This document shows, one piece after another, positions 1 through 64,000 of a stretch of DNA of 64,000 nt; position 1 is the first letter of the stretch, and each line of letters begins with the position of its first letter. The stretch spans positions 248,001 to 312,000 of the forward strand of contig NW_027590159.1 in the NCBI RefSeq assembly GCF_964213995.1. Reading direction: 5' to 3'. The position numbers and the translations under genes are program-made. The notes beneath the pieces are model-generated. The model was not told the DNA's origin. It was given only the letters and a program-made list of their open reading frames with translations, and did not search any database. This stretch comes from Mustelus asterias (lineage: Eukaryota).

Positions 1-505
1 GATCTGTTAGTTATACGTGATCCTTCTTTATTCGGTGTGTGAAACATTCTGGCGCTTAAATCTCTTTCATCGACCGGAGGCCCAGCAGTTCCGCACTGAT
101 GCCCGATTTCCTCATCTGTCTGAGTGTTTTTCCCTCTTTCTTTATTCGGAAGAACAATTTTTAAAATAACCTTCAAAGCAATGTGTGCCATTTCCTCTCG
201 TTCAGTTACACTTTCACTTGTGTCTGTCTTTATGAGCCCGCACTACTGGTAGACATGTTTCAGATGGTGATTAAATCTGTTAGTCTGCACCGGTAAACGC
301 ATTAAATTTTGTTGCGGACTGAACGAGTTGAGAATATATGTACAAACAAGACAAACATTTATTTCCTGCCATTGCATCCTAAATAACAGCATTTCTGATT
401 TTCCTAAAGGCAATTGAATTAATGTAAGGTCCGATTTTCCGAAAAGCATTTGAGTTGATGTAACATCGAGATTCACATAATGTTGAGCAATGATGGTGGC
501 ACAGT

Positions 506-806
506 GGGACGGCACAGTGGCACATTGGTTAGCACTGCGGCCTCACAGACACCTGGGTTCGATTCACGGCTTGGGTCACTGTCTGTGTTGAGTTTGTACG
601 TTCTCCCCGTGTTCCCCGGGTCCTGGTTTCCTCCCACAGTCCAAAAATGTGCAGGTGAGGAGGATAGGCCATGCTAAATTGCCCCTTAGTGCCAGGGGAG
701 CGAGGTAGGTAAATACATGGGGTCATGGGGATAGGGCCTGGGTGGGATTGTTTTCGGTGCAGTCTCGATGGGCCGAATGGCCTCCCTCTTCACTGCATGA
801 TTCTAG
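506..806 (+). mobile_element. HE1-type tRNA-derived SINE (elasmobranch V-SINE)
   Basis: A box tggcacattggttagc and B box ggttcgattc, central gtttcctcccacagtccaaa domain, CR1/HER1-like tail gatgggccgaatggcctcc. Confidence 0.9.
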
Positions 807-857
807 GAAGTTAAACCATGCAGGCTTCGCACTCCCTGAACAAGAATGGTCCAAAAG

Positions 858-930
858 TGCTTCTGCCGGGTTTTGATCCGGGAATCATTCACGTGTGAGG
901 CGAACGTGATAACCATGACATTACATGAAC
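858..930 (-). pseudogene. tRNA-Val(CAC) degenerate copy
   Basis: 73-nt match to the reverse complement of vertebrate tRNA-Val (cgtgtgaggcgaacgtgataacca), with many stem-breaking substitutions. Confidence 0.85.
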
Positions 931-2112
931 AGCTGACCGCATATTTTAGTTAATTGGTCTGTCTGCAATGTCCAACTGCGCTGCGCTGCTGCAGGTTCCA
1001 ATGGTTAAACTGAGAGCCCATGTCACTGAATTCAAGAAGAAAACCGGTATTTTCAACCTGATTTCTCAACTTATCTTGAACATCAAAATTTAAAAGCTTT
1101 CGTTTGGCAAATATCTAAGTGAGCACTGATTCTGCCCATTCATTAATGCATCATTTTCATCTTCCTTCGAATAATCTCAACAAATTGTAATCAGTAATAA
1201 AAGTAAATTACTGCGGATGCTGGAATCGGAAACCAAAAGAGAAAATGCTGGAAAATCTCGCAATGTCTGACAGCTCCTGTTAGGAGAGAAAAGGGCTGAG
1301 CTTTCGAGTCCAGATGACATTTTGTGAAAGCTCATTGAGCAATTGTACTCAGTATTTGTTTTATTATTCAATATTTAGGATCAATGCATTATTTAACACA
1401 TATGTCTTCATTATGAATTCAATATCTCTGGAATTGAATATCACTGAATTGCAAACAGAACTGACTAACAGAACGAATCGAATCACCGGGTAATACAGAT
1501 CGCAGTTTTGAGATTGATCATAACCAGCTTTTAAACAAAGTCAACTATGTTTAAATGGAAGTGAGTCAAGAACTACCTGTTCGTGACACTTGAGCCTTTT
1601 TTATTATGGGCGTGAAATATTCAGGCGCATAAATTCCGGCCATTTATAGGAAAGTCCAGTAGATCTGCACTGAGTCCCGATTCCTTCATCAGTCTGAGTG
1701 GTTTTTTTTCTATTTCTTTGTTGTGAAGAACGATTTAAAAAAAGAATCGTCTGGGAAATGAACGCCATTTCTGATAGATCACTTACAATATCACTTGTGT
1801 CAGTCTTCTGGAGCAGACACTACTATTAGATATGTTTCAGACGGTGATTAACCATGTTAGTCTGCACCCATATACCCATTCAATTCTGTTGTAGACTGAA
1901 CGAGATGCGAATATGTGCTCGGTGTCAAAATCGAAACGTTACTTTCCTGTCAGTGCATCAAAAAAAATCAGCATTTCTTATTTTACAGAAAACATTGGAG
2001 GCCGATGTCAGAGCAACAATAATATGTCTGTAATATTGAGGTTCAGATAATGTTGAGGAACGAACTGAAATCATGCAATTTTCCTTCACTCGACATGAGA
2101 AAGCTTAATGAA

Positions 2113-2184
2113 TGTTGCTGTTCCGTTTCGAACCAGGATCTTTCCGCATGTCAGACGAACATAATAACCACTACACTGGAGAAC
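2113..2184 (-). pseudogene. tRNA-Val degenerate copy (anticodon position reads GAC)
   Basis: gtttcgaacc B box and ataaccactacact A-box region at the same position in the unit; stems disrupted. Confidence 0.8.
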
Positions 2185-2400
2185 AGCTGGACGCAAGCTG
2201 CAGCAAATCGGCCTGTCCGCAATGTTCAACTGCTGCAGGTTCCAATGGTTAGACTGAGAGCCCATGCTTCTTAATTCAGGAAGATAACCGTTGCTTTCAA
2301 TCTGATTGCTCAACTTATCTTGAACATCAAAATTTAAAAGTGTTCTTCTGGCAAATATTTAAGGGAACAATGATTTCCAGCCTTTCATTAATGCATCATT

Positions 2401-3215
2401 CTATAGCTATACGATAAATGGCAGAACCATAAAGGGCCTTTCATTAATGCATCATTAATGCATCATTCATAGCTATACGATAAATGGCAGAACCATAAAG
2501 GGTGTAGATACGCAGAGGGACCTGGGTGTGCAAGTCCACAGATACTTGAAGGTGACGTCACAGGAGGAGAAGGTGGTGAAGAAGGCATATGGCATGCTTG
2601 CCTTTATAGGACGGGGCATAGAGTATAAAAGTTGGGGTCTGATGTTGCAGATGTATAGAACGTTGGTTCGGCCGCATTTGGAATACTGCGTCCAGTTCTG
2701 GTCGCCACACTACCAGAAGGACGTGGAGGCTTTGGAGAGAGTACAGAGGAGGTTTGCCAGGATGTTGCCTGGTATGGAGGGGCTTAGTTATGAGGAGAGT
2801 TTGGGTAAACTGGGGCTGTTCTCCCTGGAAAGACAGAGGATGAAGGGACACTTAATAGAGGTGTATACAATTATGAAAGGCATAGATAGGGTGAACGGTG
2901 GGAATCTTGTCCCCAGGTCGGTGGTGACGTTCACGAGGGGTCATGGGTTCAAGGTGAAGGGGGGGGGAGGTTTAACACAGATATCAGAAGGACATATTTT
3001 ACACAGAGGGTGATGGGGGCCTGTAATGCGTTGCCAGGCATGGTGGTGGAGGCGGACACACTGGGAACGTTTAAGACTTATCTAGATAGCCACATGAACG
3101 GAGTGGGAATGGAGGGATACAAAAGAGTGGTCTAGTTTCGACCAGGGAGCGGCACGGGCTTGGAGGGCCGAAGGGCCTGTTCCTGTGCTGTATTGTTATT
3201 TGTTCTTTGTTCTTT
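2401..3215 (+). mobile_element. 5'-truncated CR1/HER1 LINE (ORF2 C-terminus and 3' tail)
   Basis: ORF 2528-3013 contains LVRPHLEYCVQFWSPH...ERVQRRF; 3' end gggccgaagggcctgtt followed by (tgttctt)n. Confidence 0.95.
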
Positions 3216-4108
3216 ATTCTCATCTTCCTTCGAATAATCTCAACCAATTGTACTCAGCAATAAAAGCAAATTACTGCGGATACTGGAATCGGAAACCAAA
3301 CGAAAAAATGCTGGAAAATCTCACAACGTCTGACAGCACCTGTAAGAAGAGAAAGGAGCTGACGTTTCGAGTCCAGATGACACTTTAACAACGTTCATTG
3401 TACAATTGTACTCAGTATTTGTTTCAATATTTAGTCTCAATGCATTATTCAACACATATGTCTTCATTATCTCTGAAATTGAATATCATAGAATTGCAAA
3501 CATAAATGACCAACAGGAATCGAGTCACCGGGGAAGACAGATCACAATTATGAGATTGACCATAGCGAACTACATTTAAACAAGGTGAACTACATTTAAA
3601 TAGACGAGATTGAAGAATTATCTGTTATTGACACTTGAGTTTTTTTTCTTTTTGGGTGTGAAACATTCAGGCGCATAAATTCCGGCCATTTAAATGAAAG
3701 TTCAGTAGATCCGCACTGAGTCTCGATTTCCTCATTTGTCTGAATGTTTTTTTTTTCCTATTTCTTTGTTTTGAAGAACGATTAAAAAAAGATTCTTCTG
3801 GGAAATGTGCGCCATTTCCTATAGTTCACTTACCGTATCACTTGTGTCAGTCCCCTGGAGCACATACTACTATTCGAAAAGTTCCAGATGGCGATTAGCT
3901 ACGTTAATCTGCACCTATAAACTCTTTAAATTCTGTTGTAGACTGAACGTGATGCGAATATGCGCACAGTGTCAAAATCCAAAGGTTTCTTTCCTGTCAG
4001 TTCGTCAAAAAGCTATCAACATTCTTATTTTACAGAAATCATTTGAGACCGAGGTCAGAGCAAAGATCATACGGCTGCAACATCAAGATGCGGATATTGT
4101 TCAGCAAC

Positions 4109-4860
4109 GAAGATCTAATACAGATAGGAAATATACAGTAAATGGCAGAACCCTTAAGAGTATTGATAGGCAAAGGGATCTGGGTGTACAGGTATACAGG
4201 TCACTGAAAGTGGCAATGCAGGTGGAGAAGGTAGTCAAGAAGGCATACGGCATGCTTGCCTTTATCGGCCGGGGCATTGAGTTTAAAAATTGGCAAGTCA
4301 TGTTGCAACTTTATAGAACCTTAGTTAGGCCGCACTTGGAATATAATATTTAAATTTGGTCGCCACACTACCAGAAGGATGTGGAGGCTTTGGAGAGGGT
4401 AAAGAAAAGATTTACCAGGATGTTGCCTGGTATGGAGAGTATTTGCTACGAGGAGAGATTGGACAAACTTGGCTTGTTCTCACTGGAGCGACGGAGGTTG
4501 AGGGGAGACCTGATCGAAGTCTACAAGATTGTGAAAGGCATGGACAGAGTGGATAGTCACAAGCTTTTTCCCAGGGCGGAAGAATCAATTACTAGGGGAT
4601 ATCTGTTTAAGGTGCGTGGGGCAAGGTTTGAAGGAGATGCACGAGGCAGATTTTTTACGTAGAGACTAGTGGGTGCCTGGAGAGGTAGTGGAAGCTGATG
4701 CGGGAGTGACTTTTAAGGAGCGTCCTGACAAGTACATGAATAGAATGGGAAATGAGGGATACGACCCCCGGCAGGGTAGGGTGCTTTATTAAGTCGGGCA
4801 GCATGGTCGGTGCAGGCGTGGAGGGCTGGTTCATATGCTGTCATTTTCTTTGTCCTTTAT
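4109..4860 (+). mobile_element. 5'-truncated CR1/HER1 LINE
   Basis: QRDLGVQV...LVRPHLEY, then RLRGDLIEVYKI; premature stop near 4351. Confidence 0.95.
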
Positions 4861-4908
4861 ACTGAAATCATACAGATTTCCTCACCCTAAATTAGAAAGA
4901 TTAATGAA

Positions 4909-4981
4909 CGTTTCTGCCCGGTTTTGAACTGGGAACCTTTCGCGTGTGAGGTGAATGTGATAACCAATACACTACAGAAAC
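4909..4981 (-). pseudogene. tRNA-Val(CAC), moderately degenerate
   Basis: cgtttctgcccggttttgaactgggaacctttcgcgtgtgaggtgaatgtgataaccaatacactacagaaac; A box and T arm mutated. Confidence 0.88.
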
Positions 4982-5813
4982 AGGTGACAGCAATGACAGC
5001 AAATCCGCCTCTCTGCAATGTTCAACTGCGCTGTGTTGCTGCAGTTTCAAATGGTTCGACTGAGAGGCCATGTCCCTTGTTTCAGGAAGATAACCGTTAC
5101 TGTCAATATGATTGCTCAACTTATCTTGAACTTCAAAATTTTAAAGCGATCGCCTGTCAAATATCAAAGCAACAATGAATTCCACTCATTCATTAATGCA
5201 TTATTTTCATCTTCCTTCGAATAATCTCAACCAATTGTGCTCATTAATGAAAGCAAATTACTGCAGATGATGGAATCTGAAACCAAAGGAGAAAATGCTG
5301 GAAAATCTCACAAGGTCTGGCAGCATCTGTAAGGAGAGAAAAGAGCTGACGTTTGGAATCCAGATGACATTTTGCCAAAGCTCACTTTACAATTGTACTC
5401 AGTATTTGTTTCAATATTTAACCTCAATACATTGTGTCACACATATGACATCATTCTGAAGAGAATATCTCTGAAATTGAATCACGAGTATCACTTGTGT
5501 CTGTCTTGTTGAGCACACACTCCTATTAGACATGTTTCAGATGGTGATTCGCTATTTTAGTTTGCACCTAAAAACCCATTAAATTCTGTTGTCCACTGAA
5601 CAAGGTGATACTATGTGCACGTTGTCAAAATAGAGACGTTTCTTTCCTGTCAGTGCGTCAAAAAGAAATCAGCATTTCTTATTCACAGAAACCATTTGAG
5701 TTTGAGGTCAGAGCAAAGATAATATTGTTGTAATATCGAGATTCGGATAATGTTCAGCAACGAACTGAAATCATACAGGATTTCCCTCATCTTCCATGAG
5801 AAAGCTTAACGAA

Positions 5814-5886
5814 TGCTGCTTCCCTGTTTCGGACCGGGGACTTTTTGTGTTTTAGGCGAACGGGATAACCACTCCACTGCAGAAAC
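5814..5886 (-). pseudogene. tRNA-Val degenerate copy
   Basis: gtttcggaccggggac...aggcgaacgggataaccact; anticodon decayed. Confidence 0.8.
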
Positions 5887-7414
5887 AAGTGATAGGATTG
5901 GGGCCTCAATGGCCCTGACTACAATGTTTAACTCCACTTTGTTGCTGCAGGTTTGAATGGTATGATTGAGGGCCCATGTCACTTAATACAAGAGCACATC
6001 CCTGACTTTCAACCTGATATCTCAACTTATCTTGTTCTTCAAAATTAAAAAGAGTTCATCCGGCAAATGTCTAAGAAAGCACTGATTTGTGCTCAATCAT
6101 CAATGCTTCATTCTTATCTTCCTGCGAATAATTTCAACCAATTATACTCAGTATTTGTTTCATGGAATCATAGAATCAGTGCAGAAAAGGTATTCGATCG
6201 AACGAATCAGGAGCGACGCCAGAATATCATAACCAGGCCATTTCTCTCGTTTCCCCCGCAACGCTACTCCTTTCCCATGGCTATTCAATCTAACCAAGGG
6301 GCAATTTAGCATGCCCAATCCACCTTGGATCTTCATTCAATTTTTAATATCAATACAGTTATTTAATATATATGTCCAAATTCTGAATTTAATATCTCTT
6401 GAATATACAATCGGTCTGACTGCATTGTTCAACTCCGCTCTATTGCTGCAGATTCGAATGGTTGGAATGGGAGTCCATATACCTTAGTGCAAGAAGATAA
6501 CCGTTACTTTCAACGTGATGTCTCAACTTGTCTCGAATTTCAAAATTTAAAAGCGTTCATCGGACAAATATGTAAGGGAGCAATGATTTCTGCTCAATCA
6601 TTGATGCATCATTCTTATATACGATCGATTAACTTCAAACAGTTATATCCAGTATTTGTTCGGTAATCAACATTTAGTATCAATCCATTTATTTAACACA
6701 GATGTCTTCATTGCGGATTGAATATGTCTGAAATATACAGCATTGAATTGCAAACATTATTGACCAACAAAATAAATCGAGTCACGGGTAATACACATCC
6801 CATGGTGCTTTTTTGAGTTTGACCATGATCAGCTTTTAAAACCAAATCAAATATATTTAAAGGGAAGAGATTCAAGAATGATCTGTTAGTTATACTTGAT
6901 CCCTCTATATTCTGTGTGACAAACATTCTGGCGCCTAAATCTCGTTCATCTATAGGAGATCCAGAAGGTCCGCTTTGATTCTCGATTTCCTCTTCTGTCT
7001 GAGAGGTTTTCCCTATTTCGTTATTCTGAAGAACAATTTTAAAAAGATGCTTCGGGAAAATGTGCTCCATTTCCTCTCGTTCAGTTACAGTATCACTTGT
7101 ATCTGTATTTTTGAGCACACAATACTATTAGACATGTTTCAGTTGGTGATGAATTATGTTAGTCTGCATTTATAAACCTATTAAATTCTGGTGTGGACTG
7201 AAAATATTGCTAATATGTGCACGGTTTTAAAATAGGAACATCTATTTCCTCTCATCGCGTCATGAAAATACAAGATTTCTGATTTTGCTGAAAGCTTTTG
7301 AGGCAGAGGTCAGCGCAAATATAACATGGCTGTAACATCGAGTTTTGGATAATGTTCAGCTACAATCTGAAATTATATAGACTTCCCTCAACCTTAATGA
7401 ACAAATTTCATTAA

Positions 7415-7487
7415 TGCTTCTGCTCGATTTCGAACGTGGGCCCTTGCGTGCGTGAGGCAAATGCAATCAGCACTACACCACGGAAAC
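7415..7487 (-). pseudogene. tRNA-Val(CAC) degenerate copy
   Basis: tttcgaac...cgtgaggcaaatg...cactacaccacggaaac; last copy of block 1. Confidence 0.78.
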
Positions 7488-8181
7488 TGTTGGCTGCTCC
7501 GTAGCCCAATGGGGCTGAGTTGATATGTTGCAATATTCGTTGGGAATGCTGTAGACACATTAATCTAAGAATGATTGAAAATGGTGAACAATGTCACAGA
7601 ACGATGAGAGGCTCATCAATCCATCAGATCTTTGCGAATTATTTTATGAGGAGCTAAATAATTAAGATGTCGTTGCGGGATTGATGGGTCGAAGGGCCTG
7701 TTTCTGTCCTGAACTGTTCTTTGTTCCAATTTCAATTTCCTCCTCTAATTCCATGAAGTTGATGTTTCTCCCTTTTAAGTCATTGAAAAATCCCAATTTG
7801 AAGAAGGAGTTTCTGCGGAATCCATGCTTTAACAGAATTTGCTTTAACAACCTTTCCCTTACCCAATGGCAGGAAGTATTGGATTTACCCTCCCGATATA
7901 GTTTTCAATGTAAACATATATTTATTTATGCAATTGATTTCATATCGATTTTACAAAACGAATTTAAATCTGATGTAGCATCTCCACATTATTTCTGAAT
8001 TATATCCAATATAACTACATTTACTCCACAACCTTCCACAGAGTGTGGAATATAACCGACGAGAATGAATCACCTACACCTGAAGCAGTCTTCTTGTTTT
8101 GTCCTCCTGTGTCCTGAACATCCAATCCGAGAACCTCGAGATTCGATGGAGAATCTCTCTTATTCACACGGACTTCACATA

Positions 8182-8364
8182 GGGCAACACAGTGGCACGG
8201 TGGTTAGCACTGCTGTTTCACAACGCTCGGGATCCGGGTTCAATTGAAATTCCTCCTTAGTGTACACGAACAGGCGGCGGAATGTGGCGACGAGAGCATT
8301 TTCACAGTAACTTGAAGTATTAATTGCAGTATTAATGTAAGCCTGGTTGTGACACTAGTAAATA
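8182..8364 (+). mobile_element. SINE with HE1-like tRNA head and an alternative 3' tail, internally deleted
   Basis: Head gtggcacggtggttagcactgctg...gggttcaatt; tail cacagtaactt...gtaagcct...gtgacacta is shared with the copy at 45937-46233. Confidence 0.75.
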
Positions 8365-8704
8365 TGTTTTGCACACGGACACATCCAGAATATGTTTGGC
8401 GGTAAAAATAAACACATCCATTATTGCTTATTCTGCAAAAGGGTCCACGTCGATTTGTCAATCAATGATCAGCATTGATGAGAAATAGATTTCTGGCTGC
8501 TCCTGTTGTTAAAACGTCGTGTTCCATCGCAATGAGTATCTAACACGATATTGCCGCACTTACACCACACCAGGGAATTCCAGTTCAGGAAGTTTACTCT
8601 GGAGCAAGCGCGCTTTTTAGGTTGTCAATGAGTTCATGTCCCTTTTGTGTGTCAATGGCTGTGCCAATCTGCTTTGTTATCTTTCTTAGTGATTGTCCGT
8701 GTGT

Positions 8705-9427
8705 CTCGTGGAACAAGCTGCCAGAGGTATTAGTAGAGGCCGTTACAAGTTTATCTTTTAAAAAGCATTTAGATAGTATATGGGTACGATGGGTATAGAG
8801 GGATATGGGCCAAATGCGGGCAATTGAGATTACCTGAGGGGTTTAAACAAAAACGGGCGGTATGGACAAGTTGGGCCGAAGGGCCTGTTTCCATGCTGTA
8901 AACCTCCAGAGATTTTAGAGAGAGTGCAGAGGAGGTTTACCAGGATGTTGCCTGGTATGGAAGGGCTTAGTTATGAGGAGAGATTGGGTAAACTGGGGTT
9001 GTTCTCACTGGAAAGACGGAGGATGAGTGGTGACCTAAAAGAGGTGTATAAAATTATGAAAGGCATAGATAGGGTGAACGGTGGGAAGCTTTTTCCCAGG
9101 TCGGTGGTGACGTTCACGAGGGGTCATAGGTTCAAGGTGAGGGGTGGGGGTGGGGGGGGAGGTTTAACACGGATATCAGAAGGAGGTATTTTACACAGAG
9201 GGTGGTGGGGGCCTGGAATGCGCTGCCGGGCAAGGTGGTGGAGGCGGACACACTGGGAACGTTTAAGACTTATCTAGATAGCCACATGAACGGAGTGGGA
9301 ATGGAGGGATACAAAAGAATGGTCTAGTTGGGACCAGGGAGCGGCGCGGGCTTGGGGGTCCGAAGGGCCTGTTCCTGTGCTGTATTGTTCTTTGTTCTTT
9401 GTTTGTTCTTTGACTCTATGACTATGT
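8705..9427 (+). mobile_element. Two nested CR1 3' fragments (about 8910-9411 inserted in the tail of about 8705-8907/9412-9427)
   Basis: The first tail gctgtaaacctc is interrupted and resumes as gactctatgactatg after a second CR1 end (ORF 8924-9277 QRRFTRMLPG). Confidence 0.88.
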
Positions 9428-9714
9428 TTGAGTCGATCGGTTTGGGAATCTATCACTTAGTTTGCTTGTCTCTGTGTTGATTCTGTGCAGTATCCGAGGT
9501 TTCCATTGAACACGGAGTTGGAGTTATTCATGCATTATCATGGTTAGCAACGCAAACTAATAGGTGTCATAAATCTGCAGAATAATTTTGTGCTGTATTG
9601 TTCTTTGTTGTTCTTTGTAATTCTGGATTTATAACGAGGGACGTTAGAATTGATGTCACTGTCTGGGCATATATCTATATGGTTATATATCCTTATTCGT
9701 GTTGGTCTTTCCAC

Positions 9715-9955
9715 GTGACCGTGGGTTGTCTGTTCTCCGCATGTCTGCTGGGTTTCCTCGGGTGCTGTGGTTTCCTCCAACAGACCAAAGATGTGCGGAT
9801 TAGGTGGATTGGCCATGATAAATTGACCCCGAGTGTCAGGGAGATTATGTGTGCGGTTACGGGAATAGGGCCTCGGTGGAATTGTGGTCGGTACAGATTC
9901 GCTGGGCCGAATGACCTCCTTCTGTTCTGTAGGGGTTCTATGATTCTATGTTCTC
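9715..9955 (+). mobile_element. 5'-truncated HE1-type SINE
   Basis: gggtttcctcgggtgctgtggtttcctccaacag...gggccgaatgacctccttctg...ttctatgattctatg. Confidence 0.85.
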
Positions 9956-9976
9956 TATAAGTGTCAGTCTTTTCAG

Positions 9977-10261
9977 GTTGCCGTGTGTGTACCTGTTTCC
10001 AATATGCGGCTGTCCACGGGAGAGCACTCTCTGATCACTTATGAAAGATCACAATCGCTTTCTAAAGGAAGCGTCTGTTCTGGTATCGCCAGTATACACA
10101 CCGAGCTCCTCATTCACTGCTCAGAGCCGCGAATGTACCGAAACGGCTCAAGGTTTTTTACACTGCAGCGGGAATCTCAACCTGAAACAAAGCACTTTTC
10201 ACTTGCCCATGAAAGATTTGAAGGTGACAGACAGCGCCGTGTATTACTGTGCACTGAGAGC
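9977..10261 (+). pseudogene. T-cell receptor alpha/delta-type variable (V) gene segment, frameshifted pseudogene
   Basis: Acceptor ttttcag ends at 9976. GEHSLITY (Cys23-equivalent reads Tyr) is in frame 2, LFWYRQYTHRAP (TGG at 10081) in frame 1, and STFHLPMKDLKVTDSAVYYCALR in frame 3. An RSS follows directly. Confidence 0.9.
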
Positions 10262-10300
10262 CACAGTGAATGAGGCTCCCGCGGGCCTCATACAAAATCT
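10262..10300 (+). promoter_or_regulatory. RAG recombination signal sequence, 23-bp spacer
   Basis: Perfect heptamer CACAGTG (10262-10268), 23-nt spacer (10269-10291), nonamer ACAAAATCT (10292-10300; 7/9 to ACAAAAACC). Confidence 0.93.
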
Positions 10301-10832
10301 GGCACAGATCGATAATCAATGATTCATTGTCAGGACAACACATGGGGTTAAAAATCAGAGAAATTTACTCATAGCGAACCTGACAATACAGCCCCCTCTG
10401 AGTGTTTTCCCTCACTGAGGTTACTGATTGTCACTGTTGGGAAATTTGACATGTTTTTACTCATATTACTATCACATCAAGTCCAATCGCTCCCCGATCC
10501 TTTCACACAACCCCTCAGATCTCCCAGGTGAACCATGTCATCAGACAGACCACACCTTTCAAAAGTGATCAAATATCAAAGGCAGACTCAGAGTTGTCAC
10601 ATGTTGAAGTTGCTGGGTTAAAATTATTGACTGTAACATGTGTACTTTATAAACAAAAACCCCCAGTTGCAAACAGTCGAGGTAACAATATTGGACGGAT
10701 ATTTTGCTGGAACTTAAAGTCCACAAATGCTGATGCGGTGAGTTATTTAATCAATTTCGGCTTTCACTCGAGGTGTCAGAACTGCTTTGTAGAAAGTTAA
10801 TCAATTTTTATTTTGCTATCTACTGACGTGTA

Positions 10833-10922
10833 GGCTCGTTGGTCTAGGGGTATAATTCTCGCTTAGGGTACCTCGCCCCATTAGCATGCGAGAGGTCCTG
10901 GGTTCAAATCCCGGACGAGCCC
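10833..10922 (+). tRNA. tRNA-Pro(AGG) with an 18-nt insertion at the canonical intron site (10869-10886)
   Basis: GGCTCGTTGGTCTAGGGGTATAATTCTCGCTT-AGG-G[TACCTCGCCCCATTAGCA]TGCGAGAGGTCCTGGGTTCAAATCCCGGACGAGCCC. Exons differ from vertebrate tRNA-Pro at two sites; one breaks D-stem pair C12-G23, so functionality is uncertain. Confidence 0.88.
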
Positions 10923-11216
10923 CGTTTCGACCAAAATATTGTGTTCAAAAGGAGATATTTTGATTTGTTTAAGGTGCAAACGGCGGGATGGCTTTCTGCT
11001 GACTGGCTCCGAAAAAGAGTCAGAAAGGCCCAGAATTTTACAGCACGGATAGAGCCCACTGGGACACCCACATGGCAGGCGCGGACACCCATCATGTCTG
11101 CGCCTGCCACGTGACAGCTGGACGGGAAGCGTTAGTTCTGATTCTCGCTGCACAGATACTTCCAGAAATGCTGACATAACCCAGCATTTTCTGTTTTTAT
11201 TTCAGATTTTGAAAGT

Positions 11217-11860
11217 CCGCAGTGTGCTGCATTATATTAGACTTTGGGCTGACAAGTGGCAAGTAACATTCGCGCCACACAAATGCCAGACAATGTCCAT
11301 CACCAATAAGAGAAAATCTAACCACCGCCTCTTGACAGTCAATAGTTTTTCCATCACTGAATCCCCCATTGTTAACATCCTTACGGTTACCATTGACCAG
11401 ATACTCAATTGGACTCGGCACATAAACACAATGGCTACAAGAGCAGGTCAGAGGCCAGGAACACTGCGGCGAATAACTCACCTCCTGACTCCCCAGAGTA
11501 TGTCCACCATCGACAAGGCACAAGTCAGGAGCGTGATGGAATATTCCCACCTCGCCTGGATGGGTGCAGCTCCAACAACACACAAGAAGATTGACATCAT
11601 CCAGGACAAAGCAGCCCGCTTGATTGGCACCACATCCACAAGCATTCAATTCCACCACAGCCGATGCTCAGTAGCAGCGATGTGTATAAGATACACAGTA
11701 GCAATTCATCAAAGATCCTTAGACAGCACCTTCGAAACCCATGACCACTTCCATCCAGAAGGAAAAGGGTAGTGGACACATGGGAACATCACCACCTGCA
11801 AGTTCTCCTCCAAGTCACTCACCATCCTGACTTGGAATTATATTGCCATTCCTTAGCATG
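11217..11860 (+). mobile_element. Truncated non-LTR retrotransposon of the CR1/L2 group (different family from HER1), RT C-terminus
   Basis: ORF 11209-11772 WADKWQVTFAPHKCQ...KAQVRSVMEYSHLAW. Confidence 0.85.
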
Positions 11861-11953
11861 GCCTTATTCTGTGGTGTACTCATTTTCTGAGTTAGTGCGT
11901 ACCTCACCCTGAGGCCGTGAGCCGCAAAGTATTTTCTCATTTCTCATTTCTGT

Positions 11954-12705
11954 CATCTCTCCCTCAATGTCAACAAAACGGAGATTGTCAATGACTTCAG
12001 AAAGCGTAGAGGAGAATATGCCCCTCTCTCCATCAAAGGGGACGAAGTAGAAAGTGTCGAGAGCTTCAGGTTTTTAGGTCTCCAGATCACCACCAACCTG
12101 TCCTGGCCTCCCATGCCGACACTATAGTGAAGAAAGCCCATCAACGCCTCTACTTTCTCAGAAGACTTAGGAAATTTGGCAGGTCAGCTACGACTGTCAC
12201 CAAGGTTTACAGGTGCACCATAGAAAACATTATTTCTAGTTGTATCACAGCTTGGTATGGCTCCTGCTCTGCCCAAGACCGCAATAAACTACAAAGGGCT
12301 GTGAATGTAGCCCAATCCGTCACTCAAACCAGCCTCCCATCCATTGATTCTGTCGACGCTTCCTGCTGCATCGGCAAAGCAGCCAGCATACTTAAGGATC
12401 CCACGCACCGCGGACATTCTCTCTTCCACCTTCTTCCTTCGAGAGAAAGATACAGAAGTCTGAGGTCACGTACTAGCCGACTCAAGAACAGCTTTTTCCC
12501 TGCTGCCATCATACTTTTGAATGGACATTACCTTGCATTAAGTTGATCTTTCTCTACACCCTAACAGTGAACGTAATACCACATTCTGCATTCTCCCGTT
12601 TCCTTCTCTATGAACAGTACGCTTTGTCTGTATAGCGCGCAAGATAAAATGCTTTTCATTGTATACTAATAGATTTGACAATAATAAATAAAACCAAATC
12701 AAATC
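11954..12705 (+). mobile_element. Truncated Rex1/Babar-like LINE
   Basis: ORF 12127-12546 KKAHQRLYFLRRLRKFG...SCITAWYG...RLKNSFFPAAI; tail aataataaataaaaccaaatcaaatc. Confidence 0.85.
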
Positions 12706-12944
12706 GTTGCATTTCTCCTGACTTCCAGACTATTCCAGTTGTTACATTTCCTCCCTCCTGAGATTCAGTCGTTTCAAATTCCCACATTTTTCACCTTTTC
12801 CTGTTGTAATGAAAGGCCATGGACGTAAAGGATGAGCTTTGTTTCCCTGTCCACAAATTCTGCCTGAATTCCTAAGTTTCTGCAGCATCTTCCACCTTCG
12901 CTGCAGTTATCTGATCGGCTTTGAATGGGCAAGAGAGCATCTTT

Positions 12945-14424
12945 TGCTGGGCCTCTGACGGAAATCTTTGTCACTTCTTTGGACACGGGTGAGGTCCCTG
13001 AGGATTTGAGGATAGCGAATGTGGTCCCGTTGTTTAAGAAGGGTAGCAGGGATAACCCAGGAAATTATAGGCCGGTGAGCTTGACGTCCGTGGGAGGGAC
13101 GTTTTTGGAGAGGATTCTTAGAGACAGGATGTATGTGCATTTAGAACGGAATAATCTCATTAGTGACAGACAACATCGTTTTGTAAGAGGGAGGTCGTGC
13201 CTTACAAATTTGGTGGAGTTTTTTGAGGAAGTGACAAAAACGGTTGATGTCGTCAATATGGATTTCAGTAAGGCATTTGACAAAGTCCCACATGGCAGGT
13301 TGGTTAAGAAGGTTAAGGCTCATGGGATACAAGGAGAAGTGGCTAGATGGGTGGAGAACTGGCTTGGCCATAGGAGACAGAGGGTAGTGGTCGAAGGGTC
13401 TTTTTCCGGCTGGAGGTCTGTGACCAGTGGTGTTCCGCAGGGCTCTGTACCTGGACCTCTGCTATTTGTGATATATATAAATGATTTGGAAGAAGGTGTA
13501 ACTGGTGTAATCAGCAAGTTTGCGGATGACACGAAGATGGCTGGAATTGCGGATAGCAAAGAGCATTGTCGGGCAATACAGCAGGACATAGATAGGCTAC
13601 AAAATTGGGCGGAGAGGTGGCAGATGGAATTTAATCCGGATAAATGCGAAGTGATGCATTTTGGAAGAAATAATGTAGGGAGGAGTTATACAATAAATGG
13701 CAGAGTCATCAGGAGTATAGAAACAAAGAGGGACCTAGGTGTGCAAGTCCACAAATCCTTGAAGGTGGCAACACAGGTGGAGAAGGTGGTGAAGAAGGCA
13801 TATGATATGCTTGCCTTTATAGGACGGGGTATAGAGTATAAAAGCTGGAGTCTGATGATGCAGCTGTATAGAACGCTGGTTAGGCCACATTTGGAGTACT
13901 GCGTCCAGTTCTGGTCGCCGCACTACCAGAAGGACGTGGAGGCGTTAGAGAGAGTGCAGAGAAGGTTTACCAGGATGTTGCCTGGTATGGAGGGTCTTAG
14001 CTATGAGGAGAGATTGGGTAGACTGGGGTTGTTCTCCTTGGAAAGACGGAGAATGAGGGGAGATCTAATAGAGGTGTACAAGATTATGAAGGGTATAGAT
14101 AGGGTGAACAGTGGGAAGCTTTTTCCCAGGTCGGAGGTGACGATCACGAGGGGTCACGGGCTCAAGCTGAGAGGGGCGAAGTATAACTCAGATATCAGAG
14201 GGACGTTTTTTACACAGAGGGTGGTGGGGGCCTGGAATGCGCTGCCAAATAGGGTGGTGGAGGCAGGCACGCTGACATCGTTTAAGACTTACCTGGATAG
14301 TCACATGAGCAGCCTGGGAATGGAGGGATACAAACGATTGGTCTAGTTGGACCAAGGAGCGGCACAGGCTTGGAGGGCCGAAGCGCCTGTTTCCTGTGCT
14401 GTACTGTTCTTTGTTCTTTGTTCT
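12945..14424 (+). mobile_element. Young 5'-truncated CR1 LINE with open RT region
   Basis: ORF 12925-14346 contains NYRPVSLTS, DFSKAFDKVPH, GVPQGS, KFADDTK; (tgttctt)n tail. Confidence 0.97.
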
Positions 14425-14450
14425 TTTCTTTCAATCAGTGGCTGCTTAGA

Positions 14451-14531
14451 GGCTTCTTGGTGTAGGGGTATGAATCGCATTTTGGTATGCCTTAACCACC
14501 GAGATCCCGAGTTGAAATCCGAGACTAGCCC
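14451..14531 (+). pseudogene. tRNA-Pro(TGG)-derived pseudogene with 9 extra nt 3' of the anticodon
   Basis: GGCTTCTTGGTGTAGGGGTATGAAT...TTTGGT[ATGCCTTAA]...GATCCCGAGTTGAAATCCGAGACTAGCCC; 81 nt versus 72 nt. Confidence 0.72.
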
Positions 14532-14880
14532 TACTGTTTCTTCTTATCCCTGTTACATCAAAACATCGAAAGCAGGAGTAGGTCATTGGAACATCATCTA
14601 CCATTCATTGTTGTCATGCCTGATAATCAAATTCAATACCCTGACCCACCATTTAGCCCCAAGAGCTATATTAAATTTCTCTTGAAATCATAGTGTTTGG
14701 CCTCAACTATTTTCTGTGGGAGTGAACTCTGAAGATTCACCACTCTCTGGCTGAAGGAAGTCTCTTCATCTCAGCCATTATCCTCAAACTATAATCCCTA
14801 GTTCTGGACTCCCACTAACGAGAACATTCTTTCTGAATCTATCCTGTTTCATCCGGTCTGAATGTTATAAGGTTCCATTA

Positions 14881-15197
14881 GAATCATAGAATCCCTGCAG
14901 TACAGAACGAGGCCAATTCGGCCCATCAAATCTGTACGGACCACAGTCCCATACAGGCCCCTCTCCTGTAACTCCATGCATTCACCGTGCTAATCCCCCT
15001 GACACGAGGGCCAATATAACACGGCCAATCAACATTAGCCGCACATCTTTGGACAATGGGAGGAAACCGGAACACCCGGAGGAAACCCATGCAGATACGG
15101 GGAGAATGTGCAAACTCCACACAGACAGTGACCCGATGCCAGATTTGAACCTCGGACCCTGGCGTTTTGAGGCAGCAGTGCTCACCAGTGTGCCACC
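14881..15197 (-). mobile_element. HE1-type SINE
   Basis: Reverse complement of HE1 (gaatcatagaatccct...ggaggaaaccgga...gaggcagcagtgctcacca). Confidence 0.9.
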
Positions 15198-15284
15198 CAA
15201 AACATATCTGCCCAGAAATAGCCAGGATTAGTTGGCAAGAAATGCATTTGCCAATGTTGGACACCTAAGTGTTAAAACAAGCCG

Positions 15285-15357
15285 CATCCCAGAAGGGACG
15301 CGAACACACTCTCCCTGGTTTAGGTAGCCAGTGCCTGACGCATTAGGTCACTGGAAA
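15285..15357 (-). pseudogene. tRNA-Arg(CCT) degenerate copy
   Basis: catcccagaagggacgcgaacacactctccctggtttaggtagccagtgcctgacgcattaggtcactgg aligns without gaps to the reverse complement of vertebrate tRNA-Arg-CCT. Confidence 0.75.
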
Positions 15358-15744
15358 TATAGGTGAGCTACTGCTGCAGCTTTAAAAAGCTGTATATCTC
15401 CATCCACATAGACTTTGACTAACCCCAGAATCGAAACCAGGTCCCTGGCATTGTGAGCCAGCAGAACTAACCACTGTGCCGCCCTCTCCCACGAAGATTT
15501 CATCAGATTTTATGAGCTAGATTTTGTTTTTTTTCTTTGCATTGCAGACTTTGGGATTGGTTCACATGGGGTTTCGTTTGAGAACCTGAGCACAAACCGT
15601 GAGGAATCTAACAGCACAACACACTCGCTCGAAAATAAATATATGATCAACAGGGTTGGCTATGTAACTTGACATTCATTTTATCTCCATTCACCTCTTC
15701 AGCTGGCCGCATGATTATGGGTTCAGAGAGCTGCCTGGATGTTT

Positions 15745-16620
15745 CTTTTTGTTCATGTGGGTGTCGCTGGCTAGATCAGCATGCACTGCCCATCAGTATT
15801 TAGCTTTGAGAAAGTAGTGCTGAGCTGTCTTCTTGAAACGTTGCATCAATTTGTACAGGTACACTTACAGTGCTGTTAGGGAGGGAATTCCACGAATTTG
15901 TCCCAATGACAGTGAAGGAACGGCGATATATTTCCAAATCAGAATGCTGAGGGACGTGAGGGTGGTGTTGGCTGTACCCGTTGGAGGGGGGCGGGGGGGC
16001 GGGGGGAGCTGCCAGGTCGAAGCGGTCATGGGTTTGGAAGATGCTGTCTAAAGTGCCTTTGGTGGATTCCTGCATCATGCAGACAAGTGGTGAATATTCT
16101 ATCGCATTCCTGACTTGTGCCACGTGGATCATGGAACATAGAACATAGAACAGTACAGCACAGAACAGGCCCTTCGGCCCACGATGTTGTGCCGAGCTTT
16201 AAGTGAAACCAAGATCAAACTATCCCACTCCCTATCATCCTGGTGTGCTCCATGTGCCCATCCAATAACCGCTTAAATGTTCCTAAAGTGTCTAACTCCA
16301 CTATCACTGCAGGCACTCCAGTCCACACCCCAACCACTCTCTGCGTAAAGAACCTACCTCTGATATCCTTCCTATATCTCCCACCATGATGCCTATAGTT
16401 ATGCCGATCGTGGACTGTTTTTTAGGAGTCAGGAGGTGAGTTACTCCCGCAGGATTCCCATCCTCTGCCCTGCTCTTTTAAGAAGTTTAACAACACCAGG
16501 TTAAAGTCCAACAGGTTAAAGTCCAACAGTAAACTTCTTACTGTGTTTACCCCAGTCCAACGCCGGCATCTCCACATCATGACTACCATAGACACTGCTC
16601 TTTTAGCCACTGAATAAACT
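15745..16620 (-). mobile_element. Composite TE stack: CR1/L2-group LINE remnant interrupted by a CR1 3' fragment (16134-~16405) and a Penelope-terminus insert (16481-16594)
   Basis: AQVRNAIEYSPL (ORF 15800-16132); (gaacata)n CR1 tail; 11-bp direct repeat ctgctctttta at 16470-16480 and 16595-16605. Confidence 0.78.
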
Positions 16621-17030
16621 GATAACATGTGTGCTGAGTCAAAATAGGTGTTCTTTCCTGCTCAGTTTGTCGTGAATTTTCAGCACTTTTGTCTTTTCCT
16701 GAATGTATTTTGAGGCTCAAGTAAGAGCCAATGTCATATGATTGTAAGATACTATATTCAGGTAATATTCAATAGTGGAATCACTGGCGGGAGGGTTACG
16801 GTTTCGAGTCATGTTGTTGACGCTGGATTTGACGCTTTGGGAACCAGGGTTCGAATTCCAACACAGCAAGTTAACTCAATTCAAGGCAAAGTACAATTAC
16901 TGTAAGTGAGTCGAGAAAAATTTAATGATGCAACATTTCCTCACTAAAACGAATATGTTTTGACCATGGCTCTGCCGATTTTGAAGCCTCGAACCGATAT
17001 GTAAAACATTGCTGCACGGTGTTTGGTTGT

Positions 17031-17103
17031 GGGCCAGTGGCGCAATGGATAACGCGTCTGAATACGGATCAGAAGATTCCAGATTCGACTCCTCACTGGC
17101 TCG
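17031..17103 (+). pseudogene. tRNA-Arg(ACG), probable pseudogene
   Basis: GGGCCAGTGGCGCAATGGATAACGCGTCTGAAT-ACG-GATCAGAAGATTCCAGATTCGACTCCTCACTGGCTCG; 4 changes from consensus, including C32A and a broken T stem/B box. Confidence 0.88.
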
Positions 17104-18011
17104 CTGTGATAGTTTAACAATAGTTCAAAAATTCCATATTCGTGTGGATGAAAAATGTGTTTTCACAAATTTTGGACCAATTCAGAGAAATGTTGACCAA
17201 ATGCAGTCAGCTTCTCTGAAGAAATTTATCTTAGCTAATAATTTTTCAAAACAATGTTGACAATTTTAAGAAAGAAATTACTGATAAACTTCAATTAATT
17301 TTTTAAAAAAAATAGTTTCTTTAAATGACGAATTCTCGTTAAAGTATTTGGGAAAAATATGTTAGCAAGTTTAAGCTACCTTTTAAAAAGTTGGAAATTT
17401 CTCGAAAAATACGTGGAAACATTACATTTTTCAAAATGGTGAAAACATTTTCTAAAAGATTGATGAACTCTGCGGAAGAATTTCTTTTAAACATGTTTAA
17501 TTTTAAGAAGCAAAATACACAGAAATGTTTTTTAAAAGTTGACAAATTTCAGTTAAATCAGATGGAGGAATTTCTTTGGAGTAAGTTTAGTTTTTAAAAG
17601 TTCAAATTAGCCAGAATTTTCTGGTTTGTGATGCTCGGATTGTTGTCTAATGGAGCGAAGGAGATTGAGGAGCGACTTAATCGAGGTGGACTAGATTAGG
17701 GCAAGTTTAGAGGGGGAGGGACAAGTTTTAAGATATTGGGCAAGGCGGGGGCGAAGAAGATTTGGAAGCAACATTTTTTCCACAGCGAGTGCTCAGGACC
17801 TGGAACTCATTGCCTCCGAGAGTGTTGGATGCGGTCAATTTAAATAATAGAAATTCTGAGGTGGACATGGACCTCCTGAGAAAGGAGATGCGTCTCCAGG
17901 AACATTCTAAGTCAGATAGATGGATCTCCTCGGTAACATTGAATCTGAAGATCAACCTGTAGCAAGACACCCCTCCCCGGCCCCGCCCCCACCAACTGTT
18001 GAGATGTTTGA

Positions 18012-18160
18012 AACATAGAAACCCTACAGTGCAGAAGGAGGCCATTCGGCCCATCGAGTCTGCACCGACCACAATCCCACCCAGGCCCTACCCCCACATA
18101 TTTACCCTCAAATCCCGCTAACCTACGCATCTCAGGACTCTAAGGGGCAATTTTTAACCT
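18012..18160 (-). mobile_element. HE1-type SINE, 3' half
   Basis: accctacagtgcagaaggaggccattcggcccatcgagtctgcaccgacc...taaggggcaatttt. Confidence 0.88.
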
Positions 18161-18371
18161 TTTAAATTTTGTTGGAGTCTGAACGAGATGCGAATATGGG
18201 CTCGGTGTCAAAATCGAACTGTCCTGTCAGTGCGTCAAAACAAAGGGTTTCTTATTTCAGAAAAAGCATTTGAGGGTGATGCCAGATCAATGATAACATG
18301 CCTTTAACATCGGGGTTCGACTAACGTTGAACAACCAACTGAAATCAAGCAATTTTCCCTTACCCGATATG

Positions 18372-19724
18372 AATCCATCATTAAAGAAGAAATAGCAGGC
18401 CATCTGGATAAGAATGGTTCGATTAAGCAGACGCAGCATGGATTCATGAGGGGAATGTCGTGCTTGAAGAACTTGTTGGATTTTTATGAAGATGTGACTC
18501 GTGCGGTTGACGGAGGGGAACCGGTGGATGCGGTGTTTTTGGATTTCCAAAAGGCGTTTGATAAGGTGCCTCACAAAAGGTTGCTGAAGAAGATTGGGTC
18601 ACACGGAGTTGGGGAGAGGGTGTTAGCGTGGATCGGGGATTGGCTATCCGACAGGAAGCAGGGAGTCGGAATAAATGGGTGCTTTTCTGGTTGGCGGATG
18701 GTAACTAGTGGCGTGCCGCAGGGATCGTTACTGGGGCCTCAACTATTTGCCATTTATATAGACGATCTGGAGGAGGGGACTGAGTGTAGGGTAACAAAGT
18801 TTGCAGACGTCACAAAGGTAAGTGGAAAAGTGAATCGTGTGGAGGGCGTAGAAGGTCTGCAGAGAGATTTGGACAGGCTGAGTGAGTGGGCGAGGATCTG
18901 GCAGATGGAGTATAACGTTGACAAATGCGAGGTTATTCACTTTGGAGGAAATAATAGCAAATTGGATTATTATCTAAATGGAAAATATTACAACATGCTA
19001 CTGTGCCGAGGGACCTGGGGGTCCTTGTGCCTGAGACGCAAAAACCCAGTCTGCAGGTGCAACAAGTGATCAAGAAGGCAAGTGGGATGTTGCCCTATAT
19101 CGCAAGGGGGATAGAATATAAAAGCAGAGATGTCTTGCTGCGTCTGTACAGGGCATTGGTGAGGCCGCAGCTGGAATACTGTGTGCAGTATTGGTCCCCT
19201 TATTTGCGGAAGGATATATTGGCCTTGGAGGGAGTGCAGAGAAGGTTCACAAGGTTGACACCAGATGAGGGGTGTTGATTATGAGGAGAGATTGAGCAGA
19301 TTGGGTTTGTACTCGTTGGAATTTAGAAGGCTGAGGGGGGATCTTATAGAGGCCTATAAGATAATGAAGGGGCTGGACAGGGTAGAGGTGGAGAGGTTCT
19401 TTCCACTTAGAAAGGAAGCGAGAACTAGAGGGCACAGCCTCAAAATAAAGGGGGGTCAGTTTAGGACAGAGTTGAGGAGGAACTTCTTCTCTCAGAGGGT
19501 GGTGAATCTCAGGAATTCTCTGCCCACTGAAGTGGTGGAGGCTACATCGTTGAATATGTTTAAATCACGGATAGATGGGTTCCTGATCGGTAAGAGAATT
19601 AGGGATTATGGGGATCAGGCGTTAAGTGGAATTGATCCACTTCACGTCAGCCATGATCTTATTGAATGGCGGGGCAGGCTCGAGGGGCGAGATGGCCTAC
19701 TCCTGCTCCTATTTTTTATGTTCT
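18372..19724 (+). mobile_element. 5'-truncated, frameshifted CR1 LINE inside a tandem unit
   Basis: ORFs 18446-19069, 19003-19278 and 19265-19729 hold consecutive RT motifs (DFQKAFDKVPH, GVPQGS, LEYCVQYW). The host unit resumes at tgagaaagcttaatgaa. Confidence 0.95.
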
Positions 19725-20961
19725 TCTGAGAAAGCTTAATGAACGTTTCTGCCTTGGTTCGATCTGGGGATTTTTGGAGTGTTATGCGAACCTGATAACC
19801 ACTGCACGAAAGCAACAGCTTAAAAGGCACTGGAGCAAATCTGCCTGTCTGCAATGTTCAACTACGCTGTGTTGCTGCAGTTTCCGATGGTTCGACTGAG
19901 AGCCCGTATGACTTAATTGACGAAGATAACCGTTACTTTCAATCTGATTGTACGACTTATCCAGAAGATCAAAAAATAAAAGAGTTCGTCTCGCAAATAT
20001 CTAAGGGAGCAATAATTTCTGCCCCTTCATTAATGCATCATTCTCAGCTTTCATCGAATAGTCTCAATCAATTGTACTAAGTAATTAGAGCAAATTATTG
20101 CGGATGAGAAAAGACTAAATGCTCCAAAATCTCCCAATGTCTGACAGCACCTGTAACGAGTGAAACGGGTGGACGCTTCGAGTCCAGATGACACTTTATC
20201 AAAGCTCATTGTACAATTGTACTCAGTATTTGTTTCACTATTTAATATCAATGCATTATTTAACACATATGTCTTCATTATTAATTGAATATCTCTGAAA
20301 TTGAACATCACTGAATTGCAAACGTAACTGACCAACAGAACGAATCGAATCACCGGCTAATACACTTCGCAATTTTGGGATTGATTATCGTCAGCATTTA
20401 CATAAAGTCAACGACATTTAAACGGAGAAGAGTCCAGAATTATCTGTTCGCGACACTTGAGCCTTTTTTATTATGGACGTGAAACATTCAGGCGCATAAA
20501 TTCCGGCCCTTTACATGAAAGTCCAGTAGATCCGCACTGAGTCTCGATTCCCTCATCGGTCTGAGGGGCGTGAAACATTCAGGCACCTAAATATTTTTTT
20601 TAAAGAATCTTCTGTGAAATGTGCGCCATTTCATCTAGTTCCCTTACAGTATCAGTTGTAACTTTCTTTTTGAGCACACACTACTGTCAGATATTTCAGA
20701 TGGCGATTGACCATATTAGTCTGCACCTATAAATCCATAAGGTTCTGTTTTAGACTGAGCGGGATGGGAATAAGTGCTCAGTGTCAAAATCGAACTTTCC
20801 TGTCACTGCGTCAAAAAATACGTTTCTTACTTCACAGAAAGCATTTGAGGGTGATGTCAGCGCAATCAAAACATGCCTTTAAAATCGAGGCTCGGATAAT
20901 GATGAGCAATGAACTTAAATCAAGCAATTTTCCCTTACCCGACATGGTAAAGCTTAATGGA

Positions 20962-21034
20962 TGTTCCTGCCCGGTTTCGAACCGGGGATTTTCCGCGTGT
21001 TAGGTGAACGTGATAACCACTACACTACAGAAAC
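20962..21034 (-). tRNA. tRNA-Val(AAC), best-preserved array copy (possibly a pseudogene)
   Basis: Minus strand GTTTCTGTAGTGTAGTGGTTATCACGTTCACCT-AAC-ACGCGGAAAATCCCCGGTTCGAAACCGGGCAGGAACA. A and B boxes are intact and the acceptor stem pairs; one A-C mismatch in the anticodon stem. Confidence 0.8.
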
Positions 21035-22181
21035 AGCTTGAAGGGCATTTCAGAAACTCTGCCTGGCTGCAATGTTGAATTACGCTGTGTTGCTGCAGGT
21101 TCCGATGGTGAGACTGAGAGCCCATGGCACGGAATTCAGGAAGATAACCGTTACTTTCAATCTGATTGCACGACGTATCCCGAACATCAAAAGTTAAAAG
21201 CGTTCGTCTCGCAAATATCTAAGGGAGCAATGATTTCTGCCCATTCATTAATGCATCATTTTTATCTTTCTTCGAATAATCTCAATCAATTGTACTCAGT
21301 AAAGAAGCAAATGATTGCGGATTCTGGAATCGTAAACGAAAAGGGAAAATTCTGGCAAGTCTCACAAGGACTGACAGCATCTATAAGGAGTGAAAAGAGC
21401 TGACGTTTCGAGTCGAGCTGACATTTTGTCAAAGCTCATCAATTGTACGCAATATTTGTTTCAATATTTAGTACCAATGCATTATTTGACACATATGTCT
21501 TCATTTCTGGAATTGAACATCACTGAATTGCAAACATAACTGACCAACAAAATGAATCGAGTCCCGAGTAATGCAGATCGCAATTTTAAGATTGAAAATA
21601 GTCAGCTTTTTAAAAAAAAAGTCAACTACATTTAAATGGAGGAGAATCAAGAATTATCTGTTCGTGACACTTGAGCCTTTTTATTATGGGTGTGAAACAT
21701 TCAGGTGCATAAATTCCGGCCCTTTTCAGGAAAGTCCAGTCGATCCGCACTGAGTCTCGATTCCCTTATCTGTCTGAGTGGCTTTTCCTGTTTCTCAGTG
21801 ATGAAAAACGATTTTAAAAAAAGATCCTTCTGTGAAATGTGCGCCATTTCCTCTAGTTCACTTACAGTATCACTTGTATCTGTCTTTTTGAGCACACGCT
21901 ACTATCAGATATTTCAGATGATGATTAATCATATTAGTCTGCACCTCTAAACCCATTCAATTCTGTTGTAGTCTGAACGAGATGCGAATGCGTGCTCGGT
22001 GTCAAAATCGAATATTCCTGTCAGTGCGTCAAAAAAAAATCGTTTCTTATTTCACAGAAAGCATTTGAGGGTGATGTCAGAGCAATGATAACATGCCTTT
22101 AACATCGAGGTTCGGATAACGTTCAGCATCAAACTGAAATCAAGCAGTATTCCCTTACCCGACATGAGAAAGCTTAATGAA

Positions 22182-22253
22182 TGTTTATCTCCGGTCTCGA
22201 ATCGGGGAACTTTCCACGTGTTAGGCGAACGCGGCAACAACTACGACAGAAAC
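22182..22253 (-). pseudogene. tRNA-Val(AAC) degenerate copy
   Basis: ccggtctcgaatcggggaactttccacgtgttaggcgaacg; D arm decayed. Confidence 0.8.
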
Positions 22254-23399
22254 AGCTTGAAGCACGATAGAGCAAATCTGCCTGTCTGCAATGTTCAACT
22301 ACGCTGTGTTGCTCCAGGTTTCGATGGTGAGACTGAGAACCCATGTCACTGAATTCAGGAAGATAACCGTTACTTTCAATCTGATTGTACGACTTATGCC
22401 GAACATCAACATTTGAAATCGTTCGTTTCGCAAATATCTAAGGGAGCAATGATTTCTTCCCATTCATTAATGCATCATTTTCATCTTTTTCGAATAATCT
22501 CAATCAATTGTACTCAGTAATAAAAGCAAATTACTGCGGATGAGAAAAGAGAAAATGCTGCAAAATCTCACAGTGTCTGACACCACCTGTAAGGAGTGAA
22601 ACGGGCGTGCGTTTCGAGTCCAGATGGCACTTCATCAAAGCTCATTGTACAATTGTACTCAGTATTTGTTTCACTATTTAGTATCAAGGCCTTATATAAC
22701 ACGTATGTCTTCATTATGAATTGAATATCTCTGAAATTGAACATCACTGAATTGCAAACATAACTGCCCAACAGAACGAATCGAATCACCGGGTAATACA
22801 GATCGCAATTTTGAGATTGAATATCGTCAGCTTTTAAAGAAAGCCAACTGCATTTAAATGGAGAAGAATCAAGAATTATCTGTTCGTGACACTTGAGCCT
22901 TTTTTATTCTGGGCGTGAAACATTCATGCGCATAAATTCCGGCCCTTTACAAGAAAATCCTTTAGATTCGCCCTGAGTCTCGATTCCCTTATCTGTCTGA
23001 GTGGTTTTTCCTGTTTCTTCGTGATGAAAAATGATTTTTAAAAAAAGATTCTTCTGTGAAATGTGCGCCATTTCCTCTCGTTCACTTACAGTATCACTTG
23101 TATCTGTCTCTTTGAGCACACACTACGATCAGATATTTCAGACGGTGATCAACCATATTAGTCTGCACCTATAAACCCATTAAATTCGGGTGTCGACTGA
23201 ACGAGATGCGAATATGTGCTCAGTGTCAAAACCGAACTTTCCTGTCAGTGCGTCAAAGAAAACCCGTTTCTTATTTCACAGAAAGCATTTGAGGGTGCTG
23301 TCAGAGCAATGATAACCTGCCTTTAACATGGAGGTCCGGATAATGTTGCGCAACAAACTGAAATCAATGAACTTTCCTGACATGAGAAAGCGTAATGCA

Positions 23400-23472
23400 T
23401 GTTTCCGCTTGGCTTCGAACCGGGGATCTTTCGCGTGTTCGGTGAACGTGATCATCACTACGTTACAGAAAC
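23400..23472 (-). pseudogene. tRNA-Val(AAC) degenerate copy
   Basis: tgtttccgcttggcttcgaaccggggatctttcgcgtgttcggtgaacgtgatcatcactac. Confidence 0.82.
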
Positions 23473-24638
23473 CGCTGGAAACGCGGTTGAGCAAATCTGC
23501 CTGTCTGCAATGTTCAACTACGCTGTGTTGCTGCAGGTTCCGATGGTGAGACTGAGAGCCCATGTCCCTGAATTCAGGAAGATAACCGTTACTTTCAATC
23601 TGATTGTACGACTTATCCCGAACATCAAAATTTAAAATCGTTCGTCTCGCAAATATCTAAGGGAGCAATGATTTCTGCCCATTCATTGATGCATCATTTT
23701 CATCTTTCTTCGAATAATCTCAATCAATTGTACTCAGTAATAAAAACAAATTGCACGGGGATGAGAAAAGCGAAAATGCTGCAAAATCTCACAATATCTG
23801 ACAGCACCTGTAAGGAGTGAAAAGGGCGGACGTTTCGAGTCCAGATGACACTTTATTGAAGCTCATTGTACAATTGTACTCAGTTGTTTCAATATTTAGT
23901 ATCAAGGCATTATTTAACACATATGTCTTCATTATGAATTGAATATCTCTGAAATTGAACATCACTGAATTGCAAACATAACTGCCCAACAGAACGAATG
24001 GAATCACCGGGAAATACAGATCACAATTTTGAGATTTACTATCGTCAGCTTTTAAACAAAGTCAACTACATGTAAATGGAGGAGAATCAAGAATTATCTG
24101 ATCGTGACACTTGAACCTTTTTTATTATGGGCGTGAAACATTCAGGCACAGAAATTCCGGCCATTTATAGGAAATTCCAGTAGATCCGCACTGAGTCTCG
24201 CAGCCTATAGCAAATCGGCCTGTCTGCAATGTTGAACTGCGCTGTTGTGCTGCACGTTCAAATGGTTAGACTGAGAGCCTCGTCTCCTCCCCCGCCCCCC
24301 CTCCACCCTCGCAACCTCCCTCCCCCATCCACCCCGCAACAATGTGTCTTGTTTGAGGAAGATAACCGCTGTTTTCAATCTGATTGCTCAACTTATCTTG
24401 AACTTCAAAACTTAGAAGCGTTAGTCTGGCAAATATCTGAGGGAGCAATGATTTCTGCTCATTCATTAATGCATCATTCTCATCTTCCTTCGAATAAGCT
24501 GAACCAATTGTACTCAGTAATAAAAACAATTTACCGTGGATGCTGGAATCTGAAACCAACAGAGAAAGTGCTGGAAAATCTCACAAGGTCTGGAAGCATC
24601 TGTAAGGAGAAAAAAGGGCTGACGTTTCGTGTTCAGAT

Positions 24639-27600
24639 AAGACCATAAGACATAGGAGCGGAAGTAAGGCCATTCGGCCCATCGAGTCCACTCCACCATT
24701 CAATCATGGTTGATTTCAACTCCATTTACCCGCTCTCTCCCCATAGCCCTTAATTCCTCGAGAAATCAAGAATTTATCAATTTCTGTCTTGAAGACGCTC
24801 AACGTCTCGGCCTCCACAGCCCTCTGTGGCAATGAATTCCACAGACCCACCACTCTCTGGCTGAAGAAATTTCTCCTCATCTCTGTTCTAAAGTGACTCC
24901 CTTTTATTCTAAGGCTGTGCCCCCGCGTCCTAGTCTCCCCTGTTAATGGAAACAACTTCCCTACGTCCATCCTATCTAAGCCGTTCATTATCTTGTAAGT
25001 TTCTATCAGATCTCCCCTCAACCTCCTAAACTCCAATGAATATAATCCCACGATCCTCAGACGTTCATCGTATGTCAGGCCTACCATTCCTGGGATCATC
25101 CGTGTGAATCTCCGCTGGACCCGCTCCAGTGCCAGTATGTCCTTCCTGAGGTGTGGGGCCCAAAATTGCTCACAGTACTCCAAATGGGGCCTAACCAGTG
25201 CTTTATAAAGCCTCAGAAGTACATCCCTGCTTTTGTATTCCAAGCCTCTTGAGATAAATGACAACATTACATTTGCTTTCTTAATTACGGACTCAACCTG
25301 CAAGTTTACCTTTAGAGAATCCTGGACTAGGACTCCCAAGTCCCTTTGCACTTTAGCATTATGAATTTTGTCACCGTTTAGAAAATAGTCCATGCCTCTA
25401 TTCTTTTTTCCAAAGTGTACGACCTCGCACTTGCCCACGTTGAATTTCATCAGCCACTTCTTGGACCACTCTCCTAAACTGTCTAAATCTTTCTGCAGCC
25501 TCCCCACCTCCTCAATACTACCTGCCCCTCCACCTATCTTTGTATCATCGGCAAACTTGGCCAGAATGCTCCCAGTCCCGTCATCTAGATCGTTAATATA
25601 TAAAGAGAACAGCTGTGGCCCCAACACTGAACCCTGCGGGACACCACTTGTCACCGGTTGCCATTCTGAGAAAGAACCTTTTATCCCAACTCTCTGCCTT
25701 CTGTCTGACAGCCAATCGTCAATCCATGTTAGTACCTTGCCTCGAATACCATGGGCCCTTATTTTACTCAGCAGTCTCCCGTGAGGCACCTTGTCAAAGG
25801 CCTTTTGGAAGTCAAGATAGATAACATCCATTGGCTCTCCTTGGTCTAACCTATTTGTTATCTCTTCAAAGAACTCTAACAGGTTTGTCAGGCACGACCT
25901 CCCCTTACTAAATCCATGCTGACTTGTCTTAATCCGACCCTGCACTTCCAAGAATTTAGAAATCTCATCCTTAACGATGGATTCTAGAATTTTGCCAACA
26001 ACTGAGGTTAGGCTAATTGGCCTATAATTTTCCATCTTTTTTCTTGTTCCCTTCTTGAACAGTGGGGTTACAACAGCGATTTTCCAATCCTCTGGGACTT
26101 TCCCTGACTCCAGTGACTTTTGAAAGATCATAACTAACGCCTCCACTATTTCTTCAGCTATCTCCTTTAGAACTCTAGGATGTAGCCCATCTGGGCCCGG
26201 AGATTTATCAATTTTCAGACCTTTTAGTTTCTCTAGCACTTTCTCCTTTGTGATGGCAACCATATTCAACTCTGCCCCCTGACTTTCCTGAATTGTTGGG
26301 ATATTACTCATGTCTTCTACTGTGAAGACTGACGCAAAGTACTTGTTAAGTTCCTCAGCTATTTCCTTGTCTCCCATCACTAGATTACCAGCGTCATTTT
26401 GGAGCGGCCCAATGTCTACTTTTGCCTCCCGTTTGTTTTTAATGTATTTAAAGAAACTTTTACTATCATTCCTAATGTTACTGGCTAGCCTACCTTCATA
26501 TTTGATCCTCTCCTTCCTTATTTCTCTCTTTGTTATCCTCTGTTTGTTTTTATAGCCTTCCCAATCTTCTGACTTCCCACTACTCTTTGCCACATTATAG
26601 GCTCTCTCTTTTGCCTTGATGCATTCCCTGACTTCCTTTGTCAGCCATGGCTGCCTAATCCCCCCTCTGATAACCTTTCTTTTGTTTGGGATGAACCTCT
26701 GCACTGTGTCCTCAATTACTCCCAGAAACTCCTGCCATTGCTGTTCTACTGTCTTTCCCATTAGGCTCTGCTTCCAGTCGATTTTTGTCAGTTCCTCCCT
26801 CATGCGCCTGTAATTACCTTTATTTAACTGTAGAACCTTCACATCTGATTCTGCCTTCCTTCTTTCAAATTGCAGACTGAATTCTACCATATTATGATCA
26901 CTGCTTCCTAAGTGTTCCCTTACTTTAAGATCTTTTATCACGTCTGGCTCATTACATAACACTAAGTCCAGAATAGCCTGTTCCCTCGTGGGCTCCATCA
27001 CAAGCTGTTCCAAAAAGCCATCCTGTAAACATTCAATGAATTCCCTTTCTTTGGGTCCACTGGCAACATTATTTACCCAGTCCACCTGCATATTGAAATC
27101 CCCCATGATCACTGTGACCTTGCCTTTCTGACATGCCCTTTCTATTTCGTGGTGCATTTTGTGCCCCTGGTCCTGACCACTGTCAGGAGGCCTGTACATA
27201 ACTCCCATTATGGTTTTTTTGCCTTTGTGGTTCCTCAACTCTACCCACACAGACTCCACATCGTCTGACCCTATGTCGTTTAGTGCTATTGATTTAATTT
27301 CATTTCTAATTAACAAGGCAACCCCGCCCCCTCTACCCACCCCTCTGTCTTTTCGATAGGTTGTGAATCCCTGGATGTTTAACTGCCAGTCCTGAACCCC
27401 CTGCAACCACGTCTCTGTGATGCCTACCACATCATACCTGCCAGTCACAATCTGGGCCACAAGCTCATCTATCTTGTTCCGGACACTGCGGGCATTTAAA
27501 TATAGCACCTTTAATTCCCTATTGACCGTCCCTTTTTGTTTTCGTAGTGTGGTGGACCTTGGTCTACTGAGCCTTTCCAGACACTGTGTCATATTTTGTG

Positions 27601-27700
27601 AGATGGGGACTATCGTAACCTCTCCTGAGTGCTGTCTTTTCGTGATTTTTTGTAATCCTAAGCAGCTACGCTTCCCACTGATTCCTTCACCTCTTGGTGA
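24639..27700 (-). mobile_element. CR1 LINE truncated just upstream of ORF2
   Basis: 3' tail ataagaccataagacatagg at the left end; host tandem-unit sequence on both sides; no ORF1. Confidence 0.96.
24716..27592 (-). CDS. CR1 ORF2p: APE endonuclease plus reverse transcriptase, uninterrupted (~958 aa from the first element-internal ATG)
   Basis: YLNARS, GITETW, MGDFN and SDH endonuclease motifs; NYRPISLTS, QGS and FADD RT motifs. The extra N-terminus of the 1057-aa track ORF is read-through from the tandem unit. Confidence 0.92.
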   Translation of the reverse strand: MTQCLERLSRPRSTTLRKQKGTVNRELKVLYLNARSVRNKIDELVAQIVTGRYDVVGITETWLQGVQDWQLNIQGFTTYRKDRGVGRGGGVALLIRNEIKSIALNDIGSDDVESVWVELRNHKGKKTIMGVMYRPPDSGQDQGHKMHHEIERACQKGKVTVIMGDFNMQVDWVNNVASGPKEREFIECLQDGFLEQLVMEPTREQAILDLVLCNEPDVIKDLKVREHLGSSDHNMVEFSLQFERRKAESDVKVLQLNKGNYRRMREELTKIDWKQSLMGKTVEQQWQEFLGVIEDTVQRFIPNKRKVIRGGIRQPWLTKEVRECIKAKERAYNVAKSSGKSEDWEGYKNKQRITKREIRKERIKYEGRLASNIRNDSKSFFKYIKNKREAKVDIGPLQNDAGNLVMGDKEIAEELNKYFASVFTVEDMSNIPTIQESQGAELNMVAITKEKVLEKLKGLKIDKSPGPDGLHPRVLKEIAEEIVEALVMIFQKSLESGKVPEDWKIAVVTPLFKKGTRKKMENYRPISLTSVVGKILESIVKDEISKFLEVQGRIKTSQHGFSKGRSCLTNLLEFFEEITNRLDQGEPMDVIYLDFQKAFDKVPHGRLLSKIRAHGIRGKVLTWIDDWLSDRRQRVGIKGSFSEWQPVTSGVPQGSVLGPQLFSLYINDLDDGTGSILAKFADDTKIGGGAGSIEEVGRLQKDLDSLGEWSKKWLMKFNVGKCEVVHFGKKNRGMDYFLNGDKIHNAKVQRDLGVLVQDSLKVNLQVESVIKKANVMLSFISRGLEYKSRDVLLRLYKALVRPHLEYCEQFWAPHLRKDILALERVQRRFTRMIPGMVGLTYDERLRIVGLYSLEFRRLRGDLIETYKIMNGLDRMDVGKLFPLTGETRTRGHSLRIKGSHFRTEMRRNFFSQRVVGLWNSLPQRAVEAETLSVFKTEIDKFLISRGIKGYGERAGKWS

Positions 27701-28986
27701 AGCATTCGTGAGACTCATTTTACAATTGTACTCAGTATTTGTTTCAATATTTAGTATCAATGCATTATTTAACATATATGGCTTCATTATGAATTGAATA
27801 TCTCTGAAATTGAATTTCACTGAATTGCAAACATAAGGACCAACAGAAGGAAGCGAGTCACCGGGTAAAGGAGATCGCAATTTTGACATTGATCATCGTC
27901 TGCTGTTAAACAAAATCAACTCCATTTAAATGAAAGAGATTGAAAAGACATCTGTTAGTTGCACTTAAGCCTTTTAATTATGGGCGTGAAACATTCAGGC
28001 GCATAAATGTTGGCCATCTTTAGGAAAGTCCAATCGATCCGCATTGAGTTTCGATTTCCTCATCTGGCTGAGTGCTGTTTCCTATTTCCTTGTTATGAAG
28101 AACGATTTCCAAAAAAAAAACATGTTGTAGGAAATGTGCGCCTTTTCCTCTAATTCGCTTACACTACCACTTGTGTCTGTATTTTTGAGCACACACTGCA
28201 ATTAGACATGTTTCAGATGGTGATTAACTCTGTTCGTCTGCACCTTTAAACCCATTATATTCTGTTGTAGACTGAAAGAGATGCTAATGTGTGCACACTG
28301 TCAAAATCGAAAATTTCCTGTCAGTGCGTCAAAGGAATCAGCATTTCTTATTTTACAGAAAACATTTGAGGCAGAGTTCAGAGCAAAGATAATATGGCTG
28401 TAACATCGAGATTTGGTTGATGTTCAGCAACGATCTGAAATCATACAGATTTCCCTCACCCTACATGGGAAAGCTGATGAATGTTCTGCCCGGTTCTGAA
28501 GCGGTGATCTTTCACGTGTTGGGCCAATGTGATAACCACAGAAACAAGAGAATGCGCCACGCTGCCAATTGGCCTGACTACAATGTTGAACTACATCGTG
28601 TTGCTGCAGGTTCTCATGGTCACATTGAGGGTCCATGTCAATTAATAGAAGAACAAATCCGTTATTTTCAACCTGATATATCAACTTATCTTGAACCTCA
28701 AAATAAATATATTCGATATATTTCAGATGGTGATTAACTACGTCAGTCTGCACGTCCAAACCCATTAAATTAATTTGTGGACTGCACGAGTTGCGAATAT
28801 GTGTATACACAATGGAGTTCTTTATTCCCTGCGTCCTCAAAGACAGCATTTCTGACTTTCCGAAATTCATTTGAGGCCGAGATCGAAGCCAATATAACAT
28901 GACCGTGACATCTGATTCGCATGAGGTTGAGCTATGAACTCACATCATGCAAACTTTGCTCATGCTTAATGGCACCGATCCAACAG

Positions 28987-29059
28987 TGTTTCTGCCTGGT
29001 TTCGAACCGGGGACTTTTCGCGTGTGAGGCGAATGTGAGAACAACTACACTTCAGGAAC
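28987..29059 (-). pseudogene. tRNA-Val(CAC), moderately degenerate
   Basis: tgtttctgcctggtttcgaaccggggacttttcgcgtgtgaggcgaatgtgagaacaactacacttcaggaac. Deleted copies also lie at 28482-28545 and ~29393-29447. Confidence 0.85.
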
Positions 29060-29703
29060 AGCTGACAATGCCCACGTGCAGTTTCACTTGTATCTGTCCT
29101 TTTGAGCACACACTGCCATTAGACATGTTTCAGATGGCGATTAACTACGTTAGTCTGCACCTATTAACCCATTAAAATCTGTTGTCGACTGAACGAAATG
29201 CTGATGTGCGCATGCTGTCAAAATAGAAACATTTCTTTCCTGTCAGTGCGCCAAAATATTCAGCATTTATTTTACAGGAAGCATTTGAGGCCGACGTCAA
29301 GCAAAGATAATATGAATCGAGATTCGGATAATGTTCAGCAACAAACTGAAATCATTCAGATTTCTCTCACCCGACATGAAAAACCTTAATATATTCTTCT
29401 GCCCGGTTTCGGACCGGGGTCCTTTACAAGCACTAAACTACAGAAACAAATGACAGCATATCGTCCCCAATCGGCCTGACTACAATGCTCAACTCCACTC
29501 TGTTGCTGCAGGTTCGCATGGTTAGATTGACGACCCATGCCACTTAATACATGAACACACTCGTTACTTTCAACCTGATGTGTCAACTTATCTTGTAATT
29601 CCAAATTAAAAAGCGTTCCTCCAGCAAATGCCTCAGGGAACTCAATGAGTTAAAGCTCAATTGTTTCAGTTCAGAATTCAGACGATGTTGAGCAATTCCG
29701 GCC

Positions 29704-29821
29704 CCAATGGTGACAGGTTCTTTCCTTTCCAGCAGGAAACACCCAATCAGCTCACAGCTCCTTTATCCTACATTTCATCCAATCAGCTCCGAGTGTCTTC
29801 ATTCTCCAATTCATGACGTCA
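29704..29821. promoter_or_regulatory. Promoter-like cluster: four CCAAT boxes and a palindromic CRE
   Basis: CCAAT at 29704, 29743, 29779, 29806 (two as ccaatcagctc); TGACGTCA at 29814-29821. No associated gene identified. Confidence 0.45.
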
Positions 29822-30265
29822 GAGAGAGGAGCAGGAACAATTTGAATCTGTTCTCAGAACAACGAGCTGCACAGAAGAACATCAGAGAATAGGGAAGAGG
29901 TGTTGAAATGGACCATTTGCTCCTTCATTAGGGCCTGTTCCGCCATTCAGTAAAATCATTGTTGATCTCCATCACAGTAAGAAGTCTCGCAACACTAGGT
30001 TAAAGTCCAATCAGTTTACTTGGTCGCACGAGCTTTGGGAATACTGCTCCTTCATCAGGTGAGTGGAGAGTTGGGTTTAGAAACAGGGCATAGAAAGACA
30101 CAGACTCAATTGCAAGATAATGGTTGGAATGCGTGTCTTAACAGCGAATCAAGTCTTTACAGGTACAGACAATGCGAGTGGAGAGGGGGACAATGACAGG
30201 AGGAGGAAAGGTAAGTTTAAAATTTTCATTCACTTTTTTTTCCCTGTGTGTTTAAAGGGGCAATT

Positions 30266-31183
30266 ATGAGTGTGAGGCCAGTATGTTGTTCCCAATGTAG
30301 GATGTGGGAGGTCCTGGAGGCTCCTAGCCTCCCGGACGACTATATCTGTGCTGGGTGTGTTGAGCTGCGGTTCCTAAGGGACCATGTTAGGGAACTGGAA
30401 TTGCAGCTCGAGGACCTTCGCCGGGTTAGGGATAGTGAGGAGGTCATTGACAGGAGCTATCGGCAGGTGGTCACACCGGGACCACGGGAGGAGGGTAACT
30501 GGGTAACAGTGAGGAAGGAGAAAGCTCAGTTGATGGTGAGCACCCCGGTGGATGTGCCCCTTAATAATAAGTACTCCTGTCTGAGTACTACTGGGGTGGA
30601 CAGCCCACCTGGGGGAAGCAGCGGTGGCAGTGTCTCTGGAGCTGAGCCTGGCCCAGTAGTGCAAAAGGGTAAGGAAAGGAGGGTAGTGCTAATTGGGGAC
30701 TCTACGGTGAGGGGGTCAGATAGGCGTTTTTGCGGACACAGACGGGACTCTCGGATGGTGGTTTGCCTCCCTGGTGCAGGGGTCCGGGATGTCTCTGGTC
30801 GAGTCCCAGAAATCCTGAAGGGGGAGGGAGAGGAGCCGAAGGTCGTGATGCATATAGGTACTGCTGACATAGGTAGGAAGAGGGAAGGGGTCATGAAAAG
30901 AGAATATAGGGAGTTAGGTAGACAGCTGAGAAAGAGGAATGCAAAGGTAGTAATCTCGGGATTGCTGCCTGTGCCGCGGGAGAGTGAGAACAGGAATCGG
31001 TGGAGAATGAATGCGTGGCTGAGGGACTGGAGCAAGGGACAAGGATTTGGGTACTTGGATCATTGGGACCTCTTTAGGGGCAGGTGTGACCTGTTTAAAA
31101 AAGACGGGTGGCACTTGAATCCCAGGGGGACCAATATCCTGGCGGGAAGGTTGGCTAAGGCTACTGGAGAGACTTTAAACTAG
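30266..31183 (+). CDS. CR1 ORF1p with N-terminal Cys motif/coiled coil and SGNH esterase-like domain
   Basis: CSQCRMW...CAGC, heptad region LRDHVRELELQLEDL, GDS (VLIGDSTVRG), HIGTADIG, DGWHLNPRG. Confidence 0.9.
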   Translation: MSVRPVCCSQCRMWEVLEAPSLPDDYICAGCVELRFLRDHVRELELQLEDLRRVRDSEEVIDRSYRQVVTPGPREEGNWVTVRKEKAQLMVSTPVDVPLNNKYSCLSTTGVDSPPGGSSGGSVSGAEPGPVVQKGKERRVVLIGDSTVRGSDRRFCGHRRDSRMVVCLPGAGVRDVSGRVPEILKGEGEEPKVVMHIGTADIGRKREGVMKREYRELGRQLRKRNAKVVISGLLPVPRESENRNRWRMNAWLRDWSKGQGFGYLDHWDLFRGRCDLFKKDGWHLNPRGTNILAGRLAKATGETLN

Positions 31184-31188
31184 AAAGG

Positions 31189-34104
31189 TTGGGGGGAGGG
31201 AATCGGAATGAGGGGACTGAGAGCGAGGAGATTAGCTCGCAAATAGATAAGGAATGTAAACAGGGTAAGAGGGAGGTTAGACGAGTGATGGAGAAGGGAA
31301 GTGCTCAGGCTGAAGGTCTGAGATGTGTCTATTTTAATGCCAGGAGTGTAGTGAATAAAGTGGATGAGCTTAGAGTGTGGATTGCTGCTTCGAATTGTGA
31401 TGTGGTGGCCATTACGGAGACTTGGATGTCTCAGGGACAGGACTGGGTGCTTCAGGTGCCGGGTTTTAGATGTTTCAGGAAGGACAGGGAGGGAGGCAAG
31501 AGAGGGGGGGGGGAGTGGCACTGTTGATCAGGGATAGTGTCACGGCTGTAGAGAAGGTGGACGCCGTGGAGGGATTGACTACGGAGTCTCTGTGGGTGGA
31601 GGTTAGGAACAGGAAGGGGTCGGTAACGTTGCTGGGTGTTTTCTATAGGCCGCCCAATAGTAACAGAGATGTTGAGGACCAGATGGGGAAACAGATCCTG
31701 GAGAGATGTAGGAATAACAGAGTTGTCGTGATGGGAGATTTTAATTTCCCAAACATAGATTGGAATATCCCTAGGGCTAGGGGTTTGGATGGAGAGGAGT
31801 TTGTTAGGTGTGTCCAGGAGAGTTTCCTGACACAGTATGTGGATAAGCCTACTAGAGGAGAGGCTGTACTTGATCTGGTGCTGGCTAATGAACCTGGACA
31901 GGTGGAGGATCTCTCGGTGGGTGAGCATCTTGGGGATAGCGATCATAATTCTATCTCCTTCACGATAGCATTGGAAAGAGATAGGATCAGGCAGGCTAGG
32001 AAAGTGTTTCTCTGGAGTAAAGGGAAATACAGTGTCATCAGGGAGGAAATTAGACGGGTAAATTGGAAGGAGGCATTCTTGGGGAAAAGTACCGAAGGAA
32101 AGTGGAGGATTTTCAAGGAATGTTTGTCTGGAGCTCTGCATGACAACGTTCCGATGAGACAGGGGGGTGTTGGTAGGGTACGGGAACCGTGGTGCACGAA
32201 GGTTGTGATGAACCTGGTGAATAAGAAAAGAGAGGCGTACAGAAGGTTCAGAGAGCTAGGAGGTGTTAAGGATTTAGAGGAGTATACGGGATGTAGGAAG
32301 GAGCTTAAGAAGGAAATTAGGAGAGCGAGAAGGGGGTCATGAGAAGGCCTTGGCGGGTAAGATTAAGGAGAATCCCAAGGCTTTCTACAAATATGTCAAG
32401 AGTAAAAGGATGAGATGTGAAGGCATAGGACCCTTAAAAGGTGAAGGGGGAAAAGTTTGTGCGGAACCGTTAGAAATGGCGGAGCTGCTTAATGAATACT
32501 TTACCTCGGTATTCACGGTGGAAAGGGATCTGGGTGGTTGTACTGCTGGTTTGCGGTGGACAGAAAGGATCGAGCATGTGGACATAAAGAAAGAGGATGT
32601 GTTGGAACTATTGAATGGCATCAAGGTTGGTAAGTCGCCGGGACCGGATGGGATGTACCCCAGGTTACTGTGGGAGGCGAGGGAGGAGATTGCGGAGCCT
32701 TTGGCGATGATCTTTGCATCGTCGATGGAGACGGGAGAGGTTCCGGAGGATTGGAGGATTGCAGATGTGGTCCCTATATTCAAGAAAGGGAACAGGGACA
32801 GCCCGGGAAATTACCGACCGGTGAGTCTAACCTCAGTGGTTGGTAAGTTGATGGAGAGGATCCTGAGAGACAGGATTTATGATCATCTAGAGAAGTTTAG
32901 TATGATCAAAAGTAGTCAGCACGGCTTTGTCAAGGGCAGGTCGTGCCTTACGAGCCTGGTTGAGTTCTTTGAAAATGTGACCAAACACATTGACGAAGGA
33001 AGAGCGGTGGATGTGGTCTATATGGACTTCAGCAAGGCGTTCGATAAGGTCCCCCATGCAAGACTTCTTGAGAAAGTGAGAGGGCATGGGATCCAAGGGG
33101 CTGTTGCCTTGTGGATCCAGAACTGGCTTGCCTGCAGAAGGCAGAGAGTGGCTGTGGAGGGGTCTTTCTCTGCATGGAGGTCAGTGACCAGTGGAGTGCC
33201 CCAGGGATCTGTTCTGGGACCCTTGCTGTTTGTCATTTTCATAAATGACCTGGATGAGGAAGTGGAGGGATGGGTTGGTAAGTTTGCTGACGACACCAAG
33301 GTAGGTGGTGTTGTGGATAGTTTGGAGGGATGTCAGAAGTTGCAGCGAGACATAGATAGAATGCAAGACTGGGCGGAGAAGTGGCAGATGGACTTCAACC
33401 CGGATAAGTGTGTGGTGATCCATTTTGGCAGATCCAATGGAATGAAGCAGCAGTATAATATGAAGGGTACCATTCTTAGCAGTGTAGAGGATCAGAAGGA
33501 CCTTGGGGTCCGGGTCCATAGGACTCTTAAATCGGCCTCGCAGGTGGAGGATGCGGTCAAGAAGGCGTACGGCGTACTGGCCTTCATTAATCGAGGGATT
33601 GAGTTTAGGAGTCGGGAGATAATGCTGCAGCTTTATAGGACCCTGGTTAGACCCCACTTGGAGTACTGCGCGCAGTTCTGGTCACCTCATTACAGGAAAG
33701 ATGTTGAAGCCATTGAAAGGGTGCAGAGGAGATTTACAAGGATGTTGCCTGGATTGGGGGGCATGCCTTATGAGGATAGGTTGAGGGAGCTTGGTCTCTT
33801 CTCCCTGGAGAGACGAAGGATGAGAGGTGACCTGATAGAGGTTTACAAGATGTTGAGAGGTCTGGATAGGGTAGACCCTCAGAGGCTATTTCCAAGGGCT
33901 GAAATGGTTGCTACGAGAGGACACAGGTTTAAGGTGCTGGGGGGTAGGTACAGAGGAGATGTCAGGGGTAAGTTTTTCACTCAGAGGGTGGTGGGTGAGT
34001 GGAATCGGCTGACGTCGGTGGTGGTGGAGGCAAACTCGTTGGGGTCTTTTAAGAGACTTCTGGATGAGTACATGGGATTTAATGGGATTGAGGGCTATAG
34101 ATAG
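31189..34104 (+). pseudogene. CR1 ORF2 (endonuclease and RT) broken by two frameshifts
   Basis: Track ORFs 31189-31527, 31470-32342 and 32350-34104 are consecutive parts of one protein. The shifts fall in G runs at ~31504-31513 and ~32332-32336. Confidence 0.9.
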
Positions 34105-35098
34105 GCCTAGAGGTGGGGATGTGATCGGCGCAACTTGTGGGCCGAAGGGCCTGTTTGTGCTGTGGCTTTCTATGTTTAAAGCAGTGTGAATTGTCTCAAG
34201 CCAAGCCAGTTAGTAGGATTTTGCAAGCCCAGGACAAATGGTGAGGGTGACAAGTCGTGTGACATGGACCCAAGGTCCCGGTTGAGGCCGTTCTCGTGTA
34301 TGGAATTTGGCTGTCAGTTTCTGCTCAGCGATTCTGCGTTGTCGTGCGTCTTGGAGGCCGCCTTGAAGAACGCTTACCCGAAGATCGGTGGTTGAATGCC
34401 CTTGACTGCTTAAGCGTTCCCCGACAGGAAGGGAATATGCTTGCCGGGTGATTGTCGAGCGGTTGCCATTCTTCTGTTGTCGTAGCGTCTGCATAGTCTC
34501 GGCGATGTACCATGCTTCGGGATATCCTTTCCTGCAGCGTATGAGGTAGACAACGTTGGCCGAGTTGCATGTGTATGTATCGTCTACCTGGTGGATTCTG
34601 ATCCCACGTGTGATGATGGCATCCGTGTCGATGATCCAACACATCTTATAGAGGTTGCCCTGGCAGGGTTGTGTGGTGTCGTGGTCGCTGTTCTCTTGAA
34701 GGCTGGGCAGTTTTCTGCGAACAATGGTCTGTTTGAGGTTGCGCTGTTTTTTGAAGGCAAGTAGTGGGGGCGTGGAGATGGCCTTCGCGTGATATTCGTC
34801 TTCATCGATTGTACGCCGAAGGCTCCGAAGAAGATATCAGTGCTTCTCTACTCCGAAGATGTCTTGGCTTCTGCACTCTGGGGACGTAATGGACGAGGAA
34901 GGGCACTCTGAGGGCTGTGTCCCGTACTTGTCTCCTGAGGAGGTCGGTGCGTTGTTTTGCTGTGGCGTGTCGGAACTGTCGATCGATTAGTCAAGCGCAA
35001 TATCCTGTTCTCACAAGGGGGTCTGTCAAAAACGACACCGCACAGATTCCGACGTTCAACCCGAGCTGTTGGACTTCAGCTCCAAGGACAAAAACTTG

Positions 35099-35180
35099 CG
35101 CCAACTCTGGGATTCGAACCCACGCCTCGAGAGAGACTGGAGCCTAAATCCAGCGCCTTAGACCGCTCGGCCACGCTACC
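35099..35180 (-). pseudogene. tRNA-Leu(TAG) with a replaced 3' acceptor strand
   Basis: Minus strand GGTAGCGTGGCCGAGCGGTCTAAGGCGCTGGATT-TAG-GCTCCAGTCTCT...GTGGGTTCGAATCCCA is near consensus, then GAGTTGGC instead of CCGCTGCC. Confidence 0.88.
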
Positions 35181-36567
35181 ACACAGAAAGGCGTGCTAAT
35201 CATGTCGTGCCATTGCATTAATACTGAAATATATCAAAATCCGTGGAGTTGGAATAGGCCATGACGAAATCGTAACCGAATCAGATGTTCCTGAAATGTA
35301 CAGCAAACAAAAATCATCTCCAGTCAGAAACACAATGAGCTGCAGTGAAGGGCCGGCTCCATTTAAACTGTCGTTAACCTCGTCTGGCTCCCAGAAAGGA
35401 CAATATGGCTTCCTGTTGAATTTGCTCAGGGTCTTCACTTGAGAAAGGACAGGACACAAGGCGAGACTGAGATTTGTGCGTTCTGCCGGGAAATAACTGA
35501 TATTTGTTTTCACGGATTGGAGGAGAGCAATAAATCTTCATTTCCTGACCTGCAATCAAAACAACGGTGACAGTTTCAACTCTAACCACCAGACCAACAG
35601 ATTACAGCGTGTTTTACAATTTGCTCTGCCCACGATCCTTTTGTTATTTTAATTTCCACGCCAGACCACTTGCACCACAAACTTCTCCTGCAAAATGGCA
35701 CCTTGTGTTTCAACACCAGAGTAGTGTTCAGCCAATTACAAGAATAATTCCACACTTATCGCGTCCGCCTCCCACGGTATGAAACTGGGCAGATTTTGTT
35801 TTCCAAATCATTTTCATTGCAGACTGAGGGAAAAGTTATTTTATTTATATATTTGCACATTTTAATTAGTCTGATGGGGTTTCCTTGCATTTTCTCATTG
35901 TGAAGTCAGGGGTCACTCCTTAAAAAGGACAGACGGTAAGGATCGGCACAGAAAACAAAGGAGGATGTATTATTTGACACAAGGAATGATGGACAAGGCA
36001 ACATTGAGCTGGTGATGGCGGAACTCGGGTGTTCCAATGGTGCAAAGTCATCGTTTTCACGACCATGGTCTCGATGGCAGGTGACAAATGTGGAAATAAG
36101 CAGAGTATTTATTTTAAATTAGAAACCTGTCTATTGTGTGACGGAAGAGAAGGAAGAGAATGGCTAAAATGACGATGATCCGCTGATTGGGAAAATCACT
36201 GTCAGCTTCCCTGCTGGATCAGTGGTTTGGATTTGGCACTTTCATCACTGTGGTCTGGTTCGAATTCCCAGCCAGAGAGCAATTCGTTTGTATTGCTGTA
36301 TGAAATGACACCGTGAAAAGGAAACCCTCATTGAATGAAGCCAGATCTGGCAGCGTCTGTGGGGTGAGAAACAAAGTTAATCTTGCAGCTGGATCTTTCA
36401 TCAAAGCTGGAAATGTCAGAAATGTAACAGAGGGAAAATAATTGCTTGGCTATGATTCCAAAATATGTGAGGGGCTTGAGGGGCGAAATGTTCTCTCCAA
36501 AATCCCAATTATATTCTAACCCGTTGCCTATATCACTCTGAGCAACAGTTAGCAGGGGGCTTCGACT

Positions 36568-36649
36568 GGTCGTTGGGCCGAATTGTTTTAGTTGCTAAAT
36601 TTAAGCTTCAATATCTGAAAATGTGTGCGTTCAAATCCCGCCACTGCCA
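36568..36649 (+). pseudogene. Highly degenerate tRNA-Leu relic
   Basis: 82 nt: ggtcgttgggccgaa...gctaaatttaagcttcaa...gttcaaatcccgccactgcca, collinear with tRNA-Leu(AAG/TAG). Confidence 0.6.
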
Positions 36650-37339
36650 AAAAGTGCAGCTCGTTTGTCTGTTCAACAAGTGGCATTCTGCAAGGAAGAA
36701 AAAAGAGGGATGAAAGGTGCAGCGTGACCTCCTGGGACCGAATGTGCCCTTTTGTTGCTGTAACTATTCAATAGTTTTATATGAGTAATACTCACACATT
36801 GACACTGATTGTCGTGATGTCCAAACGGCTCAGGCGGTGGATTTGAAATTGCTGTTCTCTCACGAAGATTTGAACCTCCCCCACTGCGCTGCTCAGCATT
36901 CATTCCTGTAGGTGACTGCAGAATTAATTATTCATTCAATGGAATCAAAACATTCCAAATATTCCCATCTGTTTTTCCTGCTTTACTTCCACGTTCCTTC
37001 ATTTCTGTACATCAGCTTGAATTCACCAAAACCCCAGCCAGAAATGGAACAAAACTGAACCCAGTTGGTGACATCGTTGATCTATGGGTGTTTGTGTCTT
37101 GTCAGCACTCTGCCACTCTCGGTGTCTGTGTGTGTTCCTCTGTGCATCAACGTGATTCAGTTACCAGAGGGGCTGAACACATTTTTACCATCACAAAACT
37201 GCGGTCACTTATTCATGTACCTCAATGGCAAATAGTACAGAGGATAACAACATGTTTGAAAGTTGCGAAAAAGATTTACTGATTCAGGCTTTTTTTTTGA
37301 CTGGCTCTTGCTTATTGACTCAATGGCCGTATGTTACAA

Positions 37340-37594
37340 TGAATGCTCCCTCCACCCACATTATCTGTACCTTTAAGACCTGGCTGGCTGTAGAGATTTG
37401 CATTCTAATTAGTATTCTGTAACTTGTTTTCTCTGCCGGTGCACTGTTGGAGAACAGATATCCACTCCATCTGACGAAGGAGCTGTGCTCCGAAAGATTA
37501 TGGTATTTGCTACCAAATAAACCTGTTGGACTTTAACCTGGTGTTGTGAGACTTCTTACTGTGCTTACCCCAGTCCAACGCCGGCATCTCCACA
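37340..37594 (+). mobile_element. Solo Penelope-like terminal repeat with a hammerhead-like motif
   Basis: 13-bp TSD ccgtatgttacaa (37327-37339, 37595-37607); ccat-CTGACGA-a-ggagc-tgt-gctcc-GAAA-gatt-atgg at 37467-37503. Confidence 0.85.
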
Positions 37595-39111
37595 CCGTAT
37601 GTTACAAAGCAGAGGATGATTGAAATTTTCACTGATCAACATTTAAACAGACAGTGGATTCACTCGGTGTGATGGTGCTTTCCAGTTCTATATCTGCAAC
37701 CACAGCATCAATTTTATCAGTTACTGTGAATCCCCAGTTACTGTGAATCCCATATTTCTAATAGGTTGGAAATATGCAGCAGCATGAACTAATATATCTC
37801 GTTTTATTTGAAATGAACATTCATCGATCGATTTGTATGAGAACTTACTGAATAGCAGCGAGACTGGCAAAGTTTGGACAGTGTTTCCCTGTTGTCAGAA
37901 GGACGCAAAGGATATCTATGCCGGAATATAAGTAGAGACAGGAATTGAGGGAGTCCATTTGGCTCGGGGTGCTCGGAAACCTCCAACCTTTCAACTGGCA
38001 GCTAACTTTTCTGAACAGGTTTCCGACAAAAATCCTGCAGCAGTTTAAATTCAGGGCTTTCACAGCCTGGATCCAATTCAATTCGCATTCTCGAAGTTGT
38101 GCTAGTTGTTATAATTCACACTCGGTTACGGTTTGAAAAGAGTCATATTGAACTCGGAATCTTAACTCACTGTCTTGCTCCACATTTTTTGCAAGCTCTG
38201 CTGAGAAATTCCAGCACTTTACATTTTTATTACGACATGAATCATAGGAGGAAAAGCAGACCATTCGGTCCATAGAGACTTTTCCGTCATTCAACGCCAT
38301 CATGGCTGATCTTGAGCTACAACTCAGTTTTTCCACCAGCTCCCGATATTCCTGAATGCCCCAAGAAACCAGAAACCTGTTGATCCCAACCTTAAATATG
38401 CTCGATGATGGGGCATACATAACTGCCAAGTACAGAGGATGCCAAAGATTCTCAGCCCTTTGAGTGAAGCAATTTCTCCTTATCTTAGCCCTAAATGATC
38501 AGCCCGTTATCTGTGCCGCAGTGGGTTAGATTCCCCGAGCAGCAGCAAAATAATCTCTTAGCCTCCATTCTATCAATCCTAATCAGAATTGTATAGTTTT
38601 AATGAGATCGCCTCTCATTCTTCGAAACTACAGAGAATTTCAGCCCAATTTACCCAGCGTCTCATCACAGGAAAACTCCCTCATCCAGGGACCAATCTGT
38701 TCAACATTTTCTGTACCGTTCCCAATGAAGGCGTGTCCTTAATTAAATGTGATTATCATAACTGCACTGAATATTCAACATATGGTCTCAACAAATCTAA
38801 ATGCTGCAGCACCTCGTTATTCTTGTCCTCCCGTCTGCCGGCATTAAATACCAAAATGTAATTTCGCTTCCTCGTTATTTGCTGCACCGACATGCTAGCA
38901 TGTACATTTCTTGTACAAAAACACCTATTTTGCTTTGAATTTCAACACTTAACTTTTTCAAATATGTCCTGCTCTTCTATTTTTACGAAGAAGAGAATAT
39001 CTATTCACTTTCCAAAATTACAGCCGATCTATCATCTTGACCATTCATCAAAGCTGTCGGTATCGTCTCCCAGCCTCTTCCTTACAACTCTTTTCTGGTG
39101 AATTCTACCAC

Positions 39112-39165
39112 AGGCTCGAACGAGAATTGAACTCGCGACGCTGATTTACAAGACCAGGGCTTTAA
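39112..39165 (-). pseudogene. tRNA-Thr(TGT) 3' two-thirds relic
   Basis: aggctcgaacgagaattgaactcgcgacgctgatttacaagaccagggctttaa matches the reverse complement of tRNA-Thr-TGT. Confidence 0.75.
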
Positions 39166-39482
39166 GGTCAGAGTAAGTGTAGCATTTTCAGTGGATTGTA
39201 AAACAGGCAGCATTTTCAGGTAGGAAATATTTGATGGATCTAGAAATGTCTGAGCTGGAGAGCAGGAAGCTAAAAGATGCAACTTGAAAGTGGCATAATT
39301 TGACATGTGTGCCGTGTGTGTATCATGTGATTCATCTTCAGAATCTATCGTTACTATTACATCTCTGACATTTCCAGTTCTGTTACAAGTTCATCCAGCT
39401 GGAAGATTAACCTTGTTGCTCCCTTCACAGATGCTGTGCGTCCTGTTTTCATTAATTGAAGAATCAAACAAAAAGTTATTCA

Positions 39483-39546
39483 CTCCATGACTGGGAATTG
39501 AACCTGGGGCCTCTGCGCCGAATCCTGAACACTGGGCCCTAAGTGA
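39483..39546 (-). pseudogene. tRNA-Glu relic lacking the anticodon region
   Basis: tgactgggaattgaacctgggg...gcgccgaatcctgaacactg matches the reverse complement of tRNA-Glu-CTC with an internal deletion. Confidence 0.65.
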
Positions 39547-39952
39547 AAGCAGATGTGAGAGATTTGCAATGAGTAGATGATCTTTGTATCCATTGAATCA
39601 TTCGCAATATCTTTCAGTGAAGACATAGTCACCATGAGGAATGATGGGAAGAGCACATGACAGGATTTGAACTTCAGTTAGAAAATCCCAGTCCATGCCC
39701 TGGGCCGCGAATAACGTCTAAATGTTTACAATCCTGTTGTTTATATCGACAGACAGTTATTCAGCCTGTGTTCCCGTGTATGGTCCCTCGGAGCAAATCC
39801 AATGCTTCCACGCAATATCGTTTACCTCAACAACTGTTTGCATTGGCACTGTCTCTCCTCGTTGTTCCTGCGAAAAACGGCACCGCACACACTCCTGCAT
39901 TCAATCTGAGTTGTGAGAAGTCAGTTGCAAGGACCAAAACTGGAATTAAATC

Positions 39953-40034
39953 TGGCAGCGGTGGGATTCGAACACACGCCTGCGGAGAGACTGGAGCCTT
40001 AATTGAGCGCCCTAGACCGCTCGGCCTCGCTACC
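39953..40034 (-). pseudogene. tRNA-Leu(AAG), probable pseudogene
   Basis: Full 82-nt body with intact acceptor stem; U8A change and mismatches in the anticodon and T stems. Confidence 0.88.
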
Positions 40035-40956
40035 ATGCCAAAACGGCGCCCAACCATATCATTTATTGATAATGTTACCGAAATTCCTTGGAAGCAACGA
40101 AGCTGGGAAAGGCCATCAGAGGCTTGAGCCAGCTCCGTCACTGAATGAAGTAATCCTGAACTGTGCAACAAACTGAAATCATCTCCAGTCCGAAACACAA
40201 TGAGCTGCAGTGAAGAATCAGCGCCAGTTAAACTGTCCTTACTCTCATCTGGTTCCCAATCTCTGCCAGAAATGACAAGAAAACCTCCTGTTGAATTTGC
40301 TCAGGGTCTTCACTTCAGGATACGAGGCGAGATTGTGTTTTATATGTTCAATAGGGCAGTAACTGTCATTTGTTTTCACGGTTTGGACGAGAGCAATGAA
40401 TTTGCAGTGACAGTGTCAGACTCTAACCAACAGACCAGCAGCTCACAGCGTGTTTGACAATGGGCTTTATCCACGCTGCTTGTGCTTGTTTTCTCTGATT
40501 TTCACGCCAGGCCACTTTCACCACAAAACAAGTTTCTCCTGCAAAATGGCACCTTCTGCCTCAACACCAGTGATGCTTCAGCCAATGATAGTATATAATA
40601 TACGAAACCGGTCAGACACTTTTCCAAATATTTTCATTGCTGAGTGAGGGAAAAGTTTAATTATTTAGTGTCAGTATAAAGGCGAACATCTGACCTGTTA
40701 CCATCCAGAGAGCAACCATACCTATTGGGATCAGCATCCCTATCATCAGCGCGTTGCAGCCTATCACTGTTTTTCTTTTTCTGTGTTTGAGCTTGACCTG
40801 TTGTACATGTGACATTTCTAGCTCTGATGTAAACTTGCAAACCTCAGTCGGCTGATTCCAGTAGATCTGCTTTCCATCAGAGAGTAAATCAGATAATTTT
40901 TAATAGTTTGCTCAGAGCAATTCATAAACTTTTCCTGAGCGAAAATTGAAACCAAA

Positions 40957-41236
40957 TGTCTGTGCGGAGTTTGCACATTCTCCTCGTGTCTGCGTGGGTT
41001 TCCTCCGGGTGCTCCGGTTTCCTCCCACAGTCCAAAGATGTGCGGGTTAGGTTGATTGGCCATGCAAAAATTGCCCCTTAGTGTCCTGGGATGCGTAGAT
41101 TAGAGGGATTAGCGGGTAAAATATGTAGGGATATGGGGGTAGCGCCTGCGTGGGATTATGGTCGGTGCAGACTCGATGGGCCGAATGGCCTCTTTCTGTA
41201 CTGTAGGGTTTCTATGATTTCTATGATTTCTATGAT
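40957..41236 (+). mobile_element. 5'-truncated HE1-type SINE
   Basis: Conserved central domain and (tttctatga)n tail. Confidence 0.9.
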
Positions 41237-42347
41237 CACTGGGGGAGTGCTGAGCAAAAACCACTGGACTCCCAGAGTCACTGGTGAACTGAGTTTTTCA
41301 AACTGACTTATCCTATATCCCTTTGCTTATTATTTTCATCTCTGATCTTTTTTTTTTACCAGAGACAACATTCCCCATCAACATGTCCTATTTGGATGGA
41401 ACATACGTGCCTCCTTCAGGCAATGACAACACCGATTGAGTTCGTTCGGTCACGAAATTGACAGTGAGGCGAAATAGTCCCATAAGGTGCTCAAGTGATC
41501 GAGGTTATAACATCCTGAAAAAGGATTGATAGTGTAAACGTAGACCAAATGTTTCCTCTTACGGTACAATCAAGAACAACAGGTCACATTTATAGGTTGA
41601 GAGGCGGGAGATGAGATGTCGCTGAAATGAGGAGGAATACTTCCAACAGAGGGTCGTGAATTTGTGGAACTCGCTGACCCATAGCGCGGTAGAGTTTGAA
41701 TCATTAAATGGTTTCAAGAAGGAGAAAGATGCATTACTAATTTAAAAGAAGAATGAGGGGATATTGGAAGAGGTGGGGAGGTGGATTTGAGACCAGGGGA
41801 AGATCAGCCATGAACTGATTGAATGTTGGTTCAGGCTGGAAGCGCTGAATTTGCCTACTTCTGCTCCTAATTCATATGTTCGTAAGTGTAACTTGAATTT
41901 TCAAAGCCCACCATCTCATCACTGTGCCTTCAGTTTAATCTAAGTGCATTACATCCATTGGTTCCCCTTTATCAACAGCACAGCCGGGTCCCGTAAAGAA
42001 CTTAGAAATTGCCGCATTTTGTGGTGTAATCACTTTGAAATTCTGTTTCCCTCATTTAATCTCTAATGACTTCCAGCTTAATCGAGATATTTCCTGTCGT
42101 TATGCTGCTGGATATCACTTGCTTAAAGCGTCCGGCATTTCTAACCATTCCCAGCTTTACTGACAGATTATGGATGTAAAAGATGAGCTTTATTTTCTTG
42201 TGCACACACGCTGCCTGACTTCTTGAGTTTTTCCAACACTTTCACCTTTCACCACAGATGTCTGAGCAGCTTTGGGTGGCAATGGAAGTATTTTTAGTTG
42301 AACCACCTCCCTCCCCCCCACCACACCCCCCCCCTTCCCTTCCCTTC

Positions 42348-42437
42348 CCCGCGTAGGTCTGGGGGTATGATTTTCCCTTCATTTGTTAACAATCATAAAT
42401 TTGCTGGAGGTCCCGGGTTCAAATCCCGGGCGAGCCC
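42348..42437 (+). pseudogene. tRNA-Pro-derived pseudogene with an 18-nt insertion at the intron site (42384-42401)
   Basis: cgtaggtctgggggtatgatt...gaggtcccgggttcaaatcccgggcgagccc; 90 nt in total, the same length as the copy at 10833. Confidence 0.78.
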
Positions 42438-43292
42438 TGGTTCAGCTGTTATTTCGTATTGGACACGTCATCGGCTTTGTAAATGTATTTGCTCTGCACA
42501 AGGCAGGATTGGTTTATATGGGTTTTGGTTTGAGAACCTGAACACACACTGCAGGATATCTATCAACACAATAACTCACACAAAAAAATCAAGACATTTT
42601 CAAAAGGTTACTATGCTTGTAGACATTCATTTTATCCCTATTCACATGAGGGGACCCGCTGTTTGTTGGTTCAGACAACTGGCTCTGTATATATAGTTAT
42701 CCATTCATGGTTTGTGGATGCGTCCCCCACTCGCTGTCTCTATATTTTTCTCATTGTCTCTATATGTCTCTCCCTCAGAATCTCTCAGTCTCTCTGAATG
42801 TGTTTTTATTCCCTTTCCCTATTTATCGCTTCGCTGTCTCTTTTATCTCGCTGTCTATGTGTAACCAAGGTTTACTGGTGAGAGTTTTTGATGAGGCAGT
42901 TGTCCTGGGAGGAGAGATTCAGTGGGATGAGTGTATTTACTCTGGAGTTTAGAATAATCAGAAGTAATCTTATTGAAAAGTCAAAAATTGGCAAACAGTT
43001 TGACAGTGTACAAGCTGAGACGCTGTTCTCCCCACCCCGACTAGGTAACTGAGAACAAAAAAAATTAAGGTGAAAGATGTAAGAGGAGTTTGCAATGTTT
43101 GGGAGAGGTGAACCTCAGAAGTGGAAGATGAGAATGATGTTATTGATGATTGCGAGGAATGCATTGTAACCTAAGGCATTCTGTAGGTCGATTCATTGTA
43201 ATCTTTGAAATCAGAACAATCTGAAACGCCAGATGGAAAAAGTATATTTGTCTCCATGCATTTTAGGTTATGGGAAGCTACTTTCGCCATGT

Positions 43293-43357
43293 GCCCGGCG
43301 AGCTCAGTCGGTAGAGCACGAGACTCTTAATCGCAGGTTCGAGCTCCACGCTGGGTG
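43293..43357 (+). pseudogene. tRNA-Lys(CTT) pseudogene, 8-nt deletion
   Basis: GCCCGGCGAGCTCAGTCGGTAGAGCACGAGACT-CTT-AATCGCAGGTTCGAGCTCCACGCTGGGTG; variable loop and 5' T stem lost. Confidence 0.88.
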
Positions 43358-43691
43358 TCTTCTTTAAACTTCAAGTAAATCCTCCACATGGAATCAAATC
43401 GCTTAATTTCTCATGGAAAACACACATTTAGAGCAGTGCAATGTGCAAATCACTGTCAGACACTCAGAATACCGGGGAATTGACGACACAGCTCTTTCTC
43501 TCATTCATATACAGAAAAAAGTGGTGAATCCTCAGCGGGTCAGGCCCAATCTGTTGCGGGAGAAACAGTGAACCGTTCAGGTCACGAAACTTTCATCACA
43601 ACTGGAAAGAAGTGAGAGATGTTACTGATCTTAATAAAATTCACCGATCCATTTATCCCAGTTTAAACAAGAGGCAGGCCAACGAGAATAG

Positions 43692-43751
43692 TGGTTACAC
43701 CAAGATTCGAAATCGTATTGCTAGATTCAAAATCCGTTACGCCCTGAAACC
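43692..43751 (-). pseudogene. tRNA-Gln(TTG) relic with internal deletion
   Basis: ggttacaccaagattcgaaatcgtattgctagattcaaaatcc...gttacgccctgaaacc compared with the reverse complement of tRNA-Gln. Confidence 0.6.
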
Positions 43752-43789
43752 AACAGGGGGACGACACACGCACATTTGCTCAATAATTT

Positions 43790-43827
43790 CCACGCCCGCG
43801 GCTCGAGTGCGATTCCCGGTCAGGGAA
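43790..43827 (+). pseudogene. tRNA-Glu 3' half relic
   Basis: ccgcggctcgagtgcgattcccggtcagggaa matches the 3' end of tRNA-Glu-CTC. Confidence 0.7.
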
Positions 43828-44332
43828 TGTCAATTTATTGCTCTGTTGCAACACATGAATTTAGAGGAGCGGAATTACTTCCCGATCGAAAACGGGAGCG
43901 ATACTTGTGCCACGTTGAAGAGCAGGGAGAATAATTAGCCCCATTCGACAATGTTGTCCGTTACCCACAGCAATTCATATTTACATTGCCCTTGCTGGTT
44001 CCTTCTGTCAAAATGAGCGAGCTCCCTTCTGCTGCATTAAATTTCACTGTCGCTCACCACATTCAAAGAGCAATAATGACATCGACCTATTATAAACCTT
44101 ATTGTGGTAAATCTCCTGAACAACATCAGCTTATCACAGCTCTGCTTTCATCACCTGGATCCAAATCTCAGCCAAATCACAAGAAAACATCTCGCTAACT
44201 TAAACACTAAGCTCTCCGACTTCACTCAGAAACCAGTTACTGTGAGACAAAGCGGGATGCAGTCTGACCGCTCGATCCCCCTCCACCACTTAATAAGACT
44301 AGGCTGGATCCCGAGCATTAGTTGATAACTGA

Positions 44333-44404
44333 GGGGCTATAGCTCACTGGCAGAGCATTCGACTGCAAATCAAGAGGCGTTCGGTTCAAATCCGAGTGCT
44401 CCTT
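44333..44404 (+). pseudogene. tRNA-Cys(GCA), probable pseudogene
   Basis: GGGGCTATAGCTCACTGGCAGAGCATTCGACT-GCA-AATCAAGAGGCGTTCGGTTCAAATCCGAGTGCTCCTT; acceptor and anticodon stem mismatches. Confidence 0.85.
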
Positions 44405-45532
44405 TCCTTGCCTAATTGTCAATATTTCTTTTCAATTGTAACTGTCTTTCATTGGCTGCAAAGCGCGCTGTGACGTCCAGCAACCGGGAAAGGCGTTGCA
44501 TAAATCCAAGTCAGTCCTTCATGAAGTGTCTTTAATCCCAATCCTTTGGTTACTGATCACCGACAGTGGAAACAGTTTGTCCCTATCTGCTCTCCCCGTC
44601 ATCCCTTTCCCATGTTCGGAGAAGCGGGTAACCACTAAATCACAGCAACACTGTGGGGAGTAAAATAGTCCAAGGGGTTGCATAGTATTGTAAACGATGT
44701 GGTCATGTTGTAGTTCGAGACTAAGTTTTACAAAAAGAGAATTAGGGTTGGATATATCCAGCACTCGCTGACACCCTAATATAGTGTGTTTTAGTCTAAG
44801 TGGCGGAATTCGTTATTGCGTTCTACTCTTATGCAAATTGTTGATGGCTCCGTACATCCAGAGGCTTTGGTTGTACTTTTATTTCCCACATAACCATTCA
44901 TTGTCGCGCCGATCCGGCTGGTGAGCCGAGGCAACAATAAAAATAATTCTCAAGTGTTGCCGCTCGACTGTTGTCAGGTGTTGTCAACATTATTTATTTA
45001 ATGAATATTCATGTCATACATATTACACGGTATAATACATACTCATTTCAAATATGCGATTAAAGTTAAGAATTAGAGTTTTGGCTGGATGTGTTTGTGT
45101 GACAGTTCTCCGATGAGTCCTCATCTGAGACTGGGAAACAATCTCTCATTATTCTGTAGGTTCAATAAGATTGCCTCTCAGTCTTCCAAACTCCAGGGAA
45201 TTTCAGCCCAATTAACACAGCCTCACATCTCAGGAGAACTCTCTCATCACAGGAACCTACCAAGTGGACCGTCTCCAATGGAAGGGTAGCCTTTTTAAAA
45301 AAAAAAGTGTTGTGGATATCAGAACTGCACCGAATATTTCACACTTGCTCCCAACAAAATCCTGTATAAATATAAGTTAGCGTTTTTATTCTTATACAGC
45401 AATCTGCTGTCAATAAAGACCAAAATGCCATTTCCCTTCCCATTGTTTGCGGCACCACCATGCTATCTTCCTGCGTTCCTTTTACAAACACACACAAATC
45501 TCCTTCAACATAAACGATTATAGTTCGGAAAG

Positions 45533-45872
45533 ATGATGGCCTGATGGTATTATCGTGAGACTATTAATCCAGAAATTCACCCAATTCTATGAGCCCCGGT
45601 TTTGAATCCTGCCACGGAATTTGTATTCAATAAAAACTATCTGGAATTAAGAATCTACTGATGACCATCAAACCATTGTCGATTGTCGGAAAAAAAGGAT
45701 CGAGTTCGCTAATGTCCTTTAGGGAAGGAAATCTGCCGCCCCTCACCTGTCTGGCCGACATTGACTCCAGAGCTACAGCAAAGTGGTTGACTCTCAACTG
45801 TCCCAAGGCAATCAGGATGAGCAATAAATGCTGGCCAGCCAGCGACGCCCATTTCTAATGAACTAAAAAAGA
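45533..45872 (+). mobile_element. tRNA-derived SINE of a second shark family
   Basis: Degenerate A/B boxes; body ctaatgtcctttagggaaggaaatctgcc; tail aataaatgctggccagccagcgacgccca resembles the reverse complement of the LINE end at ~15755-15800. Confidence 0.75.
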
Positions 45873-45936
45873 ACCAGGTCACTTTTTCAAACATTGTCTG
45901 CTCTTTCTCCATTTATGAACAAGAGAATATCTTCTT

Positions 45937-46233
45937 GGGCAACATGATGGCACTGCTGCCTCACAGCGCCAGGGACCTGGATCAATTCGTGGCATGGGTC
46001 ACTGTCTGTGTGGAGTCTGCATGTTTTCCCTGTGTTCCGTGGCTTTCTTGCGGGTGTACCTTCTTACTTCCACAGAGGGAAAGTTGTGCTGGTTAGGTGC
46101 ATTGGCCATGCTAAATTTCTGTCAATGTACCGAACAGGCAGAACAGGTGCCGGTTCTGCCGACGAGGGAATTGTCACAGAAACTTCATTGCTGTGTTAAT
46201 GTAAGCCTAATTGTGGCACGAATAAATAAACTT
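45937..46233 (+). mobile_element. SINE with HE1-like head/body and alternative tail
   Basis: cactgctgcctcacagcgccagggacc...cattggccatgctaaatt...aacttcattgctgtgttaatgtaagcct...aataaataaact. Confidence 0.8.
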
Positions 46234-46259
46234 TAAATTGTCCAAAATTGCACTCGACC

Positions 46260-46285
46260 TGCTCTAACCACTGAGCTATGGAGCC
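46260..46285 (-). pseudogene. tRNA-Thr(TGT) 5' third relic
   Basis: Minus strand GGCTCCATAGCTCAGTGGTTAGAGCA, a 26-nt match to the 5' end of tRNA-Thr-TGT. Confidence 0.75.
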
Positions 46286-46974
46286 AATTCCTGCGCTCAG
46301 CGCGGAGTTCGTGTATCATCATCAGTGGGCGAGGAAGAGGTTGAATTTTCAGGTGGGTGATATTTGATGGATGTGGAAGTATCCGAGGTGGAGAACAAGG
46401 AGTCAATCGATGCGATTTCAAACATGAAGAATTTGACATGTGTGTCAGTTGCTTTTGTGATAAATGTCTGCCGTGTCATTCTTATTCAGAGTTTATTATT
46501 GTTGCTACATCTCTGATTTTTCCAGCTCTGATACAATTCATCCAGCTGAGGATTAATCTTCTTTCTCCCTTAACAGACAGTGTGAGACGTGTTTTCATTT
46601 AATGAAGAATTCATTACCCAGTAACGAATCCATTGTGGCCTCGCCTCTTGTTGCTCTATCTACATACTGTGTCAGGAAGCCTTCCTGCACATATTGGACA
46701 AAAACTGACCCCTCTAAAGTACTCACGTTGTGCTTTATTTCATTTCAGATGTAACCTGAGCGAATTTGACTCCCCCATTCTGGCAGCAGCGGGGTTGATC
46801 TGGATCTTCTCTGATTGAAAGCAATGTGCTGAATATGCCCTTGTCAAATCAAAACATGCTTGTGCAGGACAAGAATTATATGCGCTAAACACAAGCAGCT
46901 TGCATAGGACCTGTCAACACTGGTCATGATCCTATTTAATTTCACCTGGCCATACTGAGTTTTTCCTGATTCAT

Positions 46975-48150
46975 TACGACTAGATAACAAAGACACCTAT
47001 GTCAGACCCCTATTTATTGGGTACAGCTCAGCCTTCAACACCATTATTTCTACGAAACTAATCTCTAAACTCCGACGCTGGGCCTCGGCTCCTCCCTCTG
47101 CAACTGGATCCTGAACTTCCTAACCGACAGACCACAGTCAGTAAGGATAGGCAGCAAGAGCTCCTCCACGATAGTCCATAACACTGGTGCCCCACAACGC
47201 TGTGTTCTCATCCCCCTACTATACGCCTTCTAGACCTATGACTGTGTGGCCAAATTCCCCTCCAACTCGATTTTCAAGTTTGCTGACGACACCACTGTAA
47301 TGAGTCGGATCTCAAACAATAACGAAATGGAGTGCAGTGATGCGATGGATAATCTGGTGAACTGGTGCGGTGACAATAATCTCTCCCTCAACGTCAACAA
47401 AACGAAAGCGACTGCCACCGACTTCAGGAAGCGTAACGGAGAACATGCCCCTGCCACACCAACGGGGACGAAGTCGAAATGGTCGAGTGCTCCACGTTTT
47501 TAGATGTCCAGATCACCAACACCTGTCCTGGTCCCCCCATGCCGACGTAATAGTTAAGAAAGCCCAGCAACGCCTCTCCATTCTCAGAAGACTAAGAGAA
47601 CTTGGCATGTCAGTTACGAATCTAACCAACTTTTACAGATGCACCGTTAAATGCATTTTTTCTGGCTGTATCACAGCTTGGTATGGCTCCTGCTCTGCCG
47701 AAGGGCGCAAGAAAGTACAGAAGTTCGTGAATGTAGCCCAATCCATCACGTAAACCAGCCTCCCATCCATTGACTCTGTCTACTTTTCCCGCTGCCTCGG
47801 CAAAGCAGCCGGCATAATTAAGGACCCCACACACCCTGGACATTCTCTCTTCCACCTTCTTCCGTCGGGAAAAAAGATACAAAAGTCTGAGGTCACGTCC
47901 CAACCGACTCAATAACAGCCTCTTTTCTGCTGCCTTAAAACTTCTAAATGGACCGACCTCGCACGAAGTTAATCTTTCTTTACTACCTAGCTATGACTGT
48001 AACACTACGTTCTTCACTCTCTCTCTCGCTTCCTTCTCTATGAATGTTATGCTTTGTCTGTAAAACGCGCAAGAAACAATATGTTTCACTTTACGCTAAT
48101 ACATGTGACAAAAGTAAATCAAATCAAAATGCAATGAAATCAAATCAAAC
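46975..48150 (+). mobile_element. Truncated, degenerate Rex1/Babar-like LINE
   Basis: IFKFADDTTV, LSLNVNKTK, KKAQQRLSILRRLR; (aaatc)n tail; same family as 11954-12705. Confidence 0.88.
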
Positions 48151-48384
48151 TTGTCATAGCTGGAGGGAATGATATGGAAATTGACAGCATTCATAGTGAA
48201 CCAAGGGACGACAATTCGAAACTTTGTGCAGCCATTGTAACTACACTGAACTAGATTAATTTAATCTGAATTGACAGGATCTGAACCGGGTATACCATTT
48301 CTAAATCTACCTGCAGAAAACTAGACATGTTTACGCTGAGTGTTACTGTGTGGAACAATACCTGTCATATTCAACTATGCATAC

Positions 48385-48710
48385 ACGTGGTCAGAGTTGT
48401 GAGCACTGCAGTCTCACAGCGCCACGGACCTGGGTTCAATTCCGCCTCGGACTACTTGCTGTCTCTGTGAAGTTTGCATGTTCTCCTTGTGTCAGCATGG
48501 GTTTGCTCCGCGTGCTCCGGTTTCCTCCCACAGTTCAATGATGTGCAGGTTGGATTGATTGGCAATACTAAATTGCCCCTTAGTGTGAGGGGAACTAACT
48601 AGTGTAATTACGGGGGATTATGGGGATGGGACTGGATAGGATTTTTATCAGTCAGAATTGACGGGACGAATGGCTTCCTTCTGCGAGATAGAGATTCTAT
48701 AATTCTATGA
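48385..48710 (+). mobile_element. HE1-type SINE (diverged)
   Basis: ctcacagcgccacggacctgggttcaattcc...gtttcctcccacagt...attctataattctatga. Confidence 0.82.
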
Positions 48711-50351
48711 ATACACAGGGAATACAATAGCAAAGTTTGGGGCATCCCCATAATGATTGGAAGGTAGAAAGCCTGTGAATCATTAATTTAACAGTGCATA
48801 CATGTATTTGTCTACAATAAATACGCCGCCAAATACATTAAAGTAGGTGTGCGATCAAAGAGTGATCTGGAACCAGGTTGCACCTCATCAGTGAACACAG
48901 TGATTGAATAATGGTCATGAGGGAGAATGTGATTGCATTTCCGGAGAATATTTAATTTCGAAGAGCGGTCTGAATCGGGCAGCAGTGCTTTAGATTGACG
49001 CCAATATCGAGGCAGTTACAGTTTTATAAATACATTTACTTGGTGTAATGCAGTCATTCTAAGGTATTACAATTTAAAACAATTTAAATATTACATTGCG
49101 TGGTTTCTATTTTTTGCAATTGACACAAATAATGTCAGAAAAATCAAAGCAACTAATTGTTTCCCTGGATCTTCACATGATGTATAAATCTTACCATACT
49201 CCAGTGTAATGCAGAAAGCACCCAGAGTTTATGATCGAAATGCACTTAGCACCAAAAGGTTTGCTTTTTGCCATTTACTATCCCGTCCTTGCACCTATCG
49301 GGATTCCAGATGAAATCTGTTAGTTCCCTTTATTTCATTACTGCCCCTATCGGAATGAAACGCATCCTATCAATAGGAATATTCTTTCTACGAAAGAATT
49401 GATGATTTGCTCATTCAACTATACGAATTCTAATGATTTACTGATGTAATTTCTACTTTTTTAGAGTATCATATTTTTTTCTTCACTTTGACTACATTCA
49501 TTCTTCATATTAACAGAAATGTGTTCCACTTGTTGGCATTAGTTCCCTCCAACAGTGGCATTTTGCATTTTTACCAGCATTATTTTTTGTAATATCTTCC
49601 CTTTGTTATAACCTGTAAAAATTTGTTGAATTGATTGTTTGTTTATTCCCATTTACCTCTACACTCCCACACTATAAAGTGCACTCTATTGTGTTCTTGG
49701 CAGTTCTGCCGTGGAAGTATTCTTGTTAGGTTGCGAGTTGCAAAATGTGTCCATTTGGCCGCACTACAGTTCGTGTTGATGAATTCTCACTTGGATATCA
49801 CAGCATCGGTACAATTCTGTTTTTTTAGCTGGCGCTATGTTTGTGGGTGCATTCCCACATTTCCCTCACTGTTAACTTATTGATATTGTGTATTGCTGAC
49901 ATTGACAGTGACTGAGTAAGTTGCATAAATGATTCAAAGTTTGCGGGACTGGACTTTTGATCAATTTATGATGGAAAATAAAGAAATATTTCATTGAACA
50001 GTCATTATGAGGCTCCGAGTTGTTATTAGTTGTGTAATGCACGTAGAAGTACCCCTTGGTGAATTATTGGCAATTGCCTGAAGTGTCAAAGCAGTGTGTT
50101 TTTGGCCGTGTCCCGAATGGACAGTGAAGCAAATCGTCCCGCCTCTTTATTTTTATCTGTTGTGGATGGTACTACATTGAATGCAGCTGTATTCTTACTG
50201 CTCATATCATCTGTCATTATCGAGCAATATTCCCGAATTTAAGATTGTTTTAGATATTGACTGCGGCCGGGTAACTGGTGACAGATATCGCATCGAAGAG
50301 ACAAAGTTTGAATTCAAACATCCACTGCAGGTCAAAGTAGATCATTTTCAC

Positions 50352-50692
50352 AGAATCATAGAAACCCTACAGTGGAGAAAGGGGCCATTCGGCCCATCGA
50401 GTCTGCACCGACCACAACCCCACCCAGGCCCAACCCCCATATCCCTACGTATTTTACCCACTAATCCCTCAAACCTACGCTTCTCAGGACACTAAGGGGC
50501 AATTTTAGCATGGCCAATCAACCTAACCCGCACATCTTTGGACTGTGGGAGGAAACCAGAGCACCCGGAGGAAACCCACGCAGACACGAGGAGAATGTGC
50601 AAACTTCACACAGACAGTGACCCAAGCCGGGAATCGAACCCAGGTCCTTGAAGCTGTGAAGCAGCGGTGCTAACCACTATGCTACCGTGCCG
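50352..50692 (-). mobile_element. Full-length HE1-type SINE in the GPCR intron
   Basis: Complete reverse-complement HE1 from gaatcatagaaacc to gctaccgtgccg. Confidence 0.92.
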
Positions 50693-51409
50693 CTCTGCTG
50701 ACGCATTCTGTTGAACCCTGAGGAAATGTTGCACTGTAGGCGGGCCATTCTCCAGTTGTGATGTCATCGTCTGGCTCAAATTGGCACAGAAGATCCCAGA
50801 CAATTATCAGGTAAAGAAATTGGATTTTCCACTGTGTCCTATTCAAAAGAACCTCTGCAAAATCGGAGAAACGCTCATCGTCCATTCGCGACTCTTGAAG
50901 ATGCTTATGATCAAGTTGTTTTCATGTATTTGCCACAATCATTTTACAGTAATTGATTCAATATGGCCACTTTCAGACCCTGGCAAGATGGAACGAGCTT
51001 CCTGGTTAGATTTCACACTTGTGTTGTTTGTGCTTTCGTTACCGAATGAAATGGCTTCCATGATTGCCTGATGACGTGTTGTTGTTACTTCTCATCTATT
51101 TCGGAGCGTGTTGTAATCTGATTTCAATGCTGTCCGCTATCGGTTCGATTGATTTGCGCCATTTTAAAATGAAATGAAGCTGATTGAAATCACTTTGAAT
51201 TCGGATGCTTACATTCATCAACAGTAAACCATCCATCTTTCTCTTTTACCTTTTTTACAGCTAAGTTTGAAGTGATTGTGATCCTGTCTGAAAAAACATG
51301 TGACCTCTCCGAATGTATTAGGTGTTCCGTAGTGTCGATGGCAATTACGGATCTCCTGGTCATTATCACTACCATGATCTTAAACAAGATTGTTGGTGTT
51401 TATTTCTCA

Positions 51410-52525
51410 TGATGTGGAGATGCCGGCGTTGGACTGGGGTGAGCACAGTAAGAGTGTTCACAACACCAGGTTAAAGTCCAACAGGTTTATTTGGTAGCAC
51501 AAGCCACAAGCTTTCAGAGTGCTGCTCCTTCATCGGATGAGTGGGAATTCTGTTCACAAACAGGGCATATAAAGACACAGACTACATTTACAAAATAATG
51601 GTTGAAATGCGAGTCTTTACAGGTAATCAAGTCTTAAAGTTACAGAAAATGTGAGTGGAGAGATGGTTAAGCACAGGTTAAAGAGATGTATATTGTCTCC
51701 AGCTAGGACAGTTAGTGAGATTTTGCAAGCCCAGGCAAGTCGTGGGGGTTACAGATAGTGTGACATGAACCCAAGATCCCGGTTGAGGCCGTCCTCATGT
51801 GTGCGGAACCTGGCTATCAGTTTCTGCTCAGCGAATCTGCGTTGTCGTGTCTCGTGAAGGCTGCCTTGGAGAACGCTTACCCGAAGATCAGTGGCTGAAT
51901 GCCCGTAACTGTTGAAGTGTTCCCCAACAGGAAGAGAACACTCTTGCCTGGTGATTGTCGAGCGGTGGTCATTCATCCGTTCTCGTAGCGTCTGCATGGT
52001 CTCCCCAATTTACCATGCCTCGGGACATCTTTTCCTGCAGCGTATCAGGGAGACAACATTGGCCGAGTTGCAAGAGTATGTACCGTGTAAATGGTGGATG
52101 GTGTTCTCACGTGAGATGATGGCATCCATGTCGATGATCCGGCACGTCTTGCAGAGGTTGCTGTGGCAGAGTTGTGTGGTGTCGTGATCACTGCTCTCCC
52201 GAAGGTTGGGTAGTTTGCTGCGGACAATGGTCTGTTTGAGGTTGTGCGGTTGTTTGAAGGCAAGAAGTGGGGGTGTGGGGAATGCCTTGGCGAGATGTTC
52301 GTCTTCATCGATGGCATATTGAAGGCTCCGGAGAAGATTTCGTAGCTTATCAGGTGAGTGGGAGTTCTGTTCATAAACAGGGCATATAAAGACACAAAAA
52401 GAACAGAACAGTTTGTGAACAGAACTCCCACTCACCGGATGAAGGAGCAGCGCTCTGAAAGCTTGTGGCTTGTGCGACCAAATGAACCTGTTGGACTTTA
52501 ACCTGGTGTTGTGAGACTTCTTACT
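51410..52525 (-). mobile_element. 5'-truncated Penelope-like element with an inverted terminal segment, inserted in GPCR exon 2
   Basis: TSD gtgtttatttc(t/c)ca (51396-51409, 52526-52539); GIY-YIG region NVVSLIRCRKRCPEAW*IGET; ~52407-52525 is an inverted copy of the left terminus. Confidence 0.92.
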
Positions 52526-53976
52526 GTGTTTATTTCCCAGGAGGTTTTCTTTCCATAACACCAACATGCAATCTCCACTCTGTGCTCAGCTACTCAGCAA
52601 TAGACAGTTCTACATGGTTAACGGTCACTTTCACTTTTGATCGATTTGTAGCTATTCCCTCTTAGACGATGAAAATAAAATACCGTAAGGAGGAAACAGC
52701 CGCCTGGGTGATAGGAGTAATCTCTGCTCTGAGCTTTGTAAAAAAATAGCTTATTATATTTTGCATTTGACCCTCTGAACGTAATTAATAACATGCCGTG
52801 GTTTTGTGCGGTTGAATCGATATTCAATCCATCAGCTGCATGGGCCGCATATGAGTAGATTTGTTCTATTTTAATGCTCTGCACCCCATTCATTATGATT
52901 TCACTGCTCAATGCTCTGACCATCAGGCACATTCTAGCGGCCAACAAAACTCGCAGGAGACTCCTGACCCTGAGAAATGGAGAGAATAAGAGTAATGCAC
53001 AGATGGAGAAGCGGAGAAGGTCCATGGTTTTGCTCTTTGCATCTCAGGCAACTTCATCTTGTTATATTCATTATTGTTCACAACGACCCTCTATATCCAA
53101 ATTGCAAAATTCCCTGATATCAGGGAACCATCATTTGTCTTGGAATGAAGCGGACAGATGGTTCAGTTGTTGAGTTCCTGTACCAAACCATTTATTTACG
53201 CTGGGGTGCAGACTAAATTCAGAACAGAGTTTTTTAAAAATCGTGAAATTTCCACTATGTCAACTTGATAAATTAGTTAAGGTTTGTGGAGAGGAAAATG
53301 ATACCTGAATTCCGCATTATGCTCCAATAATTTTGTAACTTGTCCATGGCGATCACGGCCGCCCTCCCAAGGTTCAGTCACGTTGAATCATTCACCAAAT
53401 ATGTGAATATAGTGATATGGGAGAGTTTCCCGATTCAATCTGCATTTTCACCCAAAAAAAACAGCTTTCCAGTTCTCTTGTTGGTAGAGTCTCGGTGACT
53501 TTGTTCCTATCAACTTCGAGGGCATTTGCAGTTGGAATCAGAACGTGATGTCTCCTGTCGTTACCGGCCCATTGCCGGTATCCTCGATGTAACGGCAGGA
53601 AAAACAGCCCGGTGAGCACAGTACAATACAGCCGAACGCGTATTGAGCCAACGCCTTTCTTGGTGGATGACTGGGGGTTGGGGGGGGGGGGTGCGAGGAG
53701 TAGAGACACTCAGCTTCAATATGATGACAAAAATCTGGTGTGTGCTCGGTGGTGTCAGATGCTGCAGCTGTTGTGGGTATGTGAACATCTGGAAAATATT
53801 TGACAGGCTATGCACTCTGCATGAAGTGTTATTCATCCTTCATGCGATTTTAGAGTAGCTGGGAAGGCCAATACTCTTTGTCTCTCCACAATGTCTTCAC
53901 AACAAACGTCCTAAGTGGACTCACCGTCCATTCTTCCTCACTGAATGAACGGTATTGCTATATAATTGCACTTTAG

Positions 53977-54792
53977 AACATAGAACATAGAAAAGCTACA
54001 GCACAAACAGGTCCTTCGGCCCACAAGTTGCGCCGAACATGTCCCTACCTACTAGGCTTACCTATAACCCTCTATCTTACTAACGTCCATGAACTTATCC
54101 AAAAGTACCTGAAAAGACCCTACCGAATCTGCCTCCACCACCACTACTGGCAGCCGATTCCACGCACCCACCACCCTCTGAGTGAAAAACTTACCCCTAA
54201 CTTCTCCTCTGTACCTACTCCCCTGCACCCTAAACCTGTGACCTCTTGTGGTAACCATTTCAGCCCTGGGTAAAAGCCTCTGAGAATCCACTCTATCAAA
54301 ACCTCTCAACATCTTATACACCTCTATCAGGTCACCTCTCATCCTTCGCCTCTCCAAGGAGAAAAGTCCTAGCTCTCTCAACCTATCCTCATAAGGCATG
54401 CCACCTAATCCAGGCAACATCCTTGTAAATCTCCTCTGCACCCTTTCTGTGGCTTCCACATCCTTTCTGTCATGAGGAGACCAGAACTGGGCACAGAACT
54501 CCAGGTGGAGTCTGACTAGGGTCCTATATAGCTGCAGCATTATCTCCCGATTTCTAAACTCAATTCCTCTATTGATGAAGGCCACTATTCCATACGCCTT
54601 CTTAACCACAGCCTCTACCTGCGACGCTGCTTTGAGCGTCCTATGAACCCGGACCCCAAGATCCTTCTGATCTTCCACACTGCCAAGCGTCTTACCCTTA
54701 ATATTATATTCTTTCATCCTATTCGACCTGCCAAAATGAACCACCACACACTTATCTGGGTTCAAGTCCATCTGCCACTTCTCCGCCCAGTC
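53977..54792 (-). mobile_element. 5'-truncated CR1 LINE, related to 30201-34175
   Basis: ORF 54058-54771 NPDKCVVVHFGRSN...IEGYR; (agaacat)n tail. Confidence 0.95.
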
Positions 54793-56315
54793 TTAGAGGT
54801 TTTAATTGAAGTAGCTCAGGCTCTTTATGATTTGATTATTGGAAGAAATCAATTTCATTCTAAAATTAAGTGGCTTTGACACGAATGTTGCCATAAAATA
54901 AAGGGAAAAGCCGATGTGGGAAGATTTATTGCCCCTTTGATATTGAGATTGCTCAGGGATATCTTTATTTGACGCTATTCCGTGCATGCTTTCCGTGAAT
55001 CGAGCAGAATCCGTCTACAAATCCATGCTGAGTAACCTGTGTTCTCGAGATTCGCAAGAACTGGTCAACTGTGTTAAATGACAATTGCTCTCTACTTTTC
55101 ATGTTTTATGCTAGTGGCTCTTCACATCTATATGTGAAATAAATGCACCAGCAAACTCATGCAACGCAATGAGAAATCGTTTCAATCCTCATTTTATCAA
55201 ATAAATGATGGTGGACAAGTGCAGTCAGTAGGCATATGATCTTGATATTATTATTCTTACAGGGCATGCAACTTGAAATGACCCTTTCTGCGTGTTCGAA
55301 TTCCAAAATAATACGGTAAAAAGCAGAGCGGATGAATGTTTTCTCTCCATTACTAATTGGTAGCTGCTTTCATCTCTTGGTCACCTAAACGGCTCTGTAC
55401 GTTTGACAAGTAAATATTAACAAGAACTGATTCAGGAAATGAATCGGGCTACCATGAGAGTCAAGAGACTCTTCTACTACCTCGTCTGCTGTTAGTTCTC
55501 CACGCAACATCTTGAGAAATATACAATTTCACCCTGTTTGGCAAAGTTTCTCCAAAACAAGCCAAATAAGCGACATTGTTATTTTCAGCGTGTCCGATTC
55601 TTTCAATTCTAACCTATACGAAATCTGCACGGATAGATTCATATGTGTCGGCCTGTGTGTGTGTTGTGGGAGTTCTGCAGCTATTCGACTGTATTGTATA
55701 TCACTCATTGCAACTGACCATGTGAGTTCCGGGTCATAAACTTTATTCCAGCTGTAGCAAGTTAGTCTGCCAACCACTGGGGATCGCAGGCATCCCGAAA
55801 GAAGAACACAATGCCACACAATGCCACAATGCACGTCAGCTGAACTCCAAGAAATTACATTCGACCAACTATACATTTCTTTAAAAATTATTTGTGTCCA
55901 TTTCATCTAACAGTTGGGATTACATAATATGTGACATGTGAGTATAGTTGTCCAATTGCAATTTAAGCACATTTACTTATTCTAATATCAAGCATGCATT
56001 CCATTCTATTTATCCACTAATGTCAGGACGTAAGTATCATAAGTACCAATGGTTTATCGACTCCCTTACCCATTGTTCCTTGTTTTCTGCGAATGTACAC
56101 AAGTTTCAGCTGCACAGTGTTCAGTTTGAGTCTTGTGTGCATATTATATCAATAAATCCTTCCTATAATTAAAACAGCCATTGCCCTTGAATATTATTTG
56201 AATATGAGAAACATTTCTTTTTTTCATCAGGAATCTATCTGTCTTTGAAATTTTAGCAGCTAGCAGCTTCTTATAATAAAAACCTGTTTGGTTTTGAACT
56301 GTTTCAGTGCGTATA

Positions 56316-57793
56316 AAGAACAAAGAACAAATAACAGTACAGCACAGGAAACAGGCCCTTCGGCCCTCCAAGCCTGTGCCGCTCCTTGGTCCAACTAGAA
56401 CAATCGTTTGTATCCCTCCATTCCCAGGCTGCTCATGTGACTATCCAGGTAAGTCTTAAACGGTGTCAGCGTGCCTGCCTCCACCACCCTACTTGGCAGC
56501 GCATTCCAGGCCCCCACCACCCTCTGTGTAAAAAACGTCCCTCTGATATCCGAGTTATACTTCGCCCCTCTCACCTTGAGCCCGTGACCCCTCGTGATCG
56601 TCACCTCCGACCTGGGAAAAAGCTTCCCACTGTTCACCCTATCTATACCCTTCATAATCTTGTACACCTCTATTAGATCTCCCCTCATTCTCCGTCTTTC
56701 CAAGGAGAACAACCCCAGTCTACCCAATCTCTCCTCATAGCTAAGACCCTCCATACCAGGCAACATCCTGGTAAACCTTCTCTGCACTCTCTCTAACGCC
56801 TCCACGTCCTTCTGGTAGTGCGGCGACCAGAACTGGACGCAGTACTCCAAATGTGGCCTAACCAGCGTTCTATACAGCTGCATCATCAGACTCCAGCTTT
56901 TATACTCTATACCCCGTCCTATAAAGGCAAGCATACCATATGCCTTCTTCACCACCTTCTCCACCTGTGTTGCCACCTTCAAGGATTTGTGGACTTGCAC
57001 ACCTAGGTCCCTCTGTGTTTCTATACTCCTGATGACTCTGCCATTTATTGTATAACTCCTCCCTACATTATGTCTTCCAAAATGCATCACTTCGCATTTA
57101 TCCGGATTAAACTCCATCTGCCACCTCTCTGCCCAATTTTCCAGCCTATCTATATCCTGCTGTATTGCCCGACAATGCTCTTCGCTATCCGCAAGTCCAG
57201 CCATCTTCGTGTCATCCGCAAACTTGCGGATTACACCAGTTACACCTTCTTCCAAATCATTTATATATATCACAAATAGCAGAGGTCCCAGTACAGAGCC
57301 CTGCAGAACACCACTGGTCACAGACCTCCAGCCGGAAAAAGACCCTTCGACCACTACCCTCTGTCTCCTATGGACAAGCCAGTTCTCCACCCATCTAGCC
57401 ACTTCTCCTTGTATCCCATGAGCCTTAACCTTCTTAACCAACCTGCCATGTGGGACTTTGTCAAATGCCTTACTGAAATCCATATAGACGACATCCACAG
57501 CCCTTCCTTCATCAACCGTTTTTGTCACTTCCTCAAAAAACTCCACCAAATTTGTAAGGCACGACCTCCCTCTTACAAAATCATGCTGCCTGTCACTAAT
57601 GAGATGGTTCCGTTCTAAATGCACATCCATCCTGTCTCTCAGTTTCCTCTCCAACAACTTCCCTACCACGGACGTCAAGCTCACCGGCCTATAATTTCCT
57701 GGGTTATCCCTGCTACCCTTCTTAAACAACGGGACCACATTCGCTATCCTCCAATCCTCAGGGACCTCATCCGTGTCCAAAGAAGCGACAAAG
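56316..57793 (-). mobile_element. Young 5'-truncated CR1 LINE with open RT region
   Basis: ORF 56395-57780 is nearly identical to ORF 12925-14346. Confidence 0.97.
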
Positions 57794-58020
57794 TGTGTAT
57801 TTGTGGCTGTGTGCCTGTGTGTTTATCTTTATGTGCCTGTGTGTGCGTTTGTCTATGTGGGTTTGTCTGTGCGTTTCTGTGCGTGTTTGGCTGTGTGATG
57901 CTCTGTGTGTTTTTCTGCGTGCTTGCCTGTGTACTTGTCTATGTGTGTGCCCCTGTGTGTACTTGTGTTTCTGACTCACATGTTCGACATTTATCAGACT
58001 GGATTTCTGTTTCTGTCTGA
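57794..58020. repeat. Degenerate (TG)-rich simple sequence
   Basis: Imperfect gtgtgt/ctgtgt runs; these account for the Cys/Val-rich spurious ORF 57619-58020. Confidence 0.8.
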
Positions 58021-58326
58021 CCGATGGCCTATAGGTGAGAGCGAAATGGGACACTAAACGTGCTGGATTCAAGACTTCAAATAAGCAAATACACTTTAAA
58101 TATACACGAAAAAATATCAGGACGTTTGGGCTGGATTTCTGACGGGATTGAGAAAAGAAATAATAGCTGAATAATTGAAAATTGAGAGAAATCTTTTGAA
58201 CCTTTATTCACATTGTCTCCGTGCCGTATTAAAAAAGAAGAGATAAACGAAGTAGTCCCATTTTGCAGCTCTTGATCTACAATTCTACAGGATACAAAGA
58301 TACAGATAAAACAACTGATTTGGATT

Positions 58327-58511
58327 NNNNNNNNNNNNNNNNNNNNNNNNNNNNNNNNNNNNNNNNNNNNNNNNNNNNNNNNNNNNNNNNNNNNNNNNNN
58401 NNNNNNNNNNNNNNNNNNNNNNNNNNNNNNNNNNNNNNNNNNNNNNNNNNNNNNNNNNNNNNNNNNNNNNNNNNNNNNNNNNNNNNNNNNNNNNNNNNNN
58501 NNNNNNNNNNN
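58327..58511. other. Assembly gap (185 N)
   Basis: Run of N characters. Confidence 1.
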
Positions 58512-58902
58512 TCATTTCCCTGCCAGTTATAAACGTCAACAAAATTTCACACATATTTACCAGAAAAGTTACAGTGTTGAGTGTATTGAAACACGTGGAC
58601 AGTACCCTAATGCACAGTCAAAACAGAGGCTGAATTTTACTTCAATTGTTGCTGGAACTGTGAACATCCAGAATGGAGAGGCTTGTTATAGTGAATCTGT
58701 TCCAAAGGTGAAATATGTTGCTGTTTTACAAACTCAATCTCACACAGACACTGATACTCACACAGCCACAAACACCACCCCCCTAAAAACCCAGACTCTA
58801 ATTCACATACTGTCATATACTTTCTTCCCCCTCTATAGTCATCTCTCTCCCTCTCTCCCGCTCTCTCTCTCTCTTTCTCATACACACACACACAGATATA
58901 TA

Positions 58903-59245
58903 TCATAGAAATCATAGAAACCCTACAGTGCAGAAGGAGGCCATTCGGCCCATCGAGTCTGCACCGACCACTATCCCACCCAGGCCCTATCCCCACATAT
59001 TTTACCTGCTAATCCCTCTAACCTACACATCCCAGGACTCTAAGGGGCAATTTTTTAACCTGGCCAATCAACCTAACCCGCACATCTTTGGACTGTGGGA
59101 GGAAACCGGAGCACCCGGAGGAAACCCACGCAGACACGAGGAGAATGTGCAAACTCCACACAGACAGTGATCCGAGCCGGGAATCGAACCCAGGACCCTG
59201 GAGCTGTGAAGCAGCAGTGCTAACCACTGTGCTACCGTGCCGCCC
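58903..59245 (-). mobile_element. Full-length young HE1-type SINE
   Basis: Near-consensus reverse-complement HE1 ending gctaccgtgccgccc. Confidence 0.93.
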
Positions 59246-59247
59246 AA

Positions 59248-59337
59248 GCACAAGCACAGTTATGAACACAGACACGCACTGACGCAGTGAACTGCACAAG
59301 CACAGTTATGAACACAGACACGCACTGACGCAGTGAA
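59248..59337. repeat. Two-copy tandem duplication, period 46 bp
   Basis: gcacaagcacagttatgaacacagacacgcactgacgcagtgaa at 59248 and 59294. Confidence 0.9.
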
Positions 59338-60059
59338 GAACAGACAAAGAGAGAAACAGAATCTTTCACAAACAAGCACACACTGAGACAAAAACCATCA
59401 CAGCCAAACACAAAAAGAGGAAGAGAGCAGAAATTTCAGGAAGTGATCCCAAATCTTGGTAAAATACACTATCTGTTCAAGCTCGTGCATCGTGTTAATT
59501 GCTGGACACCACACTTTCGGGAGCACACGAACAATTTATTTAATGCACAGAGATTTATTATGTTCCCCAGGAGAAGATTCAAACCGTTTCTCAGAGGGAC
59601 TGGTGAAACTTGGGATATTTACCTCTGAACAGAGGTTCAATTAATCAGTTTAAAATCATGACATGTAAATCAAGTTCTAAAATCTCCAAGAAATGGCGGC
59701 AGCTGTTCTTTATCAATCCTCTCCATTTCCTTTAAATATGGATTGAAACTATGGATGATATGATTCCTTCACCTAAACCCCAGGATTCAGTGTAAAGCTT
59801 CACATAAACTGCTAATCAAATACTACAAAGCTTGATTGGAGTGGATTCATTCACAGGTTAAAATTCCCTGTGTTCCATCCCAGTGTCGTTTGAGATTCTG
59901 AATATGGGGATCAAATTCAAATTTCACAGCTTCCCAGTGTAGGATTTTGAATCTGATCGTTGTCCCTCACTTGTTTCTTGTTCTTTGGCAGTCCCTCACT
60001 GTCGTCAATGACTTCCTTCCATTCGGGGAGGTGCTCCGTTTTGTTTTAATAATCCAATG

Positions 60060-60504
60060 CTGGAGATGCAGACTCTGAATAGACCGGGACTTTTTTCTCT
60101 GGAGCGTAGGAGGTTGTGTAGTGATCTTATAGAGGTCTATAAAATAATTAGGGACACAGATCAGCGAGATAGTCAATATCTTTTCCGAAATGTAGGAGAG
60201 TCTAAAACTAGAGGGCATAGGCTTAAGGTGAGAAGGGAGAGATAGAAAAGTATCCAGAGCGGCAATGTTTTCACACAGAGGGTGGTGAGTGTCTGGAACA
60301 AGCTGCCAGAGGGAGTAGTAGAGGCGGGTACAATTTTGTCTTTTAAAAAGCATTTAGATAGTTACATGGGTACGATGGGTATAGAGGGATATGGGCCAAA
60401 AGCGGGCAATTGGGATTAGCTTAGGTCTTTTACAAAAAAGGGCAGCATGGACAAGTTGGGACGAAGGGCCTGTTTCCATGCTGTAAACCTCTATGACTCT
60501 GTGA
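60060..60504 (+). mobile_element. CR1 3' fragment
   Basis: GLFSLERRRL.DLIEVYKI; tail gctgtaaacctctatgactc. Confidence 0.9.
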
Positions 60505-60917
60505 CATCTTAAAAATTTTACCGAACAAAACACCGGCCATCTCAGTGAGACATTTTCAACTTTTTCATACACCATTACAGTTTCACAGTGTTCCAGATCG
60601 TTCTGAATGTGTCTACAAAGAAACAAGTATCCAAATTTTACTTCTGAATGACCTAACAATATTACTATGATGGCGCAGTCTATCTCTGGAATTCCCCATT
60701 TAGGTGAATATGAAGTCAATTATGAAGCTGCAGCAGCAGCATCGTTTCTCAAGTTTAGACACGTGGAATCATGTCAGGGGTTTGCAGAAAATTATCGGCG
60801 GGCCTAAACTTCTGCCACTTGTGCAACACCTTCTGTGAGTAATGACATTTCGTTTAACGAAAGAGCTTTGTAAACTTAATTATCCAACTTCTATATTTCG
60901 GTGTTTTCCCGTCTTCT

Positions 60918-62955
60918 CGCTTCTACAAATGCATAAAGGGCAAACGAGTAACAAGGGAGAGATTAGGGCTGCTTAAGGATCAACAAGGTCATCTATGTGC
61001 GGATTCGCAAGAGATGGGTGAGATCCTAAATGAATATTCCTCATCAGTATTTACTGTTGACGAAAGCATGGATGTTACGGAACTTGGTGAAATAAGCAGT
61101 GATGTGTTGACGAGTGCACATATTACAGAGTAGGAGCTGCTGGAAATCGTAAAGCGCATTAAAGTCGATAAATCCCGGGACGTGGTGAAGTGTAGCCCAG
61201 GACAATGTGGGAGGCTAGGGAGGAAATTGCGGGTCCCCTAGCAGAGATATTTGAATCATTGAGAGTCACAGGTGAGGTGCCTGAAGATTGGAAGGTGGCA
61301 AATGATGTGCCTTTGTATAAAAAGGGCTGCAGGGACAAGCCTGGGAATTACAGGCCAGTGAGCCTCAAATCAGTGGTGGATAAGTTGGAAAGCATTTTGA
61401 GAGACATTCTACAAGCATTTAGAGATGCAAGGATTGATTTTGGACAAGCACCATGGCTTTGTGAGTGGAAAATCCTGTCTCACAAATTTGATGGCGTTTT
61501 CTGAAGGGGTAACCAAGGAAGTAGATGAGGACAGTGCTGTTGATGTTGTCTACATGCAGCTTAGCAAGGCCTTTGACAAGGTACCGCATAGTAGATTATT
61601 GAATCAGAATAAATCTCACGGGATCCAGGGTGAGGTGGCTAAATGGATACAAAATTGGCTTGATGACAGAATGTGGAGATGCCGGCGTTGGACTGGGGTA
61701 AGCACAGTAAGAAGTCTCACAACACCAGGTTAAAGTCCAACAGGTTTATTTGGTACCAAATGCCATAAGCTTTCGGAGCGCTGCCCCTTCGTCAGATGGA
61801 GTGGATCCACTCCATCTGACGAAGGGGCAGCGCTCCGAAAGCTTATGGTATTTGCTACCAAATAAACCTGTTGGACTTTAACCTGGTGTTGATGACAGAA
61901 GCCAGAGGGTGGTTGGAGAGGGTTGTTTTCCAAATTGGAGAACGGTGGCCAGCGGTGTGCCTCAGTGATCGGTGTTGGGTCCACTGTTATTTGTCATTTA
62001 TATTAATGATTCGGATGAGAATATAGGAGGCATGGTTAGTAAATTTGCAGATGACACCAAGATTGGTGGCATAGTGGACAGTGAAGACGGTTATCTCGGA
62101 TTGCAAAGGGATCATGATCAATTGGGCCAGTGGGCTGACGAATTGCAGAAGGAGTTTAATGTAGATAAATGCGAGGTGATGCATTTTGGTAGATTGAACC
62201 AGGGCAGGACGTATTCAGTTAATGGTGGGCCGTCGGGGAGAGTTACAGAACAAAGAGATCTCGGATTACATATTCATAGCTCCTTGAAAGTGGAGTCACA
62301 GGTGGACAGAGTGGTGAAAACGGCATTCAGCATGCTTGGTTGAATTGGTCTGAACATTGAACACAGGAGTTGGAATGCCTTGTTGAAGTTGTACAAGACA
62401 TTTGTAAGGCCACACTTGGAATACTGTGTACAGTTCTGGTCACCCTATCATATAAAGGATATTATTAAACTAGAAAGCATGAAGAAAAAATTTATGCCAC
62501 CGGGACTTGATGGTTTGAGTTATAAGGAGAGGCTGGATAGACTGGGACTTTTTCTCTGAACCGTAGAAGGCTGAGGTCTATAAAATAATGAAGGACACAG
62601 ATCAGCTAGATAGTCAATATCTTTGCCCAAAGGTAGGGGTGTCTAAAACAAGAGAGCATAGGTTTAAGGTGAGAGGAGAAAGATTCAAAAGTGTCCAGAG
62701 GAGCAATTGTTTCACACAGAGGGTGGTGACTCTCTGGAACAAGTTGCCAGAGGTACTCGTGGAGGCGGGAACAATTTTCTCTTTTAAAAAGCATTTGGAC
62801 AGTTACATGGGTAAGGTGGGTATAGAGGGATATGGGCCAAATGCAAGTAATTGGGATTAGCTTAGGGGTTTAAAAAAAGGGCGGCATGCACAAGGTGGGC
62901 CGAAGGGCCTGTTTCCATGCTGTAAACCTCTATTACTCTATGACTCTATGATTCT
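60918..62955 (+). mobile_element. Degenerate 5'-truncated CR1 LINE containing a Penelope-terminus hairpin insert
   Basis: Consecutive broken ORFs with NYRPVSL, SKAFDKVPH, KFADDTK; tail (actctatg)n. Confidence 0.92.
61672..61888. mobile_element. Non-coding Penelope-terminus foldback insert with hammerhead-like motifs on both strands
   Basis: 12-bp TSD ttgatgacagaa (61660-61671, 61889-61900); 86-bp inverted arms 61720-61805 and 61806-61891. Confidence 0.9.
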
Positions 62956-64000
62956 GACAAGATCTGCCTTCGTCTCCCACTTATCTTGGGACCTTGCACC
63001 TTTCATATGTTTCCTTCCTTAGATTAATTTTGAAAGTGAATAGGATTTGTAATTAAGCTCACGAAATACACGAAATAAACCAGTTTCAATCAGAAAAATT
63101 GTTCCAGCTCGCTGACGATCGCCCCACATTTATTGGATGTAACTTCCTGAAACTACTGACAGGAAAGGAGGAAGCCTGAACTATTTCTATATTCCCATGG
63201 AAGGCCCAAGGAATGTTTTGTGGTGGCAAGTTACATAAATGATAGAAAGGAACATTGCTTAATCACCCAGCAACCCTCATTACAAGAGCAATTGCAGAAT
63301 AAATTGCAAAATTCTCCAGCCTGCTGCATAATGGAAGAATTACTTCACAAAAAGTCCATATAATAAGTTACTCCAGCGCAGTCAGTGAAATGTGGACGTG
63401 GACACACCCTGTGTGGGTCAGTGCTTTTTGCGATGTAATACATTTCCTGGTGCTTTTGCCTGGTTAACCAGAAAGATTGCCAAGCGAATGTTGATAAATT
63501 CGCAGGATATTCCTGCGTTGCTCCTGCTGCTTCGTGCGAAAACCCAGAACCCAAGCCTGTCAGAAGCCTTTCGGACCTTTCACTGCTCACCATTTCCACT
63601 CTCAAGTTGTGGGGTGTTTAAATCAAATTCAGGCTATTGCGCAGGATGGACAATTTGGCCTCAATGCAAAGCGATGAATCGCAAATCAGGTTGTCTTTGA
63701 TGGCGACACGAAGATCTCCAAAGCTGATTTAATTCCTTGCAATAACTTGCCTGTGAGGTAAAACGGATATCCACCCAAGATGTTCTAGTTTTTTTAAATT
63801 GTACAATGAAATCACTTCAGTTCAATGATTGAAGTGTTCTTGTGAAATTATTCCGCCCGTTAATGCAAAAAAAACAACCCTGATTCATTCAATGGTTGAA
63901 ATTATTGTTCTGGAAAACGACAGAAAAATGCCAATTTCATTCATTTGGAATCCTGCTCTGCATGTTTTAAACGATATCAACCATTGCCTTGATTACCAAA

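Follow-up and report, generated by a model that had tools for sequence, protein, structure and literature searches.

Schistosome Sm-alpha is grouped with the tandem repeats of the non-LTR retrozyme type. In non-LTR retrozymes, newt satellite 2 included, tandem units each carry a type I hammerhead-like motif derived from a Penelope-like element (PLE) (PMC7229834, 10.64898/2026.07.22.740005). Their unit length is given as 150-450 bp in the first source and as 51-972 bp in the wider survey of the second. The minimal hammerheads of metazoan PLE pLTRs are of type I, with a helix I of 4-5 bp, an unpaired base between 9 and 10.1, a G10.1-C11.1 pair and a palindromic 15.2-16.2, helix III being absent; a U3-A8 variant is exemplified in Schistosoma mansoni, and most copies are solo remnants of truncated elements (Cervera and De la Pena 2014, PMC4209133). 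Elasmobranch genomes contain expanded tRNA loci, many of them clustered (10.1101/2025.06.08.657570).

The window analysed here (64,000 nt, positions 248,001 to 312,000 of contig NW_027590159.1 of Mustelus asterias; Table 1) shares with the retrozymes tandem units bearing a type I hammerhead-like motif of PLE origin, and with the elasmobranch genomes many clustered tRNA loci; the PLE family behind its motif has the listed features of the minimal PLE hammerheads. This family departs from them in that U3-A8 is the family majority in a vertebrate, helix II has 5 bp and one stub was multiplied inside a tRNA unit. In contrast to the retrozymes, the units are about 1,220 bp long and older than the motif, consecutive complete motifs were not found in the loci scored, and amplification outlasted motif breakage. 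With respect to the elasmobranch tRNA loci, the unit structure and the embedded retroelement stubs are described here, and a literature search covering few subscription papers found no tRNA array carrying a PLE hammerhead. We consider it highly probable (about 90%) that a Penelope-like element supplied the motif as its hammerhead end, likely in a single insertion near a tRNA-Val, and that the motif was then passively copied with the unit. Most likely it simply rides along as an ordinary passenger and does not make the unit a functioning tRNA-ribozyme device; its pairing with the tRNA is an accident of insertion.

Table 1. Features of the window (positions in the 64,000-nt stretch)
Feature	Position	Strand	Basis
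Older unit cluster, interrupted by LINE and SINE pieces	1..7490	-	unit comparison
Head-to-tail array part, about 3.7 units of ~1.22 kb	19731..24200	-	identity to 20941-22200 unit 81-85%
Broken unit cluster, LINE-split	24209..29651	-	unit comparison
Stub, motif 1294-1332, core broken; direct repeats 1182-1196 and 1340-1354	1197..1332	-	
Stub, motif 3357-3395, core and stem I broken	3260..3395	-	
Stub, motif 5344-5382, core broken; paralogues of its unit elsewhere near-intact	5247..5382	-	
Stub shortened by a 13-nt deletion; motif 20168-20206 disrupted in GAAA and stem I	20084..20206	-	
Penelope-like 3' end (pLTR with tail), 136 nt, 84% identity to dispersed-copy majority	21301..21436	-	alignment
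Best window copy of the U3-A8 minimal hammerhead; intact core and stem I, no G10.1-C11.1 pair, stem II pairs 3/5	21398..21436	-	motif scoring
3' copy of 15-bp direct repeat, likely a target-site duplication; + strand reads CAATTGTACTCAGTA	21287..21301	.	
15-bp direct repeat, 5' copy, 2 mismatches	21440..21454	.	
Stub shortened by a 13-nt deletion; motif 22604-22642 disrupted in core, cleavage triplet and stem I	22520..22642	-	
Stub shortened by a 13-nt deletion; motif 23825-23863 disrupted in core and stem I	23740..23863	-	
Stub 3' part, motif LINE-split, 5' part at about 27705-27722	24520..24638	-	
Empty site, single 15-mer joining both flanks, without stub	6139..6153	.	
Second empty site, more diverged (limits approximate)	6640..6660	.	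flank comparison
LINE 995-codon open frame (APE endonuclease and RT), inserted inside hammerhead motif	24719..27703	-	ORF and domains
tRNA-Val(CAC) copy, 51.0 bits	4909..4981	-	ARAGORN/Rfam
tRNA-Val(AAC) copy, 52.5 bits, mispaired stems, likely pseudogene	20962..21034	-	ARAGORN/Rfam
tRNA-Val-derived copy, 44.4 bits	28987..29059	-	Rfam

An earlier note on this DNA had described a ~1.22-kb macrosatellite over positions 1 to 29640. The unit and its minus-strand tRNA-Val are real, but the array is not continuous: head-to-tail units are confined to 19.73-24.20 kb and the rest consists of broken clusters, with a single 218-nt unit fragment between 7.5 and 19.7 kb (unit comparison within 1-29640). 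Identity among window units is about 68-87%, and a first look across the genome gave about 1,300 candidate units. The unit is too long for Tandem Repeats Finder, whose periods end at 500. Duplicates of whole blocks, nested LINEs included, are 96-100% identical, a pattern indicative of copying at the DNA level; the motif copy split by a LINE in the window is contiguous in paralogous blocks.

The minus-strand hammerhead-like motif described at 21397-21437 reads as claimed, and all its homologues could be placed, the one at 24619-24638 being a 3' half only. The proposed stem I, GAGCT/AGCTC, is kept in this best copy, but its fifth pair (the first G of GAGCT) derives from the junction, as the element starts at AGCT. 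Stem II is indeed partly decayed, position 10.1 is A instead of G, and the minimum-energy fold of the monomer is not a hammerhead. A descriptor search (U3-A8 or C3-G8 core, GAAACGUH, 4-bp stem I) gave one match in 1-29640 and none in 200 shuffles. An Rfam scan of the window, with E up to 10, returned no hammerhead family, a result that says little on the minimal variant. Chance resemblance is ruled out by these shuffles and by the dispersed copies: a 34-nt motif has 1,855 exact matches genome-wide, against 0 for the control.

The origin of the motif was traced to a parent element with an RT, a Cys linker and a GIY-YIG endonuclease, which bears out the suggested link to the minimal type I, U3-A8 hammerheads of Penelope-like elements: the motif lies at the 3' end of this element. 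The 136-nt piece that the motif opens was found in 20/20 loci picked by the endonuclease protein, and in 17 of them it follows the endonuclease on the same strand at a distance of 553-1103 nt. A 732-aa open frame (locus L085) matched RVT_1 at the curated cut-off (E 6e-7) and GIY-YIG weakly, below the Pfam cut-off (E 0.006); five short endonuclease fragments were uninformative in Pfam, longer frames being needed. The CX4CxxC linker visible in the frames fits the Neptune CX2-5CxxC between RT and endonuclease, which is common to Nematis. From its domains and linker, the parent appears to resemble EN+ PLEs of the Neptune/Nematis type (PMC8557442, PMC11167929); all that the array retains of it is the terminal 136 nt, without an ORF. 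Dispersed copies show 13-16-bp flanking repeats (L042, L049, L051, L054, L055), inverted 5'-truncated copies seen as fold-back self matches (L049-L052, L054, L055, L058, L061, L063, L066), and ends near 100 and 135 nt, matching an optional 30-40-bp tail. The 34-nt motif served to pick 30 dispersed copies; their majority sequence folds into helices I and II (-9.8 kcal/mol) and is a predicted ribozyme by the minimal-hammerhead criteria (3-8 pair core, GAAA, UH, G10.1-C11.1, palindromic 15.2-16.2). The intact motif was present in 4/23 dispersed copies; since these are mostly broken too, the intact fraction alone separates the dispersed from the array set weakly.

In the array, the motif takes up the first 39 nt of the 136-nt piece, and 15-bp direct repeats lie on both sides of 8/8 window stub copies. 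Units without the stub keep one copy of the 15-mer, and 65 such empty junctions were found genome-wide. In a tree built from flanks only, which is unrooted, has its empty/filled branch unstarred and was sampled mostly with filled queries, 26 empty and 132 filled rows were separated by one change (shuffled mean 24.4). This split had support of 89/87, and a single change was recovered in 88% of 200 bootstrap trees. That empty and filled units are one change apart suggests a single insertion followed by amplification. As the tree is unrooted, early precise loss between the direct repeats may be an alternative source of empty sites. Repeated targeting of the site, making the filled units several independent insertions, might be expected from the palindromic core of the target sequence and from the target preferences of some PLEs (PMC8557442), but the filled units form one side of the flank tree and have in common a 5' junction, a short filler and substitutions relative to the dispersed majority. 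The common junction largely refutes this explanation, which we reject as extremely improbable.

Present copies are decayed, as the earlier note had stated. None of the 7 scorable window copies, and none of 122 distinct array copies in a first sample, satisfied the complete ribozyme criteria; stem I was intact in 12 of the 122, and 97% of them carried the stem II U. A targeted search then recovered at least nine near-intact array-junction copies, so the 0/122 is valid for the first sample only. These copies, all from one unit lineage, satisfy all criteria with one U-U mismatch in stem II, and every one of them lacks both a tRNA of its own and an intact neighbour. None of the loci scored had two intact motifs side by side. 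In the arrays amplified last, the form that was multiplied has stem I broken, a variant with 235 exact matches, and young arrays are fixed for a 13-nt deletion within the stub.

The core was not conserved above its flanks. Among 100 distinct units, it had 2.53 changes per site versus 2.25 expected (P 0.72), in a test that rests on 15 core positions and on units that are not independent; all 39 nt had 2.41 versus 2.35 (P 0.59). Non-CpG core sites changed slightly less than flanks (1.82 versus 1.75-2.43 by class). The remainder of the stub also changed slightly less than the other flanks (1.75 versus 2.09-2.43 per site, no significance attached) and filled units, to which the youngest arrays belong, outnumber empty ones in the sample (130 versus 24), as would be expected if the stub had been recruited for a non-catalytic upstream role, as promoter, insulator, nucleosome signal or recombination signal, that favoured filled units. 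We regard such co-option as very unlikely: sampling by filled queries and drift in one amplifying lineage account for the filled excess, and the deletion fixed in young arrays lies inside the supposed element.

The tRNA-Val copies were then compared with the motif. Positions 1-29640 hold 12 tRNA-Val-like copies but only 8 motif copies, all on the minus strand, and two sites are empty. Only 2/12 copies were called by ARAGORN and 3/12 by Rfam, at 44-52 bits; permissive ARAGORN with introns gave mostly noise. The best copies in young arrays reached 65.9 bits, and 20 loci of 10 kb yielded 128 tRNA calls, Val(AAC) nearly throughout. The tRNA itself showed no constraint relative to flanks (3.48 versus 2.40 changes per site), so the sampled units may be mostly dead. 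In the window array, the motif lies 368 nt upstream of the tRNA of its own unit, and the T-runs noted earlier are present, four to seven runs of at least four T separating each tRNA from the next motif; the first such runs lie 42 or about 140 nt downstream of the tRNA.

These data weigh on the proposal of a retrozyme-like unit, in which read-through RNA of the array would be cut by dimeric hammerheads into unit-length, tRNA-containing RNAs whose reverse transcription drives amplification. Such a unit would fit the co-orientation and tandem spacing of motif and tRNA, and PLE-pLTR-derived tandem retrozymes are reported in vertebrates, including one chondrichthyan (10.64898/2026.07.22.740005). 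The near-intact founder motif, of which at least nine copies survive, agrees with it too, but these copies lack their own tRNA and adjacent intact pairs are absent from all loci scored. The 1.2-kb units exceed the 150-450 bp (PMC7229834) or 51-972 bp (10.64898/2026.07.22.740005) of retrozymes, and block duplication with nested LINEs also speaks against it. The proposal is unsupported because the core changes at the flank rate, stem I is broken in the youngest arrays, some units have no motif and T-runs would stop Pol III; we hold it to be most improbable, and a purpose-built tRNA-ribozyme cassette is rejected. Similarly doubtful, at odds we would put very low, is that the founder ribozyme was still active, that read-through RNA cut into unit-length, tRNA-bearing RNAs seeded the first expansion, and that the nine near-intact survivors could cleave in trans with abundant Penelope transcripts. 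The fallback of the earlier note, a passive passenger, was right; core decay at the flank rate was also the first outcome that the note had named as refuting its retrozyme reading.

For this passenger, the following history is suggested. The source is a very abundant RT and GIY-YIG element whose 3' end bears a U3-A8 minimal hammerhead, and the array piece, lying between 15-bp direct repeats where stub-less units have one 15-mer, is that 3' end. One target-primed insertion probably placed it in an existing unit family, about 270-400 nt upstream of the tRNA-Val gene, the founder probably having the stem II G-to-U change already. The copies have decayed since, with no excess conservation of the core and with stem I broken in the youngest arrays. 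Amplification, tandem and segmental, would have proceeded at the DNA level by unequal exchange and block duplication; T-runs ahead of each following motif would halt Pol III, and in the array the motif presumably does nothing.

If true, the retrozyme reading would describe an unusual tRNA-carrying ribozyme element, and the evidence is against it. The locus instead illustrates cleanly that a satellite can acquire one dead ribozyme per unit without being a retrozyme, which should make pipelines cautious about calling retrozymes wherever tandem repeats hold hammerhead motifs. Filled and empty sites provide a marker for ordering the expansion of the large tRNA-Val array.

The tRNA array most probably carries the retroelement stub as a passive passenger, a reading that we place at about 0.9. 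The ~1.22-kb unit with its minus-strand tRNA-Val is repeated across 1-29.65 kb. The earlier note had described a macrosatellite over 1-29640; the unit and its tRNA-Val stand, but the array is not continuous, head-to-tail order being restricted to 19.73-24.20 kb, with LINE-broken clusters flanking both sides and a 12-kb stretch nearly devoid of unit sequence. The region holds 12 tRNA-Val-like copies (2 called by ARAGORN and 3 by Rfam, with scores of 44-52 bits) and eight copies of the hammerhead-like motif, the clearest of which reads exactly as first given. Since Arg, Leu, Leu and Cys tRNA genes or pseudogenes are also present, the window lies within a mixed tRNA cluster.

Further features are listed in the table. 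After the frame listed at 9962-10300 come CACAGTG, 23 nt of spacer and the nonamer-like ACAAAATCT; the arrangement resembles an orphan V segment of the T-cell receptor type, equipped with a 23-RSS. A Pfam search of the frame found no family. The hairpin near the end of the window may be a fold-back repeat.

Features of the window, with strand and basis where reported
Position	Strand	Feature	Basis or remark
9962-10300	+	Frame ending in V-segment-like YYC motif	Sequence reading
12944-14426	+	LINE RT fragment, 466-codon RVT_1 frame	96% identical to 56315-57793, opposite orientation
17031-17104		tRNA gene or pseudogene, Arg-ACG	
21397-21437	-	Hammerhead-like motif, clearest copy	Single descriptor match in 1-29640; 0 in 200 shuffles
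24.64-27.70 kb	-	LINE inside motif, 995-codon APE-RT open frame (24719-27703)	Frame analysis
35028-35736		Segment	70% alike with 39873-40586
35097-35182		tRNA gene or pseudogene, Leu-TAG	
39873-40586		Segment	70% alike with 35028-35736
39953-40034		tRNA gene or pseudogene, second Leu	
44331-44407		tRNA gene or pseudogene, Cys-GCA	
54846-54917	-	Histone 3' stem-loop match	Weak, 23.9 bits, under family threshold
56315-57793	-	LINE RT fragment	96% identical to 12944-14426, opposite orientation
61751-61860		Long hairpin	Weak microRNA-model match on both strands

The motif forms the start of a 136-nt stub (shortened to 123 nt where a deletion occurs), bordered by a 15-bp direct repeat in 8/8 window copies, with 3-7 nt of filler at its 5' side. 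A 34-nt motif from the stub gave 1,855 exact matches (control, 0) in the 3.68-Gb genome to which all whole-genome counts refer. Among 30 loci with this motif, 14 extend upstream into a longer common sequence and 16 begin at the motif, many of the latter adjoining an inverted partial copy. Their 3' ends fall near 100 or near 135 nt, in agreement with the optional tail of Penelope-like elements (PLEs) as outlined in the accessible part of PMC11167929, and 13-16-bp repeats flank several of these dispersed copies. The common upstream sequence leads into an endonuclease-like frame, for which a genome-wide search gave 25,466 first-look candidates. The stub was present in all 20 loci taken from this search (14 best non-self matches plus 6 picked for long frames); in 17 of them it lies 553-1103 nt downstream of the frame and in the same orientation (the other 3 were not placed). 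One locus has a 732-aa frame in which RVT_1, at the Pfam cut-off, is joined by a CX4CxxC linker and, C-terminally, by a weak match to GIY-YIG; this layout of RT, Cys-linker and GIY-YIG is that of Neptune/Nematis-type PLEs in the available text of PMC8557442. According to excerpts of PMC4209133, PLE pLTRs carry a minimal hammerhead with an additional base ahead of stem II, a G10.1-C11.1 pair and a U3-A8 variant, and the motif matches it in these three respects. The dispersed matches and the RT/endonuclease loci carrying the stub thus bear out the PLE link first drawn from the motif. The parent is an additional EN+ PLE, of a group already known together with its minimal hammerhead; a literature search found no description of a tRNA array paired with a PLE hammerhead.

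The proposed course is a single stub insertion into one unit, giving a founder that likely already had the stem II U, with amplification afterwards. Two sites in the window are empty, with one 15-mer and no insert, as are 65 junctions genome-wide (at most one mismatch). Among 171 distinct unit flanks, 130 were filled, 24 empty and 4 without a right flank, and 13 others, in which unrelated sequence follows an empty junction, were excluded from the tree. In the flank-only tree (158 rows, unrooted), 26 rows without the insert are split by one change from 132 with it (support 89/87), and 88% of 200 bootstrap trees likewise gave one change; after shuffling the mean was 24.4 changes, and none of 500 shuffles was as low as one. 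The empty side contains several long-branched lineages. As this tree has no root and its filled/empty branch carries no star, a single insertion is the simplest reading, not a proven one. The filled copies have a common junction, and 97% of 122 distinct copies carry a G-to-U change in stem II, which was likely already in the founder; of the 124 matches to the U form, the first 100 include only 27 on the large contigs C2-C68, against 1,855 for the G form genome-wide. Beside the one-change split and the common junction, repeated independent insertions of the stub into units appear hardly credible.

Present motif copies are decayed, as had already been noted. From 124 distinct array segments (226 copies), two with a 5' end replaced by a later insertion were dropped, and 0/122 of the rest satisfied all ribozyme criteria (stem I complete in 12, 5' core in 79, G10.1-C11.1 in 89). 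Most dispersed copies are dead too, since only 4/23 picked by protein satisfied these criteria; mean identity to the family majority was 95% for dispersed and 87% for array copies. A tree built from 100 distinct units gave 2.53 changes per site for the core, where flank sites matched for composition predict 2.25 (P 0.72). The comparison is rough because units are related and recombining; conservation of the core beyond its flanks, a point raised in the earlier note, did not appear. The whole motif likewise showed 2.41 versus 2.35 expected (P 0.59). Co-option of the stub for a non-catalytic role seems very improbable. In the youngest arrays, recognised by short branches in the flank tree, the 3' stem I strand is unpaired (235 exact matches to the broken-stem-I variant) and the tRNA reaches 65.9 bits, with 128 tRNA calls in 20 loci.

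The unit's own tRNA lies 368 nt downstream of the motif and that of the previous unit ~750 nt away. The motif could therefore be reached only by transcription that continues past the previous tRNA. Runs of four or more T terminate Pol III transcription, and those noticed at first reading are present between previous tRNA and motif: 4, 5 and 7 in the window's three tandem intervals, and 7-8 in seven intervals of younger arrays, the first 42 nt after the tRNA. It is correspondingly most unlikely that array RNA is cut by hammerheads into unit-length, tRNA-containing RNAs. Non-LTR retrozymes, in partial accounts, have consecutive complete motifs and short units, and the array differs from them in both features: in the array loci scored consecutive complete motifs were not found, and the unit measures ~1.22 kb. 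U3-A8 ribozymes have reported activity in vitro (part of PMC3088659), and minimal PLE motifs cleave weakly and as multimers only (part of PMC4209133).

Thirteen places with the best-preserved core, among the matches listed, comprised nine array-junction copies, two dispersed copies and two with a broken stem I. The nine satisfy all ribozyme criteria except for a U-U mismatch in stem II, and count against our own passenger reading. They share flank variants with the window copy at 5344-5382, which suggests that block duplication has multiplied a single unit. Their unit alignment ends ~28 nt before the tRNA in 9/9 cases, and their 6-kb loci contained no intact neighbouring motif. As these copies are without a tRNA and the best tRNAs have a broken motif, surviving ribozyme and good tRNA are not together.

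Of 40 scored candidates for the block around 1.2 kb, 26 are copies at 96-100% identity, the window's own among them. The non-motif part of the unit gave 1,329 first-look candidates, with scored matches all on C71 and smaller contigs. Because whole blocks were copied with nested insertions, amplification probably took place at the DNA level. The LINE inside the motif is likely a young insertion, as the motif is contiguous without it in three paralogous blocks (L092, L093, L131). Young tRNA-Val(AAC) arrays (L121-L135, on C71, C89, C91 and C138) have a 2.68-kb higher-order period, within which the first tRNA copy is followed ~176 nt further on by another that scores less well (36-41 bits); at L132:1587-6527, drifted anticodons on a Val body are called Asp(ATC), Asp(GTC) and Gly(CCC) by ARAGORN.

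On the same 100-unit tree the tRNA changed faster than its flanks (3.48 vs 2.40 changes per site; mismatch 0.071 vs 0.060), the tRNA plus ~70 nt on each side showing 3.2-3.9 and the rest of the unit 1.6-2.5. Possible causes of this excess are that the copies are pseudogenes, that units recombine near their ends, or that mutation is linked to transcription. Large clustered tRNA sets have been reported in elasmobranchs (available part of 10.1101/2025.06.08.657570), and the array behaves as a tandem cluster of tRNA genes and pseudogenes with a PLE stub on board.

Follow-up and report, generated by a model that had tools for sequence, protein, structure and literature searches.

A truncated TCR alpha/delta-type V pseudogene of Mustelus asterias and its probable spread with an IgM/tRNA duplication unit

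Results

A 5'-truncated V exon ahead of a 23-RSS

We analysed 64 kb of the Mustelus asterias genome (G000, C127:248,001-312,000; the window), and coordinates below 64,000 are window positions. The features discussed below are listed here.

270 to 20389, no strand: part of a ~80-kb duplication unit, as far as compared (20 kb around 10 copies)
4908 to 4982, minus: tRNA-Val(CAC), in the duplicated block (ARAGORN)
9977 to 10074, plus: upstream (promoter-side) flank of the V gene, moved beside the remnant by deletion, not exon (aligns upstream of the leader of the intact paralog L032)
10075 to 10079, plus: junction of a 427-bp deletion, with 5-nt microhomology (comparison with paralogs)
10075 to 10261, plus: TRAV/TRDV-type V exon of which only the 3' part remains (FR2 to YYCALR), a pseudogene (local alignment to L032; Pfam V-set 20.3 bits, cut-off 26)
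10130 to 10137, plus: approximate place of the family-wide 7-nt frameshifting deletion (alignment)
10262 to 10300, plus: 23-RSS with consensus heptamer, 23-nt spacer containing an inverted repeat, and nonamer ACAAAATCT (pattern scan)
10833 to 10923, plus: tRNA-Pro(AGG), interrupted at the canonical position by an 18-nt intron and duplicated along with the V (ARAGORN with introns)
17031 to 17104, plus: tRNA-Arg(ACG), in the duplicated block (ARAGORN)
20958 to 21035, minus: tRNA-Val(AAC), first of a ~1.2-kb tandem series that is also found beside C71 copies (ARAGORN, Rfam)

The motifs named in the original prediction, WYRQY..AP, FHL..TDSAVYYCALR, a CACAGTG heptamer (10262-10268) and a 23-nt spacer, are all present, in the order WYRQY, FHLPMKDLKVTDSAVYYCALR, heptamer at 10262, spacer and nonamer (10292-10300). 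Its statement that the 64 kb hold no other V, D, J or C segment also stands, as a motif scan of C127:168-362 kb placed none within the window. The boundaries required revision. The V does not start at 9977: since 9977-10074 matches the flank 5' of the L032 leader, the remnant comprises 10075-10261 and contains one frameshift. The "at least two frameshifts" first proposed therefore reduce to the 7-nt deletion, the supposed second being the junction of the 427-bp deletion. This larger deletion took the ATG leader exon, the intron and the 5' V exon including the first Cys, which paralogs retain (split leader, intron and V exon are present in L003 and L032), and is common only to the window copy and a twin on C122. 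The presumed leader relic at ~9460-9500 is likewise abandoned, as that stretch sits upstream in paralogs having a true ATG leader. A functional V gene, with leader, open frame and both Cys plus Trp, was rejected: 0 of the 65 catalogued sites of the family described below are open. Elsewhere in the window, a 1058-aa ORF (24719-27892, minus strand) is a LINE ORF2 with endonuclease and reverse transcriptase, and 30221-33900 (plus strand) is a LINE-like element whose first ORF matches the GDSL/SGNH family.

The proposed TCR alpha/delta-type identity was confirmed by a V-set match, by TCR alpha matches in the PDB and by higher scores to TCR V than to IgM VH. Pfam V-set gave 55 bits for L032 versus 20.3 bits for the window remnant. 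The best single-V matches of L032 in the PDB were TCR alpha chains (60 bits), which multi-domain antibody constructs outrank on summed scores. Among local V exons, L032 scored 79 bits with a neighbouring TCR V and 43-47 bits with IgM VH; scores with NAR-TCR-supporting V and whale-shark TCR V were 46-54 bits. The protein database contained no relative of near length, and at longer lengths only bony-fish and reptile multi-V models, 31-43% identical. Judged by sequence similarity, the window V is of the TRAV/TRDV type, alpha and delta use being indistinguishable; in the nurse shark, V segments common to alpha and delta are described in the accessible text of PMC5931798. Relatives of the window V (L332-L338) also lie inverted ~35 kb behind several TCR-delta C genes, where the exons of L335-L337 are open. 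The accessible part of PMC12227049 mentions this inverted position of V behind delta loci.

Dozens of copies share one ancestral lesion

A pattern spanning the V end and heptamer matched 93 genome sites (control, 0), and a nonamer-side pattern matched 72. We catalogued 105 unique V sites, comprising 65 of the window family, 17 open exons and 23 others; three sites found later bring the family to 68. All 17 open exons fall outside it. The mid-exon is kept in 62 of the 65 catalogued copies, and every one of these 62 bears the 7-nt deletion or a derivative, while most family copies have a stop at the place where paralogs read CAG-TAT. A tree of 97 rows, from which 8 badly truncated sites were omitted, places the 62 family rows on one side of a branch with support 100/99. 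Since the frameshift is found in every copy that keeps the mid-exon and no copy is open, the gene was probably dead before it spread. Diversity across codon positions is 0.073/0.087/0.055 in the family (57 full-length copies) and 0.039/0.034/0.049 in the open group; the family values show no codon-position signature. None of the sequencing runs listed was recorded as RNA. Contigs of four runs on the paralog L003:1500-3200 were SINE-dominated and contained no usable joints.

Such a count could be inflated if most copies were artefacts of assembly, whether uncollapsed alleles or misjoins, and the real family were small. Most sites do lie on contigs of 0.04-3 Mb, and some V copies are identical or nearly so, the C122 twin matching the window copy at 99.8% over 16 kb at the V. 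We nevertheless consider this explanation highly improbable, given that C71, one contig of 20.4 Mb, holds 12 family sites, that mean family diversity is 0.05-0.07 with many private lesions, and that the twin is linked to a different IgM cluster. Some of the 68 copies may be alleles; with two alleles at every locus, the count would fall by half at most.

The V, tRNA genes and IgM clusters share a duplication unit

Upstream of the window, 57.5 kb from the V and head-to-head with it, lies an IgM cluster (C127:200.8-187 kb, minus strand) with a VH joined to D1, followed by D2, JH and three visible C exons; further C1 exons occur elsewhere on C127. The ~80-kb unit extends upstream through this cluster (C127:187-201 kb). 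C127:186-268 kb is colinear with C71:5.04-5.12 Mb, with 43.4 of the 57.4 kb between VH and V covered by blocks that are 85-97% identical. By markers for 85 IgM clusters, a lower bound, 31 of the 67 listed family sites have a cluster on the opposite strand, 41-73 kb upstream; the other three IgM-V layouts occur at 1, 3 and 1 of 67, and the sister V group has the layout at 1 of 39. On C71, 7 of 10 sites are head-to-head, against a null mean of 0.5 and a maximum of 4 in 5000. Three of six unmatched sites that were probed also proved positive and three negative, so that 34 of 67 sites have the layout, one of them being the C138 VH/TCR-delta chimera described below. The remaining 33 show no IgM at that distance in a marker list that is incomplete and on contigs some of which are short.

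The unit does not appear to have been copied as a rigid block. Among 25 of the 34 V-IgM pairs, those with a JH found by pattern, V distances and linked IgM distances were uncorrelated (Mantel rho -0.03 to -0.10, p 0.55-0.86, n=25), so strict co-duplication of V and IgM was rejected and conversion or crossover must be invoked. IgM introns group into three types separated by 15-20%, and the mean difference among the V regions is 5%. This mismatch probably reflects conversion or unequal crossover within the unit, an explanation that fits the C122 twin, which is 99.8% identical to the window copy at the V and 90% at IgM, with a different VD junction. In the assembly, IgM VH and D are joined, each with its own junction, at L104 (C127:200.4 kb), L265 (C242), L275 (C71:12.52 Mb) and L281 (C122:1.12 Mb).

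The tRNA genes reported for the window are likewise real, with five called by ARAGORN and four by Rfam, in addition to the intron-containing tRNA-Pro(AGG), which begins 533 bp behind the nonamer and was overlooked by the default ARAGORN and Rfam scans. Within the loci compared, this gene follows 52 of the 65 family copies. Its exons are near invariant (diversity 0.012-0.015, versus 0.07-0.08 for the V exon and flank) and its intron is far more diverse than the flanks (0.24 versus 0.08), a contrast suggestive of conversion between the tRNA copies. At C127:234,794, ARAGORN calls another intron-containing gene, a tRNA-Val(CAC) whose intron is 17 nt long.

Copies of the family lie in the antigen receptor complex

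A TRAJ array and TRAC membrane exon are located at C71:18.37-18.43 Mb. C71 thus links IgH clusters with TCR alpha/delta, as in the published antigen receptor complex (AgRC), and carries IgM clusters, three TCR-delta C genes and TRAJ/TRAC on one contig. C127 has IgM and no TCR C match; it is unplaced on a chromosome and may share that of C71. At C546:222-242 kb there is a second TRAJ array with a TRAC membrane exon, which differs from the C71 copy and represents an allele or a second locus.

The original prediction offered two readings of the isolated V. One was an orphon that could still be a RAG substrate. A true orphon would be inserted in an unrelated tRNA cluster outside the antigen receptor region, and both the lack of any other segment in the 64 kb and the unplaced status of C127 are compatible with this. 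The orphon reading did not survive the refuting condition set by the original prediction itself, and we now regard it as barely conceivable: the V-end pattern recurs at 93 sites, an IgM V-D-J-C cluster lies within 57.5 kb, C127 has more C1 exons, and the same V-tRNA-IgM layout is present on C71 together with TRAJ/TRAC. The other reading, a dispersed edge of the shark TCR alpha/delta locus interleaved with tRNA arrays, came close. The part that stands is the dispersed region, to which the V probably belongs through a family that is present on the TRAJ/TRAC contig.

TCR-delta mini-clusters and presumed germline joins

A TCR C exon with an open frame gave 19 matches at 82-100% identity, each with a membrane exon, at C71:7.14, 11.04 and 12.27 Mb and on 16 other contigs. 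The closest named proteins to the TCR C exon of this region are from Mustelus asterias (80-97% identity). J segments lie upstream of all 17 TCR-delta C copies sampled, in most cases together with a D that has a 12-RSS on one side and a 23-RSS on the other, and NAR-TCR cassettes were found upstream wherever checked; these J, D and NAR-TCR elements mark the unit as TCR-delta. The 19-copy unit has a D with 12/23 RSS, a J with 12-RSS, C1, a membrane exon and a NAR-TCR cassette, features of shark TCR-delta that are described in part in PMC6795676 and PMC12227049. As the flanks of the copies are 0.1-5.4% apart (most 0.1-5%), some may be alleles, and pairing all of them leaves about ten.

Several loci in this region have the form of completed V(D)J reactions. 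Perfect head-to-head signal joints, in which the 12-RSS of a TCR-delta D meets a 23- or 22-RSS, lie at L325 (C71:14,376,803) and L327 (C110:113,696), the latter followed by an inverted NAR D and V. TCR-delta V ends are joined directly to D at L321 (C850), L320 (C401), L176 (C436:213.7 kb) and L135 (C71:11.02 Mb). At L314 (C138:217.7-218.5 kb, minus strand), fusion has placed an open IgM VH with IgM D1 ahead of the 3' portion of a TCR-delta D, with bases added between them, and J-delta and C-delta come next, giving a hard-wired Ig/TCR chimera. Since the signal joints, the V-D joins and this fusion are all present in the assembly, they are presumably germline and not somatic.

Two further arrangements of signal sequences were noted: two tandem 23-RSS behind a NAR-TCR-supporting V (L140, C71:7,091,239-7,091,300) and nine identical 12-RSS in a repeating pattern at C31:21-50 kb.

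State of the family 23-RSS and nearby breakpoints

The window RSS is the best of five RSS-like sites at up to 3 mismatches in the 64 kb; no other of the five has a 23-nt spacer or follows a YYC. Among the 65 catalogued copies, 40 have the same RSS, 9 have CACAGTA and 16 are damaged. The proposed contrast between a decayed coding part and a preserved RSS is not significant, with a damaged RSS in those 16 of 65 copies and, in 57 copies, an RSS diversity that ranks at the 21st percentile of 7+9 windows from the flanks. Copies found by the RSS pattern are biased towards a good RSS, and for this reason 18 copies recovered through DNA similarity were analysed as a separate set; their RSS diversity lies at the 23rd percentile, with a nonamer that is invariant, though not significantly so. 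Selection on the RSS is therefore unsupported, as its diversity is not below the flanking background, and the good state of the window RSS is probably due mainly to the youth of the family (about 7% diversity). Palindromic-spacer deletions leave the former 23-RSS with a spacer of 12 or 13 nt at L214, L232, L233, L234 and L236.

A rival explanation holds that, with the coding part dead, the RSS is still occasionally cut by RAG in lymphocytes or in the germline and helps to remodel the complex, the route being inversional joining to the 12-RSS of an IgM D ~58 kb away or of a TCR-delta D. The geometry of V and IgM D obeys the 12/23 rule, 49 of the 65 copies keep CACAGTG/A, the 23-nt spacer and the family nonamer, and germline RAG products such as the signal joints on C71 and C110, the C138 D-D fusion and the V-D joins are common nearby. 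Breakpoints also point in this direction. The V is replaced by foreign DNA at -1 (C988), at -6 (C112 and C138, one event) and at about +14 (C2927) relative to the heptamer; by a post hoc count, these independent events are 3 of the 6 non-insertion breakpoints within -700 to +16, and a cryptic CACAGTT stands in register in the -6 donor. At the -6 junction, however, there are also 4 nt of microhomology, and a fold-back insert is present at the -1 junction, both features resembling those of microhomology-mediated end joining, and the clustering is explicable by fragility without RAG, given the inverted repeat in the spacer and the spacer deletions in 7 family copies. None of the 68 family sites takes part in a signal joint or in a V-D or V-J coding joint (in the one-mismatch search, among the matches listed, 100 of 122).

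The nonamer may also weigh against RAG use. Loss of a nonamer A-tract base would weaken RAG cutting, and position 7 is T in the window family and A in all 17 open paralogs, whose nonamer is ACAAAAACT or ACAAAAAGT. Taken together, we judge continued RAG use unlikely as the main account of the family, while rare germline cutting of its RSS is possible. Two V ends without an RSS match were considered as germline joints and rejected, their heptamers being destroyed. At L228 (C988:40,005), a family RSS without V is joined at the heptamer border to DNA of a multi-copy zinc-finger gene region (donors L293-L299).

Discussion

We read the window V, with good confidence, as a TCR alpha/delta V pseudogene that has lost its 5' part and belongs to a family of 68 sites, all dead, which likely spread as a passive passenger of a ~80-kb IgM/tRNA unit. 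The locus presents a truncation, a shared frameshift, membership of a single clade, a head-to-head IgM layout, colinear flanks and copies on the TRAJ/TRAC contig. We propose a model in which a V gene upstream of an IgM cluster would first have acquired the 7-nt deletion together with a stop codon. Multiplication and mixing of the unit by unequal crossover and gene conversion would have come next, and the window copy would afterwards have lost its leader and 5' exon. Selection would act on the IgM and tRNA genes, with the V and its RSS left to decay neutrally.

Taken alone, the window V is an ordinary pseudogene in a known complex; what appears to be new is its amplification within an IgM/tRNA unit and the multiplied, germline-edited TCR-delta. 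Our literature coverage, which lay largely outside subscription papers, yielded no paper in which V, tRNA and IgM form a duplication unit and none with many TCR-delta C genes in a shark. The 68 sites provide a neutral tag for the multiplication of IgM clusters in ~80-kb units with tRNA genes, later mixed by conversion or crossover, and this tag led to a TCR-delta in multiple mini-clusters, versus the translocon organisation given for shark TCR in the accessible parts of PMC6795676 and PMC12227049. As a speculative extension, which we judge less likely than not, the antigen receptor complex may be duplication-driven and edited by germline RAG, with TCR-delta converted from a single translocon to ten or more working Ig-like mini-clusters amid IgM, a RAG-built VH/TCR-delta gene of the sort put forward as an intermediate for VH-delta and TCR-mu, and the spare 23-RSSs of dead Vs sometimes cut, thereby seeding rearrangement. 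If the mini-clusters are expressed, allelic exclusion with many TCR-delta loci becomes testable; if the fused genes are expressed, so does the question of whether germline RAG creates VH-delta/TCR-mu-like genes.

Vertebrate TRA/TRD loci contain, as a general class, frameshifted or truncated TRAV/TRDV pseudogenes that keep a 23-RSS. The window V is likewise a frameshifted and truncated V with a surviving 23-RSS; unlike ordinary TRA/TRD pseudogenes and relics, its family reached dozens of sites after the gene had died, in company with antibody clusters and tRNA genes.

The closest published framework is the elasmobranch AgRC (Flajnik et al. 2025), in which, according to the accessible parts of PMC12227049, IgM mini-clusters and TCR alpha/delta share one chromosome, TCR alpha/delta V exons, some of them pseudo, lie between IgH clusters, NAR-TCR cassettes are interleaved, and TCR alpha/delta is described as a translocon. 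Its Table S1 gives at most one TCR-delta C model per species, and its main text does not use the words "tRNA", "pseudogene" or "orphon". Mustelus asterias resembles this arrangement in having TCR alpha/delta V between IgH clusters and interleaved NAR-TCR cassettes. It departs from the published AgRC in one dead V family of 68 sites with a fixed place in an IgM/tRNA unit, and in 19 assembled TCR-delta C copies.

Sharks have germline-joined IgH clusters, both VD and VDD, and the IgM cluster beside the window V is VD-joined in the same way, as are a few other linked clusters. Germline-joined NAR-TCR V are labelled "gj" in Table S1 of PMC12227049. Unlike germline-joined IgH and NAR-TCR, the C138 joining crosses loci, from IgM D to TCR-delta D, and intact signal joints are left behind in the region. 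In newts, the accessible text of PMC12698447 reports two TRD clusters on one haplotype. Newt and shark are thus alike in having extra TCR-delta J-C units, two in the former versus 19 assembled C copies in the latter. In VH-delta of Xenopus and birds and in mammalian TCR-mu, an IgH-type V is hard-wired to TCR-delta, a feature that these receptors share with the C138 gene.

Follow-up and report, generated by a model that had tools for sequence, protein, structure and literature searches.

Positions 10833–10922 (+) of the window, the 64,000-nt stretch of Mustelus asterias DNA analysed here (C127:248001–312000 of a 3.68-Gb assembly), hold a gene for tRNA-Pro(AGG) that is interrupted by an insert of 18 nt at position 37/38. 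The locus raises the question of whether the insert is a genuine intron, recognised and removed by the tRNA splicing machinery, or an accident in a damaged gene copy. Pattern searches over this genome, together with a comparison of the insert among related genes, suggest that it is quite probably a canonical 37/38 tRNA intron carried by most of the Pro genes here and likely excised by TSEN, with RTCB rejoining the exons.

The window gene and its Pro relatives

When introns are allowed, ARAGORN reports the gene as tRNA-Pro(agg) i(38,18), while it is missed by ARAGORN without introns and by Rfam. A Plastid-ycf2 match in Rfam (E 0.58) is weak and was attributed to chance. As the original prediction had claimed, the insert is located one base 3′ of the anticodon, directly after G37, and the D-stem contains a mismatch, C12·A23, which results from a G-to-A change. 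Compared with a Pro-AGG gene of this genome that lacks an intron, exon differences are found at 10854 and 10899, the latter producing a wobble pair in the T-stem, whereas the mature domain is intact in the siblings L003–L007. Its sequence marks the window copy as a decayed member of an intron-bearing Pro family; it may fail to yield a tRNA, and it is somewhat doubtful that it gives a stable one. A further, weak tRNA-Pro relic with 19 differences is located near 14451 (+).

Table 1 The tRNA-Pro gene of the window, its sequence changes and a related relic (positions within the window).
Feature	Position	Strand	Basis
tRNA-Pro(AGG) 5′ exon: A box, D arm, anticodon AGG (10865–10867), G37 (10868)	10833–10868	+	sequence reading, ARAGORN
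Probable 18-nt intron at the canonical 37/38 site; −3 to −6 (10884–10881) can pair with 32–35 (10863–10866)	10869–10886	+	
3′ exon: T38, variable loop, T arm, intact B box (10901–10911), acceptor strand	10887–10922	+	
Copy-specific G-to-A, breaking D-stem C12–G23 (to C12·A23); same change in the twin on contig C122	10854	+	
Copy-specific C-to-T, T-stem C–G to U·G	10899	+	
First Pol III terminator, decayed to TTTC (intact siblings have TTTT)	10925–10928	+	
Next T4 run, possible back-up terminator	10958–10961	+	
Second tRNA-Pro relic, heavily decayed (13 exon differences) but retaining 18 nt inserted at 37/38	42348–42437	+	

The surroundings of the gene are repetitive. Tandem units of ~1.2 kb occupy 19727–24200 of the window, with related units at 861–2400, 4861–7490 and 27705–29651; several of these hold a tRNA-Val gene or relic (20958–21035, 4908–4982 and 28987–29059), and decayed Arg, Leu and Cys genes are found around them. 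The region is a tRNA array that is undergoing turnover.

With a gapped exact pattern for the anticodon arm, 175 Pro genes bearing an insert were matched across this genome, a number which, like the other Pro counts given here, is a lower bound and may include haplotype duplicates, such as the C122 twin of the window gene that is 99.6% identical over 3090 bases. Since the reversed control gave 0 matches, chance is excluded. The pattern permitted inserts of 8–30 nt, and all 175 fall within 13–18 nt, with 18 nt in 145 genes, 13 nt in 19, 17 nt in 6, 14 nt in 4 and 15 nt in 1. By anticodon, the genes comprise 62 AGG, 19 CGG, 94 TGG and 0 GGG; nine are located on contigs C11–C23 and the remaining 166 on C71 or higher. 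In the remaining 28 closest siblings of the window gene, 1.5–2.4 kb around the gene are common at 90–96%, which indicates that the family has multiplied by segmental duplication within tRNA arrays. The original prediction was to fall if no high-quality intron-bearing Pro genes existed elsewhere; such genes are found in the same genome and with three anticodons, and in L003–L007 the exons are identical to those of the intronless Pro-AGG gene and a T4 terminator is present. In many TGG array copies a T4 run within 25 nt is absent.

Intronless counterparts are few. The ungapped version of the same exact pattern matched 10 intronless Pro genes (3 AGG, 1 CGG and 6 TGG), and a 3′-anchored pattern with one mismatch gave 19 intronless junctions among 45 matches, on contigs C3, C4, C10, C17 and C20. 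Among the 21 of these 45 matches that were parsed, seven are intronless genes with zero exon differences and a T4 terminator, and they cover all three anticodons. As each anticodon also has intact genes that lack the intron, splicing is neither required for decoding nor essential.

Two further arrangements in the Pro family were observed. At C19:64524703–64526505, two divergent Pro-AGG genes (L037 and L038) lie 1.7 kb apart with unique flanks and unrelated 18-nt introns. They have one exon difference and terminators of T4 or longer; no recognisable host gene was found within 30 kb of the pair. Among the candidates for loci that are both old and functional, it ranks first. At C71:15846181–15847608 (L071), adjoining TGG and CGG genes share a nearly identical intron and flanks, with C34 facing an A, and represent a recent anticodon switch.

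Anticodon–intron pairing in the Pro and Arg genes

For comparison of the inserts, 129 gene-like matches, some of them the same place in overlapping loci, were reduced to those with an insert and at most three exon differences, giving 49 distinct types by anticodon and insert (23 AGG, 18 TGG and 8 CGG). First, the site of the insert can be fixed. In the window copy alone the insert could be placed equally at 37/38 or 38/39, but all four bases occur at the start of the insert among the 49 types while T38 lies within the conserved 3′ exon, so the site is 37/38.

Next, the insert is complementary to the anticodon loop. In the window copy, bases 32–35 face −3 to −6 (G, A, T and T) as U·G, U–A, A–U and G·U with a 3-nt bulge left at the 3′ site, exactly the pairs that had been predicted. 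Over all 49 types the same register pairs in 180/196 cells, 122 of them Watson–Crick, compared to 69–104/196 cells in six shifted registers and 90 ± 7 (maximum 115) in 5000 shuffles; the types stem from about six independent lineages and are not independent draws, therefore the shuffle figure is not a probability. In the nine family representatives alone, 33 of the 36 cells pair. The base at −5 is T in 22/23 AGG types, A in 12/18 TGG types and G in 4/8 CGG types, and it thus follows base 34 of the anticodon.

Finally, the proximal pair between base 32 and −3 forms in 43/49 types, 23 of them with Watson–Crick geometry. The pair is U32·G in the window subfamily and in 13/23 AGG types, and U·U is found in 5/8 CGG types. 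In Drosophila reporters, a G–U or U–G proximal pair is described as having “yielded almost no product”, with a similar trend in human cells (PMC6614914). According to the calculation in ViennaRNA, the anticodon–intron helix is 1.7 kcal/mol less favourable than an open loop. Free folding of the gene gives a minimum-energy structure that is not a cloverleaf (z = −1.18) and is therefore uninformative.

The sequence divergence among the families is distributed very unevenly. In the 36 pairs that can be formed from the nine family representatives, the exons are 98.8% identical, the inserts 41% and the two 40-nt flanks 44% and 43%, against a random baseline of 34–39% in the same comparison; inserts and flanks are near random between families. 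Exon variants peculiar to single families include G16T in the CGG family and T19C in the C19 pair, both numbered along the gene, and G3A/C66T in Arg. Eukaryotic tRNA introns are described as located at 37/38, complementary to 33–35 and with C32 or U32 paired with the antepenultimate purine (PMC10275265, PMC10485636, PMC4090602), their length being given as 6–133 nt (PMC4090602) or generally 15–30 (PMC10485636). Judged from sequence, the Pro insert has the features of such an intron, as it is short, is situated at 37/38, and would form both the proximal pair and the 33–35 helix with its 3-nt bulge.

Introns in Arg-UCG genes appear to be built on the same plan as those in Pro. After a gene of this type with a 19-nt insert was first seen at loci L097 and L098, exact patterns matched 58 insert-bearing Arg genes in this genome, all with anticodon TCG and with inserts of 16–22 nt at 37/38, on contigs C26, C72, C75, C85, C102, C103, C130 and others (L097, L098 and L108–L137). 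Only one intronless Arg gene with anticodon TCG, CCG or GCG was found, a TCG gene with a T7 terminator (L138, C24). Position −3 is G in 16/16 types and forms a C32–G pair, position 33 is never paired, and 47/64 cells pair in total versus 28 ± 4 in shuffles. In 400 kb of array DNA, a small sample, ARAGORN gave no further clear intron-bearing isotype beyond Pro and Arg-TCG. ARAGORN also called a SeC(tca) gene with an 18-nt insert on C85 (~1134346–1134436, −), which looks like a decayed Arg-TCT gene.

Traces of transcription and splicing, and competing explanations

An intronless Pro-TGG copy on C3, L064, provides a clue to the fate of the insert. Its trailer (38/43 bases) and 4-nt leader are as in an intron-bearing TGG family, and the trailer ends at the T-rich run of that family. 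The same trailer has 26 matches, which include 21 array copies, and 21/21 of these retain the 18-nt intron; the other five are L064 itself, an inverted partial duplicate beside it, two 5′-truncated dispersed copies and one chance match. The simplest reading would be that L064 is a reverse transcript of a spliced, untrimmed precursor, although it could also be a template-switch chimera with a mature tRNA, with the same product. L064 may thereby be taken as indirect evidence for precise splicing. The leader match sits in a local inverted repeat. The duplicate is located ~400 bases upstream (L064/L181 and L180, C3:136697336–136697797), and a short palindrome is present at the 5′ junction.

L064 is the one case among the 19 intronless junctions with flanks of an intron-bearing family, and the family is a TGG one, not the AGG family of the window. 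For the latter, no spliced retrocopy was found among the 30 of 36 trailer matches that were parsed, all of which are intron-bearing; one AGG-family trailer match, L236, is a 3′ fragment. At the T run, the sequence of this fragment and of the unspliced AGG-family copies L206 and L235 gives way to the head of a SINE, which points to germ-line transcription by Pol III. Dispersed pre-tRNA-Pro copies with the 3′ end fused to a tRNA-like SINE head were observed at L031, L032, L034, L035, L066, L092, L179, L206, L235 and L236, which suggests that the fusions may have arisen via template switching during retroposition. Such heads, which presumably resemble HE1, are common in the fetched loci and are also present in the window at 59169–59261 (−) and 50619–50699 (−). 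Of the proteins TSEN2, TSEN34, TSEN15, TSEN54 and RTCB, the search covered TSEN2, and a TSEN2-like exon was found on C3 (E 2.7e-21 to a solved Sen2 chain). A search of sequencing runs gave 21 rows from several organisms, some labelled shark metagenome, with word shares of 0.00–0.34 and no RNA run among them; these rows do not enter the evidence.

Taken in sequence, the proposed mechanism would start with Pol III transcription from the internal A and B boxes to the T run, where the AGG-family retrocopies end. The precursor would adopt the tRNA fold with 32–35 paired to −3 to −6, for which the pairing potential is evident, and with the 3-nt bulge at the 3′ site, which the anticodon–intron helix would position for cutting. 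TSEN would then cut by a ruler from the tRNA body and RTCB would ligate the exons, as suggested by the established chemistry and the single spliced-looking retrocopy. For the intact siblings the spliced product would be that of the intronless genes, with which their exons are identical. We consider it quite likely that the Pro family is spliced in living animals. The claim of a spliceable intron in an atypical isotype is supported, with the qualifications that the window copy is itself decayed and that cleavage by TSEN is deduced from the sequence and one retrocopy.

The most serious competing explanation, although an unlikely one, is that the introns are real and were once spliced, but that the arrays are now mostly silent, with only the dispersed intronless genes, and perhaps the single-copy C19 pair, supplying tRNA-Pro, and with turnover from a few active masters keeping the array exons alike. 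The seven intronless genes with perfect exons and T4 for three anticodons would suit such a state, as would the many decayed tRNA genes in the window region and the weakness of the U·G proximal pair. In zebrafish embryos, moreover, large tRNA clusters are described as almost completely methylated at CpG sites (PMC11574265), so genes in arrays can be silent. However, every array family has members with 0–1 exon differences despite introns and flanks that are saturated between families, which implies recent selection on some members of each family, and several recent-looking retrocopies show germ-line transcription. Silent arrays consequently fit the window copy better than they fit the family.

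It is considerably less probable that the inserts are unspliced, the exons being homogenised by conversion with intronless genes or cDNA and the precursors serving as non-coding RNA, as a source of fragments, or being inert. The energy model indeed disfavours the helix, and most trailer-bearing retrocopies retain the insert; the latter, however, is expected if end trimming mostly precedes splicing, and in vertebrate cells the ends of pre-tRNAs are usually trimmed before splicing. Conversion from intronless templates would also erase the insert, and the pairing in the TSEN register, the tracking of base 34 by −5 and the C32–G pair of Arg-TCG would be left unexplained. The mutated state of the window copy could speak for a SINE derived from a tRNA or for a single insertion into a pseudogene, but both are highly implausible, as the kb-scale sibling flanks at 90–96% indicate segmental duplication and not retroposition, a 3′ tail is absent, and unrelated inserts occupy one fixed position in genes with three anticodons.

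Relation to known tRNA introns and possible significance

The intron-bearing families in human are listed as Tyr-GUA, Ile-UAU, Arg-UCU and Leu-CAA, and Pro-AGG, Pro-CGG, Pro-UGG and Arg-UCG are absent from that list in the part of the source covered here (PMC10275265). The human introns, as described there, share with those reported here the 37/38 position, the short length, the variation among family members and the pairing of U32 or C32 with an antepenultimate purine, and intron-bearing and intronless genes are likewise mixed (5/6 intron-bearing in Arg-UCU and 5/7 in Leu-CAA; PMC10275265). Unlike in human, the families here are Pro with three anticodons and Arg-UCG, and at 175 and 58 copies they are far larger and consist mainly of duplicated arrays. 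The small number of intronless genes next to many with introns has a parallel in the Arg-UCU genes of mouse and human, of which four are described as carrying an intron and one, specific to brain, as lacking it (PMC10485636); here one intronless Arg-UCG gene stands against 58.

Outside vertebrates, the budding-yeast tRNA-Pro(UGG) likewise carries a canonical intron, the deletion of which is described as lowering the amount of the tRNA with no growth defect (PMC6582322). In yeast all genes of the family are intron-bearing and UGG is the sole Pro anticodon named in the covered part of that source, whereas here three anticodons are involved and intronless genes coexist; no detectable homology is expected between the yeast and shark Pro introns. 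Zebrafish likewise has large duplicated tRNA arrays alongside dispersed genes, the large clusters being placed on chromosomes 4, 8 and 3 (PMC11574265). In the literature covered, including parts of PMC8450103, PMC11417395, PMC4981973 and PMC11574265, introns in Pro or Arg-UCG genes of vertebrates were not found to be reported, and genes of this kind may already be listed without comment in tRNA databases such as GtRNAdb. The mechanism itself is ordinary; the isotypes lie outside the four families listed for human.

As to the origin of the present arrangement, an old intron would have been multiplied by segmental duplication in the arrays, with a few dispersed intronless genes covering each anticodon. 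A more speculative model, which we regard as possible but rather unlikely, is a two-tier supply in which the dispersed intronless Pro and Arg-UCG genes would serve housekeeping needs and the hundreds of intron-bearing array genes would form an amplified, TSEN-dependent pool, perhaps for the oocyte or germ line. In this model the introns would either have been gained in chondrichthyans, across whole isotypes, or go back to the jawed-vertebrate ancestor and have been lost in mammals.

The intron-bearing tRNA families of vertebrates are usually taken as a fixed set of four, known from human and mouse, to which the present genome would add four more anticodon families, Pro with AGG, CGG and UGG and Arg with UCG, that bear the apparent TSEN signature. 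In practical terms, annotation that is blind to introns overlooks most of the Pro genes in such genomes. The weak U·G or U·U proximal pairs are natural substrates for examining the rules of TSEN recognition, and the coexistence of intron-bearing and intronless forms with an identical mature sequence constitutes a natural test of why introns are retained, be it for tRNA level, modification or tissue control. If the two-tier reading is true, these genes would offer an instance in which the gain or loss of tRNA introns in vertebrates can be dated.
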